Below are positions 1 to 46,428 of a stretch of DNA of 46,428 nt, piece by piece. The translations under genes and the position numbers were made by a program. The stretch is from Candidatus Aminicenantales bacterium. Its GTDB lineage: Bacteria > Acidobacteriota > Aminicenantia > Aminicenantales > Saccharicenantaceae. Numbering within the stretch: position 1 is the first letter of the stretch; each line of letters starts with the position of its first letter. Where the stretch lies: the NCBI GenBank assembly GCA_041736225.1, contig JBGSUG010000018.1, positions 1 to 46,428 of the forward strand, written 5' to 3'. The notes beneath the pieces were generated by a model. The model was not told the DNA's origin. It searched no databases and was given only the letters and a program-made list of their open reading frames with translations.

Positions 1-1
1 C

Positions 2-1654
2 GGGAAGGCCCTGATCGACCGGGCCATCGACGCCGCATACGCTTCCGGCGTTCGCGATTTCGTCGTGGTGACGGGCTACGCGGGCGAGGCGGTCGAGCGC
101 CACCTGGCCGCCAAGACCGCCGCGGACGGCCTCTCCATCGCGACCGTTCGAAACGACGAGTGGGAAAAAGAGAACGGGCTTTCGGTCTCCAAGGCCGCGG
201 GCCTGGCCGGCGACCGGTTCTTCCTGATGATGGCCGATCACATCGTCGACCCCAGGCTGCTCGACGGATTGGGCGGCTGCGAGATCGGTGGGGATGAGGT
301 CATCCTGGCTGTCGACACCCGGATCGAGGGCCATCCCCACGTCGACCTCGACGACGTGACCCGGGTCCGCGAAGAGGACGGGCGGATCGACGCCATCGGG
401 AAGAACATCTCCGACGGCAACGCCTTCGACACAGGTGTCTTCCTGTGCACGCCCGCGCTGTTCGAGGGGCTCGCGGAAAGCCAGCGGCAGGGGGATTTCA
501 CCCTCTCCGGCGGTATCCGGGTCCTGGCGGCGAAGGGAAAAGCCAGGACTTGGGGGATCGGCGACCATTTCTGGATCGACGTCGATGACGAAGCCGCGCT
601 GCGGAAAGCAGAGGCGGCCATTGCCGGGGGCCTGGCCGGCCGCCCGCCCGAGGCGGGTTCTTCCCGCTCGGTCTGGAGGCCGTCCCGGCTGCTCCTGGGC
701 GGCGCGGGATTTCTCCTCTTGGCCTATCTCATTCTGAAGATCGGCCTGGGGACGGTCTTGGCCCAATTGGCCCGGTTCGGCCCGTGGTTTTTAGCCACCA
801 TCGCCATTGCCTTCGCCTGGCTCTTCGTCCAGGCCTGCGCCTGGGGCCTGGTCCAGGCCGCCCACTTCCGGCCGGCGCCGTTGCTGCGCCTCTTCCGGGC
901 CAAGATCATCAGCGACTCTCTCAACGCGCTCATCCCCTCGGCCAGCGTTGGAGGCGATGCCGCCCGGGCCTTCCTCATCCGGCGGGACGTGCCTTTGACG
1001 GAAGGCATCCCCGGCGTCCTGGTCGACAAGACGATCGAGTTCTCCTCCGGGGTGCTGTTCCTCGTGACCGGCTTCCTCCTCAGCCTGATTTCCGTCGACC
1101 TGCCCCGGTGGATGAACGTCGCGGCGGCGATCTGCCTCGGCGGGTCGATCGTCGGCGTCGTCCTCCTTGTCCTGTTCCAGCGCAAGGGGGCTTTCTGGGC
1201 GCTGGGCCGCATCGCCAGGATCGTTCCCAGGGTGGGCCTGTTCGCCGTCCGGAAGGAGGCCGGCATCCGCCGGCTCGACGGGAACCTCCGGCTCGTCTAC
1301 GCGAACATCAACGCCCGGACGGCGCTGGCAGCGCTCCTGCACTACGTGTCCCGCTTCCTCGGGGCGGCCGAGATCTTCGTCATCCTGAGGGTCCTCGGAA
1401 CGCCCGCGACGTTCCTGCAGACCGTCTTCATCGCCGCCGGGGTCACCATCGTCAACACGGCCTTCTTCGTCGTCCCGGGTCACGTCGGCGTCATGGAGAG
1501 CGCCCATGTCGTCATCCTCCAGAGCCTGGGCTTCGGCGCGGGGCTGGGCCTCGGCCTGGGCGTCATCCGCAGGCTCCGGAAGTTGGCCACGATGGCGGTC
1601 GGCCTCATCCTGTTCTCGCTGGAAAATGGGAGAAAACGAAAGAGGGGAACATGA
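2..1654 (+). CDS. Fusion protein, 5-prime end cut by the window. N-terminal sugar/alcohol-phosphate nucleotidyltransferase (IPCT/LicC/GlmU-like NTP-transferase fold). C-terminal multi-pass UPF0104 / lysyl-phosphatidylglycerol-synthase-type (flippase-like) membrane domain.
   Basis: The frame is open from nt 2: GKALIDRAIDAAYASGVRDFVVVTGYAGEAVE precedes the tracked start at 65, so the gene starts upstream of the window. N-domain motifs: FVVVTGY, EWEKENGLSVS, FLMMADHI, AFDTGVF, HFWIDVDDEAALRKAE. From about aa 205 there are multiple hydrophobic helices and FRAKIISDSLNALIPSASVGGDAARAFLIRR, typical of the LPG_synthase_TM/UPF0104 family. Stop TGA 1652-1654 overlaps the next ATG. Confidence 0.8.
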   Translation, partial: GKALIDRAIDAAYASGVRDFVVVTGYAGEAVERHLAAKTAADGLSIATVRNDEWEKENGLSVSKAAGLAGDRFFLMMADHIVDPRLLDGLGGCEIGGDEVILAVDTRIEGHPHVDLDDVTRVREEDGRIDAIGKNISDGNAFDTGVFLCTPALFEGLAESQRQGDFTLSGGIRVLAAKGKARTWGIGDHFWIDVDDEAALRKAEAAIAGGLAGRPPEAGSSRSVWRPSRLLLGGAGFLLLAYLILKIGLGTVLAQLARFGPWFLATIAIAFAWLFVQACAWGLVQAAHFRPAPLLRLFRAKIISDSLNALIPSASVGGDAARAFLIRRDVPLTEGIPGVLVDKTIEFSSGVLFLVTGFLLSLISVDLPRWMNVAAAICLGGSIVGVVLLVLFQRKGAFWALGRIARIVPRVGLFAVRKEAGIRRLDGNLRLVYANINARTALAALLHYVSRFLGAAEIFVILRVLGTPATFLQTVFIAAGVTIVNTAFFVVPGHVGVMESAHVVILQSLGFGAGLGLGLGVIRRLRKLATMAVGLILFSLENGRKRKRGT

Positions 1655-3186
1655 AGATTTCCGATCGGTCGATCATCGAAGATCGTGACACGACGGAGAT
1701 TTCGGCTAACATCGACGGATTCCGTCTATGGTACCGGGTCCCGCGATCGTACGCCGTCACGGATTCGGCCGACCCATTCGTCGCGGCGGCCCTGCTCCCA
1801 GCCATGAGGCTGGGGCGAAAGATAGAGATCGACCCGAGTTTGTCCGTGTCCCCAGAACTGCTGGACAACCTTCGAACCCTTCAGGAGATCCACCACACCT
1901 GGAATCCCCTGCTCAAGATCGTCCCCATAGAAACGAGCACCTCTCCGAGCCGGGCCCTTCACAACGGCGTCATGTCGTTTTTCTCGGGCGGGGTCGACAG
2001 CCTGTATACGTTCTTCAAGCGCCAGGAGGAGCTGACGCATCTCGTCTTCATCCAGGGCTTCGATTTCTTCGCGGAGAGCGGGAATTCCGGGGCCCTGACC
2101 GTGGCGGACCTGACGGACCTGTCACAGCTTGCTTTCAAGCTCCTATCGCCGGGGAACGCGGTCTCGGCGTTTCTGAAATCCCGGCTTTCGCAGAAGATCC
2201 TGTCGGACCTGGCCGACTACCGGCTATCGGGGGCGGTTCCGGAGGGCTTGGAAGAGGCCCTGGCCGGGGATCTGAACAGGGTCCTCACGGGAGGCTCGAT
2301 CTGGCAGCACCGGCGTTTCGCCGGGATCACTCTCCGCCCGGACACGCTGGCGCTTTTGAAGGCGGGGCCGCAAACCGAAGACACGATCCAGCTGAATCGG
2401 CGCCTCATCGAAGACGCCTTTCCTCTGGAGATATCGCGTCGGCGCGGCCGGTCCTTCGAGACGGCCGTCGACCGGAACACCAGGTTCGTCGAAGGCGCCG
2501 GGAAGACCCTGATCCCGATGGCGACGAATTACTTCTCCTTTGGCTACCGCTACAATTTGAGCCGGACCCTGACGCAGGGAAATTCCCTGGCGTGCATCGC
2601 CCTGATCCTGGGGTTCCCGCGCGTGTATATCCCGGCTGCCTATTCCTACGGTCAGCTCATCCCGCTGGGGTCCCACCCCTTGACCGACCCCCTGTGGTCG
2701 AACGGGAGCGTTCGGATCGTTCATGACGGGGCCGAAGTCCGTAGGGTGGAAAAGGTCGTGAAGATCGCCCGGAACGGGGATGCTTTGGCGAATCTAAGGG
2801 TCTGTTTCACCGACATGAACGTCAATTGCGGCCGGTGCTCCAAATGCCTGCGGACGATGATCCCCCTCGCCCTGCTCGACGTTCAGGCGGCCCCCTTTCC
2901 CCCTCTGCCCTCACCCGAAAAGCTGAGCCGGATGCGCCTCGCCAACGAGAACGAGCGGAAATATTTCAGGGAGAATTTCGACCCGGCCCTGGGCGTAGCG
3001 CATCCGGAGCTCAGGCGCGCTTTGAGAACCGTCCTAAGGCGGTACGAGCGGCGCCGGCTTATGGAAGACATCGACGCGCAGCTTCTCGGGGGCCTGATCA
3101 AGAAGGCCTACCGACGGATGGCCCGGCCCGGCGAGGAGCGCCACGTCCGGATCGATACGACGCCGCCGGGCCGACGGCCTCTATGA
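1651..3186 (+). CDS. PP-loop (adenine nucleotide alpha-hydrolase superfamily) ATP-pyrophosphatase-like protein of unknown specificity
   Basis: ATG 1651 lies in the frame of the tracked 784..3186 ORF, whose upstream part overlaps gene 1 and is R/P/G-rich junk. SGGVDS PP-loop at nt 1984-2001 (MSFFSGGVDSLYTF). C-terminal NCGRCSKCLRT Cys cluster (Cys codons at 2827, 2836, 2845) resembles the QueC-type CxxCxxC. ATGA overlap with the upstream stop. Confidence 0.75.
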   Translation: MKISDRSIIEDRDTTEISANIDGFRLWYRVPRSYAVTDSADPFVAAALLPAMRLGRKIEIDPSLSVSPELLDNLRTLQEIHHTWNPLLKIVPIETSTSPSRALHNGVMSFFSGGVDSLYTFFKRQEELTHLVFIQGFDFFAESGNSGALTVADLTDLSQLAFKLLSPGNAVSAFLKSRLSQKILSDLADYRLSGAVPEGLEEALAGDLNRVLTGGSIWQHRRFAGITLRPDTLALLKAGPQTEDTIQLNRRLIEDAFPLEISRRRGRSFETAVDRNTRFVEGAGKTLIPMATNYFSFGYRYNLSRTLTQGNSLACIALILGFPRVYIPAAYSYGQLIPLGSHPLTDPLWSNGSVRIVHDGAEVRRVEKVVKIARNGDALANLRVCFTDMNVNCGRCSKCLRTMIPLALLDVQAAPFPPLPSPEKLSRMRLANENERKYFRENFDPALGVAHPELRRALRTVLRRYERRRLMEDIDAQLLGGLIKKAYRRMARPGEERHVRIDTTPPGRRPL

Positions 3187-4425
3187 GCGATCCGTCGGGC
3201 CCCCCAGATCGGCGTAGAGCCTTCGTTGATGCCGGTTCACCAGGAGATCCTCGTCGCCGAACGCCCGGAGGACATCGACGCTTTTGAGCAAGGGCCCCGC
3301 GACCTGTTCGTTGAAGGTGAGATCGGCCGCTCCGTTGATCTCGATGAGGACCGGCTCCCCGGCCTGATCGAGCGCCAGGTCCAGGCCGAGCAGGCGATAG
3401 AAGGGAAAAGCCCTTTGAACATCCGCGGCGAAGGCGGAGAGACGGTCCCACTCCGGGACAGGGCGATCTTCGAAGACGACCCCGGTCGTCGGATGCGCCG
3501 GATACGCGCGGGATCGTTTGTCGTAGGCGAATTTCTTCAGCCTGCCCCCGCGGCAATCGATGCCGACACCGATGCCGCCCGCGCTCCAATTGTCGATGAT
3601 GGCGCCGCCGATGCCGGCCCGCAGCGCGGCGCTGACGATCAGGATATCTCCGTGCCCCGTCAGCATGGTCAGGATGCGGACCGTATTGACCGAGGCGTCC
3701 GAAAATAAGGCCATCCGGCCGTCCTGACGCACGACCTCCTGGACGACTGCCTTTTCTGTAAGGACGAAATCCTCGAGCTCACGGAGGCCCGTGCCCGACC
3801 TGATGCGGATGCGCCGATCCGTCCTCTCCGCCAGGACGATATTCCGTCCCATTTCTCCGAACTGAGGCTTGATGATCACCGCGCCGGCCGCGGAGGCCCG
3901 GAGCCAGGTTTCGATCCGGGCCCGGTAATCGCCGGCGGGATCGATGACGCCGTAGATCAGGGGCGTTCGGATCCCCAGGGCCTTGCAGAGCAGGCCGCAC
4001 AGGTATTTGTCGTTGAAAAGAACGCGGTAGGCCGCCGGCTGGACGGCCTTTCTCAATCGCTTCTGTTGATGGGGATGGTAGTTCGACCCGTAATAATATT
4101 TCCAATCTCCCCGGTCGACCTCCCACAAGCGATAGCGTTCGTAGTGGTCCGGAAAGGTCCTGTACGAGAAAAACAAAACGAGGAGATCGCCGGCCGTCCG
4201 CCATCCGGGGCTCCGCATATCGTTTCGGGACCTGAGACTCGCATAGCAGGGCATCAGCATGAAAAACTGTTTGAGGCGTTCGTAGCGTAGACGCACGCCG
4301 GAGAAGAGACGTTTTTTCAGTTTCCGGTATGTGCCCAGAGATCCGCCCGGCGCAGGCTTCACCGGGGCGGGATCTTTTCTCTCACTCACACGGCCAGGGT
4401 ATCGCGCGTCCCTGAAGGGTGTCAA
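3181..4425 (-). CDS. ATP-grasp ligase, sugar-transfer-associated ATP-grasp (ATPgrasp_ST)-like
   Basis: FNDKYLCGLLCKALGIRTPLIYG, AVIIKPQFGEMGRNIVL and FYRLLGLDLALDQAGEPVLIEINGAADL (E-x-N Mg-ATP region) fit an ATP-grasp fold. Start uncertain: TTG 4425 as tracked, GTG 4392 is an alternative, and neither has a clear SD. The 3-prime end overlaps the convergent PP-loop gene by 6 nt. Confidence 0.75.
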   Translation of the reverse strand: MTPFRDARYPGRVSERKDPAPVKPAPGGSLGTYRKLKKRLFSGVRLRYERLKQFFMLMPCYASLRSRNDMRSPGWRTAGDLLVLFFSYRTFPDHYERYRLWEVDRGDWKYYYGSNYHPHQQKRLRKAVQPAAYRVLFNDKYLCGLLCKALGIRTPLIYGVIDPAGDYRARIETWLRASAAGAVIIKPQFGEMGRNIVLAERTDRRIRIRSGTGLRELEDFVLTEKAVVQEVVRQDGRMALFSDASVNTVRILTMLTGHGDILIVSAALRAGIGGAIIDNWSAGGIGVGIDCRGGRLKKFAYDKRSRAYPAHPTTGVVFEDRPVPEWDRLSAFAADVQRAFPFYRLLGLDLALDQAGEPVLIEINGAADLTFNEQVAGPLLKSVDVLRAFGDEDLLVNRHQRRLYADLGGPTDRS

Positions 4426-4438
4426 GGACTGAGACCGG

Positions 4439-4468
4439 TTGACTCAGATCGGCGACTTGGGGTATCAT
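4439..4468 (+). promoter_or_regulatory. Candidate sigma70-type promoter for the 4554-7879 operon
   Basis: TTGACT (4439-4444), 18-nt spacer, TATCAT (4463-4468). An SD-like GGAG sits 5 nt before ATG 4554. Motif match only. Confidence 0.35.
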
Positions 4469-4553
4469 GCAGCGCGAAGGTAAACGGACCTTAACTGTCG
4501 GCGGACCTTGCGGTTAGGTCGTCCGTTCGGAGCCAATACAGGAAGCGGAGAAA

Positions 4554-5633
4554 ATGGAAGATAAGACTGCGGCCGGCGGGGACAGGACCGGGGCGGGATT
4601 CCCGCTCGCGGGGCCTGACGAGGCCATTCTAGTGACGGGATCGGGCGGTTTCATCGGGGCCCGCGTCGTCGACTCGTTGCTCCGCCGGGGCTTCCGGAAC
4701 ATCCGTTGCTTCGTGCGTCCCGGGAGCGGCAATCCGCTCCTGATGGCCGTTCTGAAGGAGCACTCGGGGCACCGGTGCGAGATCTTCCCCGGGAACCTGC
4801 TCTCGCGCGACGACTGCGCGAAGGCGGCTGCCGGCGTTTCCGTCGTCTATCACCTGGTGGCCGGACGCGGGAAATCTTTCCCCGGCTGCTTCCAGGGATC
4901 GGTCGTCACGACGCGCAACCTGCTGGACGCCGTCGTCGCGGGGAAAGGCCTCAAGCGCTTCGTGAACGTCAGTTCCTTCATCATCTATTCCAATCGGAGA
5001 TTGGCCCAGAATGCGGTCTGGGACGAATCGTGCCCGCTCGAGGACGACCTCGAAAAGCGTTTCGACGCCTATCTTTACGGCAAGTTCAAGCAGGACGAGA
5101 TCGTCCGGGCGTATCACGAGAAATTCGGCGTCCCTTATACCATCGTCTGCCCGGGCATCGTCTTCGGCCCGGGCCGGAAAGCCCTGCCGGGTTCCCTGGG
5201 GCTGGACACGTTCGGCATCTTCATGCGGATCGGCGGGGCCGGCCGGATGCCGCTGACCTACGTGGACAATTGCGCCGACGCGATCGTCCTGGCGGGGCTC
5301 GTTCCGGGCGTCGAGGGAGAGCTCTTCAACGTCATGGACGATCGCTTGCCCAAGAGCCGGAGCTTCCTGAGAAAGTACAAAAAGCGGGTGGGTCGATTCC
5401 GGTCCCTATGGGTCCCTTATCCGCTCACCTACCTGCTCTGCTGGTTTTGGGAGCGATATGCCGCCTGGTCGAAGGGGCAGCTGCCTCCGGTATTCAATCG
5501 CCGCAATTGTGCCTTCTCCTGGAAGGGACACCGCTATTCCAACAGCAAGCTCAAGGACCTCCTCGGCTGGGAATGCCGGGTACCCATGAAGGATGCCCTG
5601 GACCTCTATTTCAGGTATCAGAAAGATGAGTGA
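4554..5633 (+). CDS. NAD(P)-dependent epimerase/dehydratase family protein (extended SDR)
   Basis: Rossmann motif ILVTGSGGFIGARVV near the N-terminus and YxxxK (YLYGKFK). Typical length of 359 aa. Confidence 0.85.
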   Translation: MEDKTAAGGDRTGAGFPLAGPDEAILVTGSGGFIGARVVDSLLRRGFRNIRCFVRPGSGNPLLMAVLKEHSGHRCEIFPGNLLSRDDCAKAAAGVSVVYHLVAGRGKSFPGCFQGSVVTTRNLLDAVVAGKGLKRFVNVSSFIIYSNRRLAQNAVWDESCPLEDDLEKRFDAYLYGKFKQDEIVRAYHEKFGVPYTIVCPGIVFGPGRKALPGSLGLDTFGIFMRIGGAGRMPLTYVDNCADAIVLAGLVPGVEGELFNVMDDRLPKSRSFLRKYKKRVGRFRSLWVPYPLTYLLCWFWERYAAWSKGQLPPVFNRRNCAFSWKGHRYSNSKLKDLLGWECRVPMKDALDLYFRYQKDE

Positions 5634-6744
5634 TCCAAACAAGACGCGGATAGCGATCGTCGGTTGCGGGAATATCGCGGACCAGCATGCTTCCCAGATA
5701 AAGCTGCTGCCGGGCTGCGAGCTCGTCGCCGCTTGCGACACGGATGAGCTGATGGCGGGCCAGCTCGCCGACCGCTTCCATGTTCCCCATATCTTCACGG
5801 ATGCGGGGCGGATGCTCCGGGAAGCCAAGCCGGACGCGGTCCACATCACCACCCCGGCCCAATCGCATTTCCCGCTCGGCCGGATGTGCCTCGAAGCGGG
5901 CTGCCACGTCTACATGGAAAAGCCGTTCGCGGAAACGGCGACCGAGACCGGGGCCCTGCTCCGTCTCGCCCGGGAGAAGAAACGGCGGATCACGGTCGGA
6001 CACAATCTGCAGTTCAATCCCGAGGCCGTTCGTATGCGGGAGCTCGTCCGGTCCGGATTCCTCGGCGGACCGCCCATCCACATGGAAGTGGTCCAATGCT
6101 ATTCCCACGACGATCCCACCTACGGCCGGATCGTGTTGGCGGATCCGAACCACTGGGTCCGCCGCCTGCCCGGCTCGCTGTCCCAGAATCTGATCAGTCA
6201 CGGTATCAGCAAGCTCGCCGAGTTCCTGACCGGGGATGATCCCCGGATCATCTCCCTGAGCTTCAGCAGCCCCTATCTGAGGGGCCTGGGGCTCATTGAT
6301 GTCGTGGACGAGGTCCGCGCGACCATCCAGGACGAGCGGGGGACGACCGCGTTCTTCCTCTTCACCACGCTGTTCGGCGTCGGCAACAACGAGCTGCGCC
6401 TGTACGGAAAGTCGGCGAACCTGGTGCTGGACAATACGAACCGGACCGTCCTCCGCGTCCTGCCTTCGAACTACAAGAGCTATATGCGTTACTTTTTCGC
6501 ACCCTGGACGGACGCCCGGGAGCAGTTGAGGAACTCGTCCCGCAACATGAGGCTCTTTGCCAGGAACGATTTCCATATGGACTACGGCATGAAAAAGCTG
6601 ATGGGGCTTTTCTACGCCGCCGTGCGGGAGGACGGGCCCGATCCCATCCCGGCCGATCAGATCCTGAGGACGGCCAGGATCATGGAGACGATCTTCAGGC
6701 AGATGCCGGGCTCCCGCGTCCCGGACGAGCCGGCGATCCCTTGA
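5626..6744 (+). CDS. Gfo/Idh/MocA family sugar oxidoreductase
   Basis: MSDPNKTRIAIVGCGNIADQH (Rossmann) and MEKPFAET (EKP motif). ATG 5626 is preferred over tracked 5593 because it puts the Rossmann motif at the N-terminus and gives an 8-nt overlap with the upstream stop. Confidence 0.85.
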   Translation: MSDPNKTRIAIVGCGNIADQHASQIKLLPGCELVAACDTDELMAGQLADRFHVPHIFTDAGRMLREAKPDAVHITTPAQSHFPLGRMCLEAGCHVYMEKPFAETATETGALLRLAREKKRRITVGHNLQFNPEAVRMRELVRSGFLGGPPIHMEVVQCYSHDDPTYGRIVLADPNHWVRRLPGSLSQNLISHGISKLAEFLTGDDPRIISLSFSSPYLRGLGLIDVVDEVRATIQDERGTTAFFLFTTLFGVGNNELRLYGKSANLVLDNTNRTVLRVLPSNYKSYMRYFFAPWTDAREQLRNSSRNMRLFARNDFHMDYGMKKLMGLFYAAVREDGPDPIPADQILRTARIMETIFRQMPGSRVPDEPAIP

Positions 6745-6748
6745 AGCC

Positions 6749-7879
6749 GTGAGATACCTCATCCTGAACGACATTCCGACCCCTTGGCGGGAGCCCGTCT
6801 ACGAGCGGGTCCATCGGGCCCTGGCGGGGGACGTCCGGGTGGTCTATTTCAAGGGCAACGAGAAACGGAGGCTCTGGACCTTCCGGCAGGGGAGCCATCC
6901 CAAGACCGTTCTGCGGAGCCTGACGATCTCGATCGGCGGCACGGAACGGTTCTTCAATCCCGGCATCTTGCCGCTGCTCGTCAGGGAGCGCCCCCGCATC
7001 GCTTTGCTCGCTACATGTATCAAGGACCCGACGTTCTGGATGGCGGCGGTCGTCCTCAGGCTCCTCGGGACCAAGATCGCTCTGCTCGAAGACACTTGGT
7101 CCGGCCGCGACCAGGGCATCAATGTTCTGCAGAAGATGGCCAGGCGCGTCGTCTACCGGCGTTTCGGGGACGCTTTCGTGGGCACGAGCCGGCAAGCCCA
7201 AGCACTATACAGGGACTATAATCCGAGCATCAGGCCGGAACAGGAATCTCTGAGTCACCTCGTCGCCGACAACGATTTCTTTCGGGAGCGGCTCGGGGAG
7301 CGGAGATTCGAGCGGCGCTACGACGTGATGTTCTCGGGACGCATCGTCCCGGTGAAGAACCCCGAATTCTTTGCCCGGGTCTGCGCCGGCGTCAAGGCCC
7401 GGCGGGGCCGGTGCCGCGTTTTGATCATCGGGGAGGGCGACGAGGTCCTCAAATCGGCTATGCGGGCCGTGTTCGACGCCCACGGTGTAGACTACGACTT
7501 CGCGGGTTTCATCTCACATGACAACCTGCCCGATTACTACGCCCGAGCGAAGCTGCTGCTGCTGCCCACTTCGGGCGATTGCTGGGGCGTTGTCCTGAAC
7601 GAAGCGATGTTGGCCGGCAGCCCGGTCATCACGACGGACATGACCGCGGCCGCGGGCGAGCTCGTCCTGGACGGGGAGAACGGGCATGTCCTGCCGCTGG
7701 ATGTCGATGCCTGGGTCCGGGCGATCGTCGGCCTGCTCGAGGATACCGGGAAATGGGAACGATTTTCGGCGAGCGCCCGGAGCCGGGTCCGGGAATTCGA
7801 TTTCGATCGGGCCGCAGCAGGGATCCTGCAGGCCTTTCGATATCTGGACGGCGATAGGTCGGCGCCGGCAGCAAATTAG
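6749..7879 (+). CDS. Glycosyltransferase, GT4 (GT-B, Glycos_transf_1) family
   Basis: LLLLPTSGDCWGVVLNEAMLAGSPVITTDMTAAAGELVLDGENGHV carries the E-x7-E region. GTG start lies 5 nt after the upstream stop. Confidence 0.85.
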   Translation: MRYLILNDIPTPWREPVYERVHRALAGDVRVVYFKGNEKRRLWTFRQGSHPKTVLRSLTISIGGTERFFNPGILPLLVRERPRIALLATCIKDPTFWMAAVVLRLLGTKIALLEDTWSGRDQGINVLQKMARRVVYRRFGDAFVGTSRQAQALYRDYNPSIRPEQESLSHLVADNDFFRERLGERRFERRYDVMFSGRIVPVKNPEFFARVCAGVKARRGRCRVLIIGEGDEVLKSAMRAVFDAHGVDYDFAGFISHDNLPDYYARAKLLLLPTSGDCWGVVLNEAMLAGSPVITTDMTAAAGELVLDGENGHVLPLDVDAWVRAIVGLLEDTGKWERFSASARSRVREFDFDRAAAGILQAFRYLDGDRSAPAAN

Positions 7880-7888
7880 CGTCTCACC

Positions 7889-7920
7889 CTGCGGGTTGGC
7901 CTCCCTCGGCCGGCCCGCAG
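7889..7920. terminator. GC-rich hairpin between convergent genes (possible bidirectional terminator, no clear U-tract)
   Basis: CTGCGGG (7889-7895) pairs with CCCGCAG (7914-7920). An inner GGCC/GGCC stem closes on the loop TCCCTC. It lies in the 48-nt gap between stop 7879 (+) and stop 7928 (-). Confidence 0.35.
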
Positions 7921-7927
7921 CTGTCGC

Positions 7928-10900
7928 TTACCGGTCGATCTCATGCGCCCCGATATCGGGCGCCGCTCCCTTGAGGACGCGGCGGCCGCCGGAGTCGCTG
8001 TAGAGCCAGATTTTCGCGCCATTCGCCCAGGTCAGAGGCGAGGCGAGCGTGATCGTCTTTGTCGCGTAATCGATGGCGGCGATCCGGACAATATTCTCCA
8101 CCGTCCCGACGGCGATCCAATCCGGGAAATGGGTCACGCCGTGAGTCAACGCGGAGCCCCAGCTCCCGTCCTGGAACAGCAGAGCGTCGTCGACGACAAG
8201 GGCGGTGCTCTCGCTTCCCGAGCCGTTCGCCTGCGTCAGGGGGACGCCCGCGTCGACGCAGGGGGACCCGGCCCTCAGGCTTAGATCGGGCAGGACCAGG
8301 CTCGTCTTGGAGGACAGATCCGTGTTCTGGAAATTCGGGTTAAGGCTGAAGTTGTTCTCGTAGGTCACCTGGGGCAGGATGTTCGATGAGCCTACGCGCC
8401 ACTCATTGTAATTATTGTAGACGATGTTGTTCTTGATGACGACGTTTTCGGGCCAGTCATTATAGGTCGTGTAGGACCAGATACAGATCCCGTGTTTGAA
8501 CTGCGTGTCGATGCTCGGATCCCCGAAGCCGTTGGCGAAGAAGCTGTTGTTATAGACCCGGCCCCAGCTGCCGCTGCGGACGGAGCTCTCGTGGACACCC
8601 TGCATTTTGCTGTAATAGCCCATCCCGCCGTTGGCGTAGATGTCGTTGAAGCGCACGACGGTGTGCGCGCCGGCGTTCTCGATCCCGCAGGAGCCGTCGT
8701 CGTCAGGCGGAGTTCCGGCGAAGCCGATCCGGTTGCCTTCGATCAGATTGTGGAAGGCTGTGCCCACGGCGTTTCCGGCGTTCGAGACGTGGATGCAGCG
8801 GTTCCCGAAATAGCCGCTGACGGTGTCGTTGCGGGACGGCGCCGAACCGTAGACGTTCCGGTAGTAGGCCTCTTCGTTGTGGAAGACGTTGTTCTTGACG
8901 ACGTTCCACCGCCCGCCGAGGTCCAGGCAATCGTGTCCGCCGTAGGAGAACACACAGTTCTCGATCGTGTTATGCGCCGTGTTGTCGTTGTAGCCCGCGC
9001 TGAAGCGAACCGTGCCGTTGTCGTTGACGTAGGTTTCGGTTCCGGACTGGGCCAGATCGAGCTTCCCGTACTTGGTGAACACGCAGTGGTGGAACCAGTT
9101 GTGGGTCGATCCGTCGGCCTGTGTCGGGGCCTTCGTGCCGCCGGTATAGCCGACCGAGTAATCGAACGAGCCTGTATCGAACGTGCAGGAGGCGATCTCG
9201 TTGTAGTGGGAGTCAGGACCGATATGATAGAAGCAGGCGCAGTTCAGGAACCTGATCCCGGCTATCTTGATCCAGCTCTTGCGGGATAGGACGAATCCCC
9301 ATCGGCCGTGATCGTCGTCCAAGACGGTGAACACGACGTCATCGGTGCCGTAAGCAGAAAAGACGATCGGACTTCCCTTCAAGCCGGAATGCGAAGGCTG
9401 CAGGGCGTAGGAATATATGCCGCCGCGGAAATAGACGGTGTCGCCGGCCGCTGCGTTGGCGTTGGCCGTGGCGATGGAGGCGCAGGCCGGACCGGTTAGG
9501 GGCGTCTCGCTTCGCGAGCCGGCCCATGTCGCGGCTCCGTTCGGGCTGACCCAGTAGATGGGTTTGGACCCGTCCCCGGACCCGACCAGGATGTTCCGGC
9601 TGGCACTGTGGGACCCCGAAGCGCCGTTCACGACCAGTATGACCGCATACGATCCTGCGGCCGAAAAGGCGTGGGTCGGGTTGCGCTCAGCGCTCGTGGA
9701 CCCGTCGTTGAAGTTCCACTGCCAGGACGATACGTCGCCGGTCGAGAGGTCCGAGAACTGCACCGTCTGGCCTACGTCCGGATAGCTCGGGCTGAAGGTG
9801 AAAGATGCGCTCAGGGCGGCCCCTACGACGACGGTCCGGGTGGAGGTCTTCGAGCCCGAAGCGCCGTTAGCCGTGAGGCTGACGTTGAAGGATCCGGCTT
9901 TGGAGAAGGCATGGGAGGGATGGCGAGAGGTGCTGGTCGAGCCGTCCCCGAAGTTCCAGATCCAGGCCGTCGGACCGCCGGTCGAGGTGTCGGTGAACTG
10001 CACGGATTGGCCCACGGATGGGGCGACTGGCGAGAAGGAGAAGGAGGCGGTGAGCCCGGCGGCCACGACGACGGTCCGGCTCGAGGTCTTGGAGCCGGAG
10101 CTGTTGGTCGTCGTCAGCGTGACGCTGTAAGAGCCGGGCGCCGAGAAGACGTGGATGGGATTATGCGCCGTGCTCGCCAGACCGTCTCCGAAGACCCAGA
10201 GCCAGGCCGTCGGGCTGCCCGTCGAAGTGTCCGTGAATTGAATGGACTGGCCTGCGATCGGGGCGGTCGGGGCATAGGAGAACGAGGACGCCAGGATCGA
10301 CATCGTGGCAACCGTCAGGGATCGGCTGGCCTTCTTCATTCCCGAGCCCGTGGTCGCCGATAGGGATACGGCGTAGGATCCGGCCTTCGCGAAGGCATGG
10401 GTGGGATTCTTCACGGTACTCGTCGCCCCGTCGCCGAAATCCCAGGCCCAGGCCGTGGGGTTTCCCGGTGTCGTATCCGCGAAGGATACGGTCTGCCCGA
10501 CTCCCGGAGACGTCGGGCTGAAAACGAACGAGGCAGCGAGCGTCTCAGGCATGACCGCGAACGTTCGCAGCGTCTTCTTGGTACCGGTCGGGCCCGTGGC
10601 GGTCAGGCTGACCTTGTAGAACCCCGATTTACGGTAGGTGTGCACCTCGTCCTTGCGGGTGCTTGTCCGGCCGTCGCCGAAATCCCACAGCCAGAATCTG
10701 ACATCACCCGTCGAGGTCCCCTTGAAGGAGACGGGCTGCCCTTGGACAGGGACGGCCGGGGAAAAAGAGAGCGCGACCCTGAAATCGCTGACAGAGAGCC
10801 GGGCGAGACGTTCGATGCTCTTCTGGGCCGCCGCCGGAGCGGACAGCCAGGAGAGGGCGGTGGCGCAGAGCAGCATGGTCCGCAACATCCCGACGGATTT

Positions 10901-10936
10901 CGTAGGAGGCGTAGTGGGTCTGGGGTGTGATCTCAT
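7928..10936 (-). CDS. Secreted protein: signal peptide, 5 tandem PKD domains, C-terminal right-handed parallel beta-helix domain (polysaccharide lyase/hydrolase/epimerase-like)
   Basis: Signal peptide MLRTMLLCATALSWLSAPAAAQ. Five repeats carry W-x-FGDG-x-TS. The beta-helix part has repeated N-rich turns (NNVFHNEEA, IEGNRIGFAG, VIKNNIVYNN) and ends in DIGAHE. ATG 10936 is preferred (AAGGA SD-like 4-5 nt upstream); alternatives are ATG 10960, TTG 10987 and ATG 10888. Confidence 0.85.
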   Translation of the reverse strand: MRSHPRPTTPPTKSVGMLRTMLLCATALSWLSAPAAAQKSIERLARLSVSDFRVALSFSPAVPVQGQPVSFKGTSTGDVRFWLWDFGDGRTSTRKDEVHTYRKSGFYKVSLTATGPTGTKKTLRTFAVMPETLAASFVFSPTSPGVGQTVSFADTTPGNPTAWAWDFGDGATSTVKNPTHAFAKAGSYAVSLSATTGSGMKKASRSLTVATMSILASSFSYAPTAPIAGQSIQFTDTSTGSPTAWLWVFGDGLASTAHNPIHVFSAPGSYSVTLTTTNSSGSKTSSRTVVVAAGLTASFSFSPVAPSVGQSVQFTDTSTGGPTAWIWNFGDGSTSTSRHPSHAFSKAGSFNVSLTANGASGSKTSTRTVVVGAALSASFTFSPSYPDVGQTVQFSDLSTGDVSSWQWNFNDGSTSAERNPTHAFSAAGSYAVILVVNGASGSHSASRNILVGSGDGSKPIYWVSPNGAATWAGSRSETPLTGPACASIATANANAAAGDTVYFRGGIYSYALQPSHSGLKGSPIVFSAYGTDDVVFTVLDDDHGRWGFVLSRKSWIKIAGIRFLNCACFYHIGPDSHYNEIASCTFDTGSFDYSVGYTGGTKAPTQADGSTHNWFHHCVFTKYGKLDLAQSGTETYVNDNGTVRFSAGYNDNTAHNTIENCVFSYGGHDCLDLGGRWNVVKNNVFHNEEAYYRNVYGSAPSRNDTVSGYFGNRCIHVSNAGNAVGTAFHNLIEGNRIGFAGTPPDDDGSCGIENAGAHTVVRFNDIYANGGMGYYSKMQGVHESSVRSGSWGRVYNNSFFANGFGDPSIDTQFKHGICIWSYTTYNDWPENVVIKNNIVYNNYNEWRVGSSNILPQVTYENNFSLNPNFQNTDLSSKTSLVLPDLSLRAGSPCVDAGVPLTQANGSGSESTALVVDDALLFQDGSWGSALTHGVTHFPDWIAVGTVENIVRIAAIDYATKTITLASPLTWANGAKIWLYSDSGGRRVLKGAAPDIGAHEIDR
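9584..10780 (-). repeat. Coding tandem repeat: five PKD-domain units of about 88 aa (about 264 nt)
   Basis: Repeat cores are WDFGDGRTS, WDFGDGATS, WVFGDGLAS, WNFGDGSTS and WNFNDGSTS. Each is preceded by SF-x-FSP...GQ-x-V-x-F-x-D-x-S-x-G and followed by H-x-F...G-x-Y-x-V-x-L. Confidence 0.85.
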
Positions 10937-11033
10937 CGTATCCTTCGTTCCTTGGCGCATTTCGAATCCAACGGGACGATTCTCCAATAATCGCCGGGGG
11001 AAGGGGTCACCCTTTTAGGGGATTGCCGCGAGC

Positions 11034-11062
11034 ATTATCGGCCTGAGCGACTAGCCGTACAA
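11034..11062 (-). promoter_or_regulatory. Candidate promoter for the PKD/beta-helix gene
   Basis: On the minus strand: TTGTAC (11062-11057), 17-nt spacer, GATAAT (11039-11034). It lies in a locally AT-rich intergenic region. Motif match only. Confidence 0.3.
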
Positions 11063-11203
11063 TCTCAGGAAAACGGCTTCGGAGGACGAATGGAGGGAGA
11101 TCGATCTGGCAGAAGGAGGTCTTTCGTCCGAAGAAAGTGTTAAATAATATGAAGATAATAAATCAAATAGAGAGGAATCGCACTCTTCCGAAGCCCCGGG
11201 TCT

Positions 11204-12922
11204 TCAGCGGTCCGGCCAGAAACCCGCATATTCGTGAGCACCGATGTCGGAAGCTGGTCCATGGAGGACCCGCCGACCCCTGGAATCGCGGACCAGCCAG
11301 ACGGGGGCTCGCACTCGCCAGTTTGAGGGCTCGGTCAGGTGGATAACCTTCCGTCCGTAGTCGATCGACTTGATCTGAACGGTATTGTCGACGGACCCGA
11401 CGGCGATCCAGTCCGCCCCGACATCTGAAAGCGCCGAGCCCCAGGTCCCGTCCTGAAAGAAGAGAGGATCGGCGACAACGAGCCTCGTGGATCCGATGCC
11501 GGTCTCTTTCGCCTCCGTGAGGGGGACTCCTCTATCGATACACCGGGAATCCTTTTGGATCTGCAAGTCGGGGAGGATAGGGCTGAGCTTGTCCGTCATG
11601 TCCGGATCGACAAAACCGGGCTTGCCGTTAAAATTATTGGCATAAACGATTTGCGGGAGGATGTTGTCCGAGCCGACGCGCCACTCGTTGTAATTGTCGC
11701 TGACGATATTGTTCTTGATGACGATATCCTGGGGCCAATCGTCATGGGAGCGGTAGGACCAGATGCAGATCCCATGCTTGAATTGCTTGTCGATGCCGGG
11801 ATCGCCGAAGCCGTTGCGATAGATGGTGTTATTGTACACCCTGGCCCAGCTGCCGCTCCGGACCGGGCTGTCATACACGGCCTGCATTTTGCTGTAGAAA
11901 CCCATACCGCCGTTGCCGTAGATGTCGTTGTAGCGGGCGACCGTGTGGGCCCCGGCGTTCTCTATCCCGCACGATCCGTCGTCGTCCGGCGGCGTCCCGG
12001 CGTAGCCGATACGGTTCCCTTCGATCAGGGTGTGGTGGGCGGTGCCGGGGCCGTCTCCGGCATTCGTGACGTGGATGCACCTGTTCCCGAAATAGCCGCT
12101 GAGCGGCGTGTTCTCAGCAGCTTTGGCCGTGTCCGCGAACCAGGCTTCTTCGTTATGGAAGACGTTGTTCCTGACGACGTTGAACTTCCCGCCTATGTCC
12201 AGGTTGTCGTGGCCGCCGTAGAAGAACACATTGTCCTCGAAGGTGTTGTGGGCGGAGGGATCGGACTTGCCGCCCGAGATCCTGACGGTCCCGCTGTCGT
12301 TTCCCCCGGAGATGCTGCCGTACCTCGAGAAGACGTTATGGTGGAGCCAGTTGTGGTTCGAGCCCTGACCTTCGCCGCGAAGCCCCGTGCCGAGATTCGA
12401 GATGAGGCCCAGCGAGTAGATGTGGGAGCTTCGATCGAACGTGCAGTGGGCGATCTCGTTGTAACTGGACCCGTAGCCGATCCAGAAGAAAGCCAGAGAG
12501 CCGCGGCTGACCAACCCGATGACCCGGATGAAGCTTCTCCCGTCGAGCCTGATGGCCCAGCGTCCCTTGGCCTCCGTGTCAACGATGAACAGCGGCGTTT
12601 CGCCTTGATGCCGCACGAAGGTGATCGGGCTCTCCCGGGTCCCCGAATGAGCCGGAGCAATGGATGAGTCATAGGTTCCGCCGCGGAGATAGACCGTGTC
12701 CCCGGCCATCGCTTTGGCGTTGGCGGTGGCTAGAGAAGCGCACGCCGGCCCCGACAGGGGAGTTTGGTTGCGGGCGTCTGACCAGGCCGCGCCTCCTGTT
12801 GGGCTGACCCAGTAAATATCTTCCTGTCCCGTTTCCGTGGCGGCTTGGGAGGCGGCGATTAAAAGCGATAAAATCAGGACGGCCATCATCCGAAGGGCGG
12901 ATCCGACGTCCCTCCTGTACAT
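11204..12922 (-). CDS. Secreted right-handed parallel beta-helix protein, paralogue of the C-terminal domain of 7928-10936
   Basis: Signal peptide MMAVLILSLLIAASQA. Long near-identical runs with the neighbour, for example LIEGNRIG[FY]AGTPPDDDGSCGIENAGAHTV, VRSGSW[GA]RVYNN, FKHGICIWSY and NEWRVGS[SD]NILPQ. ATG 12922 is preferred (ATG 12889 also possible); the tracked start 13015 adds a non-signal-like extension. Confidence 0.85.
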   Translation of the reverse strand: MYRRDVGSALRMMAVLILSLLIAASQAATETGQEDIYWVSPTGGAAWSDARNQTPLSGPACASLATANAKAMAGDTVYLRGGTYDSSIAPAHSGTRESPITFVRHQGETPLFIVDTEAKGRWAIRLDGRSFIRVIGLVSRGSLAFFWIGYGSSYNEIAHCTFDRSSHIYSLGLISNLGTGLRGEGQGSNHNWLHHNVFSRYGSISGGNDSGTVRISGGKSDPSAHNTFEDNVFFYGGHDNLDIGGKFNVVRNNVFHNEEAWFADTAKAAENTPLSGYFGNRCIHVTNAGDGPGTAHHTLIEGNRIGYAGTPPDDDGSCGIENAGAHTVARYNDIYGNGGMGFYSKMQAVYDSPVRSGSWARVYNNTIYRNGFGDPGIDKQFKHGICIWSYRSHDDWPQDIVIKNNIVSDNYNEWRVGSDNILPQIVYANNFNGKPGFVDPDMTDKLSPILPDLQIQKDSRCIDRGVPLTEAKETGIGSTRLVVADPLFFQDGTWGSALSDVGADWIAVGSVDNTVQIKSIDYGRKVIHLTEPSNWRVRAPVWLVRDSRGRRVLHGPASDIGAHEYAGFWPDR

Positions 12923-13017
12923 CTCGAAAACAGCGCGGGGCTTGAGACCGTCCCGTATCCGTGGTCTCGTTGACGTCGATGGGGAGCTGGTCGCCAATGT
13001 CGCCCTGAGGGACATCC

Positions 13018-13932
13018 TCAGAAATCCCGTTTCTTACGGAGCTCGATCCCCAAGAACGCCGCCAACCGGCTCAGGTGATAGGCTCCGCCTTCGAGGCACT
13101 TCATCCAGACCCGCGCGCCCAGGCAGAAACAGACCGGAAATGAGACGGCGTACCCCCCCGCCGACAGGGCCGACTTGACCACGGCGGTCCCCGATCTCAG
13201 CAGGCTGCGCTCGGCCGCGATGTATTTCTGGGCGTTGAACCCGTTGACCAGCGCCCGGCGCACGAAGTAGTTCTTGCTCCAACGCTCCGGCGGCACGATC
13301 TCATGAACCGGAGCCTCATCGACCGCAATGAACCGGAAGCCCCCCCCCATCGCCTGTTTGAAGAAGGCCTGATCCGATCCGCCGGTCCTGTACGCGACGT
13401 CGAAGCGGAGGCCGTCCCGATCGAACACCTGTTTCTTGATCAGGACGTTGCCCGAGCATGTCTGGTTCCACTGCAGCAGGGTTCCCGTCCGCCGACGGGG
13501 CAGATCGAGCAGTCCGCTCTTGATGAGCCAGGCCGGGGGCGGGCTCTCGAAAAAAGGCAGGACCGGCCCCAACGCGCCGTCAACGCCGAAGGTCTTGATA
13601 CCTTCGTAGAGCGTGACCAGCCAATCCGGCGGGGGGAACTCGTCGTCGTCGATGATCGCGATGTATTGGCCGCGGGCCAGCCGCAGAGCGTGGTTCCTGG
13701 CGGCGGGGATGGACTTTTCGGGTTCGATGGCGTAGAGGATTGCCAGGGACGGCAGCTCGGAACGGAGACGCTCGACCTCCGCGCGGGCCGGCCCTTCGGC
13801 ATCGTTGTCGACGACGACCGCGGAGAAGGTGAACAGTCCGTCCGTCCGCTGGAGAGCGAGATCCTGCAGGAGCCTGGCCAACATGAGGTGCCGGCGGTAG
13901 GTGCAGACGCAGACCGTGATGTGGTCGGCCAT
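13018..13932 (-). CDS. Glycosyltransferase family 2 (GT-A)
   Basis: MADHITVCVCTYRRHLMLARLL, VVVDNDAEG and IAIIDDDEFPPPDW (DxD). Only the last 304 codons of the tracked 916-aa ORF are credible. ATG 13932 has GGAGGA 5 nt upstream. Confidence 0.85.
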   Translation of the reverse strand: MADHITVCVCTYRRHLMLARLLQDLALQRTDGLFTFSAVVVDNDAEGPARAEVERLRSELPSLAILYAIEPEKSIPAARNHALRLARGQYIAIIDDDEFPPPDWLVTLYEGIKTFGVDGALGPVLPFFESPPPAWLIKSGLLDLPRRRTGTLLQWNQTCSGNVLIKKQVFDRDGLRFDVAYRTGGSDQAFFKQAMGGGFRFIAVDEAPVHEIVPPERWSKNYFVRRALVNGFNAQKYIAAERSLLRSGTAVVKSALSAGGYAVSFPVCFCLGARVWMKCLEGGAYHLSRLAAFLGIELRKKRDF

Positions 13933-13949
13933 GGCGTTCCTCCGGGCCC

Positions 13950-13978
13950 AGTATAGCGAACAATTCGTGGCAGGACAA
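13950..13978 (-). promoter_or_regulatory. Candidate sigma70-type promoter for GT2 13932 (minus strand)
   Basis: On the minus strand: TTGTCC (13978-13973), 17-nt spacer, TATACT (13955-13950). It sits 17 nt upstream of ATG 13932. Confidence 0.4.
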
Positions 13979-14017
13979 AGCGAATTCTTCCGCCCCGCCG
14001 GCCGCCGGGAGAGGCAG

Positions 14018-14046
14018 TTGACTTCATGTATTCCGGGCGATATATT
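14018..14046 (+). promoter_or_regulatory. Candidate sigma70-type promoter for the enolase-like / histidine phosphatase pair
   Basis: TTGACT (14018-14023), 17-nt spacer, TATATT (14041-14046). A purine-rich SD (GGAGAGAGGAGAA) lies just before ATG 14107. Confidence 0.5.
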
Positions 14047-14106
14047 GATTTTCCCGATTGCCCCCGGCCGGCCGGGAGGCGCGCCGGACGGAGAGAGGAG
14101 AACGCG

Positions 14107-15279
14107 ATGCCCGCGATCAGGAAGATAGCCTGCCGGAGGATCCTCAACTCCCACGTCGAGTTCACCAACGAGTTCATCATCGAGCTCGAAGACGGGGCCG
14201 TCGGCATCGGGGGCTCGCCGCAAGGGGAGACCATCAGCATCTACGAAGACAAGAAAATCTGGATCGGCCCCGAGACGGTCATCCGGAAGCTGGAAGCGGC
14301 CGGCGTCGTCGGCCCGGAGATCGATCAGGCGGGATTCGACGTTGTCCTGGAGCGGGAGATCCCGAATATTGGCAGGAACAACGCCTTCAGCCTGTCGCTG
14401 GCCTTCTTCAATGCGACGCGAGAAGCCCGGACGCTGAACGAGCTTTTCAGCCTGCCGCCGGCCAAGCTGACGCCGCCCCGGCTGTGCCTGAACATCCTCA
14501 ACGGGGGCTGGCACGCCTACACCAATCCCGTGTTGAGCGATTTTCACGAGTACATCCTCGTCGCCAGGAGCACGGACCTCGAAACCGTGATCGCCGACCA
14601 TAACGAGGTCCAGAAAGCGGTAAGAGAGAAGCTTAGCGGCCAGACCAAGACCGTCGTCTCGGGCAACCCGGTCAACCGCTTCGCCACGGCCGACAACAGG
14701 GAATGCATCGATTTCCTGCTCAAGGTCCGGGACGGCCTGGGCCTTGCGGACAAGTACGATCTGATGGTCGATGCCTCGGCCGGCGATCTCTGGACCGACG
14801 GGGGGTATCGGCTGCCCATCACCGACGGTTCGATCCGGACCCCCGAGCAGTTCTACGACTATTGGATGGACATCATCCGCCAATATGGTCTCCGTATCCT
14901 CGAGGACCCGTTCCGCGAGCAGGATCCGGAGAGTTGGACCCGGCTGACGGCTGCCCAAGAGGCTTGCTGGACCATCGGGGATAACTTCTATTCGTCGAGC
15001 GCCGAACGGATCGAGGAAGGCGCGGCCCACCGGCGCACGCACGGGGCCGTCATCAAGCCCAACCAAGCCGGCACCGTCACGGCCGTCCGGCGGGCGGTCG
15101 AGGCCTGCCAGAGGACCGGGCAGATCGCCATCACTTCCCACAGATCCATCAGCACCGAAGAGACCTTCATCTCCACGCTCACCTGCCTGTACGGCGTCGG
15201 ATACATCAAGATCGGTCCTCTCACGACGGACTACTCGTCGGTCCTGCGGCTGAACGCGATCATCAGGCTCACGGAGTAG
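14107..15279 (+). CDS. Divergent enolase-family protein (true-enolase branch, atypical active site)
   Basis: By-eye alignment to canonical enolase gives: LNILNGGWHA...FHEYILV (NGGxHA..QEFMI), LMVDASAGD (metal Asp), ILEDPFREQDPESW (IEDPF), IGDNFYSS (GDDL), VIKPNQAGT (KxNQIGT), ITSHRSISTEET (SHRSGETED) and YIKIGP (QIKTG). ATG 14107 is preferred over tracked 14026 because of the SD and the N-terminal MPAIRKIACRRILNS, which resembles the enolase N-terminus. Confidence 0.75.
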   Translation: MPAIRKIACRRILNSHVEFTNEFIIELEDGAVGIGGSPQGETISIYEDKKIWIGPETVIRKLEAAGVVGPEIDQAGFDVVLEREIPNIGRNNAFSLSLAFFNATREARTLNELFSLPPAKLTPPRLCLNILNGGWHAYTNPVLSDFHEYILVARSTDLETVIADHNEVQKAVREKLSGQTKTVVSGNPVNRFATADNRECIDFLLKVRDGLGLADKYDLMVDASAGDLWTDGGYRLPITDGSIRTPEQFYDYWMDIIRQYGLRILEDPFREQDPESWTRLTAAQEACWTIGDNFYSSSAERIEEGAAHRRTHGAVIKPNQAGTVTAVRRAVEACQRTGQIAITSHRSISTEETFISTLTCLYGVGYIKIGPLTTDYSSVLRLNAIIRLTE

Positions 15280-15285
15280 ACTATC

Positions 15286-15912
15286 ATGCCGGTCCATACC
15301 ACCATCAGCACAATGCGGCACGCGCATACCCGTTACAACGCCGAGAAGAGGTACGCCGGGACCATCGACATCCCCCTGAGCCCGCTCGGCGTGCGGGACG
15401 CCCGGAAGGCGGCGGCGAAGCTGGCCGGGGCGGGCTTCGACGTGGTGGTGACGTCGACCCAGAAAAGGGCCTATCAAACGGCCGAGATACTGTTCGGGGA
15501 CAGGGTCCGCATCGTCCGGAACAAGCTCTGCAACGAACGCCGGTTCGGGGTGATGGAGGGATTGACCTGGGACGACATCCAGACCCTCGATCCCCCCATC
15601 CTCATGATCCGGGTCGGGGCGGACTTGCACACCGTCAATCCCCGGGGCGGAGAACCGTTCGAGGAGGTCTGGGAGAGGGCCAAGAAGTTCCACCGGTTCG
15701 TATTCGAGAAATACGCCGGCTCGGACGTCCTCGTCGTCTCCCACGGGGTGTTCCTGCAGATGTTCCACGGCGTGCTCAGGGGTTTGAACTGCATCGAATC
15801 CCTAACCAGTTATCCGGCCAACCTCGAGATGGACCGGTTCCGCTTCGTCGGCCGCCGTCTGGCGGACGAGGAAGTCGTGAGACTGTCCGACGCCGTTCTT
15901 TTCAAATGGTAG
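15286..15912 (+). CDS. Histidine phosphatase family protein (cofactor-dependent phosphoglycerate-mutase-like)
   Basis: Catalytic RHA-x-T motif (TMRHAHTRYN), TSTQKRAYQTAEIL, and a second His in VVSHGVFLQM. Starts 7 nt after the enolase-like stop. Confidence 0.8.
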   Translation: MPVHTTISTMRHAHTRYNAEKRYAGTIDIPLSPLGVRDARKAAAKLAGAGFDVVVTSTQKRAYQTAEILFGDRVRIVRNKLCNERRFGVMEGLTWDDIQTLDPPILMIRVGADLHTVNPRGGEPFEEVWERAKKFHRFVFEKYAGSDVLVVSHGVFLQMFHGVLRGLNCIESLTSYPANLEMDRFRFVGRRLADEEVVRLSDAVLFKW

Positions 15913-15933
15913 GGGAGGGGCCTGGCCGCCGTC

Positions 15934-16830
15934 TCACATGAGCTTGGCTGGCAGCCGTATCAGATCGCCCATGATGTTCTGGGCCAAGTCCGTGATATAG
16001 ATATCGATCCCTCCGTTCGGCGAAAAAGTCATCTCGCCGAAATAGGCCCGGCCCCCGACGCTGAAGAAGTCCATGCGGACGAAGGGGAACGGCTTCGAGA
16101 GCTTTTCGGCCGCCGCGATGATCTCTTCGTAGGCGTCCGGTTTGGGGATGTCCCGGTTGGCCGGGAGGCTCGTCTTGCTGTACGCGAGCTTCTTCGTCCA
16201 GCCCAAATCGTAGAAATCGTAATTCGCCCGCTTCTCGTTCCTGTCGGTGCAGGCCATGGTGCAATGGGCCCGCCCGTCGAAGCAATAGACCTTGTAGTCG
16301 CTGACGGGCTTGCCGGAGGGGTCCTGGAGCAAGGCCTCGCAGATGATCCGGGGGACGATCGAGGCGTAGTGGAGCTCTCCCACGATCTGACTGATGTCGG
16401 TCTTCATCCACGTCCGCAGCTTGCTTTTCGTGGCTTCGATGTCGAGACGGGCCTTGTCCTTGCAGAAGATGTTGAAGCCGCACCCGTGCGTCGCCTTCAG
16501 GACGAACTGGTTCGGGAGCCGGCTAAAGTCGATCTCTTCGACGTGCCCATAGACCCCGTAGAGCTCTTTCAGCAGACTCCCCATGCCGTTCTCTTCCAGA
16601 TAGGAGCGTACGGCGTACTTGTCGGCACACCGGACCTTGAGCGGATGGCGCCAATAGAGATTGAGCCAGAGGAGCTTCTCGTCGAACGTCTTCGGGTCCT
16701 TCGTGTTGAACCACTTGCCGGTGGAGCGGTGATAGCGGTAATGGGTCAACAGCAGGGGCGAAACCCGCAGAATGCAGCGGGCCAGCATGTCGCCGAACTT
16801 TTCCTTGAGCCGGTGCGAAGTCACTGTCAT
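15934..16830 (-). CDS. TupA-like ATP-grasp amidoligase (teichuronopeptide-type)
   Basis: TFDEKLLWLNLYWRHPL, ADKYAVRSYL, FVLKATHGCGFNIFCKDK, DYKVYCFDGRA and FVRMDFFSVGGRAYFGEMTFSP. ATG 16830 forms an ATGA overlap with the upstream stop; the tracked 17178 start overlaps the upstream gene. Confidence 0.85.
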   Translation of the reverse strand: MTVTSHRLKEKFGDMLARCILRVSPLLLTHYRYHRSTGKWFNTKDPKTFDEKLLWLNLYWRHPLKVRCADKYAVRSYLEENGMGSLLKELYGVYGHVEEIDFSRLPNQFVLKATHGCGFNIFCKDKARLDIEATKSKLRTWMKTDISQIVGELHYASIVPRIICEALLQDPSGKPVSDYKVYCFDGRAHCTMACTDRNEKRANYDFYDLGWTKKLAYSKTSLPANRDIPKPDAYEEIIAAAEKLSKPFPFVRMDFFSVGGRAYFGEMTFSPNGGIDIYITDLAQNIMGDLIRLPAKLM

Positions 16831-17762
16831 ACCCATTCCGGATTCGAGCCCCACTTTTCGCCGAGGGTCTCGTCCAGGCTGACGATATCGAAGGAGCGGA
16901 AAAGCTCGACACCGACGGGATAGGGCGTCAGCTCTCCGAAATAGAGCTTGTCCTGGAGGCTGTAGAGATCGACTCTCACGAAGTTGAAGCCTTCGGCCAG
17001 GGACTCCGCCAATCGCAGCATGGCCGCGAAGTTCCGCGGCTTGGGAGGGTCGATGTCGTGCTGCTTGAATCCGGGCCTGAAACGGAGCCGGACGAAATCC
17101 CTGTCGACGGAGACGGATCGTGGGTTCTTGTGCCGGTCGAAATGGACCGTGATGAGCTCCGTCCGTCCCGAGAAACAATAGAATTTATAGTCGGTCGGCG
17201 GCTGACCGTGATCGTCGATGTATTCCTCGATGAGGATCAGCGGCCTGATGTTCTTGTAGCCCCAGGCGATCCCCAGATAGGTGTCTTCCGCATAGTTCTC
17301 CGCGAGCCATTTTTTCAGCTTCGCAGCGATGGCGCGGCGGTCGGCCCGCCCCTTATCCGTGACCAGGACGTTGTATTGACAGCCGTGATTCGTTTTGATC
17401 ACGAACCTGTCCGGGAGCCGGTCGTAGGGGATCGCCTCGGGTCTGTCCCCGCTCCACAGGAGGGGGATGAGATGGTCCGTCCCCGCCTTTTTCGCGACAT
17501 AGTCGCGGACGAGGAGCTTGTCCGATATCGTGGTCAGCAACGGATGGCGGGACAACAGCATCCGGCTCCAGAGCTTTTCTCCGAAACGGCGGGGGCTGAT
17601 AAAATTTGGCCAGTAGTGATAGACGGCCAGAAAGGCGATCGCACACATCCCCCGCAGCAGCGGATCGGCTGGCCTGTCCTTCAGGAAGAGCCGGGCGTAG
17701 GTCCGGACGAGGGGATAATAGACGGATTTGAAGAGCTTTTTCGTGTAGTCGATATAAACCAA
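16827..17762 (-). CDS. TupA-like ATP-grasp amidoligase, tandem paralogue
   Basis: RFGEKLWSRMLLSRHPL, SDKLLVRDYV, FVIKTNHGCQYNVLVTDK, DYKFYCFSGRT and FVRVDLYSLQDKLYFGELTPYP. The TTG start at 17762 is uncertain. Confidence 0.8.
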   Translation of the reverse strand: MVYIDYTKKLFKSVYYPLVRTYARLFLKDRPADPLLRGMCAIAFLAVYHYWPNFISPRRFGEKLWSRMLLSRHPLLTTISDKLLVRDYVAKKAGTDHLIPLLWSGDRPEAIPYDRLPDRFVIKTNHGCQYNVLVTDKGRADRRAIAAKLKKWLAENYAEDTYLGIAWGYKNIRPLILIEEYIDDHGQPPTDYKFYCFSGRTELITVHFDRHKNPRSVSVDRDFVRLRFRPGFKQHDIDPPKPRNFAAMLRLAESLAEGFNFVRVDLYSLQDKLYFGELTPYPVGVELFRSFDIVSLDETLGEKWGSNPEWV

Positions 17763-17806
17763 GTGAATCCTGGATGTTTCCTGTCGCGATGCTCTAAGCG
17801 GAAAAT

Positions 17807-17835
17807 ATTCTTGACCAGGTTTGGAAAAAAGTCAA
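17807..17835 (-). promoter_or_regulatory. Candidate promoter for the tandem ATP-grasp genes (minus strand)
   Basis: On the minus strand: TTGACT (17835-17830), 17-nt spacer, AAGAAT (17812-17807). It lies in an AT-rich divergent intergenic region. Confidence 0.3.
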
Positions 17836-17862
17836 GGAGTCCGTTCAGGCTCCCCCGGCGCG

Positions 17863-17891
17863 TTGCTTTTGCCTTATGGGATGGATATAAT
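17863..17891 (+). promoter_or_regulatory. Candidate sigma70-type promoter for GT2 17909
   Basis: TTGCTT (17863-17868), 17-nt spacer, consensus TATAAT (17886-17891). The start codon is 17 nt downstream of the -10 hexamer, so the leader is very short. Confidence 0.45.
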
Positions 17892-17908
17892 TAATTATTC
17901 GCTTAAAG

Positions 17909-18883
17909 ATGGCCATGCCGCTCGTTAGCATTCTGACACCGGTTTTCAACGGGGCCGCCTACCTGCGCCCCTGCATCGAAAGCGTCCTCCGCCAGACCTA
18001 CCGGGATTGGGAGTACGTCATCGTCGACAACTGCAGTCGGGACACGACCCCGGAGATCATCCGCGAGTATGCCCGCCGGGACGAGAGGATCCGGATCGTC
18101 GATAACGCGTCCTTCGTCGGGATCATCGAGAACCATAACATCGCGTTCTCCCAGATGAGCCCGAAAGCCGAATACTGCAAGGTCGTCCAGGCCGACGACT
18201 GGATATGCCCCGAATGCGTCGAGAAATTCGTGAGTCTCTGCGAGGCGAATCCGGCGGTCACGCTCGCGACGGCCTATCGGCTGGACGGCGACCGCATTGG
18301 GCTCAAAGGCCTTCCCGAGTCACAGTCGGTATTCCCTGGCCGCGAGATCGCGAGGAGCTTCTTTTTCGACGAGCGGAGGGACATCTTCGGGTCCCCGACA
18401 TCCTATTTCTTAAGGGCCCGGCCCGTCCGGGCGAATCCTCCCTTTTTCAATCCCTCGAACATGTATGCCGATGTGGAAGCCTGCCTCAGGATCCTCCGGG
18501 AGGGCGATTTCGGCTTCATCCACGAGGTCCTGACCTTCACGAGGCGACCGGAAGACGCACAGACGCCCAAAAGCCACTACCTAAGAATGACCTATCCGTC
18601 CTACCTGTGGATCATGAGGAACCACGGGCGGGCTTTTTTAAGCGAAGCGGAGATGAGCGGACTCGTCGAAAAACACCTCCGGAGCTACTATTTGATGCTG
18701 GCCCGGGACCTGGTCAACTTCCGGCGGAATTGGGGATTCTGGCGCTTCCATATCCGGACCCTGCGGGAGGTCGGATATCCGTTCGATCCCTTCCGTCTCC
18801 TCGCAGCGCTGCCGCATCTGCCCGGAGAGAAGATGCGCAACTCGAAAGACTCGAAAAGTATTTTAAAAACACCGGCGCCGTGA
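17909..18883 (+). CDS. Glycosyltransferase family 2 (GT-A)
   Basis: VSILTPVFNGAAYLRPCIESVLRQTYRDWEYVIVDNCSRDTT and VVQADDW (DxD-like). Confidence 0.85.
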   Translation: MAMPLVSILTPVFNGAAYLRPCIESVLRQTYRDWEYVIVDNCSRDTTPEIIREYARRDERIRIVDNASFVGIIENHNIAFSQMSPKAEYCKVVQADDWICPECVEKFVSLCEANPAVTLATAYRLDGDRIGLKGLPESQSVFPGREIARSFFFDERRDIFGSPTSYFLRARPVRANPPFFNPSNMYADVEACLRILREGDFGFIHEVLTFTRRPEDAQTPKSHYLRMTYPSYLWIMRNHGRAFLSEAEMSGLVEKHLRSYYLMLARDLVNFRRNWGFWRFHIRTLREVGYPFDPFRLLAALPHLPGEKMRNSKDSKSILKTPAP

Positions 18884-18902
18884 CGGCGGACGGACATCCG
18901 GA

Positions 18903-20258
18903 CTAATCCTCGATCAGGAAACTCCTCAAGCTGTCTATGTTCAGGGGGCCTTCCTTCTTCATGATGGCCCGGCCCACGGAGAGGATCAGAAACACGTTCA
19001 TGACCGCTCCCACGAGGGCGTAGGCCATGACGGTCTGATGCGCGGTCAAGAAGATGCCGCCCAGGACCAAAGCGGCCGTCCGGGCGGCCAGCAGACCAAG
19101 TTCGTAAAAAAATACGAATCGCTGGATCCGGATAATCCTTCCGAACAGGACGGCCGGCAAGTTGCAGAACACGACGGCCATCCAGATCATCAGGCTTCGG
19201 GATAGCTCGCCGGCGGTGAACCATTGGGCTCCGAAGATCCAGGCGAAGAGCTGAGGTCCCCAGATGAGCACGACGGTGGTGGGGATCAAGGCCATTGCGA
19301 ACAGGGTTGCTGTCACTTTGACATAGAGCGCCGCCAGGCTGCGGCCCTGATGCTGGCTTTCGCTGGCTTTCTGGAAAAGGACTTGGCGGAGGGCACTCAG
19401 AATGAAGCCCATCGGGAAGGTCAGAACGGTCATGGCGAAGGCATAGGCCCCGGCGATGGGGAGCCCGAAAAAGCGGGTCAATAAAAGAACCGGGAGCCCC
19501 GCGGAGATGGCGTTGATGACATTTTGGGAAGCCGAGTATAAGGGAAAGTCCCTGTACTCCCTGGCCAACTTCGCCAACCCGGTCCGGCGTGTTTTCGTCA
19601 GAAGGGAAGGGAGGTCGGGGAGCAGCACCCTGACGAGGTTGACGCTCGCCGCCACATTGCCCAGGATATTGGAGATGATCAATCCCGGGGCGCCAAGCCT
19701 GAGGAAGCCGAATCCGATAGTCGTTCCCTTGCCGGCGAGGCTCCGGATCACCTGCGATGTGGACGTCACTTTGAAGGCTTTGACCCGGACGGCCCAAGCC
19801 TGGCAGGCGTAATTCAGACCGCTTATAAACGTCGAGAGCACCAGCAGGGCCAGGGGCCAAAAACCCCTGGTCTTCATGAGGCCATTCATAGCGGAGGGGG
19901 CGGCGAGGCAGGCGACGAGCGTCGTCAGACTGACAGCGGCGGTGCAGACGAAGGAGATAGCCAGCAGGCCCAAAGCGTCTTCTCTCTCCTTCGGCAGCAT
20001 GATCGCCTGGCTGTATTCCAGCGTCACCGCAGCACCAATGATGCCGGCGATCGCTCCGAACGAACCCGCGATCCCGAAATCGGAAGGGGTGAAGAGACGG
20101 CTGATGACGGGGGATAGCCCGATGCTGATAACCTGGGCGATGCCCGTACCGGCCATGACGACGAGGATATTCTTGAAGAAGATCGAGGTTTTGATCTTGA
20201 CGATTAGCTCCCGGAGATAGGATCGCTTCACCGGGGTGACGGGGGACGCGCCGCTCAT
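18903..20258 (-). CDS. wzx: Oligosaccharide/polysaccharide flippase (Wzx-like, MOP superfamily)
   Basis: About 12 predicted hydrophobic helices. The N-terminal FFKNILVVMAGTGIAQVISIGLSPVISRLFTPSDFG is typical of the Polysacc_synt family. ATG 20258 forms an ATGA overlap with the upstream stop. Confidence 0.8.
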   Translation of the reverse strand: MSGASPVTPVKRSYLRELIVKIKTSIFFKNILVVMAGTGIAQVISIGLSPVISRLFTPSDFGIAGSFGAIAGIIGAAVTLEYSQAIMLPKEREDALGLLAISFVCTAAVSLTTLVACLAAPSAMNGLMKTRGFWPLALLVLSTFISGLNYACQAWAVRVKAFKVTSTSQVIRSLAGKGTTIGFGFLRLGAPGLIISNILGNVAASVNLVRVLLPDLPSLLTKTRRTGLAKLAREYRDFPLYSASQNVINAISAGLPVLLLTRFFGLPIAGAYAFAMTVLTFPMGFILSALRQVLFQKASESQHQGRSLAALYVKVTATLFAMALIPTTVVLIWGPQLFAWIFGAQWFTAGELSRSLMIWMAVVFCNLPAVLFGRIIRIQRFVFFYELGLLAARTAALVLGGIFLTAHQTVMAYALVGAVMNVFLILSVGRAIMKKEGPLNIDSLRSFLIED

Positions 20259-21625
20259 CGGCGCTCCGGCTCAGCTTCGACAGCGGCCTCGCCGGATTCA
20301 GGAATCTTGCGAGCCTTCTTCGAGGAGCAGACCGTGAAGAGGAGGAGGATGGCGGTCAGCTGGGCCGTGAACGTATCGATCGACGATTCCCCGATATTAT
20401 GGATGGCGGCGACGATGAGATAGCCGATCCACAGGACTCCCCAGCCGACGTCCCGTGAGAGCTCGTCGCGGGCCTTCCGGCCGGACGAGACAAGGAACAT
20501 GGAGACGAGGAGCAACCCGACGATGCCAATCCCAAGGACCACGTCCAGATATCCGGAATGGGCCCCGCTGATCTGGAATGTGGCCCTCGTCCGCGATGTC
20601 CAAAAGCCCCCGAAGCCCTTTCCGACGACGGGGCTCGTCATGACGACCGGGAGAAGCGACGTCCAGACCTGGGTTCGGCCGGTCAGCGTCTCGTCCCGCC
20701 CCGCACTGGACGCGAAGAACCGGATGCCCGACCCGCCGATGAAGACGGTGACCACCCCAAGCAGGATCAGAATGACGATCACGGCCGTGAGAGTGCCGGC
20801 TTTGATCCTTTTGCCGAACTTCTCGAGAAGCAGAACCCAGCCGCAGACGAGCGCCCCGCCCAGGAATGCGTACATCGACGTCGCGGAATAGAAAAGGCTG
20901 TGATCCGGTCCGCCCAACAGGTATAAGGTCAGAAGCAGAAGGAGCGCCTCCGCATGGACCTGGTACTTCCAGACCGACGGACCCTTGTCCTGCCATCTCT
21001 TGACGAGGGACCAGATAAGAAATATGGCGGAGACGACGCAAAGCGAGGCCAAACTATTCTTCTGTTGGGCGACGCCGATCCACTCCTGCTCTCCCGACCA
21101 TGGGCCGTAGTCGACGCCGTAAACCGGGAAATACTTGATGAGAATAAGGGAAAAAGGGATCAGGATGTAGGTCGTTCTGCGGAACAGGCTTTCCATCGCC
21201 TGGCGCGGCCGGGGTTCGGAAAAAACAACGAGGGCCATAAGGACGGCCAAAAGCTCCTTGATCCACCGCTTGAGGGAGACATCGGGGATCTCGGACCAGA
21301 TGATGCTGACCAGCATGAAGACGATGAGGGCCAGGAGCCACGGGCTCTCCTTCAACGCGCCCGCCCATCTGCCTCTTCGGCGGGCTAGTACGGTGAGGGT
21401 GACAAGGAAGAGGACGACGAGAACACCCAGGTCCAAGGGGCCGCTCACGTCCGGATCCCGGTTGCGGGCGTTGAACCAGAGTCCTATGGGCCGGCTGGGG
21501 AGGATAAGCAACCAGATGGTCGGGATCCACAGGGCACGGGTGACTTCAGGGGACTGCTTGCGCTCGAGCCGGAGCAGGTAAACGACCGCCCCGATGCACA
21601 GTGCCAGCGCGAGTAACGGAGGCAA
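20255..21625 (-). CDS. O-antigen ligase/polymerase family membrane protein (Wzy-like)
   Basis: Polytopic membrane protein with a Wzy_C-like motif (GAHSGYLDVVLGIGIVGLLL). TTG start at 21625 is preceded by GAGGAG with about 6-nt spacing. Confidence 0.75.
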   Translation of the reverse strand: MPPLLALALCIGAVVYLLRLERKQSPEVTRALWIPTIWLLILPSRPIGLWFNARNRDPDVSGPLDLGVLVVLFLVTLTVLARRRGRWAGALKESPWLLALIVFMLVSIIWSEIPDVSLKRWIKELLAVLMALVVFSEPRPRQAMESLFRRTTYILIPFSLILIKYFPVYGVDYGPWSGEQEWIGVAQQKNSLASLCVVSAIFLIWSLVKRWQDKGPSVWKYQVHAEALLLLLTLYLLGGPDHSLFYSATSMYAFLGGALVCGWVLLLEKFGKRIKAGTLTAVIVILILLGVVTVFIGGSGIRFFASSAGRDETLTGRTQVWTSLLPVVMTSPVVGKGFGGFWTSRTRATFQISGAHSGYLDVVLGIGIVGLLLVSMFLVSSGRKARDELSRDVGWGVLWIGYLIVAAIHNIGESSIDTFTAQLTAILLLFTVCSSKKARKIPESGEAAVEAEPERR

Positions 21626-21655
21626 AGATATCTCCTCGGCGTCTTATCGCAGGCC

Positions 21656-21685
21656 AATATATCATCCCCGAGGCGGGGGTTTCAA
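21656..21685 (-). promoter_or_regulatory. Candidate promoter for the Wzy-like/Wzx operon (minus strand)
   Basis: On the minus strand: TTGAAA (21685-21680), 18-nt spacer, TATATT (21661-21656). Confidence 0.4.
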
Positions 21686-21698
21686 CGACAAAAAAGGA

Positions 21699-21727
21699 TT
21701 GACCTCGGACCGGTCATCGCATAACTT
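21699..21727 (+). promoter_or_regulatory. Weak candidate promoter for the 21749-27342 operon
   Basis: TTGACC (21699-21704), 17-nt spacer, TAACTT (21722-21727). The -10 hexamer is poor. Confidence 0.25.
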
Positions 21728-21748
21728 AAAAGGGGCGATAAGAACCAC

Positions 21749-22798
21749 ATGAAGATCCTCATCACCGGAAATCTGGGATATGTCGGGCCGTCCGTAGCGG
21801 CATGGCTTCGGGCCTCACGGCCGGACGCCGTCCTGGCCGGCTTCGATATTGGGTATTACAGCGGTTGTACGACGGGCCCATCGGCTTCTCCCGAAGGCCT
21901 GCCGCATGTCCAATATCGGGGCGACATGCGGCGATTTCCCGAACCCTTCCTCGACGGCGTGGATGCCGTCGTCCATCTCGCCGCGATCTCGAACGATCCC
22001 ATCGGGAACCGTTTCGAGGACGTGACGATGGATGTGAACTACCGGGCCAGCGTCGCCCTGGCTCGGGCGTCCCGAGCGGCCGGGGTCAAGTCATTCATCT
22101 TTGCCTCGAGCTGCAGCATGTACGGGGCGGCCGAAGACGGCCCGAGAACGGAGAATGCCCCGTTGAATCCGTTGACCGCCTACGCCCGCTCCAAGGTCCT
22201 CACCGAGCGCGACCTTGAGCCGCTCGGTTCCCGGGATTTCCGGATCACTTCGCTCCGATTCTCGACGGCATGCGGCTGGAGCGAGCGTCTCCGGCTGGAC
22301 CTCGTCCTCAACGATTTCGTCGCCGGCGCGGTGGCGTCTGGCGAGATCTCGATCCTCAGCGACGGCACCCCCTGGCGGCCGCTGATCGACGTCAAAGACA
22401 TGGCCCTGGCCATCGACTGGGCGATTTCACGGGACCGAGAGGGGACCCCGGACTTCCTGGCCGTGAACGTCGGCCGCGAGCAGGCGAACTACCAGGTCAA
22501 GGACTTGGCGGCTGCGGTGGCGACGGCCGTCCCGGGAACGTGCGTTTCGATCAATAAAGATGCTCCGCCGGACAAGCGCTCCTACCGGGTCGATTTCGCC
22601 CTGTACAGGAAGCTCGCGCCGGGTCACCAGCCGGCCGTCGGTCTGGACCAGTCCATCCGGGAACTGAGGTCCGGCCTGGAGTCGATGGGCTTCCGGGACG
22701 CGAAGTTCCGCGAATCGAAGTTCATGCGGCTCAATATCCTCCTGGAACTCCGTAAGAAGGGCCTCCTGAACGACAAACTAGAGTGGACAAAACCATGA
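21749..22798 (+). CDS. NAD-dependent epimerase/dehydratase family protein (extended SDR)
   Basis: MKILITGNLGYVGPSV, FASSCSMYG and YARSK (YxxxK). Confidence 0.85.
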   Translation: MKILITGNLGYVGPSVAAWLRASRPDAVLAGFDIGYYSGCTTGPSASPEGLPHVQYRGDMRRFPEPFLDGVDAVVHLAAISNDPIGNRFEDVTMDVNYRASVALARASRAAGVKSFIFASSCSMYGAAEDGPRTENAPLNPLTAYARSKVLTERDLEPLGSRDFRITSLRFSTACGWSERLRLDLVLNDFVAGAVASGEISILSDGTPWRPLIDVKDMALAIDWAISRDREGTPDFLAVNVGREQANYQVKDLAAAVATAVPGTCVSINKDAPPDKRSYRVDFALYRKLAPGHQPAVGLDQSIRELRSGLESMGFRDAKFRESKFMRLNILLELRKKGLLNDKLEWTKP

Positions 22799-24033
22799 GC
22801 ACAGGTCCATTCTGCAGGTTCTGCGCCTCGCCCCTGAGCCATGTCCTCGTCGATCTGGGCATGTCGCCGCTCTGCGAAAGCTATCTGAGCCCTGCCCAAC
22901 TGAACCGGATGGAGCCGTTCTATCCTTTGCGCGTCTATGTCTGTGACCGCTGTTGGCTGGCCCAGCTCGAGGAATTCGTCGGTCCCGAAGAGATCTTCAC
23001 CGATTACGCCTATTTTTCCTCGTATTCGGATTCCTGGCTGAAGCACGCCGAGAACTACACGGAGGCGATCGTCCGGCGGCTCGGCCTCGGCCCGTCGAGC
23101 TTCGTCGTCGAGCTGGCCAGCAACGACGGCTACCTGCTCCAGTATTTCGTCGGAAAAGGCATCCCCGTCCTGGGCGTCGAGCCGGCGCGGAATATCGCCA
23201 AGGTGGCTATCGACAAAGGCATCCCGACCCGGATCGAATTTTTCGGCGAGAAGCTGGCGGCCGATCTAGCAGCGGAGGGGAAACGGGCCGACCTGATCAT
23301 CGGCAACAACGTGTTGGCGCAGGTGCCGGGGCTCAACGATTTCGTGCGGGGCATGAAGGTCCTGCTCAAGCCGACAGGCGTCATCACCCTGGAGTTCCCG
23401 CACCTCGTCCGTCTCATGGCCGGTAACCAGTTCGACACGATCTACCACGAGCACTTCTCGTATTTTTCGCTGACCGCGGCCGACAAGATCTTCGCGGCCC
23501 ACGGACTGGTCCTTTTCGACGTCGAGGAGCTGCCCACCCACGGCGGGTCCCTGCGGATATACCTCCGCCACAAGGAGGACGGATCGAAAACGGTCGGAGC
23601 GAGAGTCGGCGAGCTTCTGGCGCAAGAGGAGCGCGAAGGCATCAGCCGGCTGGAGACCTACGCGCGATTTTCCGGCCAGGTCCAGGAGACGAAACGCAAG
23701 CTCCTCGAATGCCTGATCGGCATCAAACGCCAAGGGCGGACGATCTGCGGCTACGGGGCGCCGGGCAAGGGCAACACCCTCCTGAATTACTGCGGCATCC
23801 GGACCGATTTCATCGATTTTACCGTCGACCGCAATCCTTACAAACAGGGCAAGTTCACTCCGGGAACCCACATTCCGATCCTGTCCCCGAATCGTATCGG
23901 GGAGACGCGTCCGGATTACATCTTCATCCTTCCCTGGAACTTCCAGGACGAGATCGTCGGGCAGATGTCCTTCGTCCGGGAATGGGGGGGCCGGTTCATC
24001 GTGCCCATTCCCGAAGTCAGGATCGTCGCATGA
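22795..24033 (+). CDS. SAM-dependent NDP-hexose C-methyltransferase (TylCIII-like; N-terminal Zn-ribbon plus class I MTase plus C-terminal C-methyltransferase domain)
   Basis: CRFCASP...CDRCWLAQ zinc-ribbon, FVVELASNDGYLLQ (SAM-binding) and ICGYGAPGKGNTLLNY. ATG 22795 forms an ATGA overlap with the upstream stop and is preferred over GTG 22783. Confidence 0.8.
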   Translation: MSTGPFCRFCASPLSHVLVDLGMSPLCESYLSPAQLNRMEPFYPLRVYVCDRCWLAQLEEFVGPEEIFTDYAYFSSYSDSWLKHAENYTEAIVRRLGLGPSSFVVELASNDGYLLQYFVGKGIPVLGVEPARNIAKVAIDKGIPTRIEFFGEKLAADLAAEGKRADLIIGNNVLAQVPGLNDFVRGMKVLLKPTGVITLEFPHLVRLMAGNQFDTIYHEHFSYFSLTAADKIFAAHGLVLFDVEELPTHGGSLRIYLRHKEDGSKTVGARVGELLAQEEREGISRLETYARFSGQVQETKRKLLECLIGIKRQGRTICGYGAPGKGNTLLNYCGIRTDFIDFTVDRNPYKQGKFTPGTHIPILSPNRIGETRPDYIFILPWNFQDEIVGQMSFVREWGGRFIVPIPEVRIVA

Positions 24034-24560
24034 TCTTCACCGAAACGAGGCTCCGGGGCGCTTTTCTCGTCGACATCGAGAGGCACGAGGACGAACGTGG
24101 ATTTTTCGCCCGGTCCTGGTGCCGCCGGGAGTTCGAGGCGCACGGCCTGAATCCCGGGATCGCCCAATGCAACGTCTCTTTCAACGTCCGGAAGGGGACT
24201 CTCCGGGGGATGCACTACCAGATCGCGCCCTTCGAGGAGGCCAAGCTCGTCCGCTGCACCAGGGGCTCTCTCTGCGACGTTATCGTCGATCTGCGGCCCG
24301 ATTCGCCCACGTTCCGGCAGCACGTGAGCGAGGTGCTGACCGCGGAGAACCGGCGCATGCTCTTTGTGCCCGAGGGTTTCGCCCACGGATTCCTGACGCT
24401 CGAGGACGGGACGGAGGTCTTCTACCAGATGTCCGCGTATCATGCGCCGGAGCGGGGGAGAGGTTTCCGCTGGAACGATCCGGCCTTCGGCATCCCTTGG
24501 CCGGCCGAGGTCGAGGTCATCTCGGAGCGGGACAGGCGTTATCCCGATTTCGGCGGCTGA
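24030..24560 (+). CDS. NDP-4-dehydro-6-deoxyhexose 3,5-epimerase (RmlC-like cupin)
   Basis: DERGFFARSW, GTLRGMHYQ, AKLVRCTRGSLCDVIVDLR and VPEGFAHGF. ATG 24030 forms an ATGA overlap with the upstream stop. Confidence 0.85.
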   Translation: MIFTETRLRGAFLVDIERHEDERGFFARSWCRREFEAHGLNPGIAQCNVSFNVRKGTLRGMHYQIAPFEEAKLVRCTRGSLCDVIVDLRPDSPTFRQHVSEVLTAENRRMLFVPEGFAHGFLTLEDGTEVFYQMSAYHAPERGRGFRWNDPAFGIPWPAEVEVISERDRRYPDFGG

Positions 24561-24573
24561 TGGGACCCGCACG

Positions 24574-25890
24574 ATGAACCTGAACGAACAGTCCGGATCC
24601 GCGGGCGGGGCGGGGATCGGCGTCGAGATCCATAGCCTTGTGGCGGAGCTTTTCCCGATCTGCCGGAGCATCACGGGAGACGGGTTCCGCAAGACCCTGG
24701 AGATCCTCGGACGGCACATCCCGATGACGGTCCACGAGGTCCCGTCGGGCACGCGTGTTTTCGATTGGACCGTGCCGAAGGAATGGAACATCCGGGATGC
24801 TTTCATCAAGGACCGCACAGGGGAGAGGATCGTCGATTTCCAGAGATCGAACCTCCATGTCGTCAGCTACAGCCGTCCCGTTCGCGCGTTCCTGCCCCTG
24901 GCGGAGCTGAAGAAGCATCTCCATACCCTGCCGGGCCAACCGGGCCTCGTCCCTTACAAGACCGCTTATTATTCGGAAGATTGGGGTTTCTGCCTGAGTC
25001 ACGGCCAACTTCTCGGCCTCGAGGAGGGTGATTACGAAGTCGTCATCGACTCCACGTTGGAGGACGGATCTCTGACCTACGGGGAATCCTTTCTCAAGGG
25101 CGCGACGGAGGACGAGATCCTCGTTTCGGTCCATGCCTGCCACCCTTCGCTCGCCAACGACAACCTCTCGGGCGTCGGTCTGGCGACGATGCTGGCCAGG
25201 CACCTGGGAACGCTTGATCGCAGGTTTTCCTACCGGTTCCTGTTCATCCCCGGCACGATCGGGGCGATCACCTGGCTCTGCTTGAACGAGGGAAAGGTCG
25301 GGAAGATCAAGGCGGGCCTTGTCGTCGCGGGCGCCGGGGACCGTGGGGACGTCACCTATCAGAGAAGCCGCCGCGGCGACGCCGAGATCGACAGGGCCGC
25401 AGCGCACGTCCTTGGGCGCGCCGACCGGCCGGGCCGACTCCTGGATTTCCGCCCCTACGGGTACGACGAACGCCAATATTGCTCTCCCGGATTCGACCTT
25501 CCGGTCGGACGGTTCTCCAGAACCCCGTTCGGCGAATATCTGGAATACCACACGTCCGGGGACGACATGACCTTTGTTTCGGCCGGCTCATTGGCCGACA
25601 GCTTTAGGAAGATCCTGGGCATCTTCGAGCTGCTCGAGGGGAACCGGACCTACCGGAATGTGAACCCGAAAGGCGAGCCTCAACTCGGTAAGCGCGGCCT
25701 CTACGCGTCGGAGGACGAAAAGAACCTGGCCACGCTCTGGGTCCTGAATCTCTCCGACGGGAGGAACAGTCTCCTCGGCATCGCCGAACGGTCGGCTCTG
25801 CCGTTCGAGGCCATACGCGCGGCTGCGGAGAGCCTGAGGCAAGCCGGCCTGCTCGTCGAATGCGCGGCGCCGGACGGCGTCAGGACATGA
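24574..25890 (+). CDS. DUF4910/DUF2172 aminopeptidase-like (M28-like fold) protein with a C-terminal winged-helix-like region
   Basis: LFPICRSITGDGFRKTLEIL, FDWTVPKEWNIRDAF, HPSLANDNLSGV and EYHTSGDD match my recollection of this family, which commonly rides in glycan loci. ATG 24574 is preferred over tracked 24442, which overlaps the epimerase. Confidence 0.7.
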   Translation: MNLNEQSGSAGGAGIGVEIHSLVAELFPICRSITGDGFRKTLEILGRHIPMTVHEVPSGTRVFDWTVPKEWNIRDAFIKDRTGERIVDFQRSNLHVVSYSRPVRAFLPLAELKKHLHTLPGQPGLVPYKTAYYSEDWGFCLSHGQLLGLEEGDYEVVIDSTLEDGSLTYGESFLKGATEDEILVSVHACHPSLANDNLSGVGLATMLARHLGTLDRRFSYRFLFIPGTIGAITWLCLNEGKVGKIKAGLVVAGAGDRGDVTYQRSRRGDAEIDRAAAHVLGRADRPGRLLDFRPYGYDERQYCSPGFDLPVGRFSRTPFGEYLEYHTSGDDMTFVSAGSLADSFRKILGIFELLEGNRTYRNVNPKGEPQLGKRGLYASEDEKNLATLWVLNLSDGRNSLLGIAERSALPFEAIRAAAESLRQAGLLVECAAPDGVRT

Positions 25891-25909
25891 ATCGAGAGGA
25901 GTGAACGGC

Positions 25910-26692
25910 ATGAAAGTCGTGCTCTTTTGCGGCGGACAGGGGATGCGTCTCCGCGAATATTCGGAGGTCATCCCGAAGCCGATGGTCCCGCTGGGAAACC
26001 GGCCGATCCTCTGGCACGTCATGAGATACTACGCGCATTTCGGCCACAAGGAGTTCATCCTTTGCCTGGGCTACCGGGGCGATCTCATAAAGAAATATTT
26101 CGTCAATTACGACGAATGCATCTCGAACGACTTCGTCCTGACGAAAGGGGGCCGGGACCTCAAGCTCCTCACCAGCGACATCGGCGAATGGAAGATCACC
26201 TTCGTCGATACGGGCTTGAACGCCAACGTCGGACAAAGGCTGTGCGCCGTCAGGAAACACCTGGGGAACGACGAGGTCTTCCTGGCGAACTACGCCGACG
26301 GCCTGACGGACCTCGATTTCACGGTGTACCTGGACCGATTCCTGGCTCGGGACGTTGTCGCCTCCTTCCTGGCCGTCAAGCCGACCCAGAGCTTCCACGT
26401 CGTGACCATCAAGAACCACGACCATGTGACCGGGATCAGCCCGCTCGGCGAATCCGGCACCTGGATCAACGCGGGCTATTTCGCCTTCCGGAAGGAGATC
26501 TTCAAATACATCAAGGAGGGGGAAGACCTCGTGAAGGAGCCTTTCCTGAGGCTCATCGATAAAAAGCGGATCATGGCCCACAAGCACGAGGGGTTCTGGA
26601 TGGCCATGGATACGTTCAAGGACAAGCAATACCTGGACGAGATGGTCTCCGCGGACAGCGTACCCTGGGAGGTCTGGAGGACGAAAAGATGA
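25910..26692 (+). CDS. rfbF: Glucose-1-phosphate cytidylyltransferase
   Basis: MKVVLFCGGQGMRLREYSEVIPKPMVPLGNRPILWHVMRYYAHFGHKEFILCLGYRG is near-canonical for RfbF/DdhA. ATG 25910 lies 9 nt after GAGAGGA. Confidence 0.85.
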   Translation: MKVVLFCGGQGMRLREYSEVIPKPMVPLGNRPILWHVMRYYAHFGHKEFILCLGYRGDLIKKYFVNYDECISNDFVLTKGGRDLKLLTSDIGEWKITFVDTGLNANVGQRLCAVRKHLGNDEVFLANYADGLTDLDFTVYLDRFLARDVVASFLAVKPTQSFHVVTIKNHDHVTGISPLGESGTWINAGYFAFRKEIFKYIKEGEDLVKEPFLRLIDKKRIMAHKHEGFWMAMDTFKDKQYLDEMVSADSVPWEVWRTKR

Positions 26693-27342
26693 ACAGCCTC
26701 GCCGTCACGTCTCGGGGGAGATCGCTCAAGGTCCTCTGTCTGGGCGCCCACAGCGACGATATCGAGATCGGCTGCGGCGGCACCGTCCGCGCGTTGATCG
26801 CCTCTCATCCCGGGATCGAGTTTGATTGGATCGTGCTGAGCGCATTCGGGAAGCGGAGGAAGGAAGCCGAGTCCGGGGCCGCCGCGTTCCTCTCCGGAGC
26901 GGCTCGCAAGAGCGTTTCGGTCAAGGCTTTCCGGGACGGATATTTCCCCTACATCGGGGGAGAGATCAAGGACTGGTTCGAGGAGTTGAAGAAGTCCGTG
27001 GAGCCAGACCTGATCCTCACGCATCACCGTCGCGACCTCCATCAGGACCACCGGCTGGTCTCCGAACTGACTTGGAACACCTTCCGGGACCACCTCATCC
27101 TGGAGTACGAGGTCCCGAAGTACGACGGCGACCTCGGGGCCCCGAATGTCTTTGTTCCCCTGGATGAAAACGCCTGTCGAGCGAAAGTCGAGACTATCCT
27201 GACGCATTTTCGCACCCAGGCCGGGAATTCCTGGTTCACGGCGGATACCTTCCAGGCCCTGATGCGGTTGCGCGGCATCGAGTCCAACGCTCCCTCGGGC
27301 TACGCCGAGGCGTTCTACGGCCGGAAGCTCACGATCGCCTAG
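26689..27342 (+). CDS. PIG-L/LmbE family N-acetylglucosaminyl deacetylase
   Basis: VLCLGAHSDDIEIGCGGT and THHRRDLHQDH (metal-binding His/Asp motifs). ATGA overlap with the rfbF stop. Confidence 0.8.
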   Translation: MNSLAVTSRGRSLKVLCLGAHSDDIEIGCGGTVRALIASHPGIEFDWIVLSAFGKRRKEAESGAAAFLSGAARKSVSVKAFRDGYFPYIGGEIKDWFEELKKSVEPDLILTHHRRDLHQDHRLVSELTWNTFRDHLILEYEVPKYDGDLGAPNVFVPLDENACRAKVETILTHFRTQAGNSWFTADTFQALMRLRGIESNAPSGYAEAFYGRKLTIA

Positions 27343-27401
27343 CCGAGGGGGGAGCCGGGTTCATCGAGCCGACGAGGTTCACGTCGCATTATTCTCTGGC
27401 T

Positions 27402-27578
27402 TTGTCGTCGGCGGTGGTCCCCGTCTATTACCTGGCCGCATCCCGCTATCGCTGTGCCGTACTCCTTTGCCTGATTTATGCCGACCTGGCGCTCGGCGGG
27501 CTTCTCGGCCGCGTCTTTTCTGCCAGACATCGGGGGATTCTATCGGGTGACCTAAACGATGGACAAGGCGGCGGATGA
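27402..27578 (+). CDS. Doubtful micro-ORF (54-58 aa, one or two hydrophobic helices), or a frameshifted N-terminus of the next gene
   Basis: The frame reads ...LSSAVVPVYYLAASRYRCAVLLCLIYADLALGGLLGRVFSARHRGILSGDLNDGQGGG*. There is no ATG; only TTG 27402 or GTG 27414, neither with an SD. Stop TGA 27576-27578 overlaps ATG 27575 (ATGA). It is below the track's size cutoff. Confidence 0.25.
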   Translation: MSSAVVPVYYLAASRYRCAVLLCLIYADLALGGLLGRVFSARHRGILSGDLNDGQGGG

Positions 27579-28213
27579 TAGTCCTGGACGTCGATATCTA
27601 CGGGTATTACCTGGACAAGTACCAGTACGACAGGCTTTCGGACCTCCACCCTTACTATGCCAGGCACCCCGAGGTCATCGGGAAGGTCCTCAACCTGAAA
27701 TCGAGGCTGACCAAGTATCTGCTCCGATCGAAGCTCTACCGGTTCAACTCGACGATCGTCCACGTCGTACGCTACTGGCTGGCGCCCCAGAAGGACCGCC
27801 AAGGCTATCAGGCCACGTTCGTCGAGGTCCCCCGGCCGGCGTCTATCGCACCGGACGCTCCCGCCGATCGGCCGGCCGCTGAGCGGAGGCCCCGGACATT
27901 CGACCCCAATATGTTCGCCGCGCTCGAACAGTTCGTCAAGAACGCGCAAACGCACCGGGTCGATCTCCTCCTGACATTCTCTCCGACGCTCCATCGGTCT
28001 GAGGCGTCGCACCGGGAGGCGATCGAAAAGCTGAGCGCTCTCGCCGGCCGGCTACACGTCCGACTCGTCAGCTTCATCGACGACCTTGATTTCATGGGGC
28101 ACTATGAGTCGTTCGCCGATCCCGAACACTTGAACGACCGGGGAGCGAGGCTGCTATCGAAAAAACTGGCGACGAGGATCAGGGAGGAGTTCCCCGGCCG
28201 GTTCGGGAAATAG
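27575..28213 (+). CDS. Hypothetical protein; the C-terminal part resembles the block-V (DxxH) end of SGNH/DltD/AlgJ-type esterase-acyltransferases
   Basis: FADPEHLNDRGARLLSKKLATRI resembles the SGNH block V. No GDS(L) nucleophile block was recognised. The amino-acid composition is normal, unlike the shadow ORFs. The 3-prime end overlaps the convergent DegT gene by 35 nt. Confidence 0.6.
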   Translation: MIVLDVDIYGYYLDKYQYDRLSDLHPYYARHPEVIGKVLNLKSRLTKYLLRSKLYRFNSTIVHVVRYWLAPQKDRQGYQATFVEVPRPASIAPDAPADRPAAERRPRTFDPNMFAALEQFVKNAQTHRVDLLLTFSPTLHRSEASHREAIEKLSALAGRLHVRLVSFIDDLDFMGHYESFADPEHLNDRGARLLSKKLATRIREEFPGRFGK

Positions 28214-29384
28214 CCCATCCCTCGTCCAAGCTCCGGACGATGTGCTCGAGGTCCGCGGGTTCGAGGGAAGAATAGACGGGTACGACCAGGGCCGTTCTCA
28301 GGGCGAGCTCGGCGCGCGGGCAATCTCCCCGATAGCCGTAGTGCTCCGCGGCGCCCTCGACGACATCTTCGTAGGGTCTCGACGTTCCGATGCCGTTCTT
28401 CCTCAGATGAGCGGCCATCCTGTCCCTCTCCGGGGTCGAACAGAAGGTGATCGGGTACATGAACCGGTTATAGCGGGCCCGGGGCGGCTCGATGCAGAGG
28501 CGGACCGGGGCAGATCCCAGATGCCGCTCGAAAAAGCCGGCATGGGCCCGCTGGGCGTCAATCAGGGAATCGAGAAGGGGGATCCGTTTGCGGAGCGTGG
28601 CTAGGTCGGAAGCGAAGCTCCGCTCGAGGACGAGCGGGGACTTATCCGCGAATTCTGTCCTGCGATTGTAGGTCGCCCAGATCCGGGCCCCGGCCCAGCC
28701 CCACCAGGGACGGCTGCGCAGCTTCGACCGAAGGTAAGTCGTGAAGACGTGCCGGACCTCCCGGCCGCGCGAAGGAACGGGCAGCGCGTTCACGAGTTCC
28801 GCAATTCGCGCCCGGAGGTCCGGTCGAGGCGAGTAAAGGGCCCCGCCCTCGCCCACGGAGAGGTATTTGCCCGAACGAAAGCTGAAGAAAGACAGGTCTC
28901 CGAACGATCCGCACGTCCGCCCGTCGAGCCGGCTGCCTATCGATTGGGCGCAATCCTCGATGACGGGCTTGCCGCGCATGATCTCGAGGACATCCGGCAT
29001 ATCGCAGAGGTTGCCGAACATGTGGACGGCGATGAGGGCGTCGATCCCGGATGCCTTGGCCCGCAGATCGTCAGCCGACAGGCAGAAGGTCTCCGGTTCG
29101 ATATCCAGGAAGCGGGGCGCGCAGCCCGCGGCCCGGATGGCCTTGAAGACGACGGGACAGCAATGGAGGGGCACGCCGATGCGCGATCCGGGCGGGAGGC
29201 CGAGGGCCCGGAGCGCGATGACGATCGCCGCCCTCGCCGACCGAACGGGAATGGCCTCTCCGAGTCCGGGCAAGGCGATAGGCTCAGCCCGGTGAACGGA
29301 TTCCCGCGAGGCGAACGCCCCCCGGAGGCAATCCCCCAGCGAATAACGGTGGAGTTCGGTCGGCAGCAAATTCGGCTTGACCAT
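28179..29384 (-). CDS. DegT/DnrJ/EryC1/StrS family PLP-dependent sugar aminotransferase
   Basis: VIEDCAQSIGS and FFSFRSGKYLSVGEGGALYS (PLP lysine). ATG 29384 lies 1 nt after the upstream stop and is preferred over tracked 29435. Confidence 0.85.
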   Translation of the reverse strand: MVKPNLLPTELHRYSLGDCLRGAFASRESVHRAEPIALPGLGEAIPVRSARAAIVIALRALGLPPGSRIGVPLHCCPVVFKAIRAAGCAPRFLDIEPETFCLSADDLRAKASGIDALIAVHMFGNLCDMPDVLEIMRGKPVIEDCAQSIGSRLDGRTCGSFGDLSFFSFRSGKYLSVGEGGALYSPRPDLRARIAELVNALPVPSRGREVRHVFTTYLRSKLRSRPWWGWAGARIWATYNRRTEFADKSPLVLERSFASDLATLRKRIPLLDSLIDAQRAHAGFFERHLGSAPVRLCIEPPRARYNRFMYPITFCSTPERDRMAAHLRKNGIGTSRPYEDVVEGAAEHYGYRGDCPRAELALRTALVVPVYSSLEPADLEHIVRSLDEGWAISRTGRGTPP

Positions 29385-29385
29385 C

Positions 29386-30375
29386 TCAGCTCTCCGGGGG
29401 ACGGAAGCCCTCGAGCTTGTGCCTTTCGGAGTCAACGATGTCTCCGCCGCCGCGAACGCGCGTGGCCAGGCCGTACAAGCGGTAGGGGAGCGGCCGGAAG
29501 GGATATTTCCACATATAGCCCCGGATCAAGGTCGCCCCGAAATACCTCTTGAACGCGTTGATCGACTCCTGTTTCGACCCCTTGGGCGGATCGATCCTCG
29601 CTCCGACCAGATCGAATCGCCTGACGCCGAGCGACCGGAAGAGACGCATGGCCTCCCACTGGATCAGCTTCATCGTGCCCTGTCGGGCTTCCGGGAGATT
29701 GCCTCCGTAGATCGCATAGACACAGGGAGAGCTGAAGGCGAAGACAGAAGCGCTATGGATGACCCCCCCGTATTCTGCGACCAGGATCTTCCCGTGCTCA
29801 CCGAGGCCGGCGATGTAGCGGCGGAACGCTTCCAGGCTCATGAAGGAGATCTTCGACCGCTTGAACGTGTCCCGGACGAGCCGGTAGCAGATCTCTAGGA
29901 ACTCCGGGCCGCTTCGGACGTTCACTCCGTCCTTTTTGGCCGAGGCGATGTTCTGCCGGGTCCCCGGTTTAATGCCTTTCCACAGGGCGTCTTCTGTCTT
30001 GGCCAGATCGATGACATAGCTTCCATAAGGTGCAGCATCCGCCCCGTCGGGGTAGGTCCGGAAGATCGCGTTCGTGGTCGCCGGGATGACCATGTCGACA
30101 CCGATGGACCTCAGGTGATCCATCGCGCCGTTCAGAAACTCCTTCTCTTCGGGGATGCCGAAGTCGGCGGAGACCGCGATGGTCTCGACGCGGAAACGGG
30201 CCATACGGAAGACGGCTTTTCGCACGACCGTATAGGGCAGGATGCAGCGCGTCTCGCCCGAGCCGGAGAACCCGCCCAGCCAGCCGTACTCGTCGCCGAC
30301 CGCTTTCAGAAAGGACTCTTTGGCAAAGACGGGAAGGTCCGCGTGCCAGCGGATTTCGATCGGTCGGACGTTCAT
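29386..30375 (-). CDS. FemAB-like / GNAT (Acetyltransf_6) family aminoacyl-transferase-like protein
   Basis: Length and motifs fit FemABX-type proteins: GIKPGTRQNIASAKKDGVNV, ILVAEYGGVIHSASVFAFSSPCVYAIYGG, LIQWEAMRLFRSLGVRRFDLVGA and FKRYFGA. Confidence 0.7.
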   Translation of the reverse strand: MNVRPIEIRWHADLPVFAKESFLKAVGDEYGWLGGFSGSGETRCILPYTVVRKAVFRMARFRVETIAVSADFGIPEEKEFLNGAMDHLRSIGVDMVIPATTNAIFRTYPDGADAAPYGSYVIDLAKTEDALWKGIKPGTRQNIASAKKDGVNVRSGPEFLEICYRLVRDTFKRSKISFMSLEAFRRYIAGLGEHGKILVAEYGGVIHSASVFAFSSPCVYAIYGGNLPEARQGTMKLIQWEAMRLFRSLGVRRFDLVGARIDPPKGSKQESINAFKRYFGATLIRGYMWKYPFRPLPYRLYGLATRVRGGGDIVDSERHKLEGFRPPES

Positions 30376-31431
30376 TCAGGCCTCCTTGGCTTTCCCGGCC
30401 ACGGCCGGAGAGGACGTGCCGCCAGACCTCCCGGCGGGCCCCATGATCTTCTCGTAGGATCCCCGGAGCGTCGCAACGGGTATGGAGTTCCTCTGCAGAT
30501 AGGAAAGGAAGGCGTCGACGGTTTCGACATCGAGGAGGTCCTTCGTGTGACCGATGGACACGATCGGGCGATAGACGCCGGGATCGTCCCGGTCGAGCCT
30601 TCTTTCCCGTTCGAGCATGCCGCTCATCTCCGTCGCCGACAGACGACAGAAATCGAGCTTCATCGGATAGGTGAGCCGGGCATAATCCCTCAGCTGGTGA
30701 CCTCCGCCTTCCGCCCGCGCGGGATCCGCCGGGGCCTTCTGCTGCAATCCGATCCGCTTCGCCGTGAACATCCTCCAGATGGGCACCATCCGGGTGAATG
30801 TCGGGATCTCGAGCAGGACCCCGTCGGGGTCCGGGATATTGACGTCCTGCGAGAAGGTCCAATGATAACCGTTCCGGCGGGACCGGCGGTAGTCGAGCCG
30901 GTACCGGTGCTGCCGGCCGCCCTTGAAAACGGAGGAATCGACCTTGAGCCCGTGAGCGGCGAGGGATCTCGAGACAGCTCCGGTCGGCTGCAGAAGCCAA
31001 TTCCCCGCGCGGAAGGAGCTGGGCGTGTAATCTGACTCTCCCAAGACCCTGCGGAGATAGGCGATGGCCCGTCCGACTATCCGGTCGATCCGATCGGAGG
31101 AAAGAAGGCACAGATTGTATTCCTCGGGATCGAGCTGCCAGCGGGCGCTTTCGTAGCGCGCGTTATACCACTGCGGGTGCAGATGAAGCCCGATCTCGGA
31201 GCCGGCCGCATGGAATTCGCGGATCTGCCGCTCGACCAGGCCGATAGCGGGATCTGCCTTCCGGTCGCCGAGGATCTCCATCTCCGCCGCCTCGACGAAT
31301 ACGACGAGGGGGGCATCCCATTTTCGGAAGACGGCCCTGAGCCTTTCCGCCGGCTCATAGACCAGGTCCCGGAGGGAGCCACGGCCGTTGCCGTAGATCT
31401 CGTAGTCGACGGTGAACACGCACTCGATCAT
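30376..31431 (-). CDS. Polysaccharide deacetylase-like (NodB/CE4-related fold) protein
   Basis: MIECVFTVDYEIYGNG and GSEIGLHLHPQWYN resemble metal/acid-base motifs of the deacetylase superfamily. ATG 31431 forms an ATGA overlap with the upstream stop. Confidence 0.65.
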   Translation of the reverse strand: MIECVFTVDYEIYGNGRGSLRDLVYEPAERLRAVFRKWDAPLVVFVEAAEMEILGDRKADPAIGLVERQIREFHAAGSEIGLHLHPQWYNARYESARWQLDPEEYNLCLLSSDRIDRIVGRAIAYLRRVLGESDYTPSSFRAGNWLLQPTGAVSRSLAAHGLKVDSSVFKGGRQHRYRLDYRRSRRNGYHWTFSQDVNIPDPDGVLLEIPTFTRMVPIWRMFTAKRIGLQQKAPADPARAEGGGHQLRDYARLTYPMKLDFCRLSATEMSGMLERERRLDRDDPGVYRPIVSIGHTKDLLDVETVDAFLSYLQRNSIPVATLRGSYEKIMGPAGRSGGTSSPAVAGKAKEA

Positions 31432-32612
31432 GGTGCCGGCTCCGCGTTCTCGAGGAGGGTGGCCAGGGCCATGAGCATCCAGGCCTGGGACCATCTCATG
31501 AACGGCGTTCTCACCGTGGCTCGGGGACGTTTCTGGAAGTAGAAATAGCCCTTAGGGTCGCGCATGTTCCCGAGGGTCCAACCGAGGACCTTGTGGGCGA
31601 GGGCGACGTTGTTCGCCCCGGAGTCCGAGAACGCGGCCAGGGTGATGATGCTCTGGGCGGCGCTGTGGATGTCGATGGGATAGACGGCGTCGTGGAAATA
31701 CTTCGGCGCCCCGTCGTCGCGGAAGAAATGGGCTTTATAGAAATCCAAGCCTTTCCGGATGGCGGTATCGAATTCCGCCGTCCCGGCGAAGTCCCGGATC
31801 CGCCGCAGGGCGACCAGATTGAACCCGGTGTGGAAGTTGTCGATCCATTGCTGGGTCGGCGCTTCGCCATAGGCCCAAGATCCGTCGTCATGCTGTCTGT
31901 TGACGGAGAAACGCGCAGCTTCGAGGGCCGGTTCGATGTATTGAGGATTACCCGTGATTCGACCGATGCGGCACAGATAAGCGGCACCCAGGAGGTTGGC
32001 GTTGTGGACCTCGTCCCGGCCGACGAGCGTGTAGCGGAAGACCGATCTCCCGCCGCTTTCCCGCGAGAAGAGGTTCTCGAGGATATAATCAGCGGCGCTC
32101 AAGGCCTGCTCCGTCCAGGAGGACTCATGCGCCCATTCGCTCGCGTCGAGCAGGGCGTTGCCGGCGAAGGTCGTGCAGATGATATTCGGCGAGCCCTTGG
32201 GGACGAGCGCGAACCTCTGCTGCCAGTCGAAGTTGTAGCCCCAGCAAGCCGGCAGCCCTTCGCGGGACCGCAGGGACAGGAGCTTTTCGGCCAGCGGCCG
32301 GATGAATTCTGAAACCTCGGGCATGGAGCTTTTGGCCAGCTTGACGGTCGAGGTCAGGAAAAGGGCGATCCCTTTCGGATTGGGGGTGCGGGGCACGAGG
32401 AGGAGCGGTCTCAGGTTGACAGGGCTGCGCTTGACCCCCTGGGTCAGGGCCAGGCGGGCCAGTCGGAAGTCGAGGAAGGGGAGGGCCCGGAAGACCCGGC
32501 TGTTGAGGGCGTCGTACGGGTCGTAACCCGCCCAATCGTTCGCGCGGCAGTAAGCCAGCAGGTCGAGCACTGCCCGCCGCGCTTCCTCCACAGTACTCCG
32601 ATGTCCGCTCAC
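31428..32612 (-). CDS. Uncharacterised protein, probably an (alpha/alpha)6-toroid fold
   Basis: Repeated helix-pair-like segments with Trp/Asp-Gly-Ser motifs: CWGYNFDWQ, NANLLGAAYL, HDDGSWAYGE, IDNFHTGFNL and IDIHSAAQSI. GTG 32612 forms a GTGA overlap with the wecB stop. No family name can be assigned by eye. Confidence 0.7.
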   Translation of the reverse strand: MSGHRSTVEEARRAVLDLLAYCRANDWAGYDPYDALNSRVFRALPFLDFRLARLALTQGVKRSPVNLRPLLLVPRTPNPKGIALFLTSTVKLAKSSMPEVSEFIRPLAEKLLSLRSREGLPACWGYNFDWQQRFALVPKGSPNIICTTFAGNALLDASEWAHESSWTEQALSAADYILENLFSRESGGRSVFRYTLVGRDEVHNANLLGAAYLCRIGRITGNPQYIEPALEAARFSVNRQHDDGSWAYGEAPTQQWIDNFHTGFNLVALRRIRDFAGTAEFDTAIRKGLDFYKAHFFRDDGAPKYFHDAVYPIDIHSAAQSIITLAAFSDSGANNVALAHKVLGWTLGNMRDPKGYFYFQKRPRATVRTPFMRWSQAWMLMALATLLENAEPAP

Positions 32613-33745
32613 GTCGTCCGCGTCTCCCGGGCAGGCGCAGCTGTGACGAGCGCTTCGATCACGCGCCCGGCCGTCTGCCCGTCCCAAAGAGGAGGCACCT
32701 GTCCGATGCGCTCGGGGCCCGCGAGCAGGATCTCGAGGTCGTCGAGAAGGCTATCGAGTCTCGTCAGCTTGTTGCTGCCCAATGTCACGGTGACAGGCCG
32801 CTCGGTATTGGGCCTGAGAGTCAGGCAGGGTGTCCGGAAGAAGGTCGCCTCCTCCTGGAGGCCTCCCGAATCCGTCAGCACGACCCGGGCGTTCTCGCAG
32901 AGACGGAGTGAAGCGTGGTAACCCAGGGGTTCGAGCAGGACCAAGCGGTGGCCCGCCGGAGAAAGGAGCCCGAACTCCGAGAGCATCTTCCGGGTGCGGG
33001 GATGGACGGGAAAAACCACGGGAAGACGTTCCGATATCTTTTCCAGACCGGTCATGAGAGTCTTCAAATTGTGACGGTCGTCCACATTGGCCGGCCGGTG
33101 GAGCGTGACGTAGATGAACCGGGAAGGTTCGAGCCTGAGATCTTCGAGAACGCCGCCGGCGCGGGCTTTCGAGAGATTGTCGATGAGCGAATCGATCATG
33201 ATGTTGCCGACGAGCTTGATCTTTTCCCGGGCAACGCCTTCCCGGAGCAGGTTCCGGTCGGCGTCTTCCGAAGGTGTCAGGAGCAGGTCGGCCAGGGCAT
33301 CGGTCACCAGGCGGTTGATCTCCTCCGGCATAGTCCGGTCGAAGCTGCGCAGGCCCGCCTCGACATGGGCGACCCGGATGCCCATCTTGGAACAGACCAG
33401 GGTGCAGGCCATCGTCGAGTTGACATCTCCGACCACGACGACCCAATCGGGCTTTTCCCGGTCGCAGACGGCCTCGAAGCCGGTGAGGATGGCGGCCGTC
33501 TGGGTGGCGTGGGACCCGGACCCGACGCCGAGATTGATGTCCGGATGGGGGATGCCGAGCTCCCTGAAAAAGACTTCGGACATGTTCTCGTCGTAGTGCT
33601 GGCCGGTGTGAACGAGCAGGGCGTCGATGCGCGCCGTTCCCCGGTCTCCGAACGCGTTCTCCCGGACGATCCGCTTCATGAGCGGCGCGATCTTCATGAA
33701 GTTCGGGCGCGCCCCCGCGACGATGATCAGCTTCAGACGGCTCAT
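32609..33745 (-). CDS. wecB: UDP-N-acetylglucosamine 2-epimerase (non-hydrolysing)
   Basis: MSRLKLIIVAGARPNFMKIAPL, LVHTGQHYD, VVVVGDVNST, VAHVEAGLRS and VLTDSGGLQEE. GGAGGA lies 7 nt upstream of ATG 33745. Confidence 0.9.
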   Translation of the reverse strand: MSRLKLIIVAGARPNFMKIAPLMKRIVRENAFGDRGTARIDALLVHTGQHYDENMSEVFFRELGIPHPDINLGVGSGSHATQTAAILTGFEAVCDREKPDWVVVVGDVNSTMACTLVCSKMGIRVAHVEAGLRSFDRTMPEEINRLVTDALADLLLTPSEDADRNLLREGVAREKIKLVGNIMIDSLIDNLSKARAGGVLEDLRLEPSRFIYVTLHRPANVDDRHNLKTLMTGLEKISERLPVVFPVHPRTRKMLSEFGLLSPAGHRLVLLEPLGYHASLRLCENARVVLTDSGGLQEEATFFRTPCLTLRPNTERPVTVTLGSNKLTRLDSLLDDLEILLAGPERIGQVPPLWDGQTAGRVIEALVTAAPARETRTT

Positions 33746-33776
33746 GGGCGGATCCTCCGATGTCGGCCCTTCAGGG

Positions 33777-35828
33777 TCAATTGTTGGGCGTTCCCGCCTG
33801 TCGGCGGGGCCGGACGCGTTCGATCTGGACGATATTCTCGATGTGATCGCAGATGTCCTCGAGGGCCCCGCGGGCCCCTGTGTCCGGCGAACGGTCCTTG
33901 TCCCGGCGGACGATGCGGATCTTCGACCAGACCTCTTCCTTGGATCGGATCATGCCCAACCGCCCCTCCTCCTCGAGCATGATGTCCACGGCCCCGGTCC
34001 TGCCCCGGAAGATGCTGTAAACGGGCACGCCCAGGGCCGCGGCCTCGCGGTTCATCGTCCCGCCGCCGCTCACCACGAGGTCCGAGATCCAGAGCAGGTC
34101 CAAGCCGTCGACGGCCCGGCCCGGAACGACCGTCCGGCCGTTCTCGAACCATTCCGGGAATTTCGCCCTCATGTCGAGCTCCTGATGGGCGTTGCGGGGC
34201 AGGAGGACGGCTTGGACACCCGGCGTCCGGCAAACCCGGGCCATGAGCTCGTGGAACAGGACATCGCTCTCGGGATTGTAGTAATGGGCCTCGTCGGCGG
34301 GCGGCCGCACGGTGACGATGATCCTGTCCGATCGCAGTCCCAATTCCTCTGCGAGGAGGCCCGACGGCACGAAATCGGGGACATAGACGTCTTCCTTGAT
34401 CCCCCTGTAGCAGCGGGCCCGGCCGGGCTTCGACGGCAGGCTGTCCGGCGTCAGGGCTTCGGGCATGATCGTCCATCGCGGGTTGGATGGAAAAGGCACC
34501 CGGGCGAATTCATAGTCGAGGATCATCACGGTCGGGACGCCGAGAAGGTTGCTGAGGATGTTCTGAGAGCGGGACCCGTGGGAGACCGACAGCCCCGGTC
34601 TATGCCTGAGATAGAAAGGCAGCAACTGCAGGGCCCGGATGAAGAGCCCGCTGACCTTCAAGAGCAGGTTCTTGCCGTAATGGCGCCCGATCCTCCGGAC
34701 GCTCAGCCCCTTCTTCTCGGCGAGATCGCAGACCTGGAAGGCGTCCCGGGCGGACAGGACCACTTCGTGGCCGCGCCGCTCGAGCTCGCGGATGATGGGG
34801 ACGAAGAAGGGGACGTGGGGCGTATTGTCGAGATCGATCCATATCTTCACGGCTGGCGCGGCGGGCGGACCGGCCCGCAGGGGAGCGCGTTCGGTTGGCG
34901 ATGGCGCGGATCCGGGCGCCGCCGCCGTCCTCCAGAAACGGGCCACTTCCCGGGGCAGTGCCTGCCAGTACCGGCCCGCGTATCGGGTCCGGATGTAATC
35001 GAGGAGCTCGGCGTACCGCCCGACGGGATACTCTTCGCGTCCGCCGGCGGCCCCGTCGAAGATCATGTAGTCGGGATGGGTGTTGAGCGCGACCATGCCG
35101 CCCTTCGCCACGATCCAGTCGAGCTTCTGCTTCCAGATCCGGATGTCCTTCTCCCTGAGGATGATGAACAGCCCGTGGTCCTGAGGCAGGGTGTACGGCA
35201 GCTCGACGTAGTTCCTGGTGCCGGCGTCGTTGCCGCTCAGGAAGGGGAAGATGGAACCGACACCGTCCGACTGGGGCTCGAACGGATCCGTGTCGAACGT
35301 CGAGCAGGAGTACTCGATATCGAGCTCGGCGATCCAATTCAGCTTGCTGAGCATGGATGGCGAGCTGAAGCCCACCGCGTCCCACCGGCGGAGATAGCCA
35401 TCGATCCGGGGCACCTTGGCCCGGAATTCCGACGGACGCCGGAAGAGCTTGCCGTCGTGTTTGAGGCCGTGCACGCCGACTTCGAACCCGGCTTCGGACA
35501 GTGCCCGGACGATACGCGACGGCGTCGGATAATCCTCGGGCACAAAATTGAATGCGGACCGGAAGCCCATCCTCCGGTCGACGTCCATCAGTTGCAGGCA
35601 TCGTTTCAAGCCCTTCAAACTGTCGACGTCGTGGTAGAGGACCAGGGCGAAGTCCTTGCCATCGGGCCAGCCGTTCCAGCCTCGGGGAGATTTCGCGGAA
35701 TTCGGGTCGATGGGCCAACGATCCTTGACGCGCCTGCGCTTTTGGGAGGCGATCGCCCGCCGTATCGATATCTGGAGCCCTCGCGGGATGACCGGCTTGA
35801 CCTGGTAGAATATATCGATGGCCTTCAT
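33777..35828 (-). CDS. Two-domain fusion: N-terminal polysaccharide-deacetylase-like (CE4-related) domain plus C-terminal DUF354 (GT-B / 2-epimerase-like fold) domain
   Basis: N-terminal half: FALVLYHDVDS, GFEVGVHGLKHDG and VALNTHPDY. C-terminal half, from about aa 325: VKIWIDLDNTPHVPFFVPIIRELERRGHEVVLSARD, SHGSRSQNILSNLLGVPTVMILDYE and LVVSGGGTMNREAAALGVPVYSIF, matching my recollection of DUF354. Confidence 0.75.
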   Translation of the reverse strand: MKAIDIFYQVKPVIPRGLQISIRRAIASQKRRRVKDRWPIDPNSAKSPRGWNGWPDGKDFALVLYHDVDSLKGLKRCLQLMDVDRRMGFRSAFNFVPEDYPTPSRIVRALSEAGFEVGVHGLKHDGKLFRRPSEFRAKVPRIDGYLRRWDAVGFSSPSMLSKLNWIAELDIEYSCSTFDTDPFEPQSDGVGSIFPFLSGNDAGTRNYVELPYTLPQDHGLFIILREKDIRIWKQKLDWIVAKGGMVALNTHPDYMIFDGAAGGREEYPVGRYAELLDYIRTRYAGRYWQALPREVARFWRTAAAPGSAPSPTERAPLRAGPPAAPAVKIWIDLDNTPHVPFFVPIIRELERRGHEVVLSARDAFQVCDLAEKKGLSVRRIGRHYGKNLLLKVSGLFIRALQLLPFYLRHRPGLSVSHGSRSQNILSNLLGVPTVMILDYEFARVPFPSNPRWTIMPEALTPDSLPSKPGRARCYRGIKEDVYVPDFVPSGLLAEELGLRSDRIIVTVRPPADEAHYYNPESDVLFHELMARVCRTPGVQAVLLPRNAHQELDMRAKFPEWFENGRTVVPGRAVDGLDLLWISDLVVSGGGTMNREAAALGVPVYSIFRGRTGAVDIMLEEEGRLGMIRSKEEVWSKIRIVRRDKDRSPDTGARGALEDICDHIENIVQIERVRPRRQAGTPNN

Positions 35829-35989
35829 AAGGCTGTATCTCGACCTTTCTCAAAAAAATTTAGTCGCCGAAACAGCAAATTCGACATAACTCGCGTGAAT
35901 AAATTAGCCCAACGGGTCTGGAATTACAAGTGACCATGTGTTTTGGTGTATCGATATTGAACAGTGTTTCCTTTATGAGTTGCCGCGGA

Positions 35990-35998
35990 TGGTATGAT
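35990..35998 (+). promoter_or_regulatory. Candidate extended -10 promoter (TGnTATGAT) for the glycoside-hydrolase gene
   Basis: TGGTATGAT at 35990-35998. ATG 36008 follows 9 nt after the hexamer, implying a leaderless or near-leaderless mRNA. No good -35 element. Confidence 0.3.
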
Positions 35999-36007
35999 AG
36001 ACGGGAG

Positions 36008-37372
36008 ATGGAAGGATCGAGACACGGTCTTCGAATGTTCTGGGCTGTCCTCAGTTTGTCCTTGCTCGCCGCGGCTTGCGGCGTCGGCGGGGGAGGGGCC
36101 GGCGATTCGGCCTACCCGCTGAAAGTCGGCCCCGGCGGTCGCTACCTGGCCGATCAGCAGGGGAACCCCTTCTTGATCATCGGGGACGCCCCCCAGGCGC
36201 TTATGGTCAACGCCTCGGTCGGCGAAGCGGAGTTCCTGCTGGCCAACCGGGCCTCCCACGGCTTCAATACCGTCTGGATCATGCTCATCTGCAACGCTTA
36301 TTCGGGAGGCCGGGCCGATGCCAGCACCTTTGACGGCCTCACGCCGTTCACGGCCGCCAACGACCTCTCCACTCCCCGCGAGGCCTATTTCGCCCGATGC
36401 GACGCGGTCATCCGGGCCGCCGCGGATCAAGGCCTCAACGTCATTCTCGATCCCGTCGATACGGGGGGGTTCATGCCGGTCCTGCGGCAGAACGGGCTCG
36501 AAAAGTGCCGGACATACGGCCGCTATCTCGGAGATCGCTACAAGGACTTCGACAACATCATCTGGATGTCGGGGAGCGACTTCCAGAGCTGGCGAACGGC
36601 CTCTGATAACGCTCTGGTCAAGGCCGTCGCCGACGGCATTCGGGAAACGGACTCCCGGCACATCCACACGCTCCAACTCGACTACTTCGTCAGCAGCTCA
36701 CTCGATAACAGCGCCTGGTCGGGCCTGGTCACGCTCAATGCCGCCTATACCTACTATCCGGCCTACGCGGAGGTCCTCGAGGGATACAACCGTGCCCCGG
36801 CCGTCCCGGTTTTCCTGATCGAATCCGATTACGAGGGAGAGAACGGCGCCGATGCGGAACGGCTCCGTCGGCAGGAATACTGGACGCTGCTATCGGGGGC
36901 TTGCGGGCATGTCTTCGGAAACGCCTTCGTCTGGCCGCTTATGACGGGTTGGGAGGACAATCTCGATACGCCGGGGGTCCTCCAGTTCGGCCATTGCCGG
37001 GCCCTGTTCGCATCGCGGCCCTGGCATTCCCTCGTTCCGGACCAAACCCATATGCTGGTGACCGCCGGGTACGGTTCGTTCTGGTCGGGCGGGGTGCCGA
37101 GTTCCGGCATCAGCCAGAACGACTATGTCGCGGCAGCCTCCACGCCCGACGGGAAACTCGCGATCGTCTACATCCCCACGTCGCGGACTATCGCGGTCGA
37201 CCTGGCCCGTTTGTCCGGCAGCGTGTCAGCCCGCTGGTACGATCCGACGACGGGGGCCGCCCAATCGATCTCCGGTTCTCCCTTCCCGAACGTCGGCCCC
37301 CGGAACTTCACGACCCCCGGCCTACACGCCGACGGAGCGGGGGACTGGGTGCTGATCCTCGAATCGCTCTGA
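36008..37372 (+). CDS. DUF4038 / GH140-like glycoside hydrolase with C-terminal collagenase-type beta-sandwich; lipoprotein-like signal
   Basis: MFWAVLSLSLLAAAC is lipobox-like. GNPFLIIGDAPQAL, SHGFNTVWIML, AADQGLNVILDP and DNIIWMSGSDF fit the (beta/alpha)8 DUF4038 pattern. C-terminal ARWYDPTTGA...GDWVLILE. Start uncertain: ATG 36008, or ATG 36035, or GTG 35930. Confidence 0.7.
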   Translation: MEGSRHGLRMFWAVLSLSLLAAACGVGGGGAGDSAYPLKVGPGGRYLADQQGNPFLIIGDAPQALMVNASVGEAEFLLANRASHGFNTVWIMLICNAYSGGRADASTFDGLTPFTAANDLSTPREAYFARCDAVIRAAADQGLNVILDPVDTGGFMPVLRQNGLEKCRTYGRYLGDRYKDFDNIIWMSGSDFQSWRTASDNALVKAVADGIRETDSRHIHTLQLDYFVSSSLDNSAWSGLVTLNAAYTYYPAYAEVLEGYNRAPAVPVFLIESDYEGENGADAERLRRQEYWTLLSGACGHVFGNAFVWPLMTGWEDNLDTPGVLQFGHCRALFASRPWHSLVPDQTHMLVTAGYGSFWSGGVPSSGISQNDYVAAASTPDGKLAIVYIPTSRTIAVDLARLSGSVSARWYDPTTGAAQSISGSPFPNVGPRNFTTPGLHADGAGDWVLILESL

Positions 37373-37392
37373 GGGTCCGGGGCCGCGTTCCC

Positions 37393-37421
37393 TTGACATC
37401 CCGGGGACTGTGAAATAAGAT
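37393..37421 (+). promoter_or_regulatory. Candidate sigma70-type promoter for the ACP cassette
   Basis: Consensus TTGACA (37393-37398), 17-nt spacer, TAAGAT (37416-37421). ATG 37437 lies 15 nt after the -10 hexamer. Confidence 0.45.
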
Positions 37422-37436
37422 TTTTCCTGAAGAGCC

Positions 37437-38477
37437 ATGGCCAAGTGCATGATCCCGGGCGCCGCCATCAAAGGCATCGTCTCGGCAGTCCCATCGCGTC
37501 GCTTCGATAATTTCGAAGACACGTCCGGCTTCACCGCGGAAGAGGTCCGCAAGGTCGTCGGCATGGCCGGCGTCAAGAGCCGTAGACTGGCCGGCGAATC
37601 CGTCTGCAGCAGCGATCTCTGCCAGGCCGCGGCCGAATCGCTCCTGGAGAGGGTCGGATGGGAGCGGGATTCCGTCGACGCCCTGATCATGGTCACCCAG
37701 TCGCCCGACTATCTTCTGCCCTCGACGGCCTGCCTTTTGCAGGCCAAGCTGCGCCTGCCGACATCCTGCGCCGCGTTCGACGTCGGCCTGGGCTGTTCGG
37801 GTTATCCCTACGGGCTTTATCTCGGGGCGCTCATGATCTCCCACGGGGGTATCCGCAGAGCCCTGGTGCTGCACGGAGAGACCCCGGCCCGTTTCGCCGA
37901 CGAGAGCGACCGCTCCGTTTCGCTGTTGTTCGGCGATGCCGGGTCGGCAACAGCGCTGGAGGCGGACCCGCTCGGGAACCCCTCACCTTGGGCCTTCGTT
38001 CTTCACACGGACGGCAGCGGGTATGAAGACCTCATCATCCCCGGCGGGGGCTTCCGGGAGCGGTTCCCCGAAGACCGGCGGAGGCACTACGTCTCGATGA
38101 ACGGGCCCAACATCTTCAGCTTTTCGATCAAGCGGGTCCCGGCGGTGATCCAGGACACCTTGGCCCTCGCCGGAACGACTAAAGAGGATGTGGACTATTA
38201 CATCCTCCATCAATCCAATCAGTTCATCATGAAGCATCTCGCCAAGAAGCTGGGTATCCCCGAGGGGAAGATGCCGCTGACCTTGGGGGATTTCGGCAAT
38301 ACAGGCGGGCCCTCGGTGCCGCTCACCGTGACCCGGGCCGGCCTGGTCAGGCCGCCCGACCGTCCACTGACCCTGATGCTTGTCGGCTACGGAGTCGGGT
38401 TGTCGTGGGGATCCGCCTTGGTCGGCCTGGCCCCGGATGCCGCGCTCGGCCACGTTGAGCTCGAGAACCGGGATTGA
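37437..38477 (+). CDS. 3-oxoacyl-ACP synthase III (FabH-like KAS III)
   Basis: The Cys-His-Asn triad is recognisable: AFDVGLGCSGYPYGL, YILHQSNQFIMKH and GDFGNTGGPSVPL. Confidence 0.85.
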   Translation: MAKCMIPGAAIKGIVSAVPSRRFDNFEDTSGFTAEEVRKVVGMAGVKSRRLAGESVCSSDLCQAAAESLLERVGWERDSVDALIMVTQSPDYLLPSTACLLQAKLRLPTSCAAFDVGLGCSGYPYGLYLGALMISHGGIRRALVLHGETPARFADESDRSVSLLFGDAGSATALEADPLGNPSPWAFVLHTDGSGYEDLIIPGGGFRERFPEDRRRHYVSMNGPNIFSFSIKRVPAVIQDTLALAGTTKEDVDYYILHQSNQFIMKHLAKKLGIPEGKMPLTLGDFGNTGGPSVPLTVTRAGLVRPPDRPLTLMLVGYGVGLSWGSALVGLAPDAALGHVELENRD

Positions 38478-38525
38478 ATGGACCGGCCCGGCCGGATCTA
38501 TTAGCGATGAGGAGCGCCTGAGAAA

Positions 38526-38774
38526 TTGACCAAGGCTACCGACGAGATCCTGGCTTGGGTCGCCGAGATCTTCGAGACCCCTTTGGAGAAGATCCGTCTC
38601 GAAACGAAAAGGGAGGACATCGAGGCCTGGGACTCTCTCGGGATCCTGACCTTGATCGCCCGAATGGACGAAGACTTCCACATACTCCTGACGGATGAGG
38701 AGATACAGCGGCTGAGATCCGTCGGGGACATCGTCGACTTTCTCAACCAACGCGACGAGAACCCCGGCCCTTAA
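38526..38774 (+). CDS. Acyl carrier protein (dedicated, non-housekeeping type)
   Basis: 82 aa and acidic, with the phosphopantetheine attachment motif AWDSLGILTLI. TTG start as tracked (uncertain). Confidence 0.75.
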   Translation: MTKATDEILAWVAEIFETPLEKIRLETKREDIEAWDSLGILTLIARMDEDFHILLTDEEIQRLRSVGDIVDFLNQRDENPGP

Positions 38775-38778
38775 GACC

Positions 38779-39252
38779 ATGCGCTTCCTGTTCGTCGACC
38801 GCATCCTCAGGCTCGAACCGGGAAGATCCATCGAAGCGGAACGCGTCTTTCCCGGCGATCTGGATTTTTTCCGCGACCATTTCCCCGGCTTCCCGGTCGT
38901 ACCCGGAGTCCTGCTGACGGAGATGATGGGCCAGGCGGCAGCCATGTGCCTGAACGCCGAGATTCCGGAGAAGGCGCGGGGCCGGGCCGTCCTGGCCCAG
39001 ATCCGTTCGGCGTCCTTCCGGGACTGGGTCAAGCCGGACGAAAAGATCTCGATCAAGGCGGAGATCCGGACGAGCCGCCCGGAATTGGCGACGGCCGTCT
39101 GTTCGGCCGAGGTCCGGGGGAGCAAAGTCTCGACCGCCGACCTCCTTTTTACCTTTTTACCGAAGGAACGGACCTCTCCGGACGACCGCGACGAGGTCCT
39201 GGAATCCTTTCTGGCTTCCTCAGGCCGGGTGAAAGACGGGCCCCATGGATAA
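38779..39252 (+). CDS. FabZ/FabA-like hotdog-fold 3-hydroxyacyl-ACP dehydratase
   Basis: FFRDHFPGFPVVPGVLLTEMMGQAA carries the catalytic His and Glu context of FabZ. Confidence 0.8.
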   Translation: MRFLFVDRILRLEPGRSIEAERVFPGDLDFFRDHFPGFPVVPGVLLTEMMGQAAAMCLNAEIPEKARGRAVLAQIRSASFRDWVKPDEKISIKAEIRTSRPELATAVCSAEVRGSKVSTADLLFTFLPKERTSPDDRDEVLESFLASSGRVKDGPHG

Positions 39253-40009
39253 GACGTTCGGCCTCGAAGGCAAGAACTTTCTGATCGCCGGCGGGACGCG
39301 GGGCATCGGGCGGGCCATTTCGCTGCAGTTCGCCCGGTCCGGCGCGCGAGTCGTCGCCAACTATGTTCGGGACGAGCAGGCGGCCCAGGCCCTCCTGGCG
39401 GAAGCCGCGCGGGAAGCCTTGGGCCTGACCGTTTGCCGGGCCGATCTGACGAGCGCCAAAGGCCTGGCCAAGCTGGATAAAGAGGTCGAAACCGCGCTGA
39501 CCGATCTCTCCGGCCTGGTCTTCTGCGCGGCCACGGGCGTTCACCGTTCCTTCGAAGGCATGACCGACCGTCACTTCGACTGGACTTTTTCGCTGAATGT
39601 CAGGGCTTTCTTCGACCTGGCATTGCTTTTGCTCCCGAGATTCCGCGAGTCTGCCTCCATCGTTGTCCTGTCTTCCCAGGGCGCACGCCAGGTCGTGCCT
39701 TCGTATTCGCTGGTCGGCGCCTCCAAGGCGGCTTTGGAATCGCTGGCCCGGCACATGGCCGTGGAGCTGGCGCCTCGCGGTATCCGGGTCAACATCCTGT
39801 CGCCCGGCGCTGTCCGAACGGGGGCCTGGTCCGCGATGCCCGACGGGGAGGCCAGACTGGCGGGAGCGGCAAGAAGGTCGCCGCTCGAAAGACTGACTTC
39901 TCCGGAGGAGGCGGCTTTAGCCGCGCAATTCCTCTGCTCGGATGCCGCCCGGGGTATCGTCGGGCATACGCTCGTCGTCGACGGCGGCATGAGCCTCATT
40001 GGGGAGTAG
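39245..40009 (+). CDS. Short-chain dehydrogenase/reductase (FabG-like 3-oxoacyl-ACP reductase)
   Basis: FLIAGGTRGIGRAI, VLSSQG, YSLVGASKAALE (Y-x-K) and NILSPGAVRT. 8-nt overlap with the upstream gene. Confidence 0.85.
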   Translation: MDKTFGLEGKNFLIAGGTRGIGRAISLQFARSGARVVANYVRDEQAAQALLAEAAREALGLTVCRADLTSAKGLAKLDKEVETALTDLSGLVFCAATGVHRSFEGMTDRHFDWTFSLNVRAFFDLALLLLPRFRESASIVVLSSQGARQVVPSYSLVGASKAALESLARHMAVELAPRGIRVNILSPGAVRTGAWSAMPDGEARLAGAARRSPLERLTSPEEAALAAQFLCSDAARGIVGHTLVVDGGMSLIGE

Positions 40010-40010
40010 G

Positions 40011-41138
40011 ATGCTCATCCCGAAACCTCGCTTTCCCGTCAGGCAGATGCTCCTCATGGGCTGGCTGCCGGGTTTCCTGAAAAAGGCCCTTTACCGGCTC
40101 AAGGGCTACCGGATCGGCAAAAGAGTCTCCATCGGCTTCGGATCAGTCGTGATCGGCGAAGAGGTCTCCATAGGGGATCACGCTTCGATCGGCTTCCTGT
40201 CTTTCGTTCGCGGCCGGCGGATCCGGATCGGAGATCATGTCCAGATCGGGGCGACCACGTTCATCGACACTCCCCACTTCGAGATCGGCGACGGCAGCAA
40301 GATCAACGAACAGGTCTTCGTCGGAGGCCTCCAATTCCCGGATTCCCGGCTTATCATCGGCCGGAACTGCCAGATCATGCAGATGTCCTTCATCAATCCG
40401 GCCCGGTCCATCACGATCGGGGACGACAGCGGCATCGGCGGGGACTGCCTCCTCTTCGGTCACACCTCTTGGCTAAGCCAGCTCGAGGGGTACAACGTGG
40501 ACTTTCAGCCCATCGAGATCGGCAACAGCGTGTCGTTGTCCTGGCGCGTCTTCGTCCTGCCGGGGGCCAAGATCGGGGATGGGGCCGTGATCGGGGCCAA
40601 CTCCCTCGTCAATCACGTCATTCCGCCGAAGTGCCTGGCCGTCGGCTTCCCGGCCAGGGTCGTGAGCAAATTCCCCGATTTCCCGAGGGATCTTTCGATC
40701 GGAGAAAAGGCGGGCCTTTTCGATGACATGATCAGGGAGATGATCGCCTACTTCCGGAATTCGGGACTGGCCTGCGAGGGGACGGGGCCCGGATACGTCG
40801 TTTTCAAGGCGGGCAGGCACGGCTTGAAGCGCTCCCGGAAATGGCGCCTTCTCGCGGCCGCGGCGCCCGTCGCGGGAGCATCCTGCGACCTGCCGTCAGG
40901 GGATGTCGACGTCCTGGTGAGCTTCGGCCGGATCGCACCTGACGAAAGGCGGAGACTCGACGAGAGCGGAACGGTCTGGTTCGACGTCGATGTCAAGGAA
41001 CAGGCTTTCGCGACCAACGACCTGGCGGAGGACGTGGCCCTCTTCCTCCGGCGCTACGGCATCCGGTTCTTTCGTGACAAGGGAGGACCGCCGGCCCGCC
41101 GAACGGATGGCGCTCCCAAGCCCGTCCATAAGAGATGA
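40011..41138 (+). CDS. Left-handed beta-helix (hexapeptide-repeat) acyltransferase with an uncharacterised C-terminal extension of about 170 aa
   Basis: Successive hexapeptide repeats: IGKRVSIGFGSVVIGEEVSIGDHASIG, IRIGDHVQIG, ITIGDDSGIGGDCLL and AKIGDGAVIGANSLV. ATG 40011 follows the stop at 40007-40009 and a GGGGAG SD, and is preferred over TTG 39999. Confidence 0.8.
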   Translation: MLIPKPRFPVRQMLLMGWLPGFLKKALYRLKGYRIGKRVSIGFGSVVIGEEVSIGDHASIGFLSFVRGRRIRIGDHVQIGATTFIDTPHFEIGDGSKINEQVFVGGLQFPDSRLIIGRNCQIMQMSFINPARSITIGDDSGIGGDCLLFGHTSWLSQLEGYNVDFQPIEIGNSVSLSWRVFVLPGAKIGDGAVIGANSLVNHVIPPKCLAVGFPARVVSKFPDFPRDLSIGEKAGLFDDMIREMIAYFRNSGLACEGTGPGYVVFKAGRHGLKRSRKWRLLAAAAPVAGASCDLPSGDVDVLVSFGRIAPDERRRLDESGTVWFDVDVKEQAFATNDLAEDVALFLRRYGIRFFRDKGGPPARRTDGAPKPVHKR

Positions 41139-41141
41139 CGC

Positions 41142-42449
41142 ATGAAGTTCGATAACTCGCTCAAAATACAAAAGCGGTTCCGGGCCATCGTTCCCGGCGG
41201 GTGCCACACCTACGCGAAAGGGGACGACCAGTATCCCCAGCCCATGCCCGTCTATATCGCTAGGGGCAAGGGATCCCATGTCTGGGACCTCGACGGCAAC
41301 GAATACATCGAATACGGCCAGGGCCTGCGGACGGTGACGCTGGGTCACGCATTCGAGCCCGTCGTGGAGGCCTCGTACCGTCAGATGCTGTTGGGCAGCA
41401 ACTACGTCCGGCCGGCCCGGATCGAGCTCGAGTGCGCCGAGGAATTCCTCTCGATCGTCGACGGGGCCGACATGGTCAAGTTCGGCAAGGACGGATCGGA
41501 CGCGACGAGCGGCGCGGTCAGGCTGGCCCGGGCCTACACGGGCCGGGACATGGTGGCCATCTGCGGCGATCAGCCGTTCTTCTCGGTCGACGACTGGTTT
41601 ATCGGCAGCACACCCATGTCGGCGGGCATCCCGGCCTGCACGAAGGAACTCACGGTGGGATTTCGCTACAACGATATCGCGAGCGTGAGGGAACTCTTCG
41701 GCGCGTACCCGGGGCGGATCGCCTGCGTCATCCTCGAAGCCGAAAAGTACGAGCCTCCCGCCGCGGGTTTCCTGCACGAGCTCAAGGAGCTCGCCCACGA
41801 TAACGGGGCGGTCTTCATCCTCGACGAGATGATCACCGGATTCCGGTGGCACCTCGGCGGAGCCCAAAAGAAATACGACATCGTTCCCGACCTGTCGGCG
41901 TTCGGCAAAGCCCTCGGGAACGGGTTCGCCGTCTCGGCCCTGGCCGGGAAGAGGGACATCATGGAGCTGGGCGGCCTGGACCATGCGAAAGAGAGGGTCT
42001 TCCTCCTTTCGGCGACGCACGGCGCCGAGAACCACGCCCTCGCCGCGGCCATGGCCACGATGAAGTTCTACAGGGAGAATCCCGTCGTCGAAACGCTGTA
42101 TGCACAGGGCCGGCGTCTGGCCGAAGGCGTCAATCGGGCCTCGGCGGCACTGGGCCTTGCGGATCACGTCTCCGTCATCGGCCCGGATTGCTGCTCCGTT
42201 TACACGACCCGGGACGAGGCCGGAAAGCCATCGCAGCCTTTCCGGACGCTGTTCCTGCAGGAAACCATGAAACGCGGCCTCCTGATGCCCTCGAGCATCG
42301 TCTCCTACGCCCATTCCGACGCGGACATCGATCAGACGATCGACAGGATCTCCGAAGCCCTCGTCGTCTATAGGAAAGCCCTCGACGAAGGGATCGGGAA
42401 ATACCTCGACGGGGCGCCTGTCAAGCCCGTTTTCCGTAAATTCAATTAG
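41142..42449 (+). CDS. Class-III PLP aminotransferase, glutamate-1-semialdehyde 2,1-aminomutase-like
   Basis: GGCHTYAKG, IARGKGSHVWDLDGNEYIEY, FILDEMITGFR and DLSAFGKALGNGFAVSALAG (PLP lysine). Confidence 0.85.
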   Translation: MKFDNSLKIQKRFRAIVPGGCHTYAKGDDQYPQPMPVYIARGKGSHVWDLDGNEYIEYGQGLRTVTLGHAFEPVVEASYRQMLLGSNYVRPARIELECAEEFLSIVDGADMVKFGKDGSDATSGAVRLARAYTGRDMVAICGDQPFFSVDDWFIGSTPMSAGIPACTKELTVGFRYNDIASVRELFGAYPGRIACVILEAEKYEPPAAGFLHELKELAHDNGAVFILDEMITGFRWHLGGAQKKYDIVPDLSAFGKALGNGFAVSALAGKRDIMELGGLDHAKERVFLLSATHGAENHALAAAMATMKFYRENPVVETLYAQGRRLAEGVNRASAALGLADHVSVIGPDCCSVYTTRDEAGKPSQPFRTLFLQETMKRGLLMPSSIVSYAHSDADIDQTIDRISEALVVYRKALDEGIGKYLDGAPVKPVFRKFN

Positions 42450-42529
42450 AGCCGGAGCGTTCCTGCCTCAGCCCCCCCGCCGGCCTACGCCGTTCCGGAA
42501 CGGAAGCCAACTCGCTGTAAACAATGCCC

Positions 42530-42558
42530 TTGACTTTTTCAAACGAATGAGTTATTAA
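42530..42558 (+). promoter_or_regulatory. Candidate sigma70-type promoter for the Kelch lipoprotein gene
   Basis: TTGACT (42530-42535), 17-nt spacer, TATTAA (42553-42558), in a conspicuously AT-rich stretch. The implied leader of about 130 nt contains alternative hairpins (CGCCG/CGGCG or GAAGT/ACTTC at 42631-42651) followed by a T-rich tract. Confidence 0.4.
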
Positions 42559-42691
42559 ATAGGCAGGAAGCGCCAAGGGAGTCAACGGAAAAGAGAGCGT
42601 AGAAGTACCTTTTATTCAGCTACCGTTCTTCGCCGAAGTTGCGGCGACTTCTCTGGACTTTTCATTTTTTGGAGTGAAAGGAAAGTCAGGA

Positions 42692-44140
42692 ATGGCAAAG
42701 ACACATTCGATGAAAAACCGCCGGAAATGGGGTGCTTGGCTATCCGTCCTGACGGCCATCTCGATTGTCTCTCTGATGTCGGCTTGCATCATCGAAGACA
42801 AGGACGAGGACGAGCCTGAGTCGACCTATGGCTGGAGCTGGGAAGCGGGCAGCGATTCCGTCGGCCAGTCCGGCGTTTACGGAACGAAGGGCGCGGCCTC
42901 CGCATCCAACAGGCCCGGCGCCCGCGGATACCACCACCTCTTCTACGATCCGAGCGGCACGCTCTGGCTTTTCGGCGGACACGGGTTCGACTCGACGGGC
43001 GCCACCGACGAGCTCAACGACCTGTGGAAATACAACACCGCAAGTCACGAATGGACCTGGGTTTCGGGCAGCAACCTGGCCAGCGGACTGGGGACCTACG
43101 GCGTGCTCGGCACGGCGGCCCCCTCGAACGTTCCCGGGGCCAGGGATTCCTGCGGTTCCTGGCGCGACTCGAGTGGACGGCTCTGGGTCTTCGGCGGCTT
43201 CGGCTACGAGTCGACGGGCACCGACGACAGCACCCTCAACGATCTGTGGATGTTCAATCCGGCGACCAATCAATGGGCTTGGATGTCGGGCAGCATGAAC
43301 GCGGACCAGACGGGGATCTACGGGACGAAGGGCACGGCGGCTCCGGCCAACGTCCCCGGAGCGCGGTACCGGCCCGTGACCTGGCTGGGTTCCGACGGCA
43401 AGCTCTGGCTCTTCGGCGGTTACGGAAGGGATGCGACCGGCCATGTCGGCGAGCTCAACGACCTGTGGAAATTCGATCCCGCGACCCTCGAGTGGACCTG
43501 GGTCTCCGGGAGCGAGGCCCGGGACCAGACCGGGACCTACGGGACCAAGGGTGCGGCCGCTCCGGCCAGCGTTCCCGGAGCCAGAGACGCTTCGGCCGGC
43601 TGGCGGGACGCGACCGGCAAGTTCTGGCTCTTCGGCGGTGAAGGATACGGCGCGGCGGCCGTCGTCGGACAGCTGAACGATCTCTGGATGTACGATCCGG
43701 CGACGAACCAGTGGACATGGGTCTCCGGTGACAACACCGTCGATCATGCGGGCGTCTTCGGCACCCAGGGCACGGCGTCCGCGTCCAATAATCCCGGCGG
43801 CATTCACGGCGCCACCGGCTGGTTCGATCCCACGGGTAAGCTCTGGCTCTTCGGCGGAATGGGATACGATGCCGTCGGCACGTTGGGCCTGCTCGACGAC
43901 CTGTGGAAATTCGATCCCGCGACGAATCAATGGACGTGGACCGCGGGCAGCAAGACGTCGAACCGCAGAGGCACCTACGGGGCCCTGGGCAAGCGGTACC
44001 TGACCAATAATCCCGGCGGCCGAGACCATTTCGCCACGTGGATCAGTGCGAGCGGCGAGCTCTGGCTCTTCGGCGGCGACGGATACGATTCGGACGGCCT
44101 GAGGAACTACATCAACGACATGTGGAAGTACGTTCGGTAG
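42692..44140 (+). CDS. Six-bladed Kelch/galactose-oxidase-type beta-propeller lipoprotein
   Basis: Signal plus lipobox-like WLSVLTAISIVSLMSAC. There are six repeats of G-x-YG-x-x-G-x-A-x-x-x-N-x-PG[AG]... W-x-D-x-x-G-x-LW[LV]FGG-x-G[YF]... LNDLW-x-[YF]. ATG 42692 (AGGAAAG SD-like upstream) is preferred over GTG 42674. Confidence 0.85.
   Translation: MAKTHSMKNRRKWGAWLSVLTAISIVSLMSACIIEDKDEDEPESTYGWSWEAGSDSVGQSGVYGTKGAASASNRPGARGYHHLFYDPSGTLWLFGGHGFDSTGATDELNDLWKYNTASHEWTWVSGSNLASGLGTYGVLGTAAPSNVPGARDSCGSWRDSSGRLWVFGGFGYESTGTDDSTLNDLWMFNPATNQWAWMSGSMNADQTGIYGTKGTAAPANVPGARYRPVTWLGSDGKLWLFGGYGRDATGHVGELNDLWKFDPATLEWTWVSGSEARDQTGTYGTKGAAAPASVPGARDASAGWRDATGKFWLFGGEGYGAAAVVGQLNDLWMYDPATNQWTWVSGDNTVDHAGVFGTQGTASASNNPGGIHGATGWFDPTGKLWLFGGMGYDAVGTLGLLDDLWKFDPATNQWTWTAGSKTSNRRGTYGALGKRYLTNNPGGRDHFATWISASGELWLFGGDGYDSDGLRNYINDMWKYVR
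42827..44137 (+). repeat. Coding tandem repeat: six Kelch blades, period of about 58-65 aa
   Basis: LNDLWKYNTASHEWTWVSGS, LNDLWMFNPATNQWAWMSGS, LNDLWKFDPATLEWTWVSGS, LNDLWMYDPATNQWTWVSGD, LDDLWKFDPATNQWTWTAGS and a terminal INDMWKYV. An N-terminal YGWSWEAGS strand suggests velcro closure of the propeller. Confidence 0.85.
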
Positions 44141-44176
44141 GGCCGTCAGTACAGTCTATAACGGGCGGGAGGGCCG

Positions 44177-45358
44177 TCATTCCGGATAGTCCGGGATGGC
44201 GGCTCGGCCGCCCACCTTGATCCACCTTCCCAGCCTGTCCGACTCGACGGCCGCGTCGACGATGCGCATCATCTCGTGGCCGGTCCGGAAGTCGGGGAAG
44301 GTCGTCCTAATGGGCTTCCCCTCGCGCTTCGCTGCGACCGCTTCGTAAAAATCACGGAAGAGGTTGAAGACCGCATCGTGATAGCCCATGGGGTGGCCCG
44401 TGGGCAGTGCCGCATATCTTCGCGTCCCTTCCGCCTGCAGGCTGGACGATTCGTAGAAGACCTCGTTGGCCTTCTCGCGGTGCCCTATCCAGAGTGCGTT
44501 GGGGTGGACGTGGCTCCAGGCGCAGGACTCCTTCGAGCCGAAGATCTGGAGCTCGAGGTCGACCTTGCGACCCGCCGCGGCCTGGCAGGTCGTGAAATTC
44601 CCCCGTGCGCCGTTCTCGAGCTTGAGGAAAAGGGCGGCGTAATCGTCGAGAGTGATGTCGACTTCCTCGGTCTCTCCCGCCCGCCCCGCGCCGAAGGACA
44701 ACACTCCTCCCGTCGGCTTCAAACGCTTCGGAACGCAGGTGTGGAGCTCGGCCATGACCTCGACGATCTTCTGGCCGGTAACGAACTGGACGAGGTCGCA
44801 CCAGTGGCTTCCCAGATCGGCCACGACGTTAGCCCGGCCGGCGACCTTGGGATCGAGCCTCCAGGAATAATCGGTCTCGAAGAGAAGCCAATCCTGCAGG
44901 AAATGCCCGACGAAGGCCCGGACCTCGCCCAGGTCGCCCCGCTTCGCCTTCGCCGCGGCCTCCTGGACGACCGGATAATAGCGGTAGCAGAAGTCGATGG
45001 CGGTCAGGGTGCCGTGCTCTTCGGCCAGGTCGACGAGCTCTCCGGATTCCCCGGAATCGAGGGCCAACGGCTTCTCCGACAGCACCTCTTTTCCCGCCCG
45101 GATGGCCCCGGCGTTGATGTTGACGTGCGCGTTGTTCGGGGCGCAGTCGTGTACGACCTCGATATCCCGGTCTTCGATGAGGGACTCCGCGTCGCCGTAG
45201 ACTCTGGGGACGCCGAACCGCTCCGCCGTCCGCCTCGCCAGGTCCTGGTTGGGGTCGGCCACGGCCGCGACCTCGACGCCGCCGAGCCGGCGCAGCATCT
45301 CCAGGTGGACGACGCCGATGTAGCCCGTTCCTATGAGCCCGACCTTGATCGTCTTCAT
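44177..45358 (-). CDS. Gfo/Idh/MocA family oxidoreductase
   Basis: MKTIKVGLIGTGYIGVVHLE (Rossmann) and LSEKPLALD (EKP motif). AAGGAGG lies 5 nt upstream of ATG 45358. Confidence 0.85.
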   Translation of the reverse strand: MKTIKVGLIGTGYIGVVHLEMLRRLGGVEVAAVADPNQDLARRTAERFGVPRVYGDAESLIEDRDIEVVHDCAPNNAHVNINAGAIRAGKEVLSEKPLALDSGESGELVDLAEEHGTLTAIDFCYRYYPVVQEAAAKAKRGDLGEVRAFVGHFLQDWLLFETDYSWRLDPKVAGRANVVADLGSHWCDLVQFVTGQKIVEVMAELHTCVPKRLKPTGGVLSFGAGRAGETEEVDITLDDYAALFLKLENGARGNFTTCQAAAGRKVDLELQIFGSKESCAWSHVHPNALWIGHREKANEVFYESSSLQAEGTRRYAALPTGHPMGYHDAVFNLFRDFYEAVAAKREGKPIRTTFPDFRTGHEMMRIVDAAVESDRLGRWIKVGGRAAIPDYPE

Positions 45359-45460
45359 GAGCCCCTCCTTTCAGGGACCAGCATAATCCATCGCCCTGCT
45401 GCGGGTAAAGGGGAGGGCTTATCTGTTGCCAAGATGGCGGAAATCGGGTAAAAAGACCCC

Positions 45461-46428
45461 ATGGCTCACCATCTGTCCGTGAGGACAGGCTATCCCGCGC
45501 TCGTCGAGCGGCTGAACAAATCTCCGCAGGGGGCGCCCCCATCGAACCTTCTCTACGCTATCCTCAAGATGCTCATGAGCGAAAAAGAAGCTTCGCTCGT
45601 AGCTCTCGTCCCCATCAAGCCGTTCACCGCGAAAACGGCCGCCAGGGCCTGGAAAACGAGCCTACCCGAGGCCCAAAAGGCCCTCGACGCCCTTGCGTCA
45701 AGGGCCCTGCTCGTCGACGTCGAGGGCCGTAGGAACCGGTACTACACCTTGCCGCCGCCCATGGCCGGATTCTTTGAGTTCTCCATGATGAGGCTGCGCG
45801 GCGACCTCGACCAGACGGTCCTGGCCAAGCTCTATCACCAGTACGTCACCGTCGAGGAGGATTTCATCAAAGCCCTCTTCACCCAGGGGGAGACCCATCT
45901 CGGCCGTGTGTTCGTCAATGAATCGGTCCTGTCGAGCGAGAACGCGATACATGTCCTCGACTACGAGCGGTCCAGCCAGGTCGTCAAGACAGCGTCACAC
46001 CGGGGGATCAGCCTCTGCTACTGCCGGCACAAGATGGAGCACGTCGGCAAGGACTGCGACGCCCCCAAGGATATCTGCATGACCTTCAACAGCTCGGCCG
46101 AATCGCTGACCCATTACGGGTATGCGCGCGCTGTGGATGTCTCTGAGGGGCTGGATTTGCTCCAACAGGCCTGGGAGCACAACCTGGTGCAGTTCGGCGA
46201 GAACGTGCGCCAGGGGGTAAATTTCATCTGCAACTGCTGCGGCTGCTGCTGTGAGGCCATGATCGCGGCGCGGCGCTTTGCCTTCCTCAACCCGGTCCAT
46301 ACCACCAACTTCATCGCCGAGGTGGACCTGAGCCAGTGCAATGGCTGCGGGAAGTGCGTTGCGGCCTGCCCGGTGGAGGCGATGGGGCTGGTTTCGGCCA
46401 ACGACCCGCACCAGCCTAACCGCAAGCA
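45461..46428 (+). CDS. Fe-S cluster protein (Cys-rich CNCCGCCCE motif plus a 4Fe-4S ferredoxin-type motif), 3-prime end cut by the window; absent from the supplied ORF track
   Basis: My own translation from ATG 45461 (in-frame TAA at 45449) reads MAHHLSVRTGYPALVERLNKSPQGAPPSNLLYAILKMLMSEKEASLVALVP...SLCYCRHKMEHVGKDCDAPKDICM...NFICNCCGCCCEAMIAARR (Cys cluster 46229-46255)...CNGCGKCVAACP (46337-46372). The frame is open to the window end. Confidence 0.75.
   Translation, partial: MAHHLSVRTGYPALVERLNKSPQGAPPSNLLYAILKMLMSEKEASLVALVPIKPFTAKTAARAWKTSLPEAQKALDALASRALLVDVEGRRNRYYTLPPPMAGFFEFSMMRLRGDLDQTVLAKLYHQYVTVEEDFIKALFTQGETHLGRVFVNESVLSSENAIHVLDYERSSQVVKTASHRGISLCYCRHKMEHVGKDCDAPKDICMTFNSSAESLTHYGYARAVDVSEGLDLLQQAWEHNLVQFGENVRQGVNFICNCCGCCCEAMIAARRFAFLNPVHTTNFIAEVDLSQCNGCGKCVAACPVEAMGLVSANDPHQPNRK

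Follow-up and report, generated by a model that had tools for sequence, protein, structure and literature searches.

Our data suggest that the window, by which we mean the whole 46,428 nt stretch of DNA analysed here, is probably one lineage-conserved island, with exchangeable cassettes, through which an uncultured Candidatus Aminicenantes bacterium (Acidobacteriota) would make a surface heteropolysaccharide (O-antigen, capsule or EPS) by the Wzx/Wzy route. GC3-guided gene calling gave 36 genes in positions 2-42449, in place of the 39 proteins counted in an earlier sequence-only reading; every gene coordinate named there holds. A 916-aa ORF at 13018-15768 was rejected, as the GC3 profile marks it as a shadow ORF past about 13950. 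The RmlC-like gene at 24030-24560 and the histidine phosphatase at 15286-15912 had not been listed there. The genes are as follows (strand in brackets, with HMM matches and E values).

g01, 2-1654 (+): nucleotidyltransferase domain (sugar/inositol-1-phosphate) joined to a membrane domain of HpnL / LPG_synthase_TM type; truncated 5' by the window edge
g02, 1651-3186 (+): protein with a PP-loop motif, 507 aa (long form, helical insert)
g03, 3181-4425 (-): sugar-transfer-associated ATP-grasp ligase; PF14397 (ATPgrasp_ST), 1e-46
g04, 4554-5633 (+): extended SDR NAD-dependent epimerase/dehydratase; PF01370, 2e-20
g05, 5626-6744 (+): Gfo/Idh/MocA sugar oxidoreductase; PF01408, 3e-26
g06, 6749-7879 (+): GT4 glycosyltransferase; Glyco_trans_1_4, 4e-24
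g07, 7928-10987 (-): large protein, five PKD domains followed by a beta-helix at the C-terminus; PKD_4, 4e-77
g08, 11204-13015 (-): beta-helix (pectate-lyase-like) protein
g09, 13018-13932 (-): GT2 glycosyltransferase; PF00535, 2e-16
g10, 14107-15279 (+): enolase-subgroup paralogue (ENO-like, 390 aa) without the general acid Glu211; Enolase_C, 1e-26
g11, 15286-15912 (+): histidine phosphatase, 208 aa; His_Phos_1, 6e-36
g12, 15934-16830 (-): TupA-like ATP-grasp amidoligase; PF14305 (ATPgrasp_TupA), 2e-41
g13, 16827-17762 (-): second TupA-like ATP-grasp amidoligase; PF14305, 4e-37
g14, 17909-18883 (+): GT2 glycosyltransferase; PF00535, 1e-25
g15, 18903-20258 (-): Wzx-type flippase; Polysacc_synt_3, 2e-18
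g16, 20255-21625 (-): Wzy_C-family membrane protein; PF04932, 3e-11, above cut-off
g17, 21749-22798 (+): SDR NDP-sugar epimerase/dehydratase, first of the CDP-sugar cassette; PF01370, 2e-34
g18, 22783-24033 (+): NDP-hexose C-methyltransferase; Methyltransf_14, 1e-67; Methyltransf_13, 9e-26
g18b, 24030-24560 (+): RmlC-type 3,5-epimerase (cupin); dTDP_sugar_isom, 6e-64
g19, 24574-25890 (+): DUF4910/DUF2172/HTH_47 aminopeptidase-like protein; PF16254, 4e-107
g20, 25901-26692 (+): glucose-1-phosphate cytidylyltransferase-like; TIGR02623, 2e-63, 214 bits, below the 300-bit cut-off
g21, 26689-27342 (+): PIG-L family de-N-acetylase; PF02585, 4e-13
g22, 27575-28213 (+): conserved, of unknown function; synteny kept in L061 and L084
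g23, 28179-29384 (-): DegT/DnrJ/EryC1 sugar aminotransferase; PF01041, 2e-42
g24, 29386-30375 (-): FemAB-like (GNAT-fold) transferase; PF02388, 2e-12; PF13480 (Acetyltransf_6), 2e-7
g25, 30376-31431 (-): deacetylase-like protein of CE4 fold (NodB-type); no Pfam model
g26, 31428-32687 (-): conserved protein of unknown function
g27, 32609-33745 (-): UDP-N-acetylglucosamine 2-epimerase; PF02350, 6e-101
g28, 33777-35828 (-): CE4-like N-terminal domain fused to a DUF354 (GT-B-like) C-terminal domain; DUF354, 5e-32
g29, 35930-37372 (+): apiosidase-like (GH140-type) glycoside hydrolase with collagen-binding-2 domain; PF13204, 1e-48; PF12904, 3e-13
g30, 37437-38477 (+): FabH-type ketoacyl-ACP synthase III; ACP_syn_III domains; NF006829, 225 bits
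g31, 38526-38774 (+): acyl carrier protein; PP-binding, 5e-5; DSL motif
g32, 38779-39252 (+): FabA/FabZ-type dehydratase; PF07977, 8e-16
g33, 39245-40009 (+): FabG-type ketoacyl-ACP reductase; adh_short_C2, 2e-58
g34, 39999-41138 (+): left-handed beta-helix (LbH) acyltransferase; Hexapep, 5e-13
g35, 41142-42449 (+): class-III (GSA-aminomutase-like, PRK06209) aminotransferase; Aminotran_3
g36, 42674-44140 (+): Kelch-repeat beta-propeller protein; Kelch families; syntenic, just beyond the range read earlier

The HMM annotation confirmed the three ATP-grasp amidoligases, the FemAB-like transferase, PIG-L, both aminotransferases (DegT and class III), the FabH-ACP-FabZ-FabG-LbH cassette, Wzx and Wzy proposed in the sequence-only reading, and likewise its atypical enolase. 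The best genome matches were Candidatus Aminicenantes MAGs (79-91%), and all close relatives of the island are MAGs or metagenome contigs. Genes g03-g19 are syntenic in L002, L006-L008 and L056 (57-96% amino-acid identity), and g20-g35 in L060, L061, L063 and L084. The 76.6-kb metagenome contig Ga0480577_000332 keeps the gene order of the window between g10 and g36, LbH and aminotransferase genes included, and a Kelch protein follows the aminotransferase there; we therefore regard the island as one conserved unit of exchangeable cassettes. The position between g35 and g28 is taken by the ACP cassette in some cases and by a pair of g02-type genes in others. Gene families, gene order and conservation are established here. 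Among the relatives, no locus with this synteny proved to be linked to a solved glycan structure; the earlier reading likewise could not map the chemistry to a characterised locus.

An unlikely, yet the most serious, alternative is a patchwork of adjoining, functionally separate pathways, for which a left-edge inositol-phospholipid/solute module, a CDP-sugar cassette feeding LPS, an EPS module and an acyl-ACP lipid module are candidates. Eleven strand switches between g01 and g29-g36 fit this view, and so does the fact that very many tailoring genes are accompanied by a single Wzx and a single Wzy. Some parts also occur separately: the seven-gene CDP-sugar cassette stands alone in Neorhizobium, the ENO-like/phosphatase pair is found in many unrelated contexts, and the g24-g28 block occurs without the rest of the island. 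In relatives g01, as a 583-aa version, adjoins Inos-1-P synthase and CDP-OH_P_transf (CDP-alcohol phosphatidyltransferase). Against a patchwork, the same order is kept over about 45 kb in a relative at only 68-78% amino-acid identity, g02-type genes shift position yet remain within the island, and nearly all genes are glycan-related, with no interspersed housekeeping genes. Within a single glycan island, some cassettes could still serve a second glycan, since cassettes recombine between relatives. The gene g01 looks like a fusion of an inositol-1-phosphate cytidylyltransferase with an HpnL-like membrane domain (HpnL 2e-31, IPCT/DIPPS N-terminal half 6e-22, LPG_synthase_TM 3e-23, and NTP_transf_3), and may belong to a neighbouring inositol-phosphate pathway rather than to the glycan.

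For assembly of the glycan, g27 would make UDP-ManNAc, while g04, g05 (start set from the length of relatives, 371 aa) and g23 would make keto or amino sugars. The two GT2 enzymes and one GT4 enzyme found by Pfam would build the lipid-linked repeat unit; the window holds no initiating phosphoglycosyl transferase, which would lie outside it, and no Wzz/Wzc/Wza export genes. Wzx would then flip the repeat unit and Wzy polymerise it; g16 is possibly an O-antigen ligase instead, as a Wzy_C match fits both. Trimming or binding of the polymer may fall to g29, a hydrolase, and to g07 and g08 with their beta-helix/PKD domains. The g07 protein is probably secreted and is a candidate glycan-binding or processing protein; one homologue carries Pel9A-like_beta_helix. 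This domain (PF22842) is also found in syntenic homologues of g08, whose own sequence gave no Pfam match.

The CDP-sugar cassette is contiguous on a Neorhizobium plasmid, where all seven genes including the g35 homologue stand together at 38-60% identity (38% for the g17 SDR, 60% for g18), and the g35 aminotransferase is also matched on Sinorhizobium plasmids. Because of this contiguity we assign g35 (NF004856, PRK06209, 725.6 bits versus a 486-bit cut-off) functionally to g17-g21 (21749-27342) and not primarily to the ACP cassette beside it. The g18b gene, joined by an ATGA start/stop overlap, exceeds the rmlC equivalog cut-off (172.6 versus 155.75 bits). Together, g17-g21 and g35 are predicted to make a CDP-activated, C-methyl-branched 6-deoxy amino-hexose.

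Two or three deacetylases had been claimed. The PIG-L enzyme g21 is backed by Pfam. For g25, which had no HMM match, the AlphaFold model (pLDDT 77) confirms a CE4 deacetylase fold: Foldseek retrieved 3rxz, 3qbu, PuuE and ArnD (E about 1e-7, probability 1.0), and D9, E11, H83 and H85 are invariant. The N-terminus of g28 is less certain, with weak CE4 matches to PDB 3rxz (E 0.0024) and Polysacc_deac_1 (E 0.033); this domain exists elsewhere as a stand-alone gene. Weak PDB matches of the FemAB-like g24 are all FemA, FemX or aa-tRNA peptide synthase. Genes for deacetylase-like and FemAB-like proteins repeatedly lie side by side: the order g28-g27-g26-g25 is found in ten metagenome contigs, six of which also carry g24, the stand-alone CE4-like domain lies beside FemAB in at least nine EPS loci with Wzc and Bac_transf, and in one locus (L141) YdjC adjoins FemAB. 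In relatives g26 always lies between g25 and g27; its matches to GlcNAc_2-epim, Pec_lyase and GH88 are all sub-threshold, and it is possibly an (alpha/alpha)6 barrel. The g22 protein gave no significant family match (Lipase_GDSL_2, E 0.21). In the proposed pathway g21, g25 and the g28 N-domain would remove N-acetyl groups, and parallel amide-forming systems would re-derivatise amines, whether set free or newly added, and carboxylates where present. One of them would be g24, by aminoacyl transfer to amines.

A second system would be the ACP cassette (37437-41138), in which the Cys-His-Asn triad of FabH and the DSL motif of the ACP (called at 82 aa on a 99%-identical contig) are present. No enoyl reductase and no elongating ketosynthase (FabB/FabF) accompany it, so an acyl chain of about C4 is expected, and g34 would use a short 3-oxo, 3-hydroxy or enoyl acyl-ACP. 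Private ACP/FabG genes in glycosylation islands are a precedent (PMC7874193). It seems improbable that the cassette serves instead to build or acylate a lipid anchor, lipid-A-like or a glycolipid primer. For that reading, a lipo-sugar product has been proposed for glycosylation islands with fatty-acid genes (PMC7874193), and g34 shows sub-threshold similarity to LpxD and LpxA. The O-acetyltransferases WbbJ and WcaF score equally well, however, long chains would need the housekeeping FAS, and in L061 PP-loop-motif genes stand in place of the cassette, as would be expected of an exchangeable decoration and not of an anchor that is essential.

The ATP-grasp ligases g03 (73% identical in syntenic homologues), g12 and g13, together with g02, would constitute further amide-forming systems. 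TupA-like enzymes are predicted to decorate surface glycans (PMC13419641), and the TupA calls had been linked to a teichuronopeptide-style amino acid or peptide. While the calls stand, a small phosphorylated unit is at least as likely a building block, because Cj1438C of C. jejuni, the one TupA-type enzyme with known biochemistry that our literature search turned up, ligates phosphorylated amino-alcohols to glucuronate before a phosphatase acts (PMC11800379), and g12 and g13 adjoin a phosphatase and the enolase-like gene. Neither a uronic-acid synthesis gene nor a UDP-sugar 6-dehydrogenase, which could point to the carboxylate partner of the ligases, is present in the window. The g02 gene had been described as an orphan PP-loop ATP-pyrophosphatase. 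The SGGVDS motif is indeed invariant (as FFSGGVDS, along with C-x7-C-x2-C-x2-C), and in the AlphaFold model (pLDDT 90) it lies between strand 107-110 and helix 115-123. It is no orphan: the family comprises about 11,700 clusters at 50% identity, with no Pfam model, and its members recur inside such islands, beside a class-III aminotransferase or directly after the ENO-like/phosphatase pair. As Pfam, NCBIfam, PDB and Foldseek searches gave no match, the PP-loop identity is motif-level, and g02 is a candidate ATP-dependent amidoligase or amidotransferase. It is very unlikely that the substrate of the ATP-grasp, FemAB-like and PP-loop-motif enzymes is a protein or small peptide-like metabolite rather than the polysaccharide: the TupA-like CfmP does drive a post-translational modification of fimbriae, independent of surface polysaccharides (PMC13419641), and FemABX enzymes include aa-tRNA-dependent peptide synthases (PDB 9wqy), but precursor-peptide, NRPS and transporter genes are absent, in every relative the genes lie among those for GTs, Wzx/Wzy and sugar nucleotides, and ENO-like/phosphatase/ligase sets across phyla sit in Wzx-Wzy-GT contexts.

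Aligned to PDB enolase, g10 keeps the D/E/D metal ligands, the lysine base Lys345, His373-Arg374-Ser375 and Lys396, whereas DEGG is replaced by GNPV. Glu211 is Asn in all 14 aligned ENO-like members, and their Ser39 loop differs. We are not aware of an enolase-subgroup enzyme without Glu211 whose reaction is known. The ENO-like family was found at 50 genome loci. A histidine phosphatase, its obligate downstream partner, is adjacent to it in about 40 loci, which come from Aminicenantes, Chloroflexota, Geothrix, Thermoleophilia, Coriobacteriia, Dehalogenimonas and methanogens. An ATP-grasp or AsnB-like gene lies within 10 kb in 26 of the 40 loci (within 150 bp in about 12 of these), and two further loci have a g02-like gene at most 40 bp downstream. 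The g11 protein carries RHAHT, SxxxRAxQTA and VVSHG motifs. From this neighbourhood and one analogy, we propose that g10 and g11 supply the ligases with a small unit derived from a 2-phospho acid, and that g11 strips the phosphate, in the way that Cj1435 follows the TupA-like ligase Cj1438C in Campylobacter. That the two are spare glycolytic enzymes (enolase and phosphoglycerate mutase) raising PEP supply, e.g., for pyruvylation, is most improbable, since the enolase fold and most catalytic residues of g10, the inclusion of dPGM in His_Phos_1 and a pyruvyl transferase in one related locus (L058) are outweighed by the altered Glu211 and Ser39 positions, a score of 117 bits versus the 300-bit eno equivalog cut-off, identity of 30% or less to plasmid-borne enolases, a short g11 of phosphatase and not dPGM type (best NCBIfam matches CobC and PspA), and the association of the pair with ligases and not with pyruvyl transferases, none of which is present in the window.

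The view that the locus is unusually rich in amide-forming and N-deacetylating enzymes is supported. Of the polysaccharide with amino-acid/peptide and acyl substituents suggested earlier, the substituted glycan stands, and an amino acid or peptide is not favoured over a small phosphorylated unit. The most economical reading, with the chemistry inferred from the gene content, is a glycan with non-acetyl acyl or aminoacyl substituents, and the enzymes of the island are predicted to exchange sugar acetyl groups for other acyl or amino-acid-like groups.

Between positions 2 and 42449, 36 genes were called, and three more lie to the right. G+C content was 58-66% (2-kb windows), and real genes were told from shadow ORFs by third-position GC content (GC3). 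By this measure a 916-aa ORF on the minus strand (13018-15768), which overlaps the enolase-like and phosphatase genes in antisense orientation, was ruled out as a gene: coding GC3 is confined to its 3′ third (a GT2 glycosyltransferase gene, 13018-13932), and the remainder is a high-GC shadow ORF. Neither tRNA genes nor Rfam matches were found in the window. Every gene class named in the sequence-only reading was tested by Pfam and further checks, which confirmed the observation. The genes needed for the following are listed here, numbered as g01 onwards from left to right.

1651-3186: PP-loop-motif protein (g02)
3181-4425: ATPgrasp_ST ligase (g03; Pfam)
14107-15279: enolase-like (ENO-like) protein (g10)
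15286-15912: histidine phosphatase (g11), absent from the earlier list
15934-16830 and 16827-17762: two TupA-like ATP-grasp ligases (g12, g13; Pfam)
18903-20258: Wzx (g15; Pfam)
20255-21625: Wzy_C protein (g16; Pfam)
24030-24560: RmlC-type protein (g18b), missed earlier
26689-27342: PIG-L deacetylase (g21; Pfam)
28179-29384: DegT aminotransferase (Pfam)
29386-30375: FemAB-like transferase (g24; FemAB/Acetyltransf_6 by Pfam)
30376-31431: CE4-like protein (g25; fold by AlphaFold/Foldseek)
33777-35828: CE4-like/DUF354 fusion (g28)
37437-41138: FabH, ACP, FabA/Z, FabG and Hexapep (LbH) proteins (g30-g34; all Pfam)
41142-42449: class-III aminotransferase (g35; Aminotran_3 by Pfam)

Pfam also matched two GT2 proteins and one GT4 protein. 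The interpretation given earlier, a polysaccharide carrying amino-acid or peptide as well as acyl substituents, is reasonable and needs corrections; its chemistry is something that we infer from the gene content.

Genes g03-g19 are collinear in several MAGs and contigs with 57-96% amino-acid identity, and g20-g35 are collinear in the metagenome contigs L060, L061, L063, and L084. The 76.6-kb metagenome contig Ga0480577_000332 is also collinear (68-78% identity for those proteins that were compared directly). Its genes run in the order ENO-like, phosphatase, TupA, AlaDh-like, GT2, Wzx, GT2, Wzy, SDR, C-methyltransferase, RmlC, DUF4910, nucleotidyltransferase, PIG-L, MBOAT, unknown, DegT, FemAB, GT2, g25, g26, 2-epimerase, CE4/DUF354, hydrolase, FabH, ACP, FabZ, FabG, LbH, then a group of peptidase, OMP, long g02, DUF362 and short g02, and finally class-III aminotransferase and Kelch. 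This collinearity across relatives shows that the island is conserved as one unit, in which cassettes have been inserted and swapped.

On the left, g01 encodes an inositol-1-phosphate cytidylyltransferase-like protein fused to a HpnL-like membrane domain. In relatives (L056, 5232-10004, and L057) the region upstream of the g01 homologue holds a SAM methyltransferase, a CDP-alcohol phosphatidyltransferase and a myo-inositol-1-phosphate synthase, followed by a metallopeptidase and a phage-type integrase. This arrangement points to an inositol-phosphate module, and to an island boundary, in the left flank of the relatives; the island probably has its left end near g01. To the right, positions 42674-46426 encode a Kelch beta-propeller protein, which is syntenic in one relative, a Gfo/Idh/MocA oxidoreductase and a partial 4Fe-4S protein.

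For Wzx, Polysacc_synt_3 was matched above cut-off (2e-18). The Wzy_C match of g16 (43.8 bits, cut-off 31.7 bits) is to a family that includes O-antigen ligases as well as polymerases. An initiating phosphoglycosyl transferase (Bac_transf/WecA type) was not found among the window proteins and is seen in some distant related loci; the initiating step is presumably encoded outside the window. Likewise, the window has no Wzz, Wzc or Wza, and a Wzc-like protein occurs in distant loci. In the open-access literature we found nothing directly relevant on Aminicenantes glycans, nor a closely syntenic locus for which a glycan has been solved; given this scope, the latter is weak evidence of absence.

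We regard the locus, from an uncultured lineage, as a polysaccharide gene cluster rich in tailoring enzymes, of a kind already known and in a new variant. Of greatest interest in it is the triad of ENO-like protein, phosphatase and ligase, which is conserved, followed by the large PP-loop-motif family.

Proteins of the ENO-like family have 390 aa, and the true start of g10 is near 14107. They are 44-94% identical to each other and at most 30% identical to canonical enolases; g10 scored 117.4 bits, with the cut-off of the eno equivalog at 300 bits. As in canonical enolase (phosphopyruvate hydratase), the two-domain fold, the metal ligands and the lysine base are kept. In an alignment with PDB enolases the metal ligands D222, E266, and D292 of g10 and K317, the equivalent of the base Lys345 (yeast numbering, as for all enolase residue labels here), are invariant, and so are the equivalents of His373-Arg374-Ser375, Lys396, His159, and Glu168. 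Unlike canonical enolase, ENO-like proteins are 40 residues shorter, lack Glu211, have a phosphatase partner and are found in glycan loci. The DEGG segment with the general acid Glu211 is replaced by an invariant G186-N187-P188-V189 with no acidic residue nearby, and the Ser39 metal-II loop is replaced as well.

In species-representative genomes the ENO-like query retrieved 50 loci, of which those in Candidatus Aminicenantes MAGs matched best (79-91% identity). In about 40 of the 50 a 208-aa histidine phosphatase gene lies directly 3′ of the ENO-like gene, on the same strand and a few bases apart. The best NCBIfam matches of g11 are CobC and PspA, and its motifs RHAHT, SxxxRAxQTA, and VVSHG indicate the short phosphatase type. 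ENO-like genes are carried by Aminicenantes, Chloroflexota, Holophagae (including the cultured Geothrix rubra and G. limicola), Thermoleophilia, Coriobacteriia, Dehalogenimonas, Nitrospirota, Methanoregula and Methanomassiliicoccus, and the ENO-like/phosphatase pair is spread over at least eight bacterial phyla and two methanogen lineages. A plasmid search with the ENO-like protein returned canonical enolases only (at most 30% identity). Usually the two-gene operon has an ATP-grasp, AsnB-like or PP-loop-motif gene beside it, in Wzx/Wzy contexts (loci L006-L050).

Very often the next gene after the pair encodes an amide-forming enzyme. The order in Chloroflexota is Wzx, ENO, phosphatase, RimK-type ATP-grasp, GINT1_N, Wzy, GT4. 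TupA stands beside the pair in Aminicenantes, in Geothrix and in a Clostridiales MAG, and elsewhere the pair is followed by ATPgrasp_ST, by an AsnB-like gene or, in two loci, by a g02-type gene. An ATP-grasp or AsnB-like gene was located within 10 kb of the pair in 26 of 40 loci. On one Latescibacteria contig (L026, 2286-3245) the gene after the pair encodes not a ligase but a PALP-family PLP enzyme (cysteine-synthase/SbnA type).

A reading of the ENO-like protein and its phosphatase as spare glycolytic enzymes was considered and rejected. Judged by the residues kept and lost, an ENO-like enzyme would still abstract an alpha-proton and bind phosphate and carboxylate, and would be unable to eliminate hydroxide. 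Its substrate may be a 2-phospho-acid distinct from 2-PG, or it may add to PEP some nucleophile that is not water; next, the phosphatase would strip the phosphate and the ligase would couple the product via an amide bond. In coenzyme M synthesis, ComA and ComB add a nucleophile to PEP to give a 3-substituted 2-phospho-acid, which is then dephosphorylated. By this analogy a similar two-step logic of PEP-type addition or elimination and removal of the 2-phosphate would be possible for the ENO-like protein and the phosphatase; the protein folds of ComA and ComB are unrelated to theirs. Taken together, we tentatively suggest, as a possibility more doubtful than probable, that the ENO-like family has the first non-enolase function in the enolase subgroup and that with its obligate phosphatase partner it may form a two-step pathway from PEP or a 2-phospho-acid to a new hydroxy-acid or amino-acid unit, to be amide-linked to surface glycans by the neighbouring ligases of the ATP-grasp, AsnB-like or PP-loop-motif kind. 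In the open-access literature nothing directly relevant was found on glycan loci with an enolase paralogue. In SFLD, the family given for the enolase subgroup is enolase (PMC5467563). A second function within this subgroup would, if true, be new and of interest to enzymologists.

The two ligases next to the pair are clear members of their family (g12 142.6 bits, g13 128.4 bits; PF14305 cut-off 25). The only biochemical precedent that we found for a TupA-like enzyme is Cj1438C of Campylobacter jejuni, which joins glucuronate to serinol-phosphate or ethanolamine-phosphate; a phosphatase then takes the phosphate off (PMC11800379). The glucuronamide module of the HS:2 capsule consists of the C-terminal TupA-like ligase of Cj1438, the phosphatase Cj1435, and Cj1436/Cj1437 for synthesis of the amine-phosphate. 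As in HS:2, the TupA-like genes of the window belong to a polysaccharide locus and adjoin a phosphatase and an enzyme predicted to act on a small phosphorylated metabolite (PMC11800379); the phosphatase gene g11 is 22 bp from g12. The logic shared with HS:2 would be to ligate a phosphorylated unit and then to dephosphorylate it. The two systems also differ in several respects. The fold of the window phosphatase is that of histidine phosphatases, whereas Cj1435 is a HAD protein; the partner enzyme is an enolase paralogue where HS:2 has a PLP transaminase or decarboxylase; each ligase stands alone and is not fused to GT2; and no glucuronate-forming gene is present in the window. A UDP-sugar 6-dehydrogenase (UDPG_MGDP_dh) was found neither in the window nor in syntenic relatives. 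In relatives an AlaDh_PNT-family dehydrogenase (alanine-dehydrogenase/opine-synthase family) adjoins TupA (L005/L012, 13771-14901; L058, 11591-12724; L141, 7812-8948), where it occupies the place of the second TupA gene of the window. With this neighbour, the amine donor might be of the alanine or opine type.

The gene at 1651-3186 had been described as an orphan PP-loop ATP-pyrophosphatase. Its SGGxDS motif does lie between a strand and a helix, while similarity to any known PP-loop family was lacking, and the gene is no orphan: the family comprises 11,735 clusters at 50% identity (E ≤ 1e-3) and recurs in island contexts. Every aligned long-form member has FFSGGVDS; S112, G114, and D116 do not vary among 33 sequences, nor do G114 and D116 in a more diverse set (n = 30), and a C-x7-C-x2-C-x2-C cluster is invariant in the family. 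In the model (pLDDT 90) the motif is placed between strand 107-110 and helix 115-123, as in PP-loop ATPases. Searches of Pfam, NCBIfam (permissive thresholds) and PDB (phmmer and two profile searches) gave no match, and a scan of the short paralogues revealed nothing beyond the SGGxDS motif. Foldseek with the same model returned no match below E 0.09, the best PP-loop match being ThiI (E 0.18), and hhalign with E. coli QueC (an approximate query sequence) aligned the 17 motif columns only, with a probability of 8%. It is thus the motif and its place in the model, by themselves, that suggest a PP-loop protein. The majority of the family is a short form of 385 aa, to which the 507-aa form of the window adds a helical insert of 125 residues. 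Long and short forms are often neighbours (L061, L142, Aminicenantes RBG_19FT_COMBO_58_17).

With the PP-loop amidotransferases of glycan loci (WbuX/WbpG/PseA-type, acetamidino-forming) and with QueC, g02 shares SGGxDS after a beta-strand; it has a cysteine cluster comparable to that of QueC and, like the WbuX/WbpG/PseA-type enzymes, is found in a glycan locus adjoining an aminotransferase. Unlike all of these, it has no detectable similarity in sequence or structure beyond the 17-residue motif, and unlike the WbuX/WbpG/PseA-type genes it has no HisH/HisF-type partner genes beside it.

Two or three deacetylases had been proposed. The PIG-L protein was matched by Pfam. The protein g25 gave no HMM match by sequence and was resolved by structure prediction only: its AlphaFold model (33 homologues) matches the CE4 deacetylases 3rxz, HP0310, PuuE, and ArnD (E about 1e-7), nearly all of its 44 PDB matches at E ≤ 1e-3 are CE4-type or related deacetylases, and D9, E11, H83, and H85 are invariant among the homologues. 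The third candidate, g28, remains weaker, with weak CE4 sequence matches in its N-terminal 300 residues; its C-terminal half is DUF354. BLASTP between g25 and the N-domain of g28, compared as possible paralogues, was not significant. The CE4-like domain is fused to DUF354 in Aminicenantes-type loci and encoded by a separate gene elsewhere.

The FemAB-like protein g24 matched PF02388 (47 bits, cut-off 24 bits) and PF13480, and its PDB matches, all weak (E 1e-3 to 9e-3), comprise FemA, FemX and an aa-tRNA-dependent peptide synthase and nothing else. The order g28, g27, g26, g25, usually followed by g24 and g23, is kept in ten metagenome contigs (48-86% identity). At least nine unrelated EPS loci with Wzc, Bac_transf, GT4, and DegT have a stand-alone homologue of the g28 N-domain adjoining a FemAB-like gene, and in L141 (160-2039) a YdjC-type deacetylase adjoins another FemAB gene. 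Because of this adjacency in at least nine EPS loci and in L141, we consider deacetylase and FemAB-like protein a recurrent pair, which is consistent with a putative deacetylation followed by aminoacylation. Loci with a CE4-like gene beside a FemAB-like gene include L092, L094, L098, L105, L118, L130, and L133. A 346-aa neighbour of the stand-alone CE4-like genes was at one point taken for a split DUF354, which was wrong; the protein is FemAB-like.

The best NCBIfam match of g24 is TIGR03019 (PEP-CTERM FemAB). Similar to PEP-CTERM/XrtA-associated loci, the window pairs a FemAB-like protein with a CE4-type deacetylase in an EPS locus with a private carrier protein. Unlike in those loci, g24 is far below the TIGR03019 cut-off (32.9 versus 260 bits), no exosortase or other PEP-CTERM-specific marker was found in the window, and the acyl module is FabH/FabG/FabZ/LbH instead of an acyl-CoA ligase. 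In the mycothiol and bacillithiol pathways the PIG-L deacetylases MshB/BshB act before an ATP-dependent ligase on the freed GlcN amine, and ArnD is a CE4 protein. From this comparison, de-N-acetylation or deformylation of a sugar followed by re-acylation of the amine may be a common principle, with PIG-L and CE4 folds both present in the window. Those systems, however, make small thiols or modify lipid A and not repeat-unit polysaccharides, and their ligase families differ.

Seven window genes (g35, g17, g19, g18b, g18, g20, g21) are contiguous, with 38-60% amino-acid identity, on the Neorhizobium petrolearium plasmid NZ_CP123001.1 (L139, 878763-898067). The block, composed of GSA-aminomutase-like, SDR, DUF4910, RfbC, SAM methyltransferase, G1P cytidylyltransferase and PIG-L genes, is part of an EPS region and has Wzx, pyruvyl transferase and Wzc kinase genes as neighbours. 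In the window, unlike in the rhizobial cassette, the aminotransferase gene is displaced by 14 kb and follows the ACP/LbH cassette. This protein (726 bits on PRK06209) alone has 59-63% matches on other plasmids of rhizobia and related alphaproteobacteria, with 60% for pNGR234b of S. fredii NGR234. The cytidylyltransferase-like protein g20 matches TIGR02623 (glucose-1-phosphate cytidylyltransferase) over its full length with 214 bits, below the 300-bit cut-off; the C-methyltransferase g18 matches Methyltransf_13 and Methyltransf_14; and g18b exceeds the rmlC cut-off (172.6 versus 155.75 bits). A 4,6-dehydratase was sought, and g17 and g04 are extended SDRs for which no specific equivalog matched. 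These genes predict a CDP-activated, C-methyl-branched amino-deoxyhexose as the putative product. No solved or assigned product of the rhizobial cassette was found, and nothing directly relevant on DUF4910 in the open-access literature.

In the ACP cassette, FabH (KAS III) has its Cys-His-Asn triad and the ACP its DSL serine, and a ketoreductase and a dehydratase are present. Since neither the window nor the syntenic cassettes contain an enoyl reductase or an elongating ketosynthase, the cassette most likely makes a short, C4-type acyl group, or depends on the housekeeping FAS. The hexapeptide-repeat beta-helix protein g34 (Hexapep, 5e-13) reaches 45-48 bits on LpxD models with cut-offs of 207-242, and O-acetyltransferases score equal or better; it is the adjacency to the cassette that suggests that g34 may use acyl-ACP. 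In the window, L060, L063, and L084, FabH-ACP-FabZ-FabG-LbH sits in the slot between the class-III aminotransferase gene and the CE4/DUF354 gene. The same slot (window 37437-42449) is filled by two g02-type genes instead in L061 (3948-9555), and in Ga0480577_000332 a g02 pair stands between LbH and the aminotransferase. We read the ACP cassette and the g02-type genes as alternative derivatisations of the same position. For a characterised glycan cassette with FabH, ACP and a GSA-type aminotransferase, the open-access literature gave nothing directly relevant.

Decoration of surface glycans governs recognition by phages, predators and the immune system as well as biofilm properties; to our knowledge nothing is known about it in phyla without cultured members such as Aminicenantes. 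The island ties uncharacterised families (ENO-like, PP-loop-motif, CE4-like without Pfam model, DUF354, DUF4910) to one testable theme, an acetyl group being taken off and another group put on. The triad is found in cultured Geothrix and the seven-gene cassette on a Neorhizobium plasmid, so both are open to experimental study; the aminotransferase of the cassette is also matched on Sinorhizobium plasmids. If the joint reading of the ENO-like protein, phosphatase and ligase is true, it would amount to an undescribed class of polysaccharide decoration.

Follow-up and report, generated by a model that had tools for sequence, protein, structure and literature searches.

The enolase relative and its partner at the locus

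Within the window (the whole stretch of DNA that was analysed, 46,428 nucleotides), a gene for an enolase-fold paralogue is followed directly by a gene for a histidine phosphatase, with two ATP-grasp ligase genes converging on the pair. The relevant features are:

13018-13935, minus strand: GT2 glycosyltransferase, divergent from the pair; the C-terminal part of a 916-aa antisense-extended open reading frame (HpsE/EpsD-type GT2 matches)
14107-15279, plus strand: enolase-fold paralogue of 390 aa without the general-acid Glu, member of a distinct clade (HMM, alignments, AF2, Foldseek)
14227-14232, plus strand: lid codons E41-T42, invariant in the clade; the canonical residues are Ala-Ser, and this Ser binds the second Mg (alignments)
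14662-14673, plus strand: acid-loop codons G186-N187-P188-V189, in place of the G-D-E-G of GDEGG (alignments)
14983-14985, plus strand: codon N293, which changes GDD to GDN beside the Mg ligand D292 (alignments)
15286-15912, plus strand: histidine phosphatase (His_Phos_1) of 208 aa, PhoE/CobC/PspA-like (HMM, PDB matches, alignment)
15934-16830, minus strand: first TupA-like ATP-grasp ligase, convergent with the pair, likely start ATG 16828-16830 (PF14305, 143 bits)
16827-17762, minus strand: second TupA-like ATP-grasp ligase (PF14305, 128 bits)

The boundaries given for the enolase paralogue and the adjoining phosphatase in the original prediction were correct. The open reading frame of the enolase relative spans 14026-15279, and ATG 14107, which gives 390 aa, is preferred as its start because about 120 close homologues are all 390-395 aa long. 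It ends with TAG at 15277-15279, and six nucleotides separate this stop from the phosphatase ATG at 15286. The product matches Pfam Enolase_C (PF00113) at 94 bits against a gathering score of 21.5, and HMM, AF2 and Foldseek results all place it in the two-domain enolase fold, with an N-terminal capping domain and a TIM-barrel. The AF2 model has a pLDDT of 90, lid residues 40-49 being its sole low-confidence part, and the top 500 Foldseek matches are enolases with TM scores of 0.77-0.83.

The protein is a paralogue and not the housekeeping enzyme, as had been proposed. It scores 118 bits with TIGR01060 (eno), below the curated cut-off of 300, and a scan of the genome with this model gave it 115 bits versus 629 bits for a true eno located elsewhere (C38:668-1936). 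The paralogue and a canonical eno occur together in all five genomes checked, and 5 of the 401 genomes sampled in the phylum carry the relative; hence it is an accessory gene. Its clade is separate and monophyletic (support 1.0) on a long stem branch, with a sparse distribution in Acidobacteriota, Chloroflexota, Bacteroidales, Actinomycetota and methanogen-related archaea. Pfam/TIGR-type HMM scans and the ESM Atlas yielded no curated family that claims this clade. The Atlas returned 'enolase family protein' clusters only, and the JGI gene names of homologues are automatic labels reading 'enolase'.

Active-site residues of the two enzymes

Residues were assigned by alignment to the M. tuberculosis, E. 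coli and same-genome enolases. The enolase relative has the Mg ligands D222, E266 and D292 (yeast D246, E295 and D320), the base Lys K317 (yeast K345), the carboxylate Lys K368 (yeast K396) and the phosphate site H345-R346-S347, none of which varies among bacterial and archaeal members, even at 35% identity. The lid His H136 and E148 (yeast Glu168) are retained as well.

GDEGG is replaced by G186-N187-P188-V189-N190, and with it the general-acid Glu has gone. That residue (yeast E211, E. coli E209, Mtb E204) aligns with N187 or P188 according to gap placement; a Glu in the acid loop is absent from every clade member aligned, and nearly all other enolase-like representatives keep it. The alignment thus bears out the earlier claim that the acid has gone while the residues for proton abstraction and enolate stabilisation are kept. 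In M. tuberculosis enolase the E204A mutant, at this Glu, is non-functional and S42A has about 5% of its activity left (PMC10619443).

The Ser loop had been described as replaced. It is indeed altered, from SGASTG to Q-G-E41-T42-I-S, but the hydroxyl persists, the Mg(II)-binding lid Ser (yeast S39) having become an invariant Thr42. An invariant Glu41 precedes it, and some other enolase-like proteins have Glu at the equivalent position. Judged from the alignments, the lid appears to be remodelled rather than lost, with the Ser to Thr change a conservative one. Two other changes, DSRGNPT to NSHVEFT and GDD to GDN, are fixed together across the clade. Among 22 aligned members with identities as low as 57%, and among representatives as distant as 35% identity, the altered states are invariant or nearly so, which argues against chance drift of the acid loop and lid.

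The partner is a histidine phosphatase, matching PF00300 at 124 bits, with the RH(G/A) phospho-acceptor His, two Arg, the Glu acid and the second His all in place. Among 58 orthologues R11, H12, R61 and E84 are 100% conserved and H153 is 86% conserved. However, it is of the short PhoE/CobC/PspA type and not the phosphoglycerate mutase type originally suggested: dPGM models match residues ~9-97 only, at 31-47 bits versus cut-offs of 260-420, the protein of 208 aa gives no full-length dPGM match including the C-terminal tail (~230-250 aa), and its best PDB matches are the phosphatases PhoE and PspA. It falls below every NCBIfam equivalog cut-off, and its further invariant residues (Y23, D28, R85, H115, E123 and R131) suggest a dedicated substrate. 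The prediction that the two proteins form a functional unit holds well beyond this genome, as a same-strand phosphatase lies directly downstream, within a few bases, in 59 of 60 family loci from more than ten phyla including archaea.

Neighbouring ligases and a proposed role

The pair sits in a glycan locus, as first thought, with GT2, GT4, flippase, Wzy and DegT genes around it. An open reading frame at 13303-13956 on the plus strand is the antisense of the GT2 gene at 13018-13935 and was rejected as a gene. Both TupA-like neighbours pass the PF14305 gathering score of 25 (143 and 128 bits), and TupA-like orthologues adjoin the pair in 12 loci. Five classes of carboxylate-activating ligase are found as neighbours, namely TupA-like, RimK-like, ST-type ATP-grasp, AsnB-like and PaaK-like, the last from a family that activates small free acids, and at least 34 of 43 long loci have one within 8 kb. 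The trio of enolase relative, phosphatase and ligase is carried by two cultured species, Geothrix rubra (Red803) and G. limicola (Red804). One metagenomic protein (P0274) fuses a ligase to an enolase relative, but this single sequence from one 5-kb contig, in which the enolase part retains its own Met, is weak support since read-through or faulty assembly may account for it. A link to the NTP-transferase::MprF-like fusion at 2-1654, as raised in the original prediction, is not supported, the fusion co-occurring with the pair in none of 60 loci.

The context does not define the acceptor. A Ugd/WecC-type UDP-sugar dehydrogenase was found by tblastn near the cassette in 1 of 61 loci, which weakens uronic-acid amidation as a general solution; DegT aminotransferases, present with phosphoglycosyl transferases in several cassette loci, are occasional, with DegT genes near only six. 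Furthermore, in the Geothrix species and in Bacteroidales the pair and ligase lie among housekeeping genes outside a glycan locus, so that the product could stay a soluble metabolite or be used to modify another target.

We propose, with a probability of roughly 0.55 for the whole scheme, that the pair is a conserved cassette that moves horizontally and supplies an ATP-dependent ligase with a small acid for the decoration of glycans, using enolate chemistry without the canonical dehydration. A small-acid building block for cell-surface sugars is probable because an acid-less enolase relative is coupled to a phosphatase and usually stands beside a ligase. The earlier idea of the pair as the source of a phospho-acid-derived substituent agrees with the recurrent carboxylate-activating ligases, on which it had not drawn.

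Four steps can be envisaged. The residues retained suggest that the enolase relative would bind a 2-phospho-carboxylate, either 2-phosphoglycerate (2-PG)/PEP or a close analogue, with two Mg ions, Arg346/Ser347 holding the phosphate and Lys368 the carboxylate, and that Lys317 would make or protonate a C2 enolate. The residues lost suggest that the ordinary dehydration of 2-PG to PEP would not be run, since the acid (Glu209 in E. coli, Glu211 in yeast) is gone and the neighbouring Asp is Asn. The enolase relative might then handle a different group at C3 or the stereochemistry at C2: our preferred guess is that a group is added or eliminated at C3, one that either can do without acid catalysis or is a larger substituent, and our second choice is epimerisation of 2-PG at C2 to the L-form. 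Given its invariant coupling and intact catalytic set, the phosphatase would strip the 2-phosphate to leave an alpha-hydroxy acid. Finally, neighbourhood and precedent point to an adjacent ligase that would activate the carboxylate and form an amide, probably with an amino sugar in the repeat unit that the genes around the pair assemble; the candidates are the two TupA-like ATP-grasp enzymes here and RimK-like, ST-type, AsnB-like or PaaK-like enzymes elsewhere. The favoured scheme would free the acid before ligation.

The order could be reversed, with the enolase relative making a phosphorylated nucleophile or acid, the ligase joining it to a sugar carboxylate or amine and the phosphatase trimming the conjugate last. 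The classical substrates of TupA-like and AsnB-like ligases in glycan loci are uronic-acid carboxylates, the partner is weakly similar to the phosphoserine phosphatase PspA, and in C. jejuni Cj1438C ligates serinol-P or ethanolamine-P to glucuronate before Cj1435 hydrolyses the phosphate (PMC11800379). However, an amine is not an obvious outcome of an enolase-type reaction, UDP-sugar dehydrogenases are almost absent from the loci, and what PaaK-like partners normally activate is a small acid in its free form. The phosphatase is tightly coupled to the enolase relative (the 6-nt spacer here, adjacent and on the same strand in 59/60 loci) whereas the ligase type varies, suggesting two consecutive small-molecule steps, and we regard ligation before dephosphorylation as unlikely.

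It is also quite unlikely that the protein is a working enolase or hydratase with a relocated acid (Glu41 of the lid, or Glu148/His345), serving as a local supply of 2-PG/PEP or hydrating a homologous enol phosphate. All other catalytic residues are intact, Glu148 (yeast E168) and His345 (yeast H373) are still close to C3, and the invariant Glu41, a position at which some other enolase-like proteins share a Glu, belongs to the lid that covers the active site when it closes. Against this stand the non-functional E204A enolase of M. tuberculosis (PMC10619443), the long stem branch and the joint clade-wide fixation of the GDN and NSHVEFT changes. Furthermore, every genome checked already has a canonical eno, so that a second 2-PG/PEP enzyme plus a phosphatase would give only pyruvate or D-glycerate, both obtainable without them.

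There is a slim chance that the enolase relative runs the enolase reaction backwards and takes something other than water as the nucleophile. To C3 of PEP it would add a hydroxyl or amine of a sugar or sugar nucleotide, or else a small anion such as sulfite or ammonia; once the phosphatase had taken off the 2-phosphate, the remaining carboxy-hydroxyethyl handle would be extended at its new carboxylate by the neighbouring ligases (two in tandem here). If true, this would follow a muramic-acid-like logic (MurA/MurB/MurC) with entirely different enzymes; it would give the enolase subgroup proper its first new reaction and would represent a glycan decoration of a new class.

The phosphinothricin tripeptide (PTT) cluster encodes a phosphoglycerate-mutase homologue, an enolase homologue (carboxyphosphonoenolpyruvate synthase) and a nucleotidyltransferase. 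By analogy with this PhpG/PhpH pairing, and with an NTP-transferase domain gene present in the window at 2-1654, the His_Phos_1 protein might move a phospho- or phosphono-ester of glycerate from O3 to O2, after which the enolase relative would form the enol ester. This is very unlikely, as the 208-aa partner matches dPGM over only the N-terminal ~90 residues and is best matched by PhoE, CobC and PspA, the acid Glu would still be needed for enol-ester formation, the NTP-transferase is not co-conserved, and phosphonate genes were not seen. Some enolase relatives moonlight or are not enzymes at all, and a key catalytic residue is lost here, but a non-catalytic protein that serves the phosphatase or ligase as a binding or scaffold subunit is likewise very unlikely, since all three Mg ligands, the Lys base, His-Arg-Ser and the carboxylate Lys stay invariant to 35% identity in bacteria and archaea, which is not expected of a pseudoenzyme.

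To our knowledge, the enolase subgroup is regarded as having in essence a single function, unlike the mandelate-racemase and muconate-cycloisomerase subgroups. Here a deep, phylum-spanning clade has kept the enolate machinery, discarded the dehydration acid and become tied to a ligase as well as a phosphatase, which would make it a natural experiment in the re-tooling of a core glycolytic enzyme. The proposed small-acid cassette points to an unrecognised three-carbon-acid (or related) decoration of surface glycans in many uncultured anaerobes and some archaea, and the 'enolase' labels given by automatic pipelines inflate glycolysis calls in MAGs. We found no published characterisation of any cassette member in the literature on enolase homologues in glycan clusters, enolase-like and PGM-like pairs, and PhpH/CPEP synthase.

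Comparison with known systems

Glycolytic enolase (EC 4.2.1.11; TIGR01060; E. coli Eno, M. tuberculosis Eno 7E4F/7CKP) shares the two-domain fold with the enolase relative (Foldseek TM ~0.8), together with the Mg ligands, Lys base, Glu168 (yeast numbering), lid His, His-Arg-Ser and carboxylate Lys, at 22-26% identity. In contrast to the glycolytic enzyme, which has the GDEGG acid Glu, GDD and the lid Ala-Ser, the relative has no such Glu, GDN and Glu-Thr, as well as two short deletions in the N-terminal domain; it is an accessory protein, with a phosphatase downstream in 59/60 loci and a true eno alongside. PhpG/PhpH is the only other case we know of in which an enolase-subgroup homologue has been recruited outside glycolysis with a PGM-family partner. 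That system makes a phosphonate enol ester in Streptomyces, whereas the cassette has neither phosphonate genes nor the acid Glu and its partner is phosphatase-like.

The partner shares with PhoE, CobC and PspA (PDB 1EBB/1H2E, 4IJ5) the RH...R...E...H set and the short form of about 200 aa without the dPGM tail. It differs from them in its sub-cut-off equivalog scores and in its own invariant residues.

The glucuronamide module of C. jejuni HS:2 comprises the C-terminal TupA-like ATP-grasp amidoligase of Cj1438, the Cj1435 phosphatase and phospho-amine enzymes (PMC11800379). Like the cassette, it combines in a surface-polysaccharide locus a TupA-like ligase, a phosphatase and an enzyme that diverts a three-carbon phospho-compound out of central metabolism (PMC11800379). 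There the phosphatase is of the HAD type and the precursor enzyme is a PLP aminotransferase/decarboxylase; here they are a histidine-phosphatase family member and an enolase relative, and the ligase class varies by locus. Neisseria PglB2, with which neither an enolase relative nor a histidine phosphatase has been reported, has an ATP-grasp domain that makes 4-glyceramido-2-acetamido-trideoxyhexose, GATDH (PMC11130364, PMC6959607). The likeness drawn here is one of function, in that a glycerate-type three-carbon hydroxy acid placed on a sugar amine by an ATP-grasp enzyme is the kind of end product that we propose for the cassette.

The gene pair and its host genome

The enolase relative and its phosphatase partner lie in the window in the following order, with GT2, flippase and Wzy genes next in line:

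13018-13935 (-), GT2
14026-15279 (+), open reading frame of the enolase relative; best start ATG 14107, 390 aa, stop TAG 15277-15279
15286-15912 (+), histidine phosphatase; ATG at 15286 after a 6-nt spacer from the preceding stop
15934-16830 (-), TupA-like ligase, convergent with the pair
16827-17762 (-), second TupA-like ligase, likewise convergent

We prefer ATG 14107 because about 120 close database relatives share the length (390-395 aa) and N-terminal residues that it gives. The enolase relative matches Pfam Enolase_C with 94 bits and reaches only 118 bits against the NCBI eno equivalog model, for which the cut-off is 300. Its partner is a branch 1 histidine phosphatase (His_Phos_1, 124 bits). 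Antisense artefacts are abundant in the ORF lists of this 63% GC window: a 916-aa ORF at 13018-15768 (-) runs for the most part antisense to the enolase-relative gene, the real GT2 being its last ~305 aa (13018-13935), and 13303-13956 (+) was rejected as an antisense shadow of this GT2.

The host assembly is a 2.9-Mb MAG (93.6% complete, 7% estimated contamination) in which the window is contig C273, and the locus has its closest named relatives in Aminicenantes/Aminicenantales MAGs. As expected from the original prediction of a paralogue, a separate canonical eno is present (contig C38, 629 bits), and each of the five carrier genomes inspected encodes one that scores above 620 bits. Of 401 genomes sampled from the phylum only 5 carry the enolase relative, which is therefore an accessory gene. 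A second canonical-type enolase, present as a fragment (contig C39, 9435-10283; 410 bits over model positions 140-423), is cut off by the contig end, and may come from a contaminating organism or be a second true eno.

Active site and family of the enolase relative

Residue assignments come from a phmmer comparison with PDB enolases, a MAFFT alignment that includes the Eno proteins of E. coli and of the host genome, and an alignment of 113 sequences from which key residues were tabulated. All three agree that K317 (the base), the Mg-binding residues D222, E266 and D292, and H136, E148, H345-R346-S347 and K368 are kept. They also agree that GDEGG, which carries the general acid, has become G186-N187-P188-V189-N190 with no Glu, that GDD is GDN (N293), DSRGNPT is NSHVEFT and the lid SGA-S-TG is QGE41-T42-IS, and that the N-domain has two short deletions. 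The kept and changed residues originally listed by eye are thus correct, including the missing acid Glu. The lid is indeed changed, but the metal-binding Ser is not lost outright, being conservatively replaced by Thr with a new invariant Glu beside it; in M. tuberculosis enolase, S42A leaves ~5% activity (PMC10619443). An AlphaFold2 model (22-sequence alignment) is confident, with pLDDT 90 and pTM 0.89, lid residues 40-49 being the sole uncertain part, and the top 500 Foldseek matches are all enolases (TM ~0.8). The alignments and model show an enolase fold in which the putative enolate-forming and phosphate/carboxylate-binding residues are conserved and the predicted dehydration acid is lost.

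At E<=1e-30, 37 proteins were retrieved from 1.84 billion representatives. Full-length members, down to 35% identity, share the lid Glu-Thr, Gly-Asn at the D210/E211 columns (yeast numbering) and GDN; the sole exception, P0127, was unaligned at the key positions and was excluded from the tree. Nearly all other enolase-like representatives in the 113-sequence alignment keep the Glu. In a FastTree phylogeny of 112 sequences the family forms one clade (support 1.0, long stem of 0.71). By these alignments the enolase relative is a family member, not a decayed copy. The clade is undescribed in the Pfam/NCBIfam models, PDB entries and papers found, and JGI pipelines label its members 'enolase'. Its sister group in the tree, P0176 and P0204, comprises enolase-like proteins that keep the Mg ligands and Lys and have Q and A-S in place of the Glu168 and Glu211 equivalents; this group could be another remodelled enolase lineage, or its position an effect of long-branch attraction.

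Partner, ligases and locus setting

Scanning one genome per species gave 60 family loci, from Aminicenantes, the cultured Geothrix rubra and G. limicola, Holophagaceae, Chloroflexota including Dehalogenimonas, Bacteroidales, Coriobacteriia, Thermoleophilia, Verrucomicrobiia, Caldisericota, Methanomassiliicoccales and Methanoregula. In 59 of these the phosphatase gene directly follows that of the enolase relative on the same strand, the two being a few bases apart or sharing part of their stop and start codons. Among 58 phosphatase orthologues R11, H12, R61 and E84 are present in 100% and H153 in 86%, and Y23, D28, R85, H115, E123 and R131 are invariant residues specific to this phosphatase, showing that this coupled partner keeps its predicted catalytic set intact. 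The 'PGAM-type' label first given to it does not hold: among solved structures it comes closest to the phosphatases PhoE (1EBB/1H2E) and PspA, and cofactor-dependent phosphoglycerate mutase models align only to its N-terminal half. We read it as a probable phosphatase rather than a mutase.

A carboxylate-activating ligase recurs beside the pair, within 8 kb in at least 34 of the 43 loci that span 12 kb or longer, and its class varies with lineage. TupA-like ATP-grasp enzymes occur in Acidobacteriota and a few others (13 loci including the window by tblastn, plus L074 by Pfam), RimK-like ATP-grasp ligases in 10 loci, an ST-type ATP-grasp ligase in L031, AsnB-like ligases in L021, L024, L025, L071 and L048, and PaaK-like adenylate-forming enzymes in 10 loci. 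In P0274, a single 810-aa protein from a JGI metagenome, a RimK-like ATP-grasp with 47% identity to the L022 ligase forms the N-terminal part and precedes an enolase relative that retains its start Met (residue 415); this one protein hints at a ligase-enolase link and may be a read-through.

Other genes adjoin the pair in some loci. In related Aminicenantes loci an AlaDh_PNT-family protein (saccharopine/opine-dehydrogenase-like, 418 aa; L010:6589-7845 (+), cluster 21 in L017-L020 and L053) occupies the place of the window's second TupA-like ligase, hinting at opine-type amino-acid decorations. Krumholzibacteriota-like loci have a full-length transketolase/DXS-like TPP enzyme, not a ligase, after the pair (L039:10078-12276 (+); L068). 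Conserved ORFs without Pfam/NCBIfam match in some Anaerolineae and Nitrospirae loci (L037:9988-11607 (+) and 11789-14377 (-); L045:4411-5655 (+)) are candidates for a sixth ligase type or for an acceptor-handling enzyme.

Common neighbours across loci are flippase, Wzy, GT4, GT2, DegT and phosphoglycosyl-transferase genes; in G. limicola, G. rubra and Bacteroidales the pair and ligase lie amid housekeeping genes. The suggested link to the NTP-transferase::MprF-like fusion at 2-1654 falls away, as this fusion is absent near the pair in every other family locus. The window also encodes, at 24442-25890 (+), a DUF4910/DUF2172/HTH_47 protein of the CA_C2195 family, for which gene neighbourhoods led to a proposed role in modified-carbohydrate biosynthesis, not as a peptidase (PMC4000134). 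An rve-type integrase/transposase gene (L010:4045-4809 (-)) within the orthologous glycan locus of a same-family genome is in keeping with loci that are mosaic and mobile.

Proposed reaction and alternatives

Most likely the window carries a member of an enolase-subgroup clade whose reaction has changed and which works inside a three-enzyme module. The enolase relative would bind a 2-phospho-carboxylate, with Lys317 and two Mg ions making or protonating a C2 carbanion, and would not carry out acid-assisted loss of the 3-hydroxyl. Because the altered positions (acid loop, GDN and the loop that follows H136) cluster where the pocket faces C3, we favour a change in the C3 group: either a group that requires no protonation, added to PEP or eliminated, or a substituent of larger size. 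The second option would be epimerisation of 2-PG at C2. The phosphatase would then release an alpha-hydroxy acid, which the ligase would finally join through an amide bond. PaaK-like enzymes normally activate free small acids; their occurrence as partners, and how closely the phosphatase is tied to the enolase relative, favour the cassette product as acyl donor. The two cultured Geothrix species allow a direct test.

The main rival reverses the last steps, with ligation first and dephosphorylation last, the order set by C. jejuni Cj1438C, a TupA-like amidoligase, and Cj1435, a phosphatase (PMC11800379). The protein may instead be a still-functional enolase with its acid relocated to Glu41 or Glu148/His345, but it would then duplicate the canonical eno, and M. 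tuberculosis enolase lacking the equivalent Glu (E204A) is non-functional while retaining PEP binding (PMC10619443). A pseudoenzyme is unlikely because the catalytic residues are invariant. A pair like PhpG/PhpH, a mutase and enol-ester pair, does not fit either the phosphatase-type partner or the absent Glu.

For the proposed three-enzyme module there are precedents on two sides. The Neisseria PglB2 ATP-grasp domain makes a glyceramido sugar (PMC11130364, PMC6959607), which resembles the proposed end product, and Cj1438C with Cj1435 exemplifies a TupA-like ligase working with a phosphatase (PMC11800379).

Follow-up and report, generated by a model that had tools for sequence, protein, structure and literature searches.

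A private fatty-acid synthesis cassette predicted to acylate a Wzx/Wzy-type surface glycan in a Candidatus Aminicenantales bacterium

Among the closest described systems is the viosamine island of Pseudomonas syringae pv. tabaci (vioA, vioS, vioR, acp, vioB, vioM, vioT), in which vioS (KAS III), vioR, acp, vioB (a left-handed beta-helix, LbH, enzyme) and vioA yield N-(3-hydroxybutanoyl)viosamine, as documented by mass spectrometry of mutants (PMC3927599). The flagellin glycosylation island of P. aeruginosa PAK is another (PMC3927599). In Flavobacterium psychrophilum, wfpC–wfpG have a predicted role in N-acylation of an amino sugar: a type II FAS-like route would supply the short chain, and the product would be N-(3,5-dihydroxyhexanoyl)Qui2NAc4N (PMC6519341).

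The locus analyzed here lies on a contig of 46,428 nucleotides (the window). Like the viosamine and PAK islands, it places a private KAS III, ACP and reductase by an LbH transferase inside a glycan locus and, as in the viosamine island, the predicted outcome is a C4 acyl group added to a sugar apart from housekeeping FAS. The viosamine island, however, has a YxxxK ketoreductase (KR) and neither dehydratase (DH) nor enoyl reductase (ER), giving 3-hydroxybutanoyl, whereas the window has a DH and a FabL-like ER but no KR. VioB is a 213-aa N-acetyltransferase of the NeuD/PglD type, whereas the 375-aa LbH protein of the window belongs to another family and carries an extra domain; the sugar aminotransferase of the island is of the DegT type. 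The wfp genes likewise comprise KAS III, an O-PS-specific ACP, a reductase and an LbH acyltransferase, but they include two KAS III genes and a KR for a C6 dihydroxy chain, lack DH and ER, and use a PglD homologue as transferase. Their pathway was deduced from a glycan whose structure is known; for the window, the prediction starts from the genes. We propose, with a probability of roughly 0.6, that the genes at 37437–41138 form a self-contained acyl-decoration module of a Wzx/Wzy-type polysaccharide locus, in which a chain built in one round is moved by the LbH enzyme to the glycan. The most likely outcome is a surface polysaccharide bearing a short, saturated acyl substituent. The cassette would thus be a variant of known private-FAS glycan decoration that adds DH and ER and a different LbH family.

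An ORF check of the contig confirmed all six genes of the original prediction as co-directional and tightly spaced, with 48, 4, -8, 1 and 3 nt at the successive KAS III/ACP/FabZ/SDR/LbH/aminotransferase junctions (Table 1). For the LbH gene, listed as an ORF at 39999–41138, alignment to homologues moves the start to the ATG at 40011. The surrounding locus encodes Wzx, Wzy, GT2/GT4, DegT and sugar-modifying enzymes. Although the six ORFs do occur together, the unit is better described as a five-gene module with a co-transcribed guest aminotransferase. Catalytic residues and domains are intact in all five cassette proteins according to profile, structure and motif comparisons.

Table 1. Positions of the cassette genes, the promoter-like site and the sugar-nucleotide module in the window.
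Feature	Position	Strand	Basis or remark
Promoter-like site TTGACA-N17-TAAGAT	37393..37421	+	15 nt 5' of FabH ATG
KAS III (FabH-like), 346 aa	37437..38477	+	Pfam ACP_syn_III + ACP_syn_III_C
Acyl carrier protein, 82 aa	38526..38774	+	PP-binding; TTG start
FabZ-like hotdog 3-hydroxyacyl-ACP dehydratase, 157 aa	38779..39252	+	Pfam FabA
SDR of FabL/FabI type, probable enoyl-ACP reductase, 254 aa	39245..40009	+	Best matches + Tyr154-x6-Lys161
LbH acyltransferase, uncharacterised highly conserved family, 375 aa	40011..41138	+	Start by alignment to homologues
Class-III (GSA-aminomutase-like) aminotransferase, PRK06209 family, 435 aa	41142..42449	+	NF004856
Sugar-nucleotide module: SDR epimerase/dehydratase, C-methyltransferase, DUF4910, NTP-transferase, PIG-L	21749..27342	+	Pfam, NCBIfam

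The first three proteins proved to be as originally described. The KAS III has both Pfam KAS III domains and the complete triad Cys120/His258/Asn288; it scores below the curated fabH cut-offs (198 vs 292 and 225 vs 249 bits), and its closest PDB structure is 4efi (293 bits). The ACP (PP-binding, 24.3 bits, cut-off 20.8) falls below the acpP equivalog cut-off and carries the expected serine, Ser37, in the motif WDSLG, which is invariant across 33 aligned orthologues, with DS[LMIV] in 61 of 61. The hotdog protein matches Pfam FabA (58 bits) and, under the cut-off of 113, the FabZ equivalog (80.7 bits); alignment to FabZ structures shows His34, Glu48 and the HFP...PGVL..E motif. A second FabZ-like gene lies on C225. 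Housekeeping fabH (C177, 362 bits), acpP (C86), fabG (beside acpP) and fabD (C55/C352) are all found elsewhere in the genome, and the cassette is therefore not the housekeeping set.

The original prediction took the SDR for a FabG-type reductase and the cassette to lack an enoyl reductase; our analysis points to the reverse. The protein has Y154-x6-K161 and no YxxxK. Its top NCBIfam match is FabL (PRK08063, 202 bits) and its top PDB matches are FabL (3oic, 131 bits) and FabI (1ulu). Since the FabL score is under the cut-off of 328, the assignment rests on the motif and the best matches, which make an enoyl-ACP reductase most likely. In related loci Yx6K occurs in 48 of 60 SDRs adjoining the LbH gene, and YxxxK in 30 of 34 other neighbouring SDRs, which lie mostly between FabH and ACP and score FabG-like; the two types part cleanly by motif and also by family matches. 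Since both DH and ER are encoded, we expect the route to end in a saturated acyl group rather than the 3-hydroxy or 2-enoyl chain first proposed. It is unlikely, though the least so among the alternatives, that the SDR is a FabG-type ketoreductase after all, with LbH transferring 3-hydroxybutyryl- or crotonyl-ACP and all six genes acting as one functional cassette. The SDR does match FabG models (136 bits, NF009466; 116 bits, TIGR01830), some relatives have KR-only cassettes (FabH-KR-ACP-LbH), and the viosamine island makes 3-hydroxybutanoyl. However, the KR slot of the relatives, KR-only cassettes included, holds the separate YxxxK type of SDR, FabL remains the best match in both NCBIfam and PDB, and the cassette is conserved without the aminotransferase.

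In the proposed saturated-acyl route, KAS III would join an acyl-CoA primer, most simply acetyl-CoA, to malonyl carried by the private ACP, which housekeeping FabD would presumably load. Reduction of the 3-oxoacyl-ACP would fall to housekeeping FabG in trans: as the cassette has no ketoreductase, its DH and ER would have nothing to act on unless FabG worked on the private ACP. The FabZ-like hotdog enzyme would then dehydrate the reduced product and the FabL/FabI-type SDR would reduce the enoyl group. The cassette contains no elongating KAS I/II, so synthesis would end after a single round; an acetyl primer would give butyryl-ACP. The predicted chain length is uncertain, since some KAS III enzymes use long or branched primers. 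Finally, the LbH enzyme would use the invariant His151 to acylate a sugar precursor or lipid-linked repeat unit at a hydroxyl or amino group, with the ACP-bound chain as donor.

Among 80 loci retrieved through the LbH family, the order FabH-(KR)-ACP-FabZ-ER-LbH adjoins the LbH gene in about 60, across Aminicenantes, Desulfobacterota, Nitrospira, Verrucomicrobiota and Acidobacteriota; counted on the same strand and in order, its neighbours are an SDR (72 loci), ACP (62), FabH (57) and FabZ (55). This cross-phylum synteny, the housekeeping paralogues elsewhere and the precedents (PMC3927599, PMC6519341) support the core of the original prediction, that a short chain on a private ACP is transferred by LbH to the glycan. 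A tally of 63 loci gave FabH-ACP-DH-ER-LbH (~20), FabH-KR-ACP-DH-ER-LbH (~17), FabH-KR-ACP-LbH (4), FabH-ACP-ER-LbH (2) and FabH-ACP-LbH (2). About 12 loci hold the LbH family without FAS genes, suggesting that this enzyme can draw acyl groups from other sources. In ~40% of related cassettes, FabH and ACP are separated by a dedicated SDR of the YxxxK type. KR, DH and ER are gained and lost between loci, and KR presence switches at least four times on the LbH tree, compatible with modular tailoring. The distribution of the cassette is sporadic: among 401 sampled genomes of the phylum, two contained the LbH family, and it was not found in the same-genus genome.

Exosortase-A-associated sets of acyl-CoA ligase, ACP and PLP-decarboxylase genes are known from PEP-CTERM EPS loci (Haft-type TIGRFAM neighbourhoods). 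Members of this LbH family in Nitrospira, Verrucomicrobiota, Desulfobacterota and Bryobacterales have as neighbours AMP-ligases, a second ACP, an AsnB-like amidotransferase, a PLP decarboxylase and an exosortase, and NAD-synthase-like enzymes also adjoin the cassette in other phyla. These neighbours would suit a cassette serving a small molecule or a protein modification, e.g., of exosortase/PEP-CTERM cargo. We consider this the least probable reading here: exosortase was not found in the genome, none of the partner genes occurs within the contig, the window is a Wzx/Wzy glycan locus, and the conserved neighbours in Aminicenantes relatives are the sugar genes WecB and DUF354.

The LbH protein, which has 1474 database relatives, consists of a beta-helix (residues ~40–225) and a family-specific alpha/beta C-terminal domain (residues 226–360, nt 40686–41090). 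The extra domain predicted originally is thus present, but spans ~135 rather than ~170 aa. Modelled alone, it reached a pLDDT of 82 and a pTM of 0.79, and a structure search with the predicted fold gave no clear PDB match. Its profile matches only 136 cluster representatives, always at the C terminus of ~320–367-aa proteins or in fragments, so that the domain appears confined to this family. In LpxD the C-terminal non-helix domain is an ACP-recognition domain; that of the window's LbH protein is a candidate module for docking the carrier protein or the acceptor.

LpxA and LpxD share with this protein the order of beta-helix and non-helix domain and, as predicted here, transfer from acyl-ACP to a sugar nucleotide. 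Their C-terminal domains, however, are helical, and they serve a core function, whereas the cassette is accessory, with a donor predicted to come from a dedicated one-round FAS. The beta-helix body ties with LpxD (Z 15.0; 4e75, 2iu8, 4ihf) among other LbH enzymes, lpxA, lpxD and lpxC were not found in the genome (93.6% completeness), and the Atlas auto-labels the cluster as a 'lipid A biosynthesis' family. All this could be read as an LpxA/LpxD-like enzyme using a medium or long acyl-CoA-primed chain to make a lipidated glycan or an alternative membrane glycolipid. We regard this as improbable. The LpxA/LpxD models score 35.8/45.2 bits in the protein scan, far below their cut-offs of 231/242, and 33.6/26.9 bits in the own-genome search; the profile is nearer LacA/Mac/SACOL2570 O-acetyltransferases (E 3e-20); and the cassette lacks an elongating KAS. 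Moreover, the same-genus genome and one same-family genome have no cassette and lpxC was not found there either, so the cassette is no lineage-wide replacement. The sequence is thus closest to CoA-dependent O-acetyltransferases, not to ACP-dependent LpxA/LpxD, and it is from gene linkage alone that we infer acyl-ACP use.

The aminotransferase is of the class-III, GSA-aminomutase-like type as first assigned (NF004856, PRK06209, 725.6 bits, cut-off 486), with its PLP lysine, Lys256, aligned to that of GSAM. Its conservation with the other five genes, implied by the idea of a six-gene cassette, was not borne out. Several observations suggest that, though co-transcribed with the cassette, it belongs to the sugar module upstream, its usual partner: (i) In three genomes (G057, G041, G015) it accompanies NTP-transferase, C-methyltransferase, DUF4910 and PIG-L. 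(ii) No member of the window's LbH family was found in these or in G127, although all four have the aminotransferase, which in G041 lies in an ABC-transporter glycan operon without FabH, ACP or acyltransferase. (iii) The same sugar-module genes flank the aminotransferase in L093, L094 and L096. (iv) They also lie upstream of the FabH cassette in seven loci (L030, L033, L035, L047, L052, L072, L078), always as NTP-transferase and PIG-L and in some with C-methyltransferase, AT3 or DUF4910. (v) In a close relative from sediment, 1605 nt are inserted between the LbH and aminotransferase genes. The product of the enzyme is probably an amino sugar, and this sugar may or may not serve the cassette as acceptor.

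The aminotransferase domain of mycosubtilin synthetase turns a carrier-bound 3-oxoacyl group into 3-aminoacyl, and GSA-aminomutase-like domains of lipopeptide synthetases act on such groups. A corresponding conversion of 3-oxoacyl-ACP before LbH transfer, i.e., the beta-amino-acyl product suggested originally, would agree with the 3-nt spacing and with the missing dedicated KR in 10 of 10 LbH loci that have the aminotransferase within 10 kb. Those loci, however, represent only 3–4 independent lineages on the LbH tree, the conversion would leave DH and ER without a substrate, and conservation of the cassette does not extend to the aminotransferase. We therefore hold this outcome to be very unlikely.

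As for the putative promoter of the cassette, a consensus scan found a 10/12 match, but such sites are no commoner than chance (2 seen vs 1.1 ± 1.4 in shuffles). In an alignment of the window with nine related loci, the -35/-10 pair and the T-run after it are kept upstream of FabH in 8 of 10 sequences, whereas neither the flanks nor the spacing to the FabH ATG is constant. In one locus (L004) the element is kept although the upstream GH gene is missing, and one RNA-library contig spans the site.

The cassette lies in a large glycan locus on contig C273 of the host genome, which encodes Wzx, Wzy, GT2, GT4, DegT and FemAB-like proteins, two ATP-grasp ligases and WecB, as well as a C-methyltransferase/DUF4910/NTP-transferase/PIG-L set. 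All six co-directional ORFs of the original prediction are present, with families confirmed by Pfam and NCBIfam. Successive junctions measure 48, 4, -8, 1 and 3 nt, and alignment with 12 homologues places the start of the hexapeptide left-handed beta-helix (LbH) protein at ATG 40011 (MLIPKPRFP...), giving 375 aa. A 64-nt gap precedes the KAS III gene and a 224-nt gap follows the aminotransferase gene. No plus-strand terminator-like site was found in the 37373-37436 gap or after 42449, and the ends of the unit are therefore placed from the gaps and promoter-like sites.

Features of the locus considered in this analysis
Feature	Position	Strand	Length
Sugar-module genes	21749-27342		
ORF opposite the 683-aa ORF	33627-35933	+	768 aa
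ORF opposite the 768-aa ORF	33777-35828	-	683 aa
Predicted lipoprotein glycoside hydrolase, apiosidase-like	36008-37372		
Promoter-like pair, TTGACA-N17-TAAGAT	37393-37421		
KAS III	37437-38477	+	346 aa
ACP, TTG start	38526-38774	+	82 aa
Hotdog dehydratase	38779-39252	+	157 aa
SDR	39245-40009	+	254 aa
LbH protein, listed ORF	39999-41138	+	379 aa
Class-III aminotransferase	41142-42449	+	435 aa
Fe-S protein gene	45461 onwards		

The first three proteins match their families and fall below the cut-offs of the housekeeping equivalogs. The KAS III exceeds the Pfam cut-offs for ACP_syn_III (57.1 bits) and ACP_syn_III_C (74.5 bits) and has the predicted intact triad (Cys120/His258/Asn288), and it scores under the housekeeping FabH models (TIGR00747, 198 versus 292 bits; NF006829, 225 versus 249 bits). 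The dedicated ACP with its DSL serine is borne out by a PP-binding score of 24.3 bits (cut-off 20.8), Ser37 in an invariant WDSLG and a DS[LMIV] motif kept in 61 of 61 orthologues; its acpP equivalog score is 34 bits against a cut-off of 70. In the dehydratase, as expected a hotdog protein, a Pfam FabA domain (58 bits) carries the HFP...PGVL..E motif, with His34 and Glu48 aligning to FabZ structures, and the FabZ equivalog score is 80.7 bits against a cut-off of 113.

The reductase differs from what was first proposed, i.e., a FabG-type enzyme in a cassette lacking an enoyl reductase. The SDR contains no YxxxK anywhere, and Val occupies the place of the classical Tyr. Scores against FabG models are 116-136 bits overall (TIGR01830, 116 bits, cut-off 298), whereas the top NCBIfam match is the enoyl-ACP reductase FabL at 202 bits. 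Tyr154 and Lys161 have the Tyr-x6-Lys spacing of FabI and FabL, and the nearest solved relatives are Bacillus subtilis FabL (3oic, 131 bits) and Thermus thermophilus FabI (1ulu). Because the score falls short of the 328-bit equivalog cut-off, we describe the protein as FabL-like rather than as a FabL equivalog. Given the motif and these best matches, the statement that an enoyl reductase is missing is most likely wrong; judged from sequence, the cassette most likely contains this enzyme, and the absent step is the ketoreductase.

A role in housekeeping fatty-acid synthesis (FAS) or in lipid A synthesis would be an alternative to a dedicated glycan function. In the host genome (2.93 Mb in 423 contigs, 93.6% complete; the window is all of contig C273), the true fabH lies on contig C177 (362 bits, above the cut-off); acpP is on C86 (112 bits), immediately preceded by fabG. 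C55 and C352 carry fabD fragments, and C225 has a second FabZ-like gene. A genome of the same genus lacks the cassette. We therefore reject both roles. For lipid A in particular, lpxA, lpxD and lpxC gave no match in the 93.6% complete host genome, so the cassette is not part of the Raetz pathway, and its absence from the same-genus genome shows that it is not a lineage-wide lipid A substitute. Among kin of the host genome G000 (G167, G382, G207 and G177), lpxC was found neither in the same-genus genome nor in two same-family genomes and is present in one same-order genome; in this family of Aminicenantes-like bacteria, the classical pathway to lipid A may be absent.

The LbH protein scores 48.5 bits for Hexapep (cut-off 27), its predicted model contains a beta-helix matching LbH enzymes (Z 13-15), and His151 in FGHTSW is invariant across 41 sequences. 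It falls far below the models for LpxA (TIGR01852, 35.8 versus 231 bits) and LpxD (TIGR01853, 45.2 versus 242 bits), neither of which is among the 60 best matches of the family profile. That profile is nearest to LacA/Mac/SACOL2570 O-acetyltransferases (E 3e-20), with QdtC-type N-acetyltransferases weaker (E 8.5e-11); by structure, the modelled beta-helix body is equally close to LpxD, YdcK and polysialic-acid O-acetyltransferases (Z 14-15). No curated family model or described member was found among the resources searched, and the only name given by Protein Atlas was an automatic one, 'lipid A biosynthesis protein family'.

The whole LbH model is of moderate quality (pLDDT 70, weak at residues 160-225), and Foldseek with it gave no match at E <= 0.001. 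Residues 226-360 folded alone form a confident alpha/beta domain (pLDDT 82, pTM 0.79), and a profile of this domain matched only 136 proteins among 1.84 billion cluster representatives, always at the C-terminus of proteins of ~320-367 aa or in fragments. Thus, the extra domain is real and family-specific, although at about 135 aa it is smaller than the 170 aa originally proposed. Comparison with the PDB gave no convincing match: the best Foldseek hit (HcgD/MJ0927, E 0.02) and the best VIA-align hits (AF1548, VC1899 and Can2-type nuclease-like folds, Z up to 6.2) are within noise, and no fold was assigned.

The LbH family is very conserved (about 358 aa), with 1474 database relatives, the best 120 of which are 57-94% identical. 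The nearest loci carry the label Candidatus Aminicenantes (72-93% identity); the rest belong to Desulfobacterota, Nitrospira, Verrucomicrobiota, Bryobacterales and other Acidobacteriota, Gemmatimonadota and Planctomycetota. In 80 fetched loci, the same strand and order beside the LbH gene were kept for the SDR in 72, the ACP in 62, the KAS III in 57 and the dehydratase in 55; the FAS-LbH order recurs across phyla. Among the 63 loci with enough upstream sequence, where KR, DH and ER denote ketoreductase, dehydratase and enoyl-ACP reductase, the architectures are FabH-ACP-DH-ER-LbH, the window's type (about 20), FabH-KR-ACP-DH-ER-LbH (about 17), FabH-KR-ACP-LbH (4), FabH-ACP-ER-LbH (2), FabH-ACP-LbH (2) and LbH without FAS genes (about 12). 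The Yx6K motif is present in 48 of 60 LbH-adjacent SDRs, and YxxxK in 30 of 34 other neighbouring SDRs, which mostly lie between FabH and ACP and score FabG-like. In the LbH tree, the window falls in a well-supported KR-less Aminicenantes clade, and KR presence changes at least four times. These varied architectures and KR changes indicate a modular, one-round type II FAS set whose tailoring genes come and go. In one Aminicenantes relative (L003/L009, contig_575), the ER gene is a 99-aa fragment beside an opposite-strand ORF (about 7305-7954 in L003), with an M4 peptidase and unknown genes in place of the aminotransferase; this cassette may be decaying or rearranged.

The aminotransferase had been counted as a cassette member, which its distribution does not support. 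It belongs to the PRK06209 family (NF004856, 725.6 bits, cut-off 486), named GSA aminomutase in NCBIfam; Lys256 aligns with the GSAM lysine, and the HemL equivalog score is 212 bits against 527 (TIGR00713). A second class-III aminotransferase gene, 29% identical, lies on contig C233. Across the 80 loci, the gene is directly 3' of LbH only in Aminicenantes relatives, and a sediment contig about 94% identical to the window has 1605 extra nt between LbH and the aminotransferase (window 41071-41141). PRK06209 exceeds its cut-off in 5 of 201 sampled genomes of the phylum, and in three of them (G057, G041 and G015) the gene occurs with homologues of the window's NTP-transferase, C-methyltransferase, DUF4910 and PIG-L genes. 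In G041, the surrounding ABC-transporter glycan operon encodes an RmlC-like epimerase and several glycosyltransferases but no KAS III, ACP or acyltransferase; the LbH family is absent from G057, G015 and the sampled genome G127, and G041 has a weak generic LbH match only. This occurrence with the sugar module and without the LbH family suggests that the aminotransferase is part of an uncharacterised sugar pathway, often but not necessarily joined with the acyl module. Sugar-module genes also lie upstream of the FabH cassette in seven Verrucomicrobiota and Acidobacteriota loci (L030, L033, L035, L047, L052, L072 and L078), always NTP-transferase and PIG-L and in some C-methyltransferase, AT3 or DUF4910; the window holds both modules within one locus. 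This corrects the probable role of PRK06209, the 'GSA aminomutase' family, to a sugar pathway rather than haem or acyl-chain synthesis.

The sugar module, including PRK06209, recurs in several phyla (in the window, 21749-27342 plus the aminotransferase gene; elsewhere, loci L093, L094 and L096) and comprises an SDR epimerase, in some cases an RmlC-like epimerase, DUF4910, a C-methyltransferase, a divergent G1P-cytidylyltransferase-like NTP-transferase and PIG-L. It would be unusual for a nucleotide-sugar pathway to include a class-III aminotransferase. Earlier published work (PMC4000134) noted DUF4910 neighbourhoods that contain genes for a sugar nucleotidyltransferase, methylase, N-acyltransferase and ACP, and a search for GSA aminomutase with O-antigen and 3-oxoacyl-ACP found no relevant literature.

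The proposal that the cassette has its own promoter stands in part. The TTGACA-N17-TAAGAT site matches the consensus at 10 of 12 positions, which alone is not above chance. However, a TTGAC(A/T)-N17-TAAGAT/TAATAT pair followed by a T-run is kept in 8 of 10 aligned sequences (the window and nine related loci), including locus L004, which lacks the upstream hydrolase gene. Conservation of the pair, despite differing flanks and a distance to the FabH ATG that ranges from 15 to about 57 nt, argues for a separate promoter of this cassette. Transcripts may also read through from the upstream hydrolase gene. Contigs of metatranscriptome run X20 are 95-97% identical over parts of FabH, FabZ and LbH, one of them spanning the GH-FabH gap; since these RNA-library contigs may reflect DNA carry-over or a relative, we set them aside as proof of expression or read-through. 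In the region upstream of FabH (about 70 nt), loci L007 and L010 lack the TTGACA/TAAGAT element and have in common a different, conserved leader, CTCTACGAAAC.ACCGCCGCCGCGACTAAATAA.CGAT, directly before the FabH ATG. The hydrolase, which begins with a lipoprotein-type signal (…LSLLAAAC…), is kept upstream of the cassette in seven distinct Aminicenantes relatives and absent in L004, L007 and L010. Farther upstream, the 768-aa plus-strand ORF has no Pfam match and is probably a high-GC shadow; the opposite ORF is the one conserved in relatives, called there as a DUF354 gene.

From the observed gene content, motifs, linkage and non-housekeeping status, a route can be proposed in which KAS III would condense an acyl-CoA primer, in the simplest case acetyl-CoA, with malonyl that FabD would load in trans onto the private ACP. 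A trans-acting ketoreductase, probably FabG, would reduce the 3-oxo group, the dehydratase would take off water and the FabL-like reductase would saturate the enoyl. Because there is no elongating synthase, the expected product is butyryl-ACP after one round, from which the LbH enzyme would pass the acyl group on to a hydroxyl or an amine of a sugar. The missing ketoreductase is the weakest point of this mechanism.

Short acyl groups alter the charge, hydrophobicity, antigenicity and enzyme resistance of surface polysaccharides, and to our knowledge the genetics of non-acetyl acyl decoration is known in only a handful of cultured pathogens. Glycan-acylation cassettes of this kind have precedents: mutant mass spectra link the Pseudomonas syringae viosamine island (vioS, vioR, acp, vioB, vioA) to N-(3-hydroxybutanoyl)viosamine (PMC3927599), and Flavobacterium psychrophilum wfpC-G are predicted to make N-(3,5-dihydroxyhexanoyl)Qui2NAc4N (PMC6519341). 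As predicted from its genes, the cassette shares with them a private KAS III, ACP, reductase and LbH enzyme in a glycan locus apart from housekeeping FAS, but differs in reductase type and LbH family. New here are (i) the fully reducing DH plus ER set, (ii) a separate LbH family that has a C-terminal domain of its own, (iii) tailoring genes gained and lost in a modular way across phyla, and (iv) the frequent exosortase-locus context elsewhere; a search for exosortase with ACP and hexapeptide found no relevant literature.

When 185,579 species genomes were searched by motif, 92 loci were recovered, all from metagenome-assembled genomes, so the LbH set occurs in at least 92 genomes, including soil, sediment and wastewater Nitrospira, Verrucomicrobiota, Desulfobacterota and Acidobacteriota. 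Cassette versions differ by single tailoring genes. We tentatively combine four elements into one reading, to which we give a probability of only about 0.3: (i) the LbH family and its neighbours would be a widespread, horizontally mobile tool-kit in uncultured soil, sediment and wastewater phyla; (ii) the presence of KR, DH and ER would set the oxidation state of a C4 group (acetoacetyl, 3-hydroxybutyryl, crotonyl or butyryl) on exopolysaccharides; (iii) the C-terminal domain would be a carrier-protein docking module that lets a LacA/Mac-like enzyme use acyl-ACP; and (iv) the window's version would yield a so far undescribed type of polymer, butyrylated and more hydrophobic. If gene content predicts the acyl group, decoration would be readable from metagenomes, and the cassette enzymes could serve to acylate glycans with defined C4 groups.

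In L010 (14059-20458), L024 (11113-17975), L042 (11239-16628) and about 30 further loci, a conserved gene set lies 3' of the LbH cassette, comprising an aldo/keto reductase, an AMP-ligase, a second ACP, an AsnB-like amidotransferase, an NAD-synthase-like protein and DUF362, often with exosortase EpsH or a PLP decarboxylase. This set occurs outside the window's closest relatives, yet also in the Aminicenantes loci L006, L007 and L010; the window contig ends in the Fe-S protein gene, and similar partners could lie beyond. The window DNA is matched almost whole in two runs from a single study (labels hot-springs and biofilm metagenome), one of which may be its source, and in part in sediment metagenomes.
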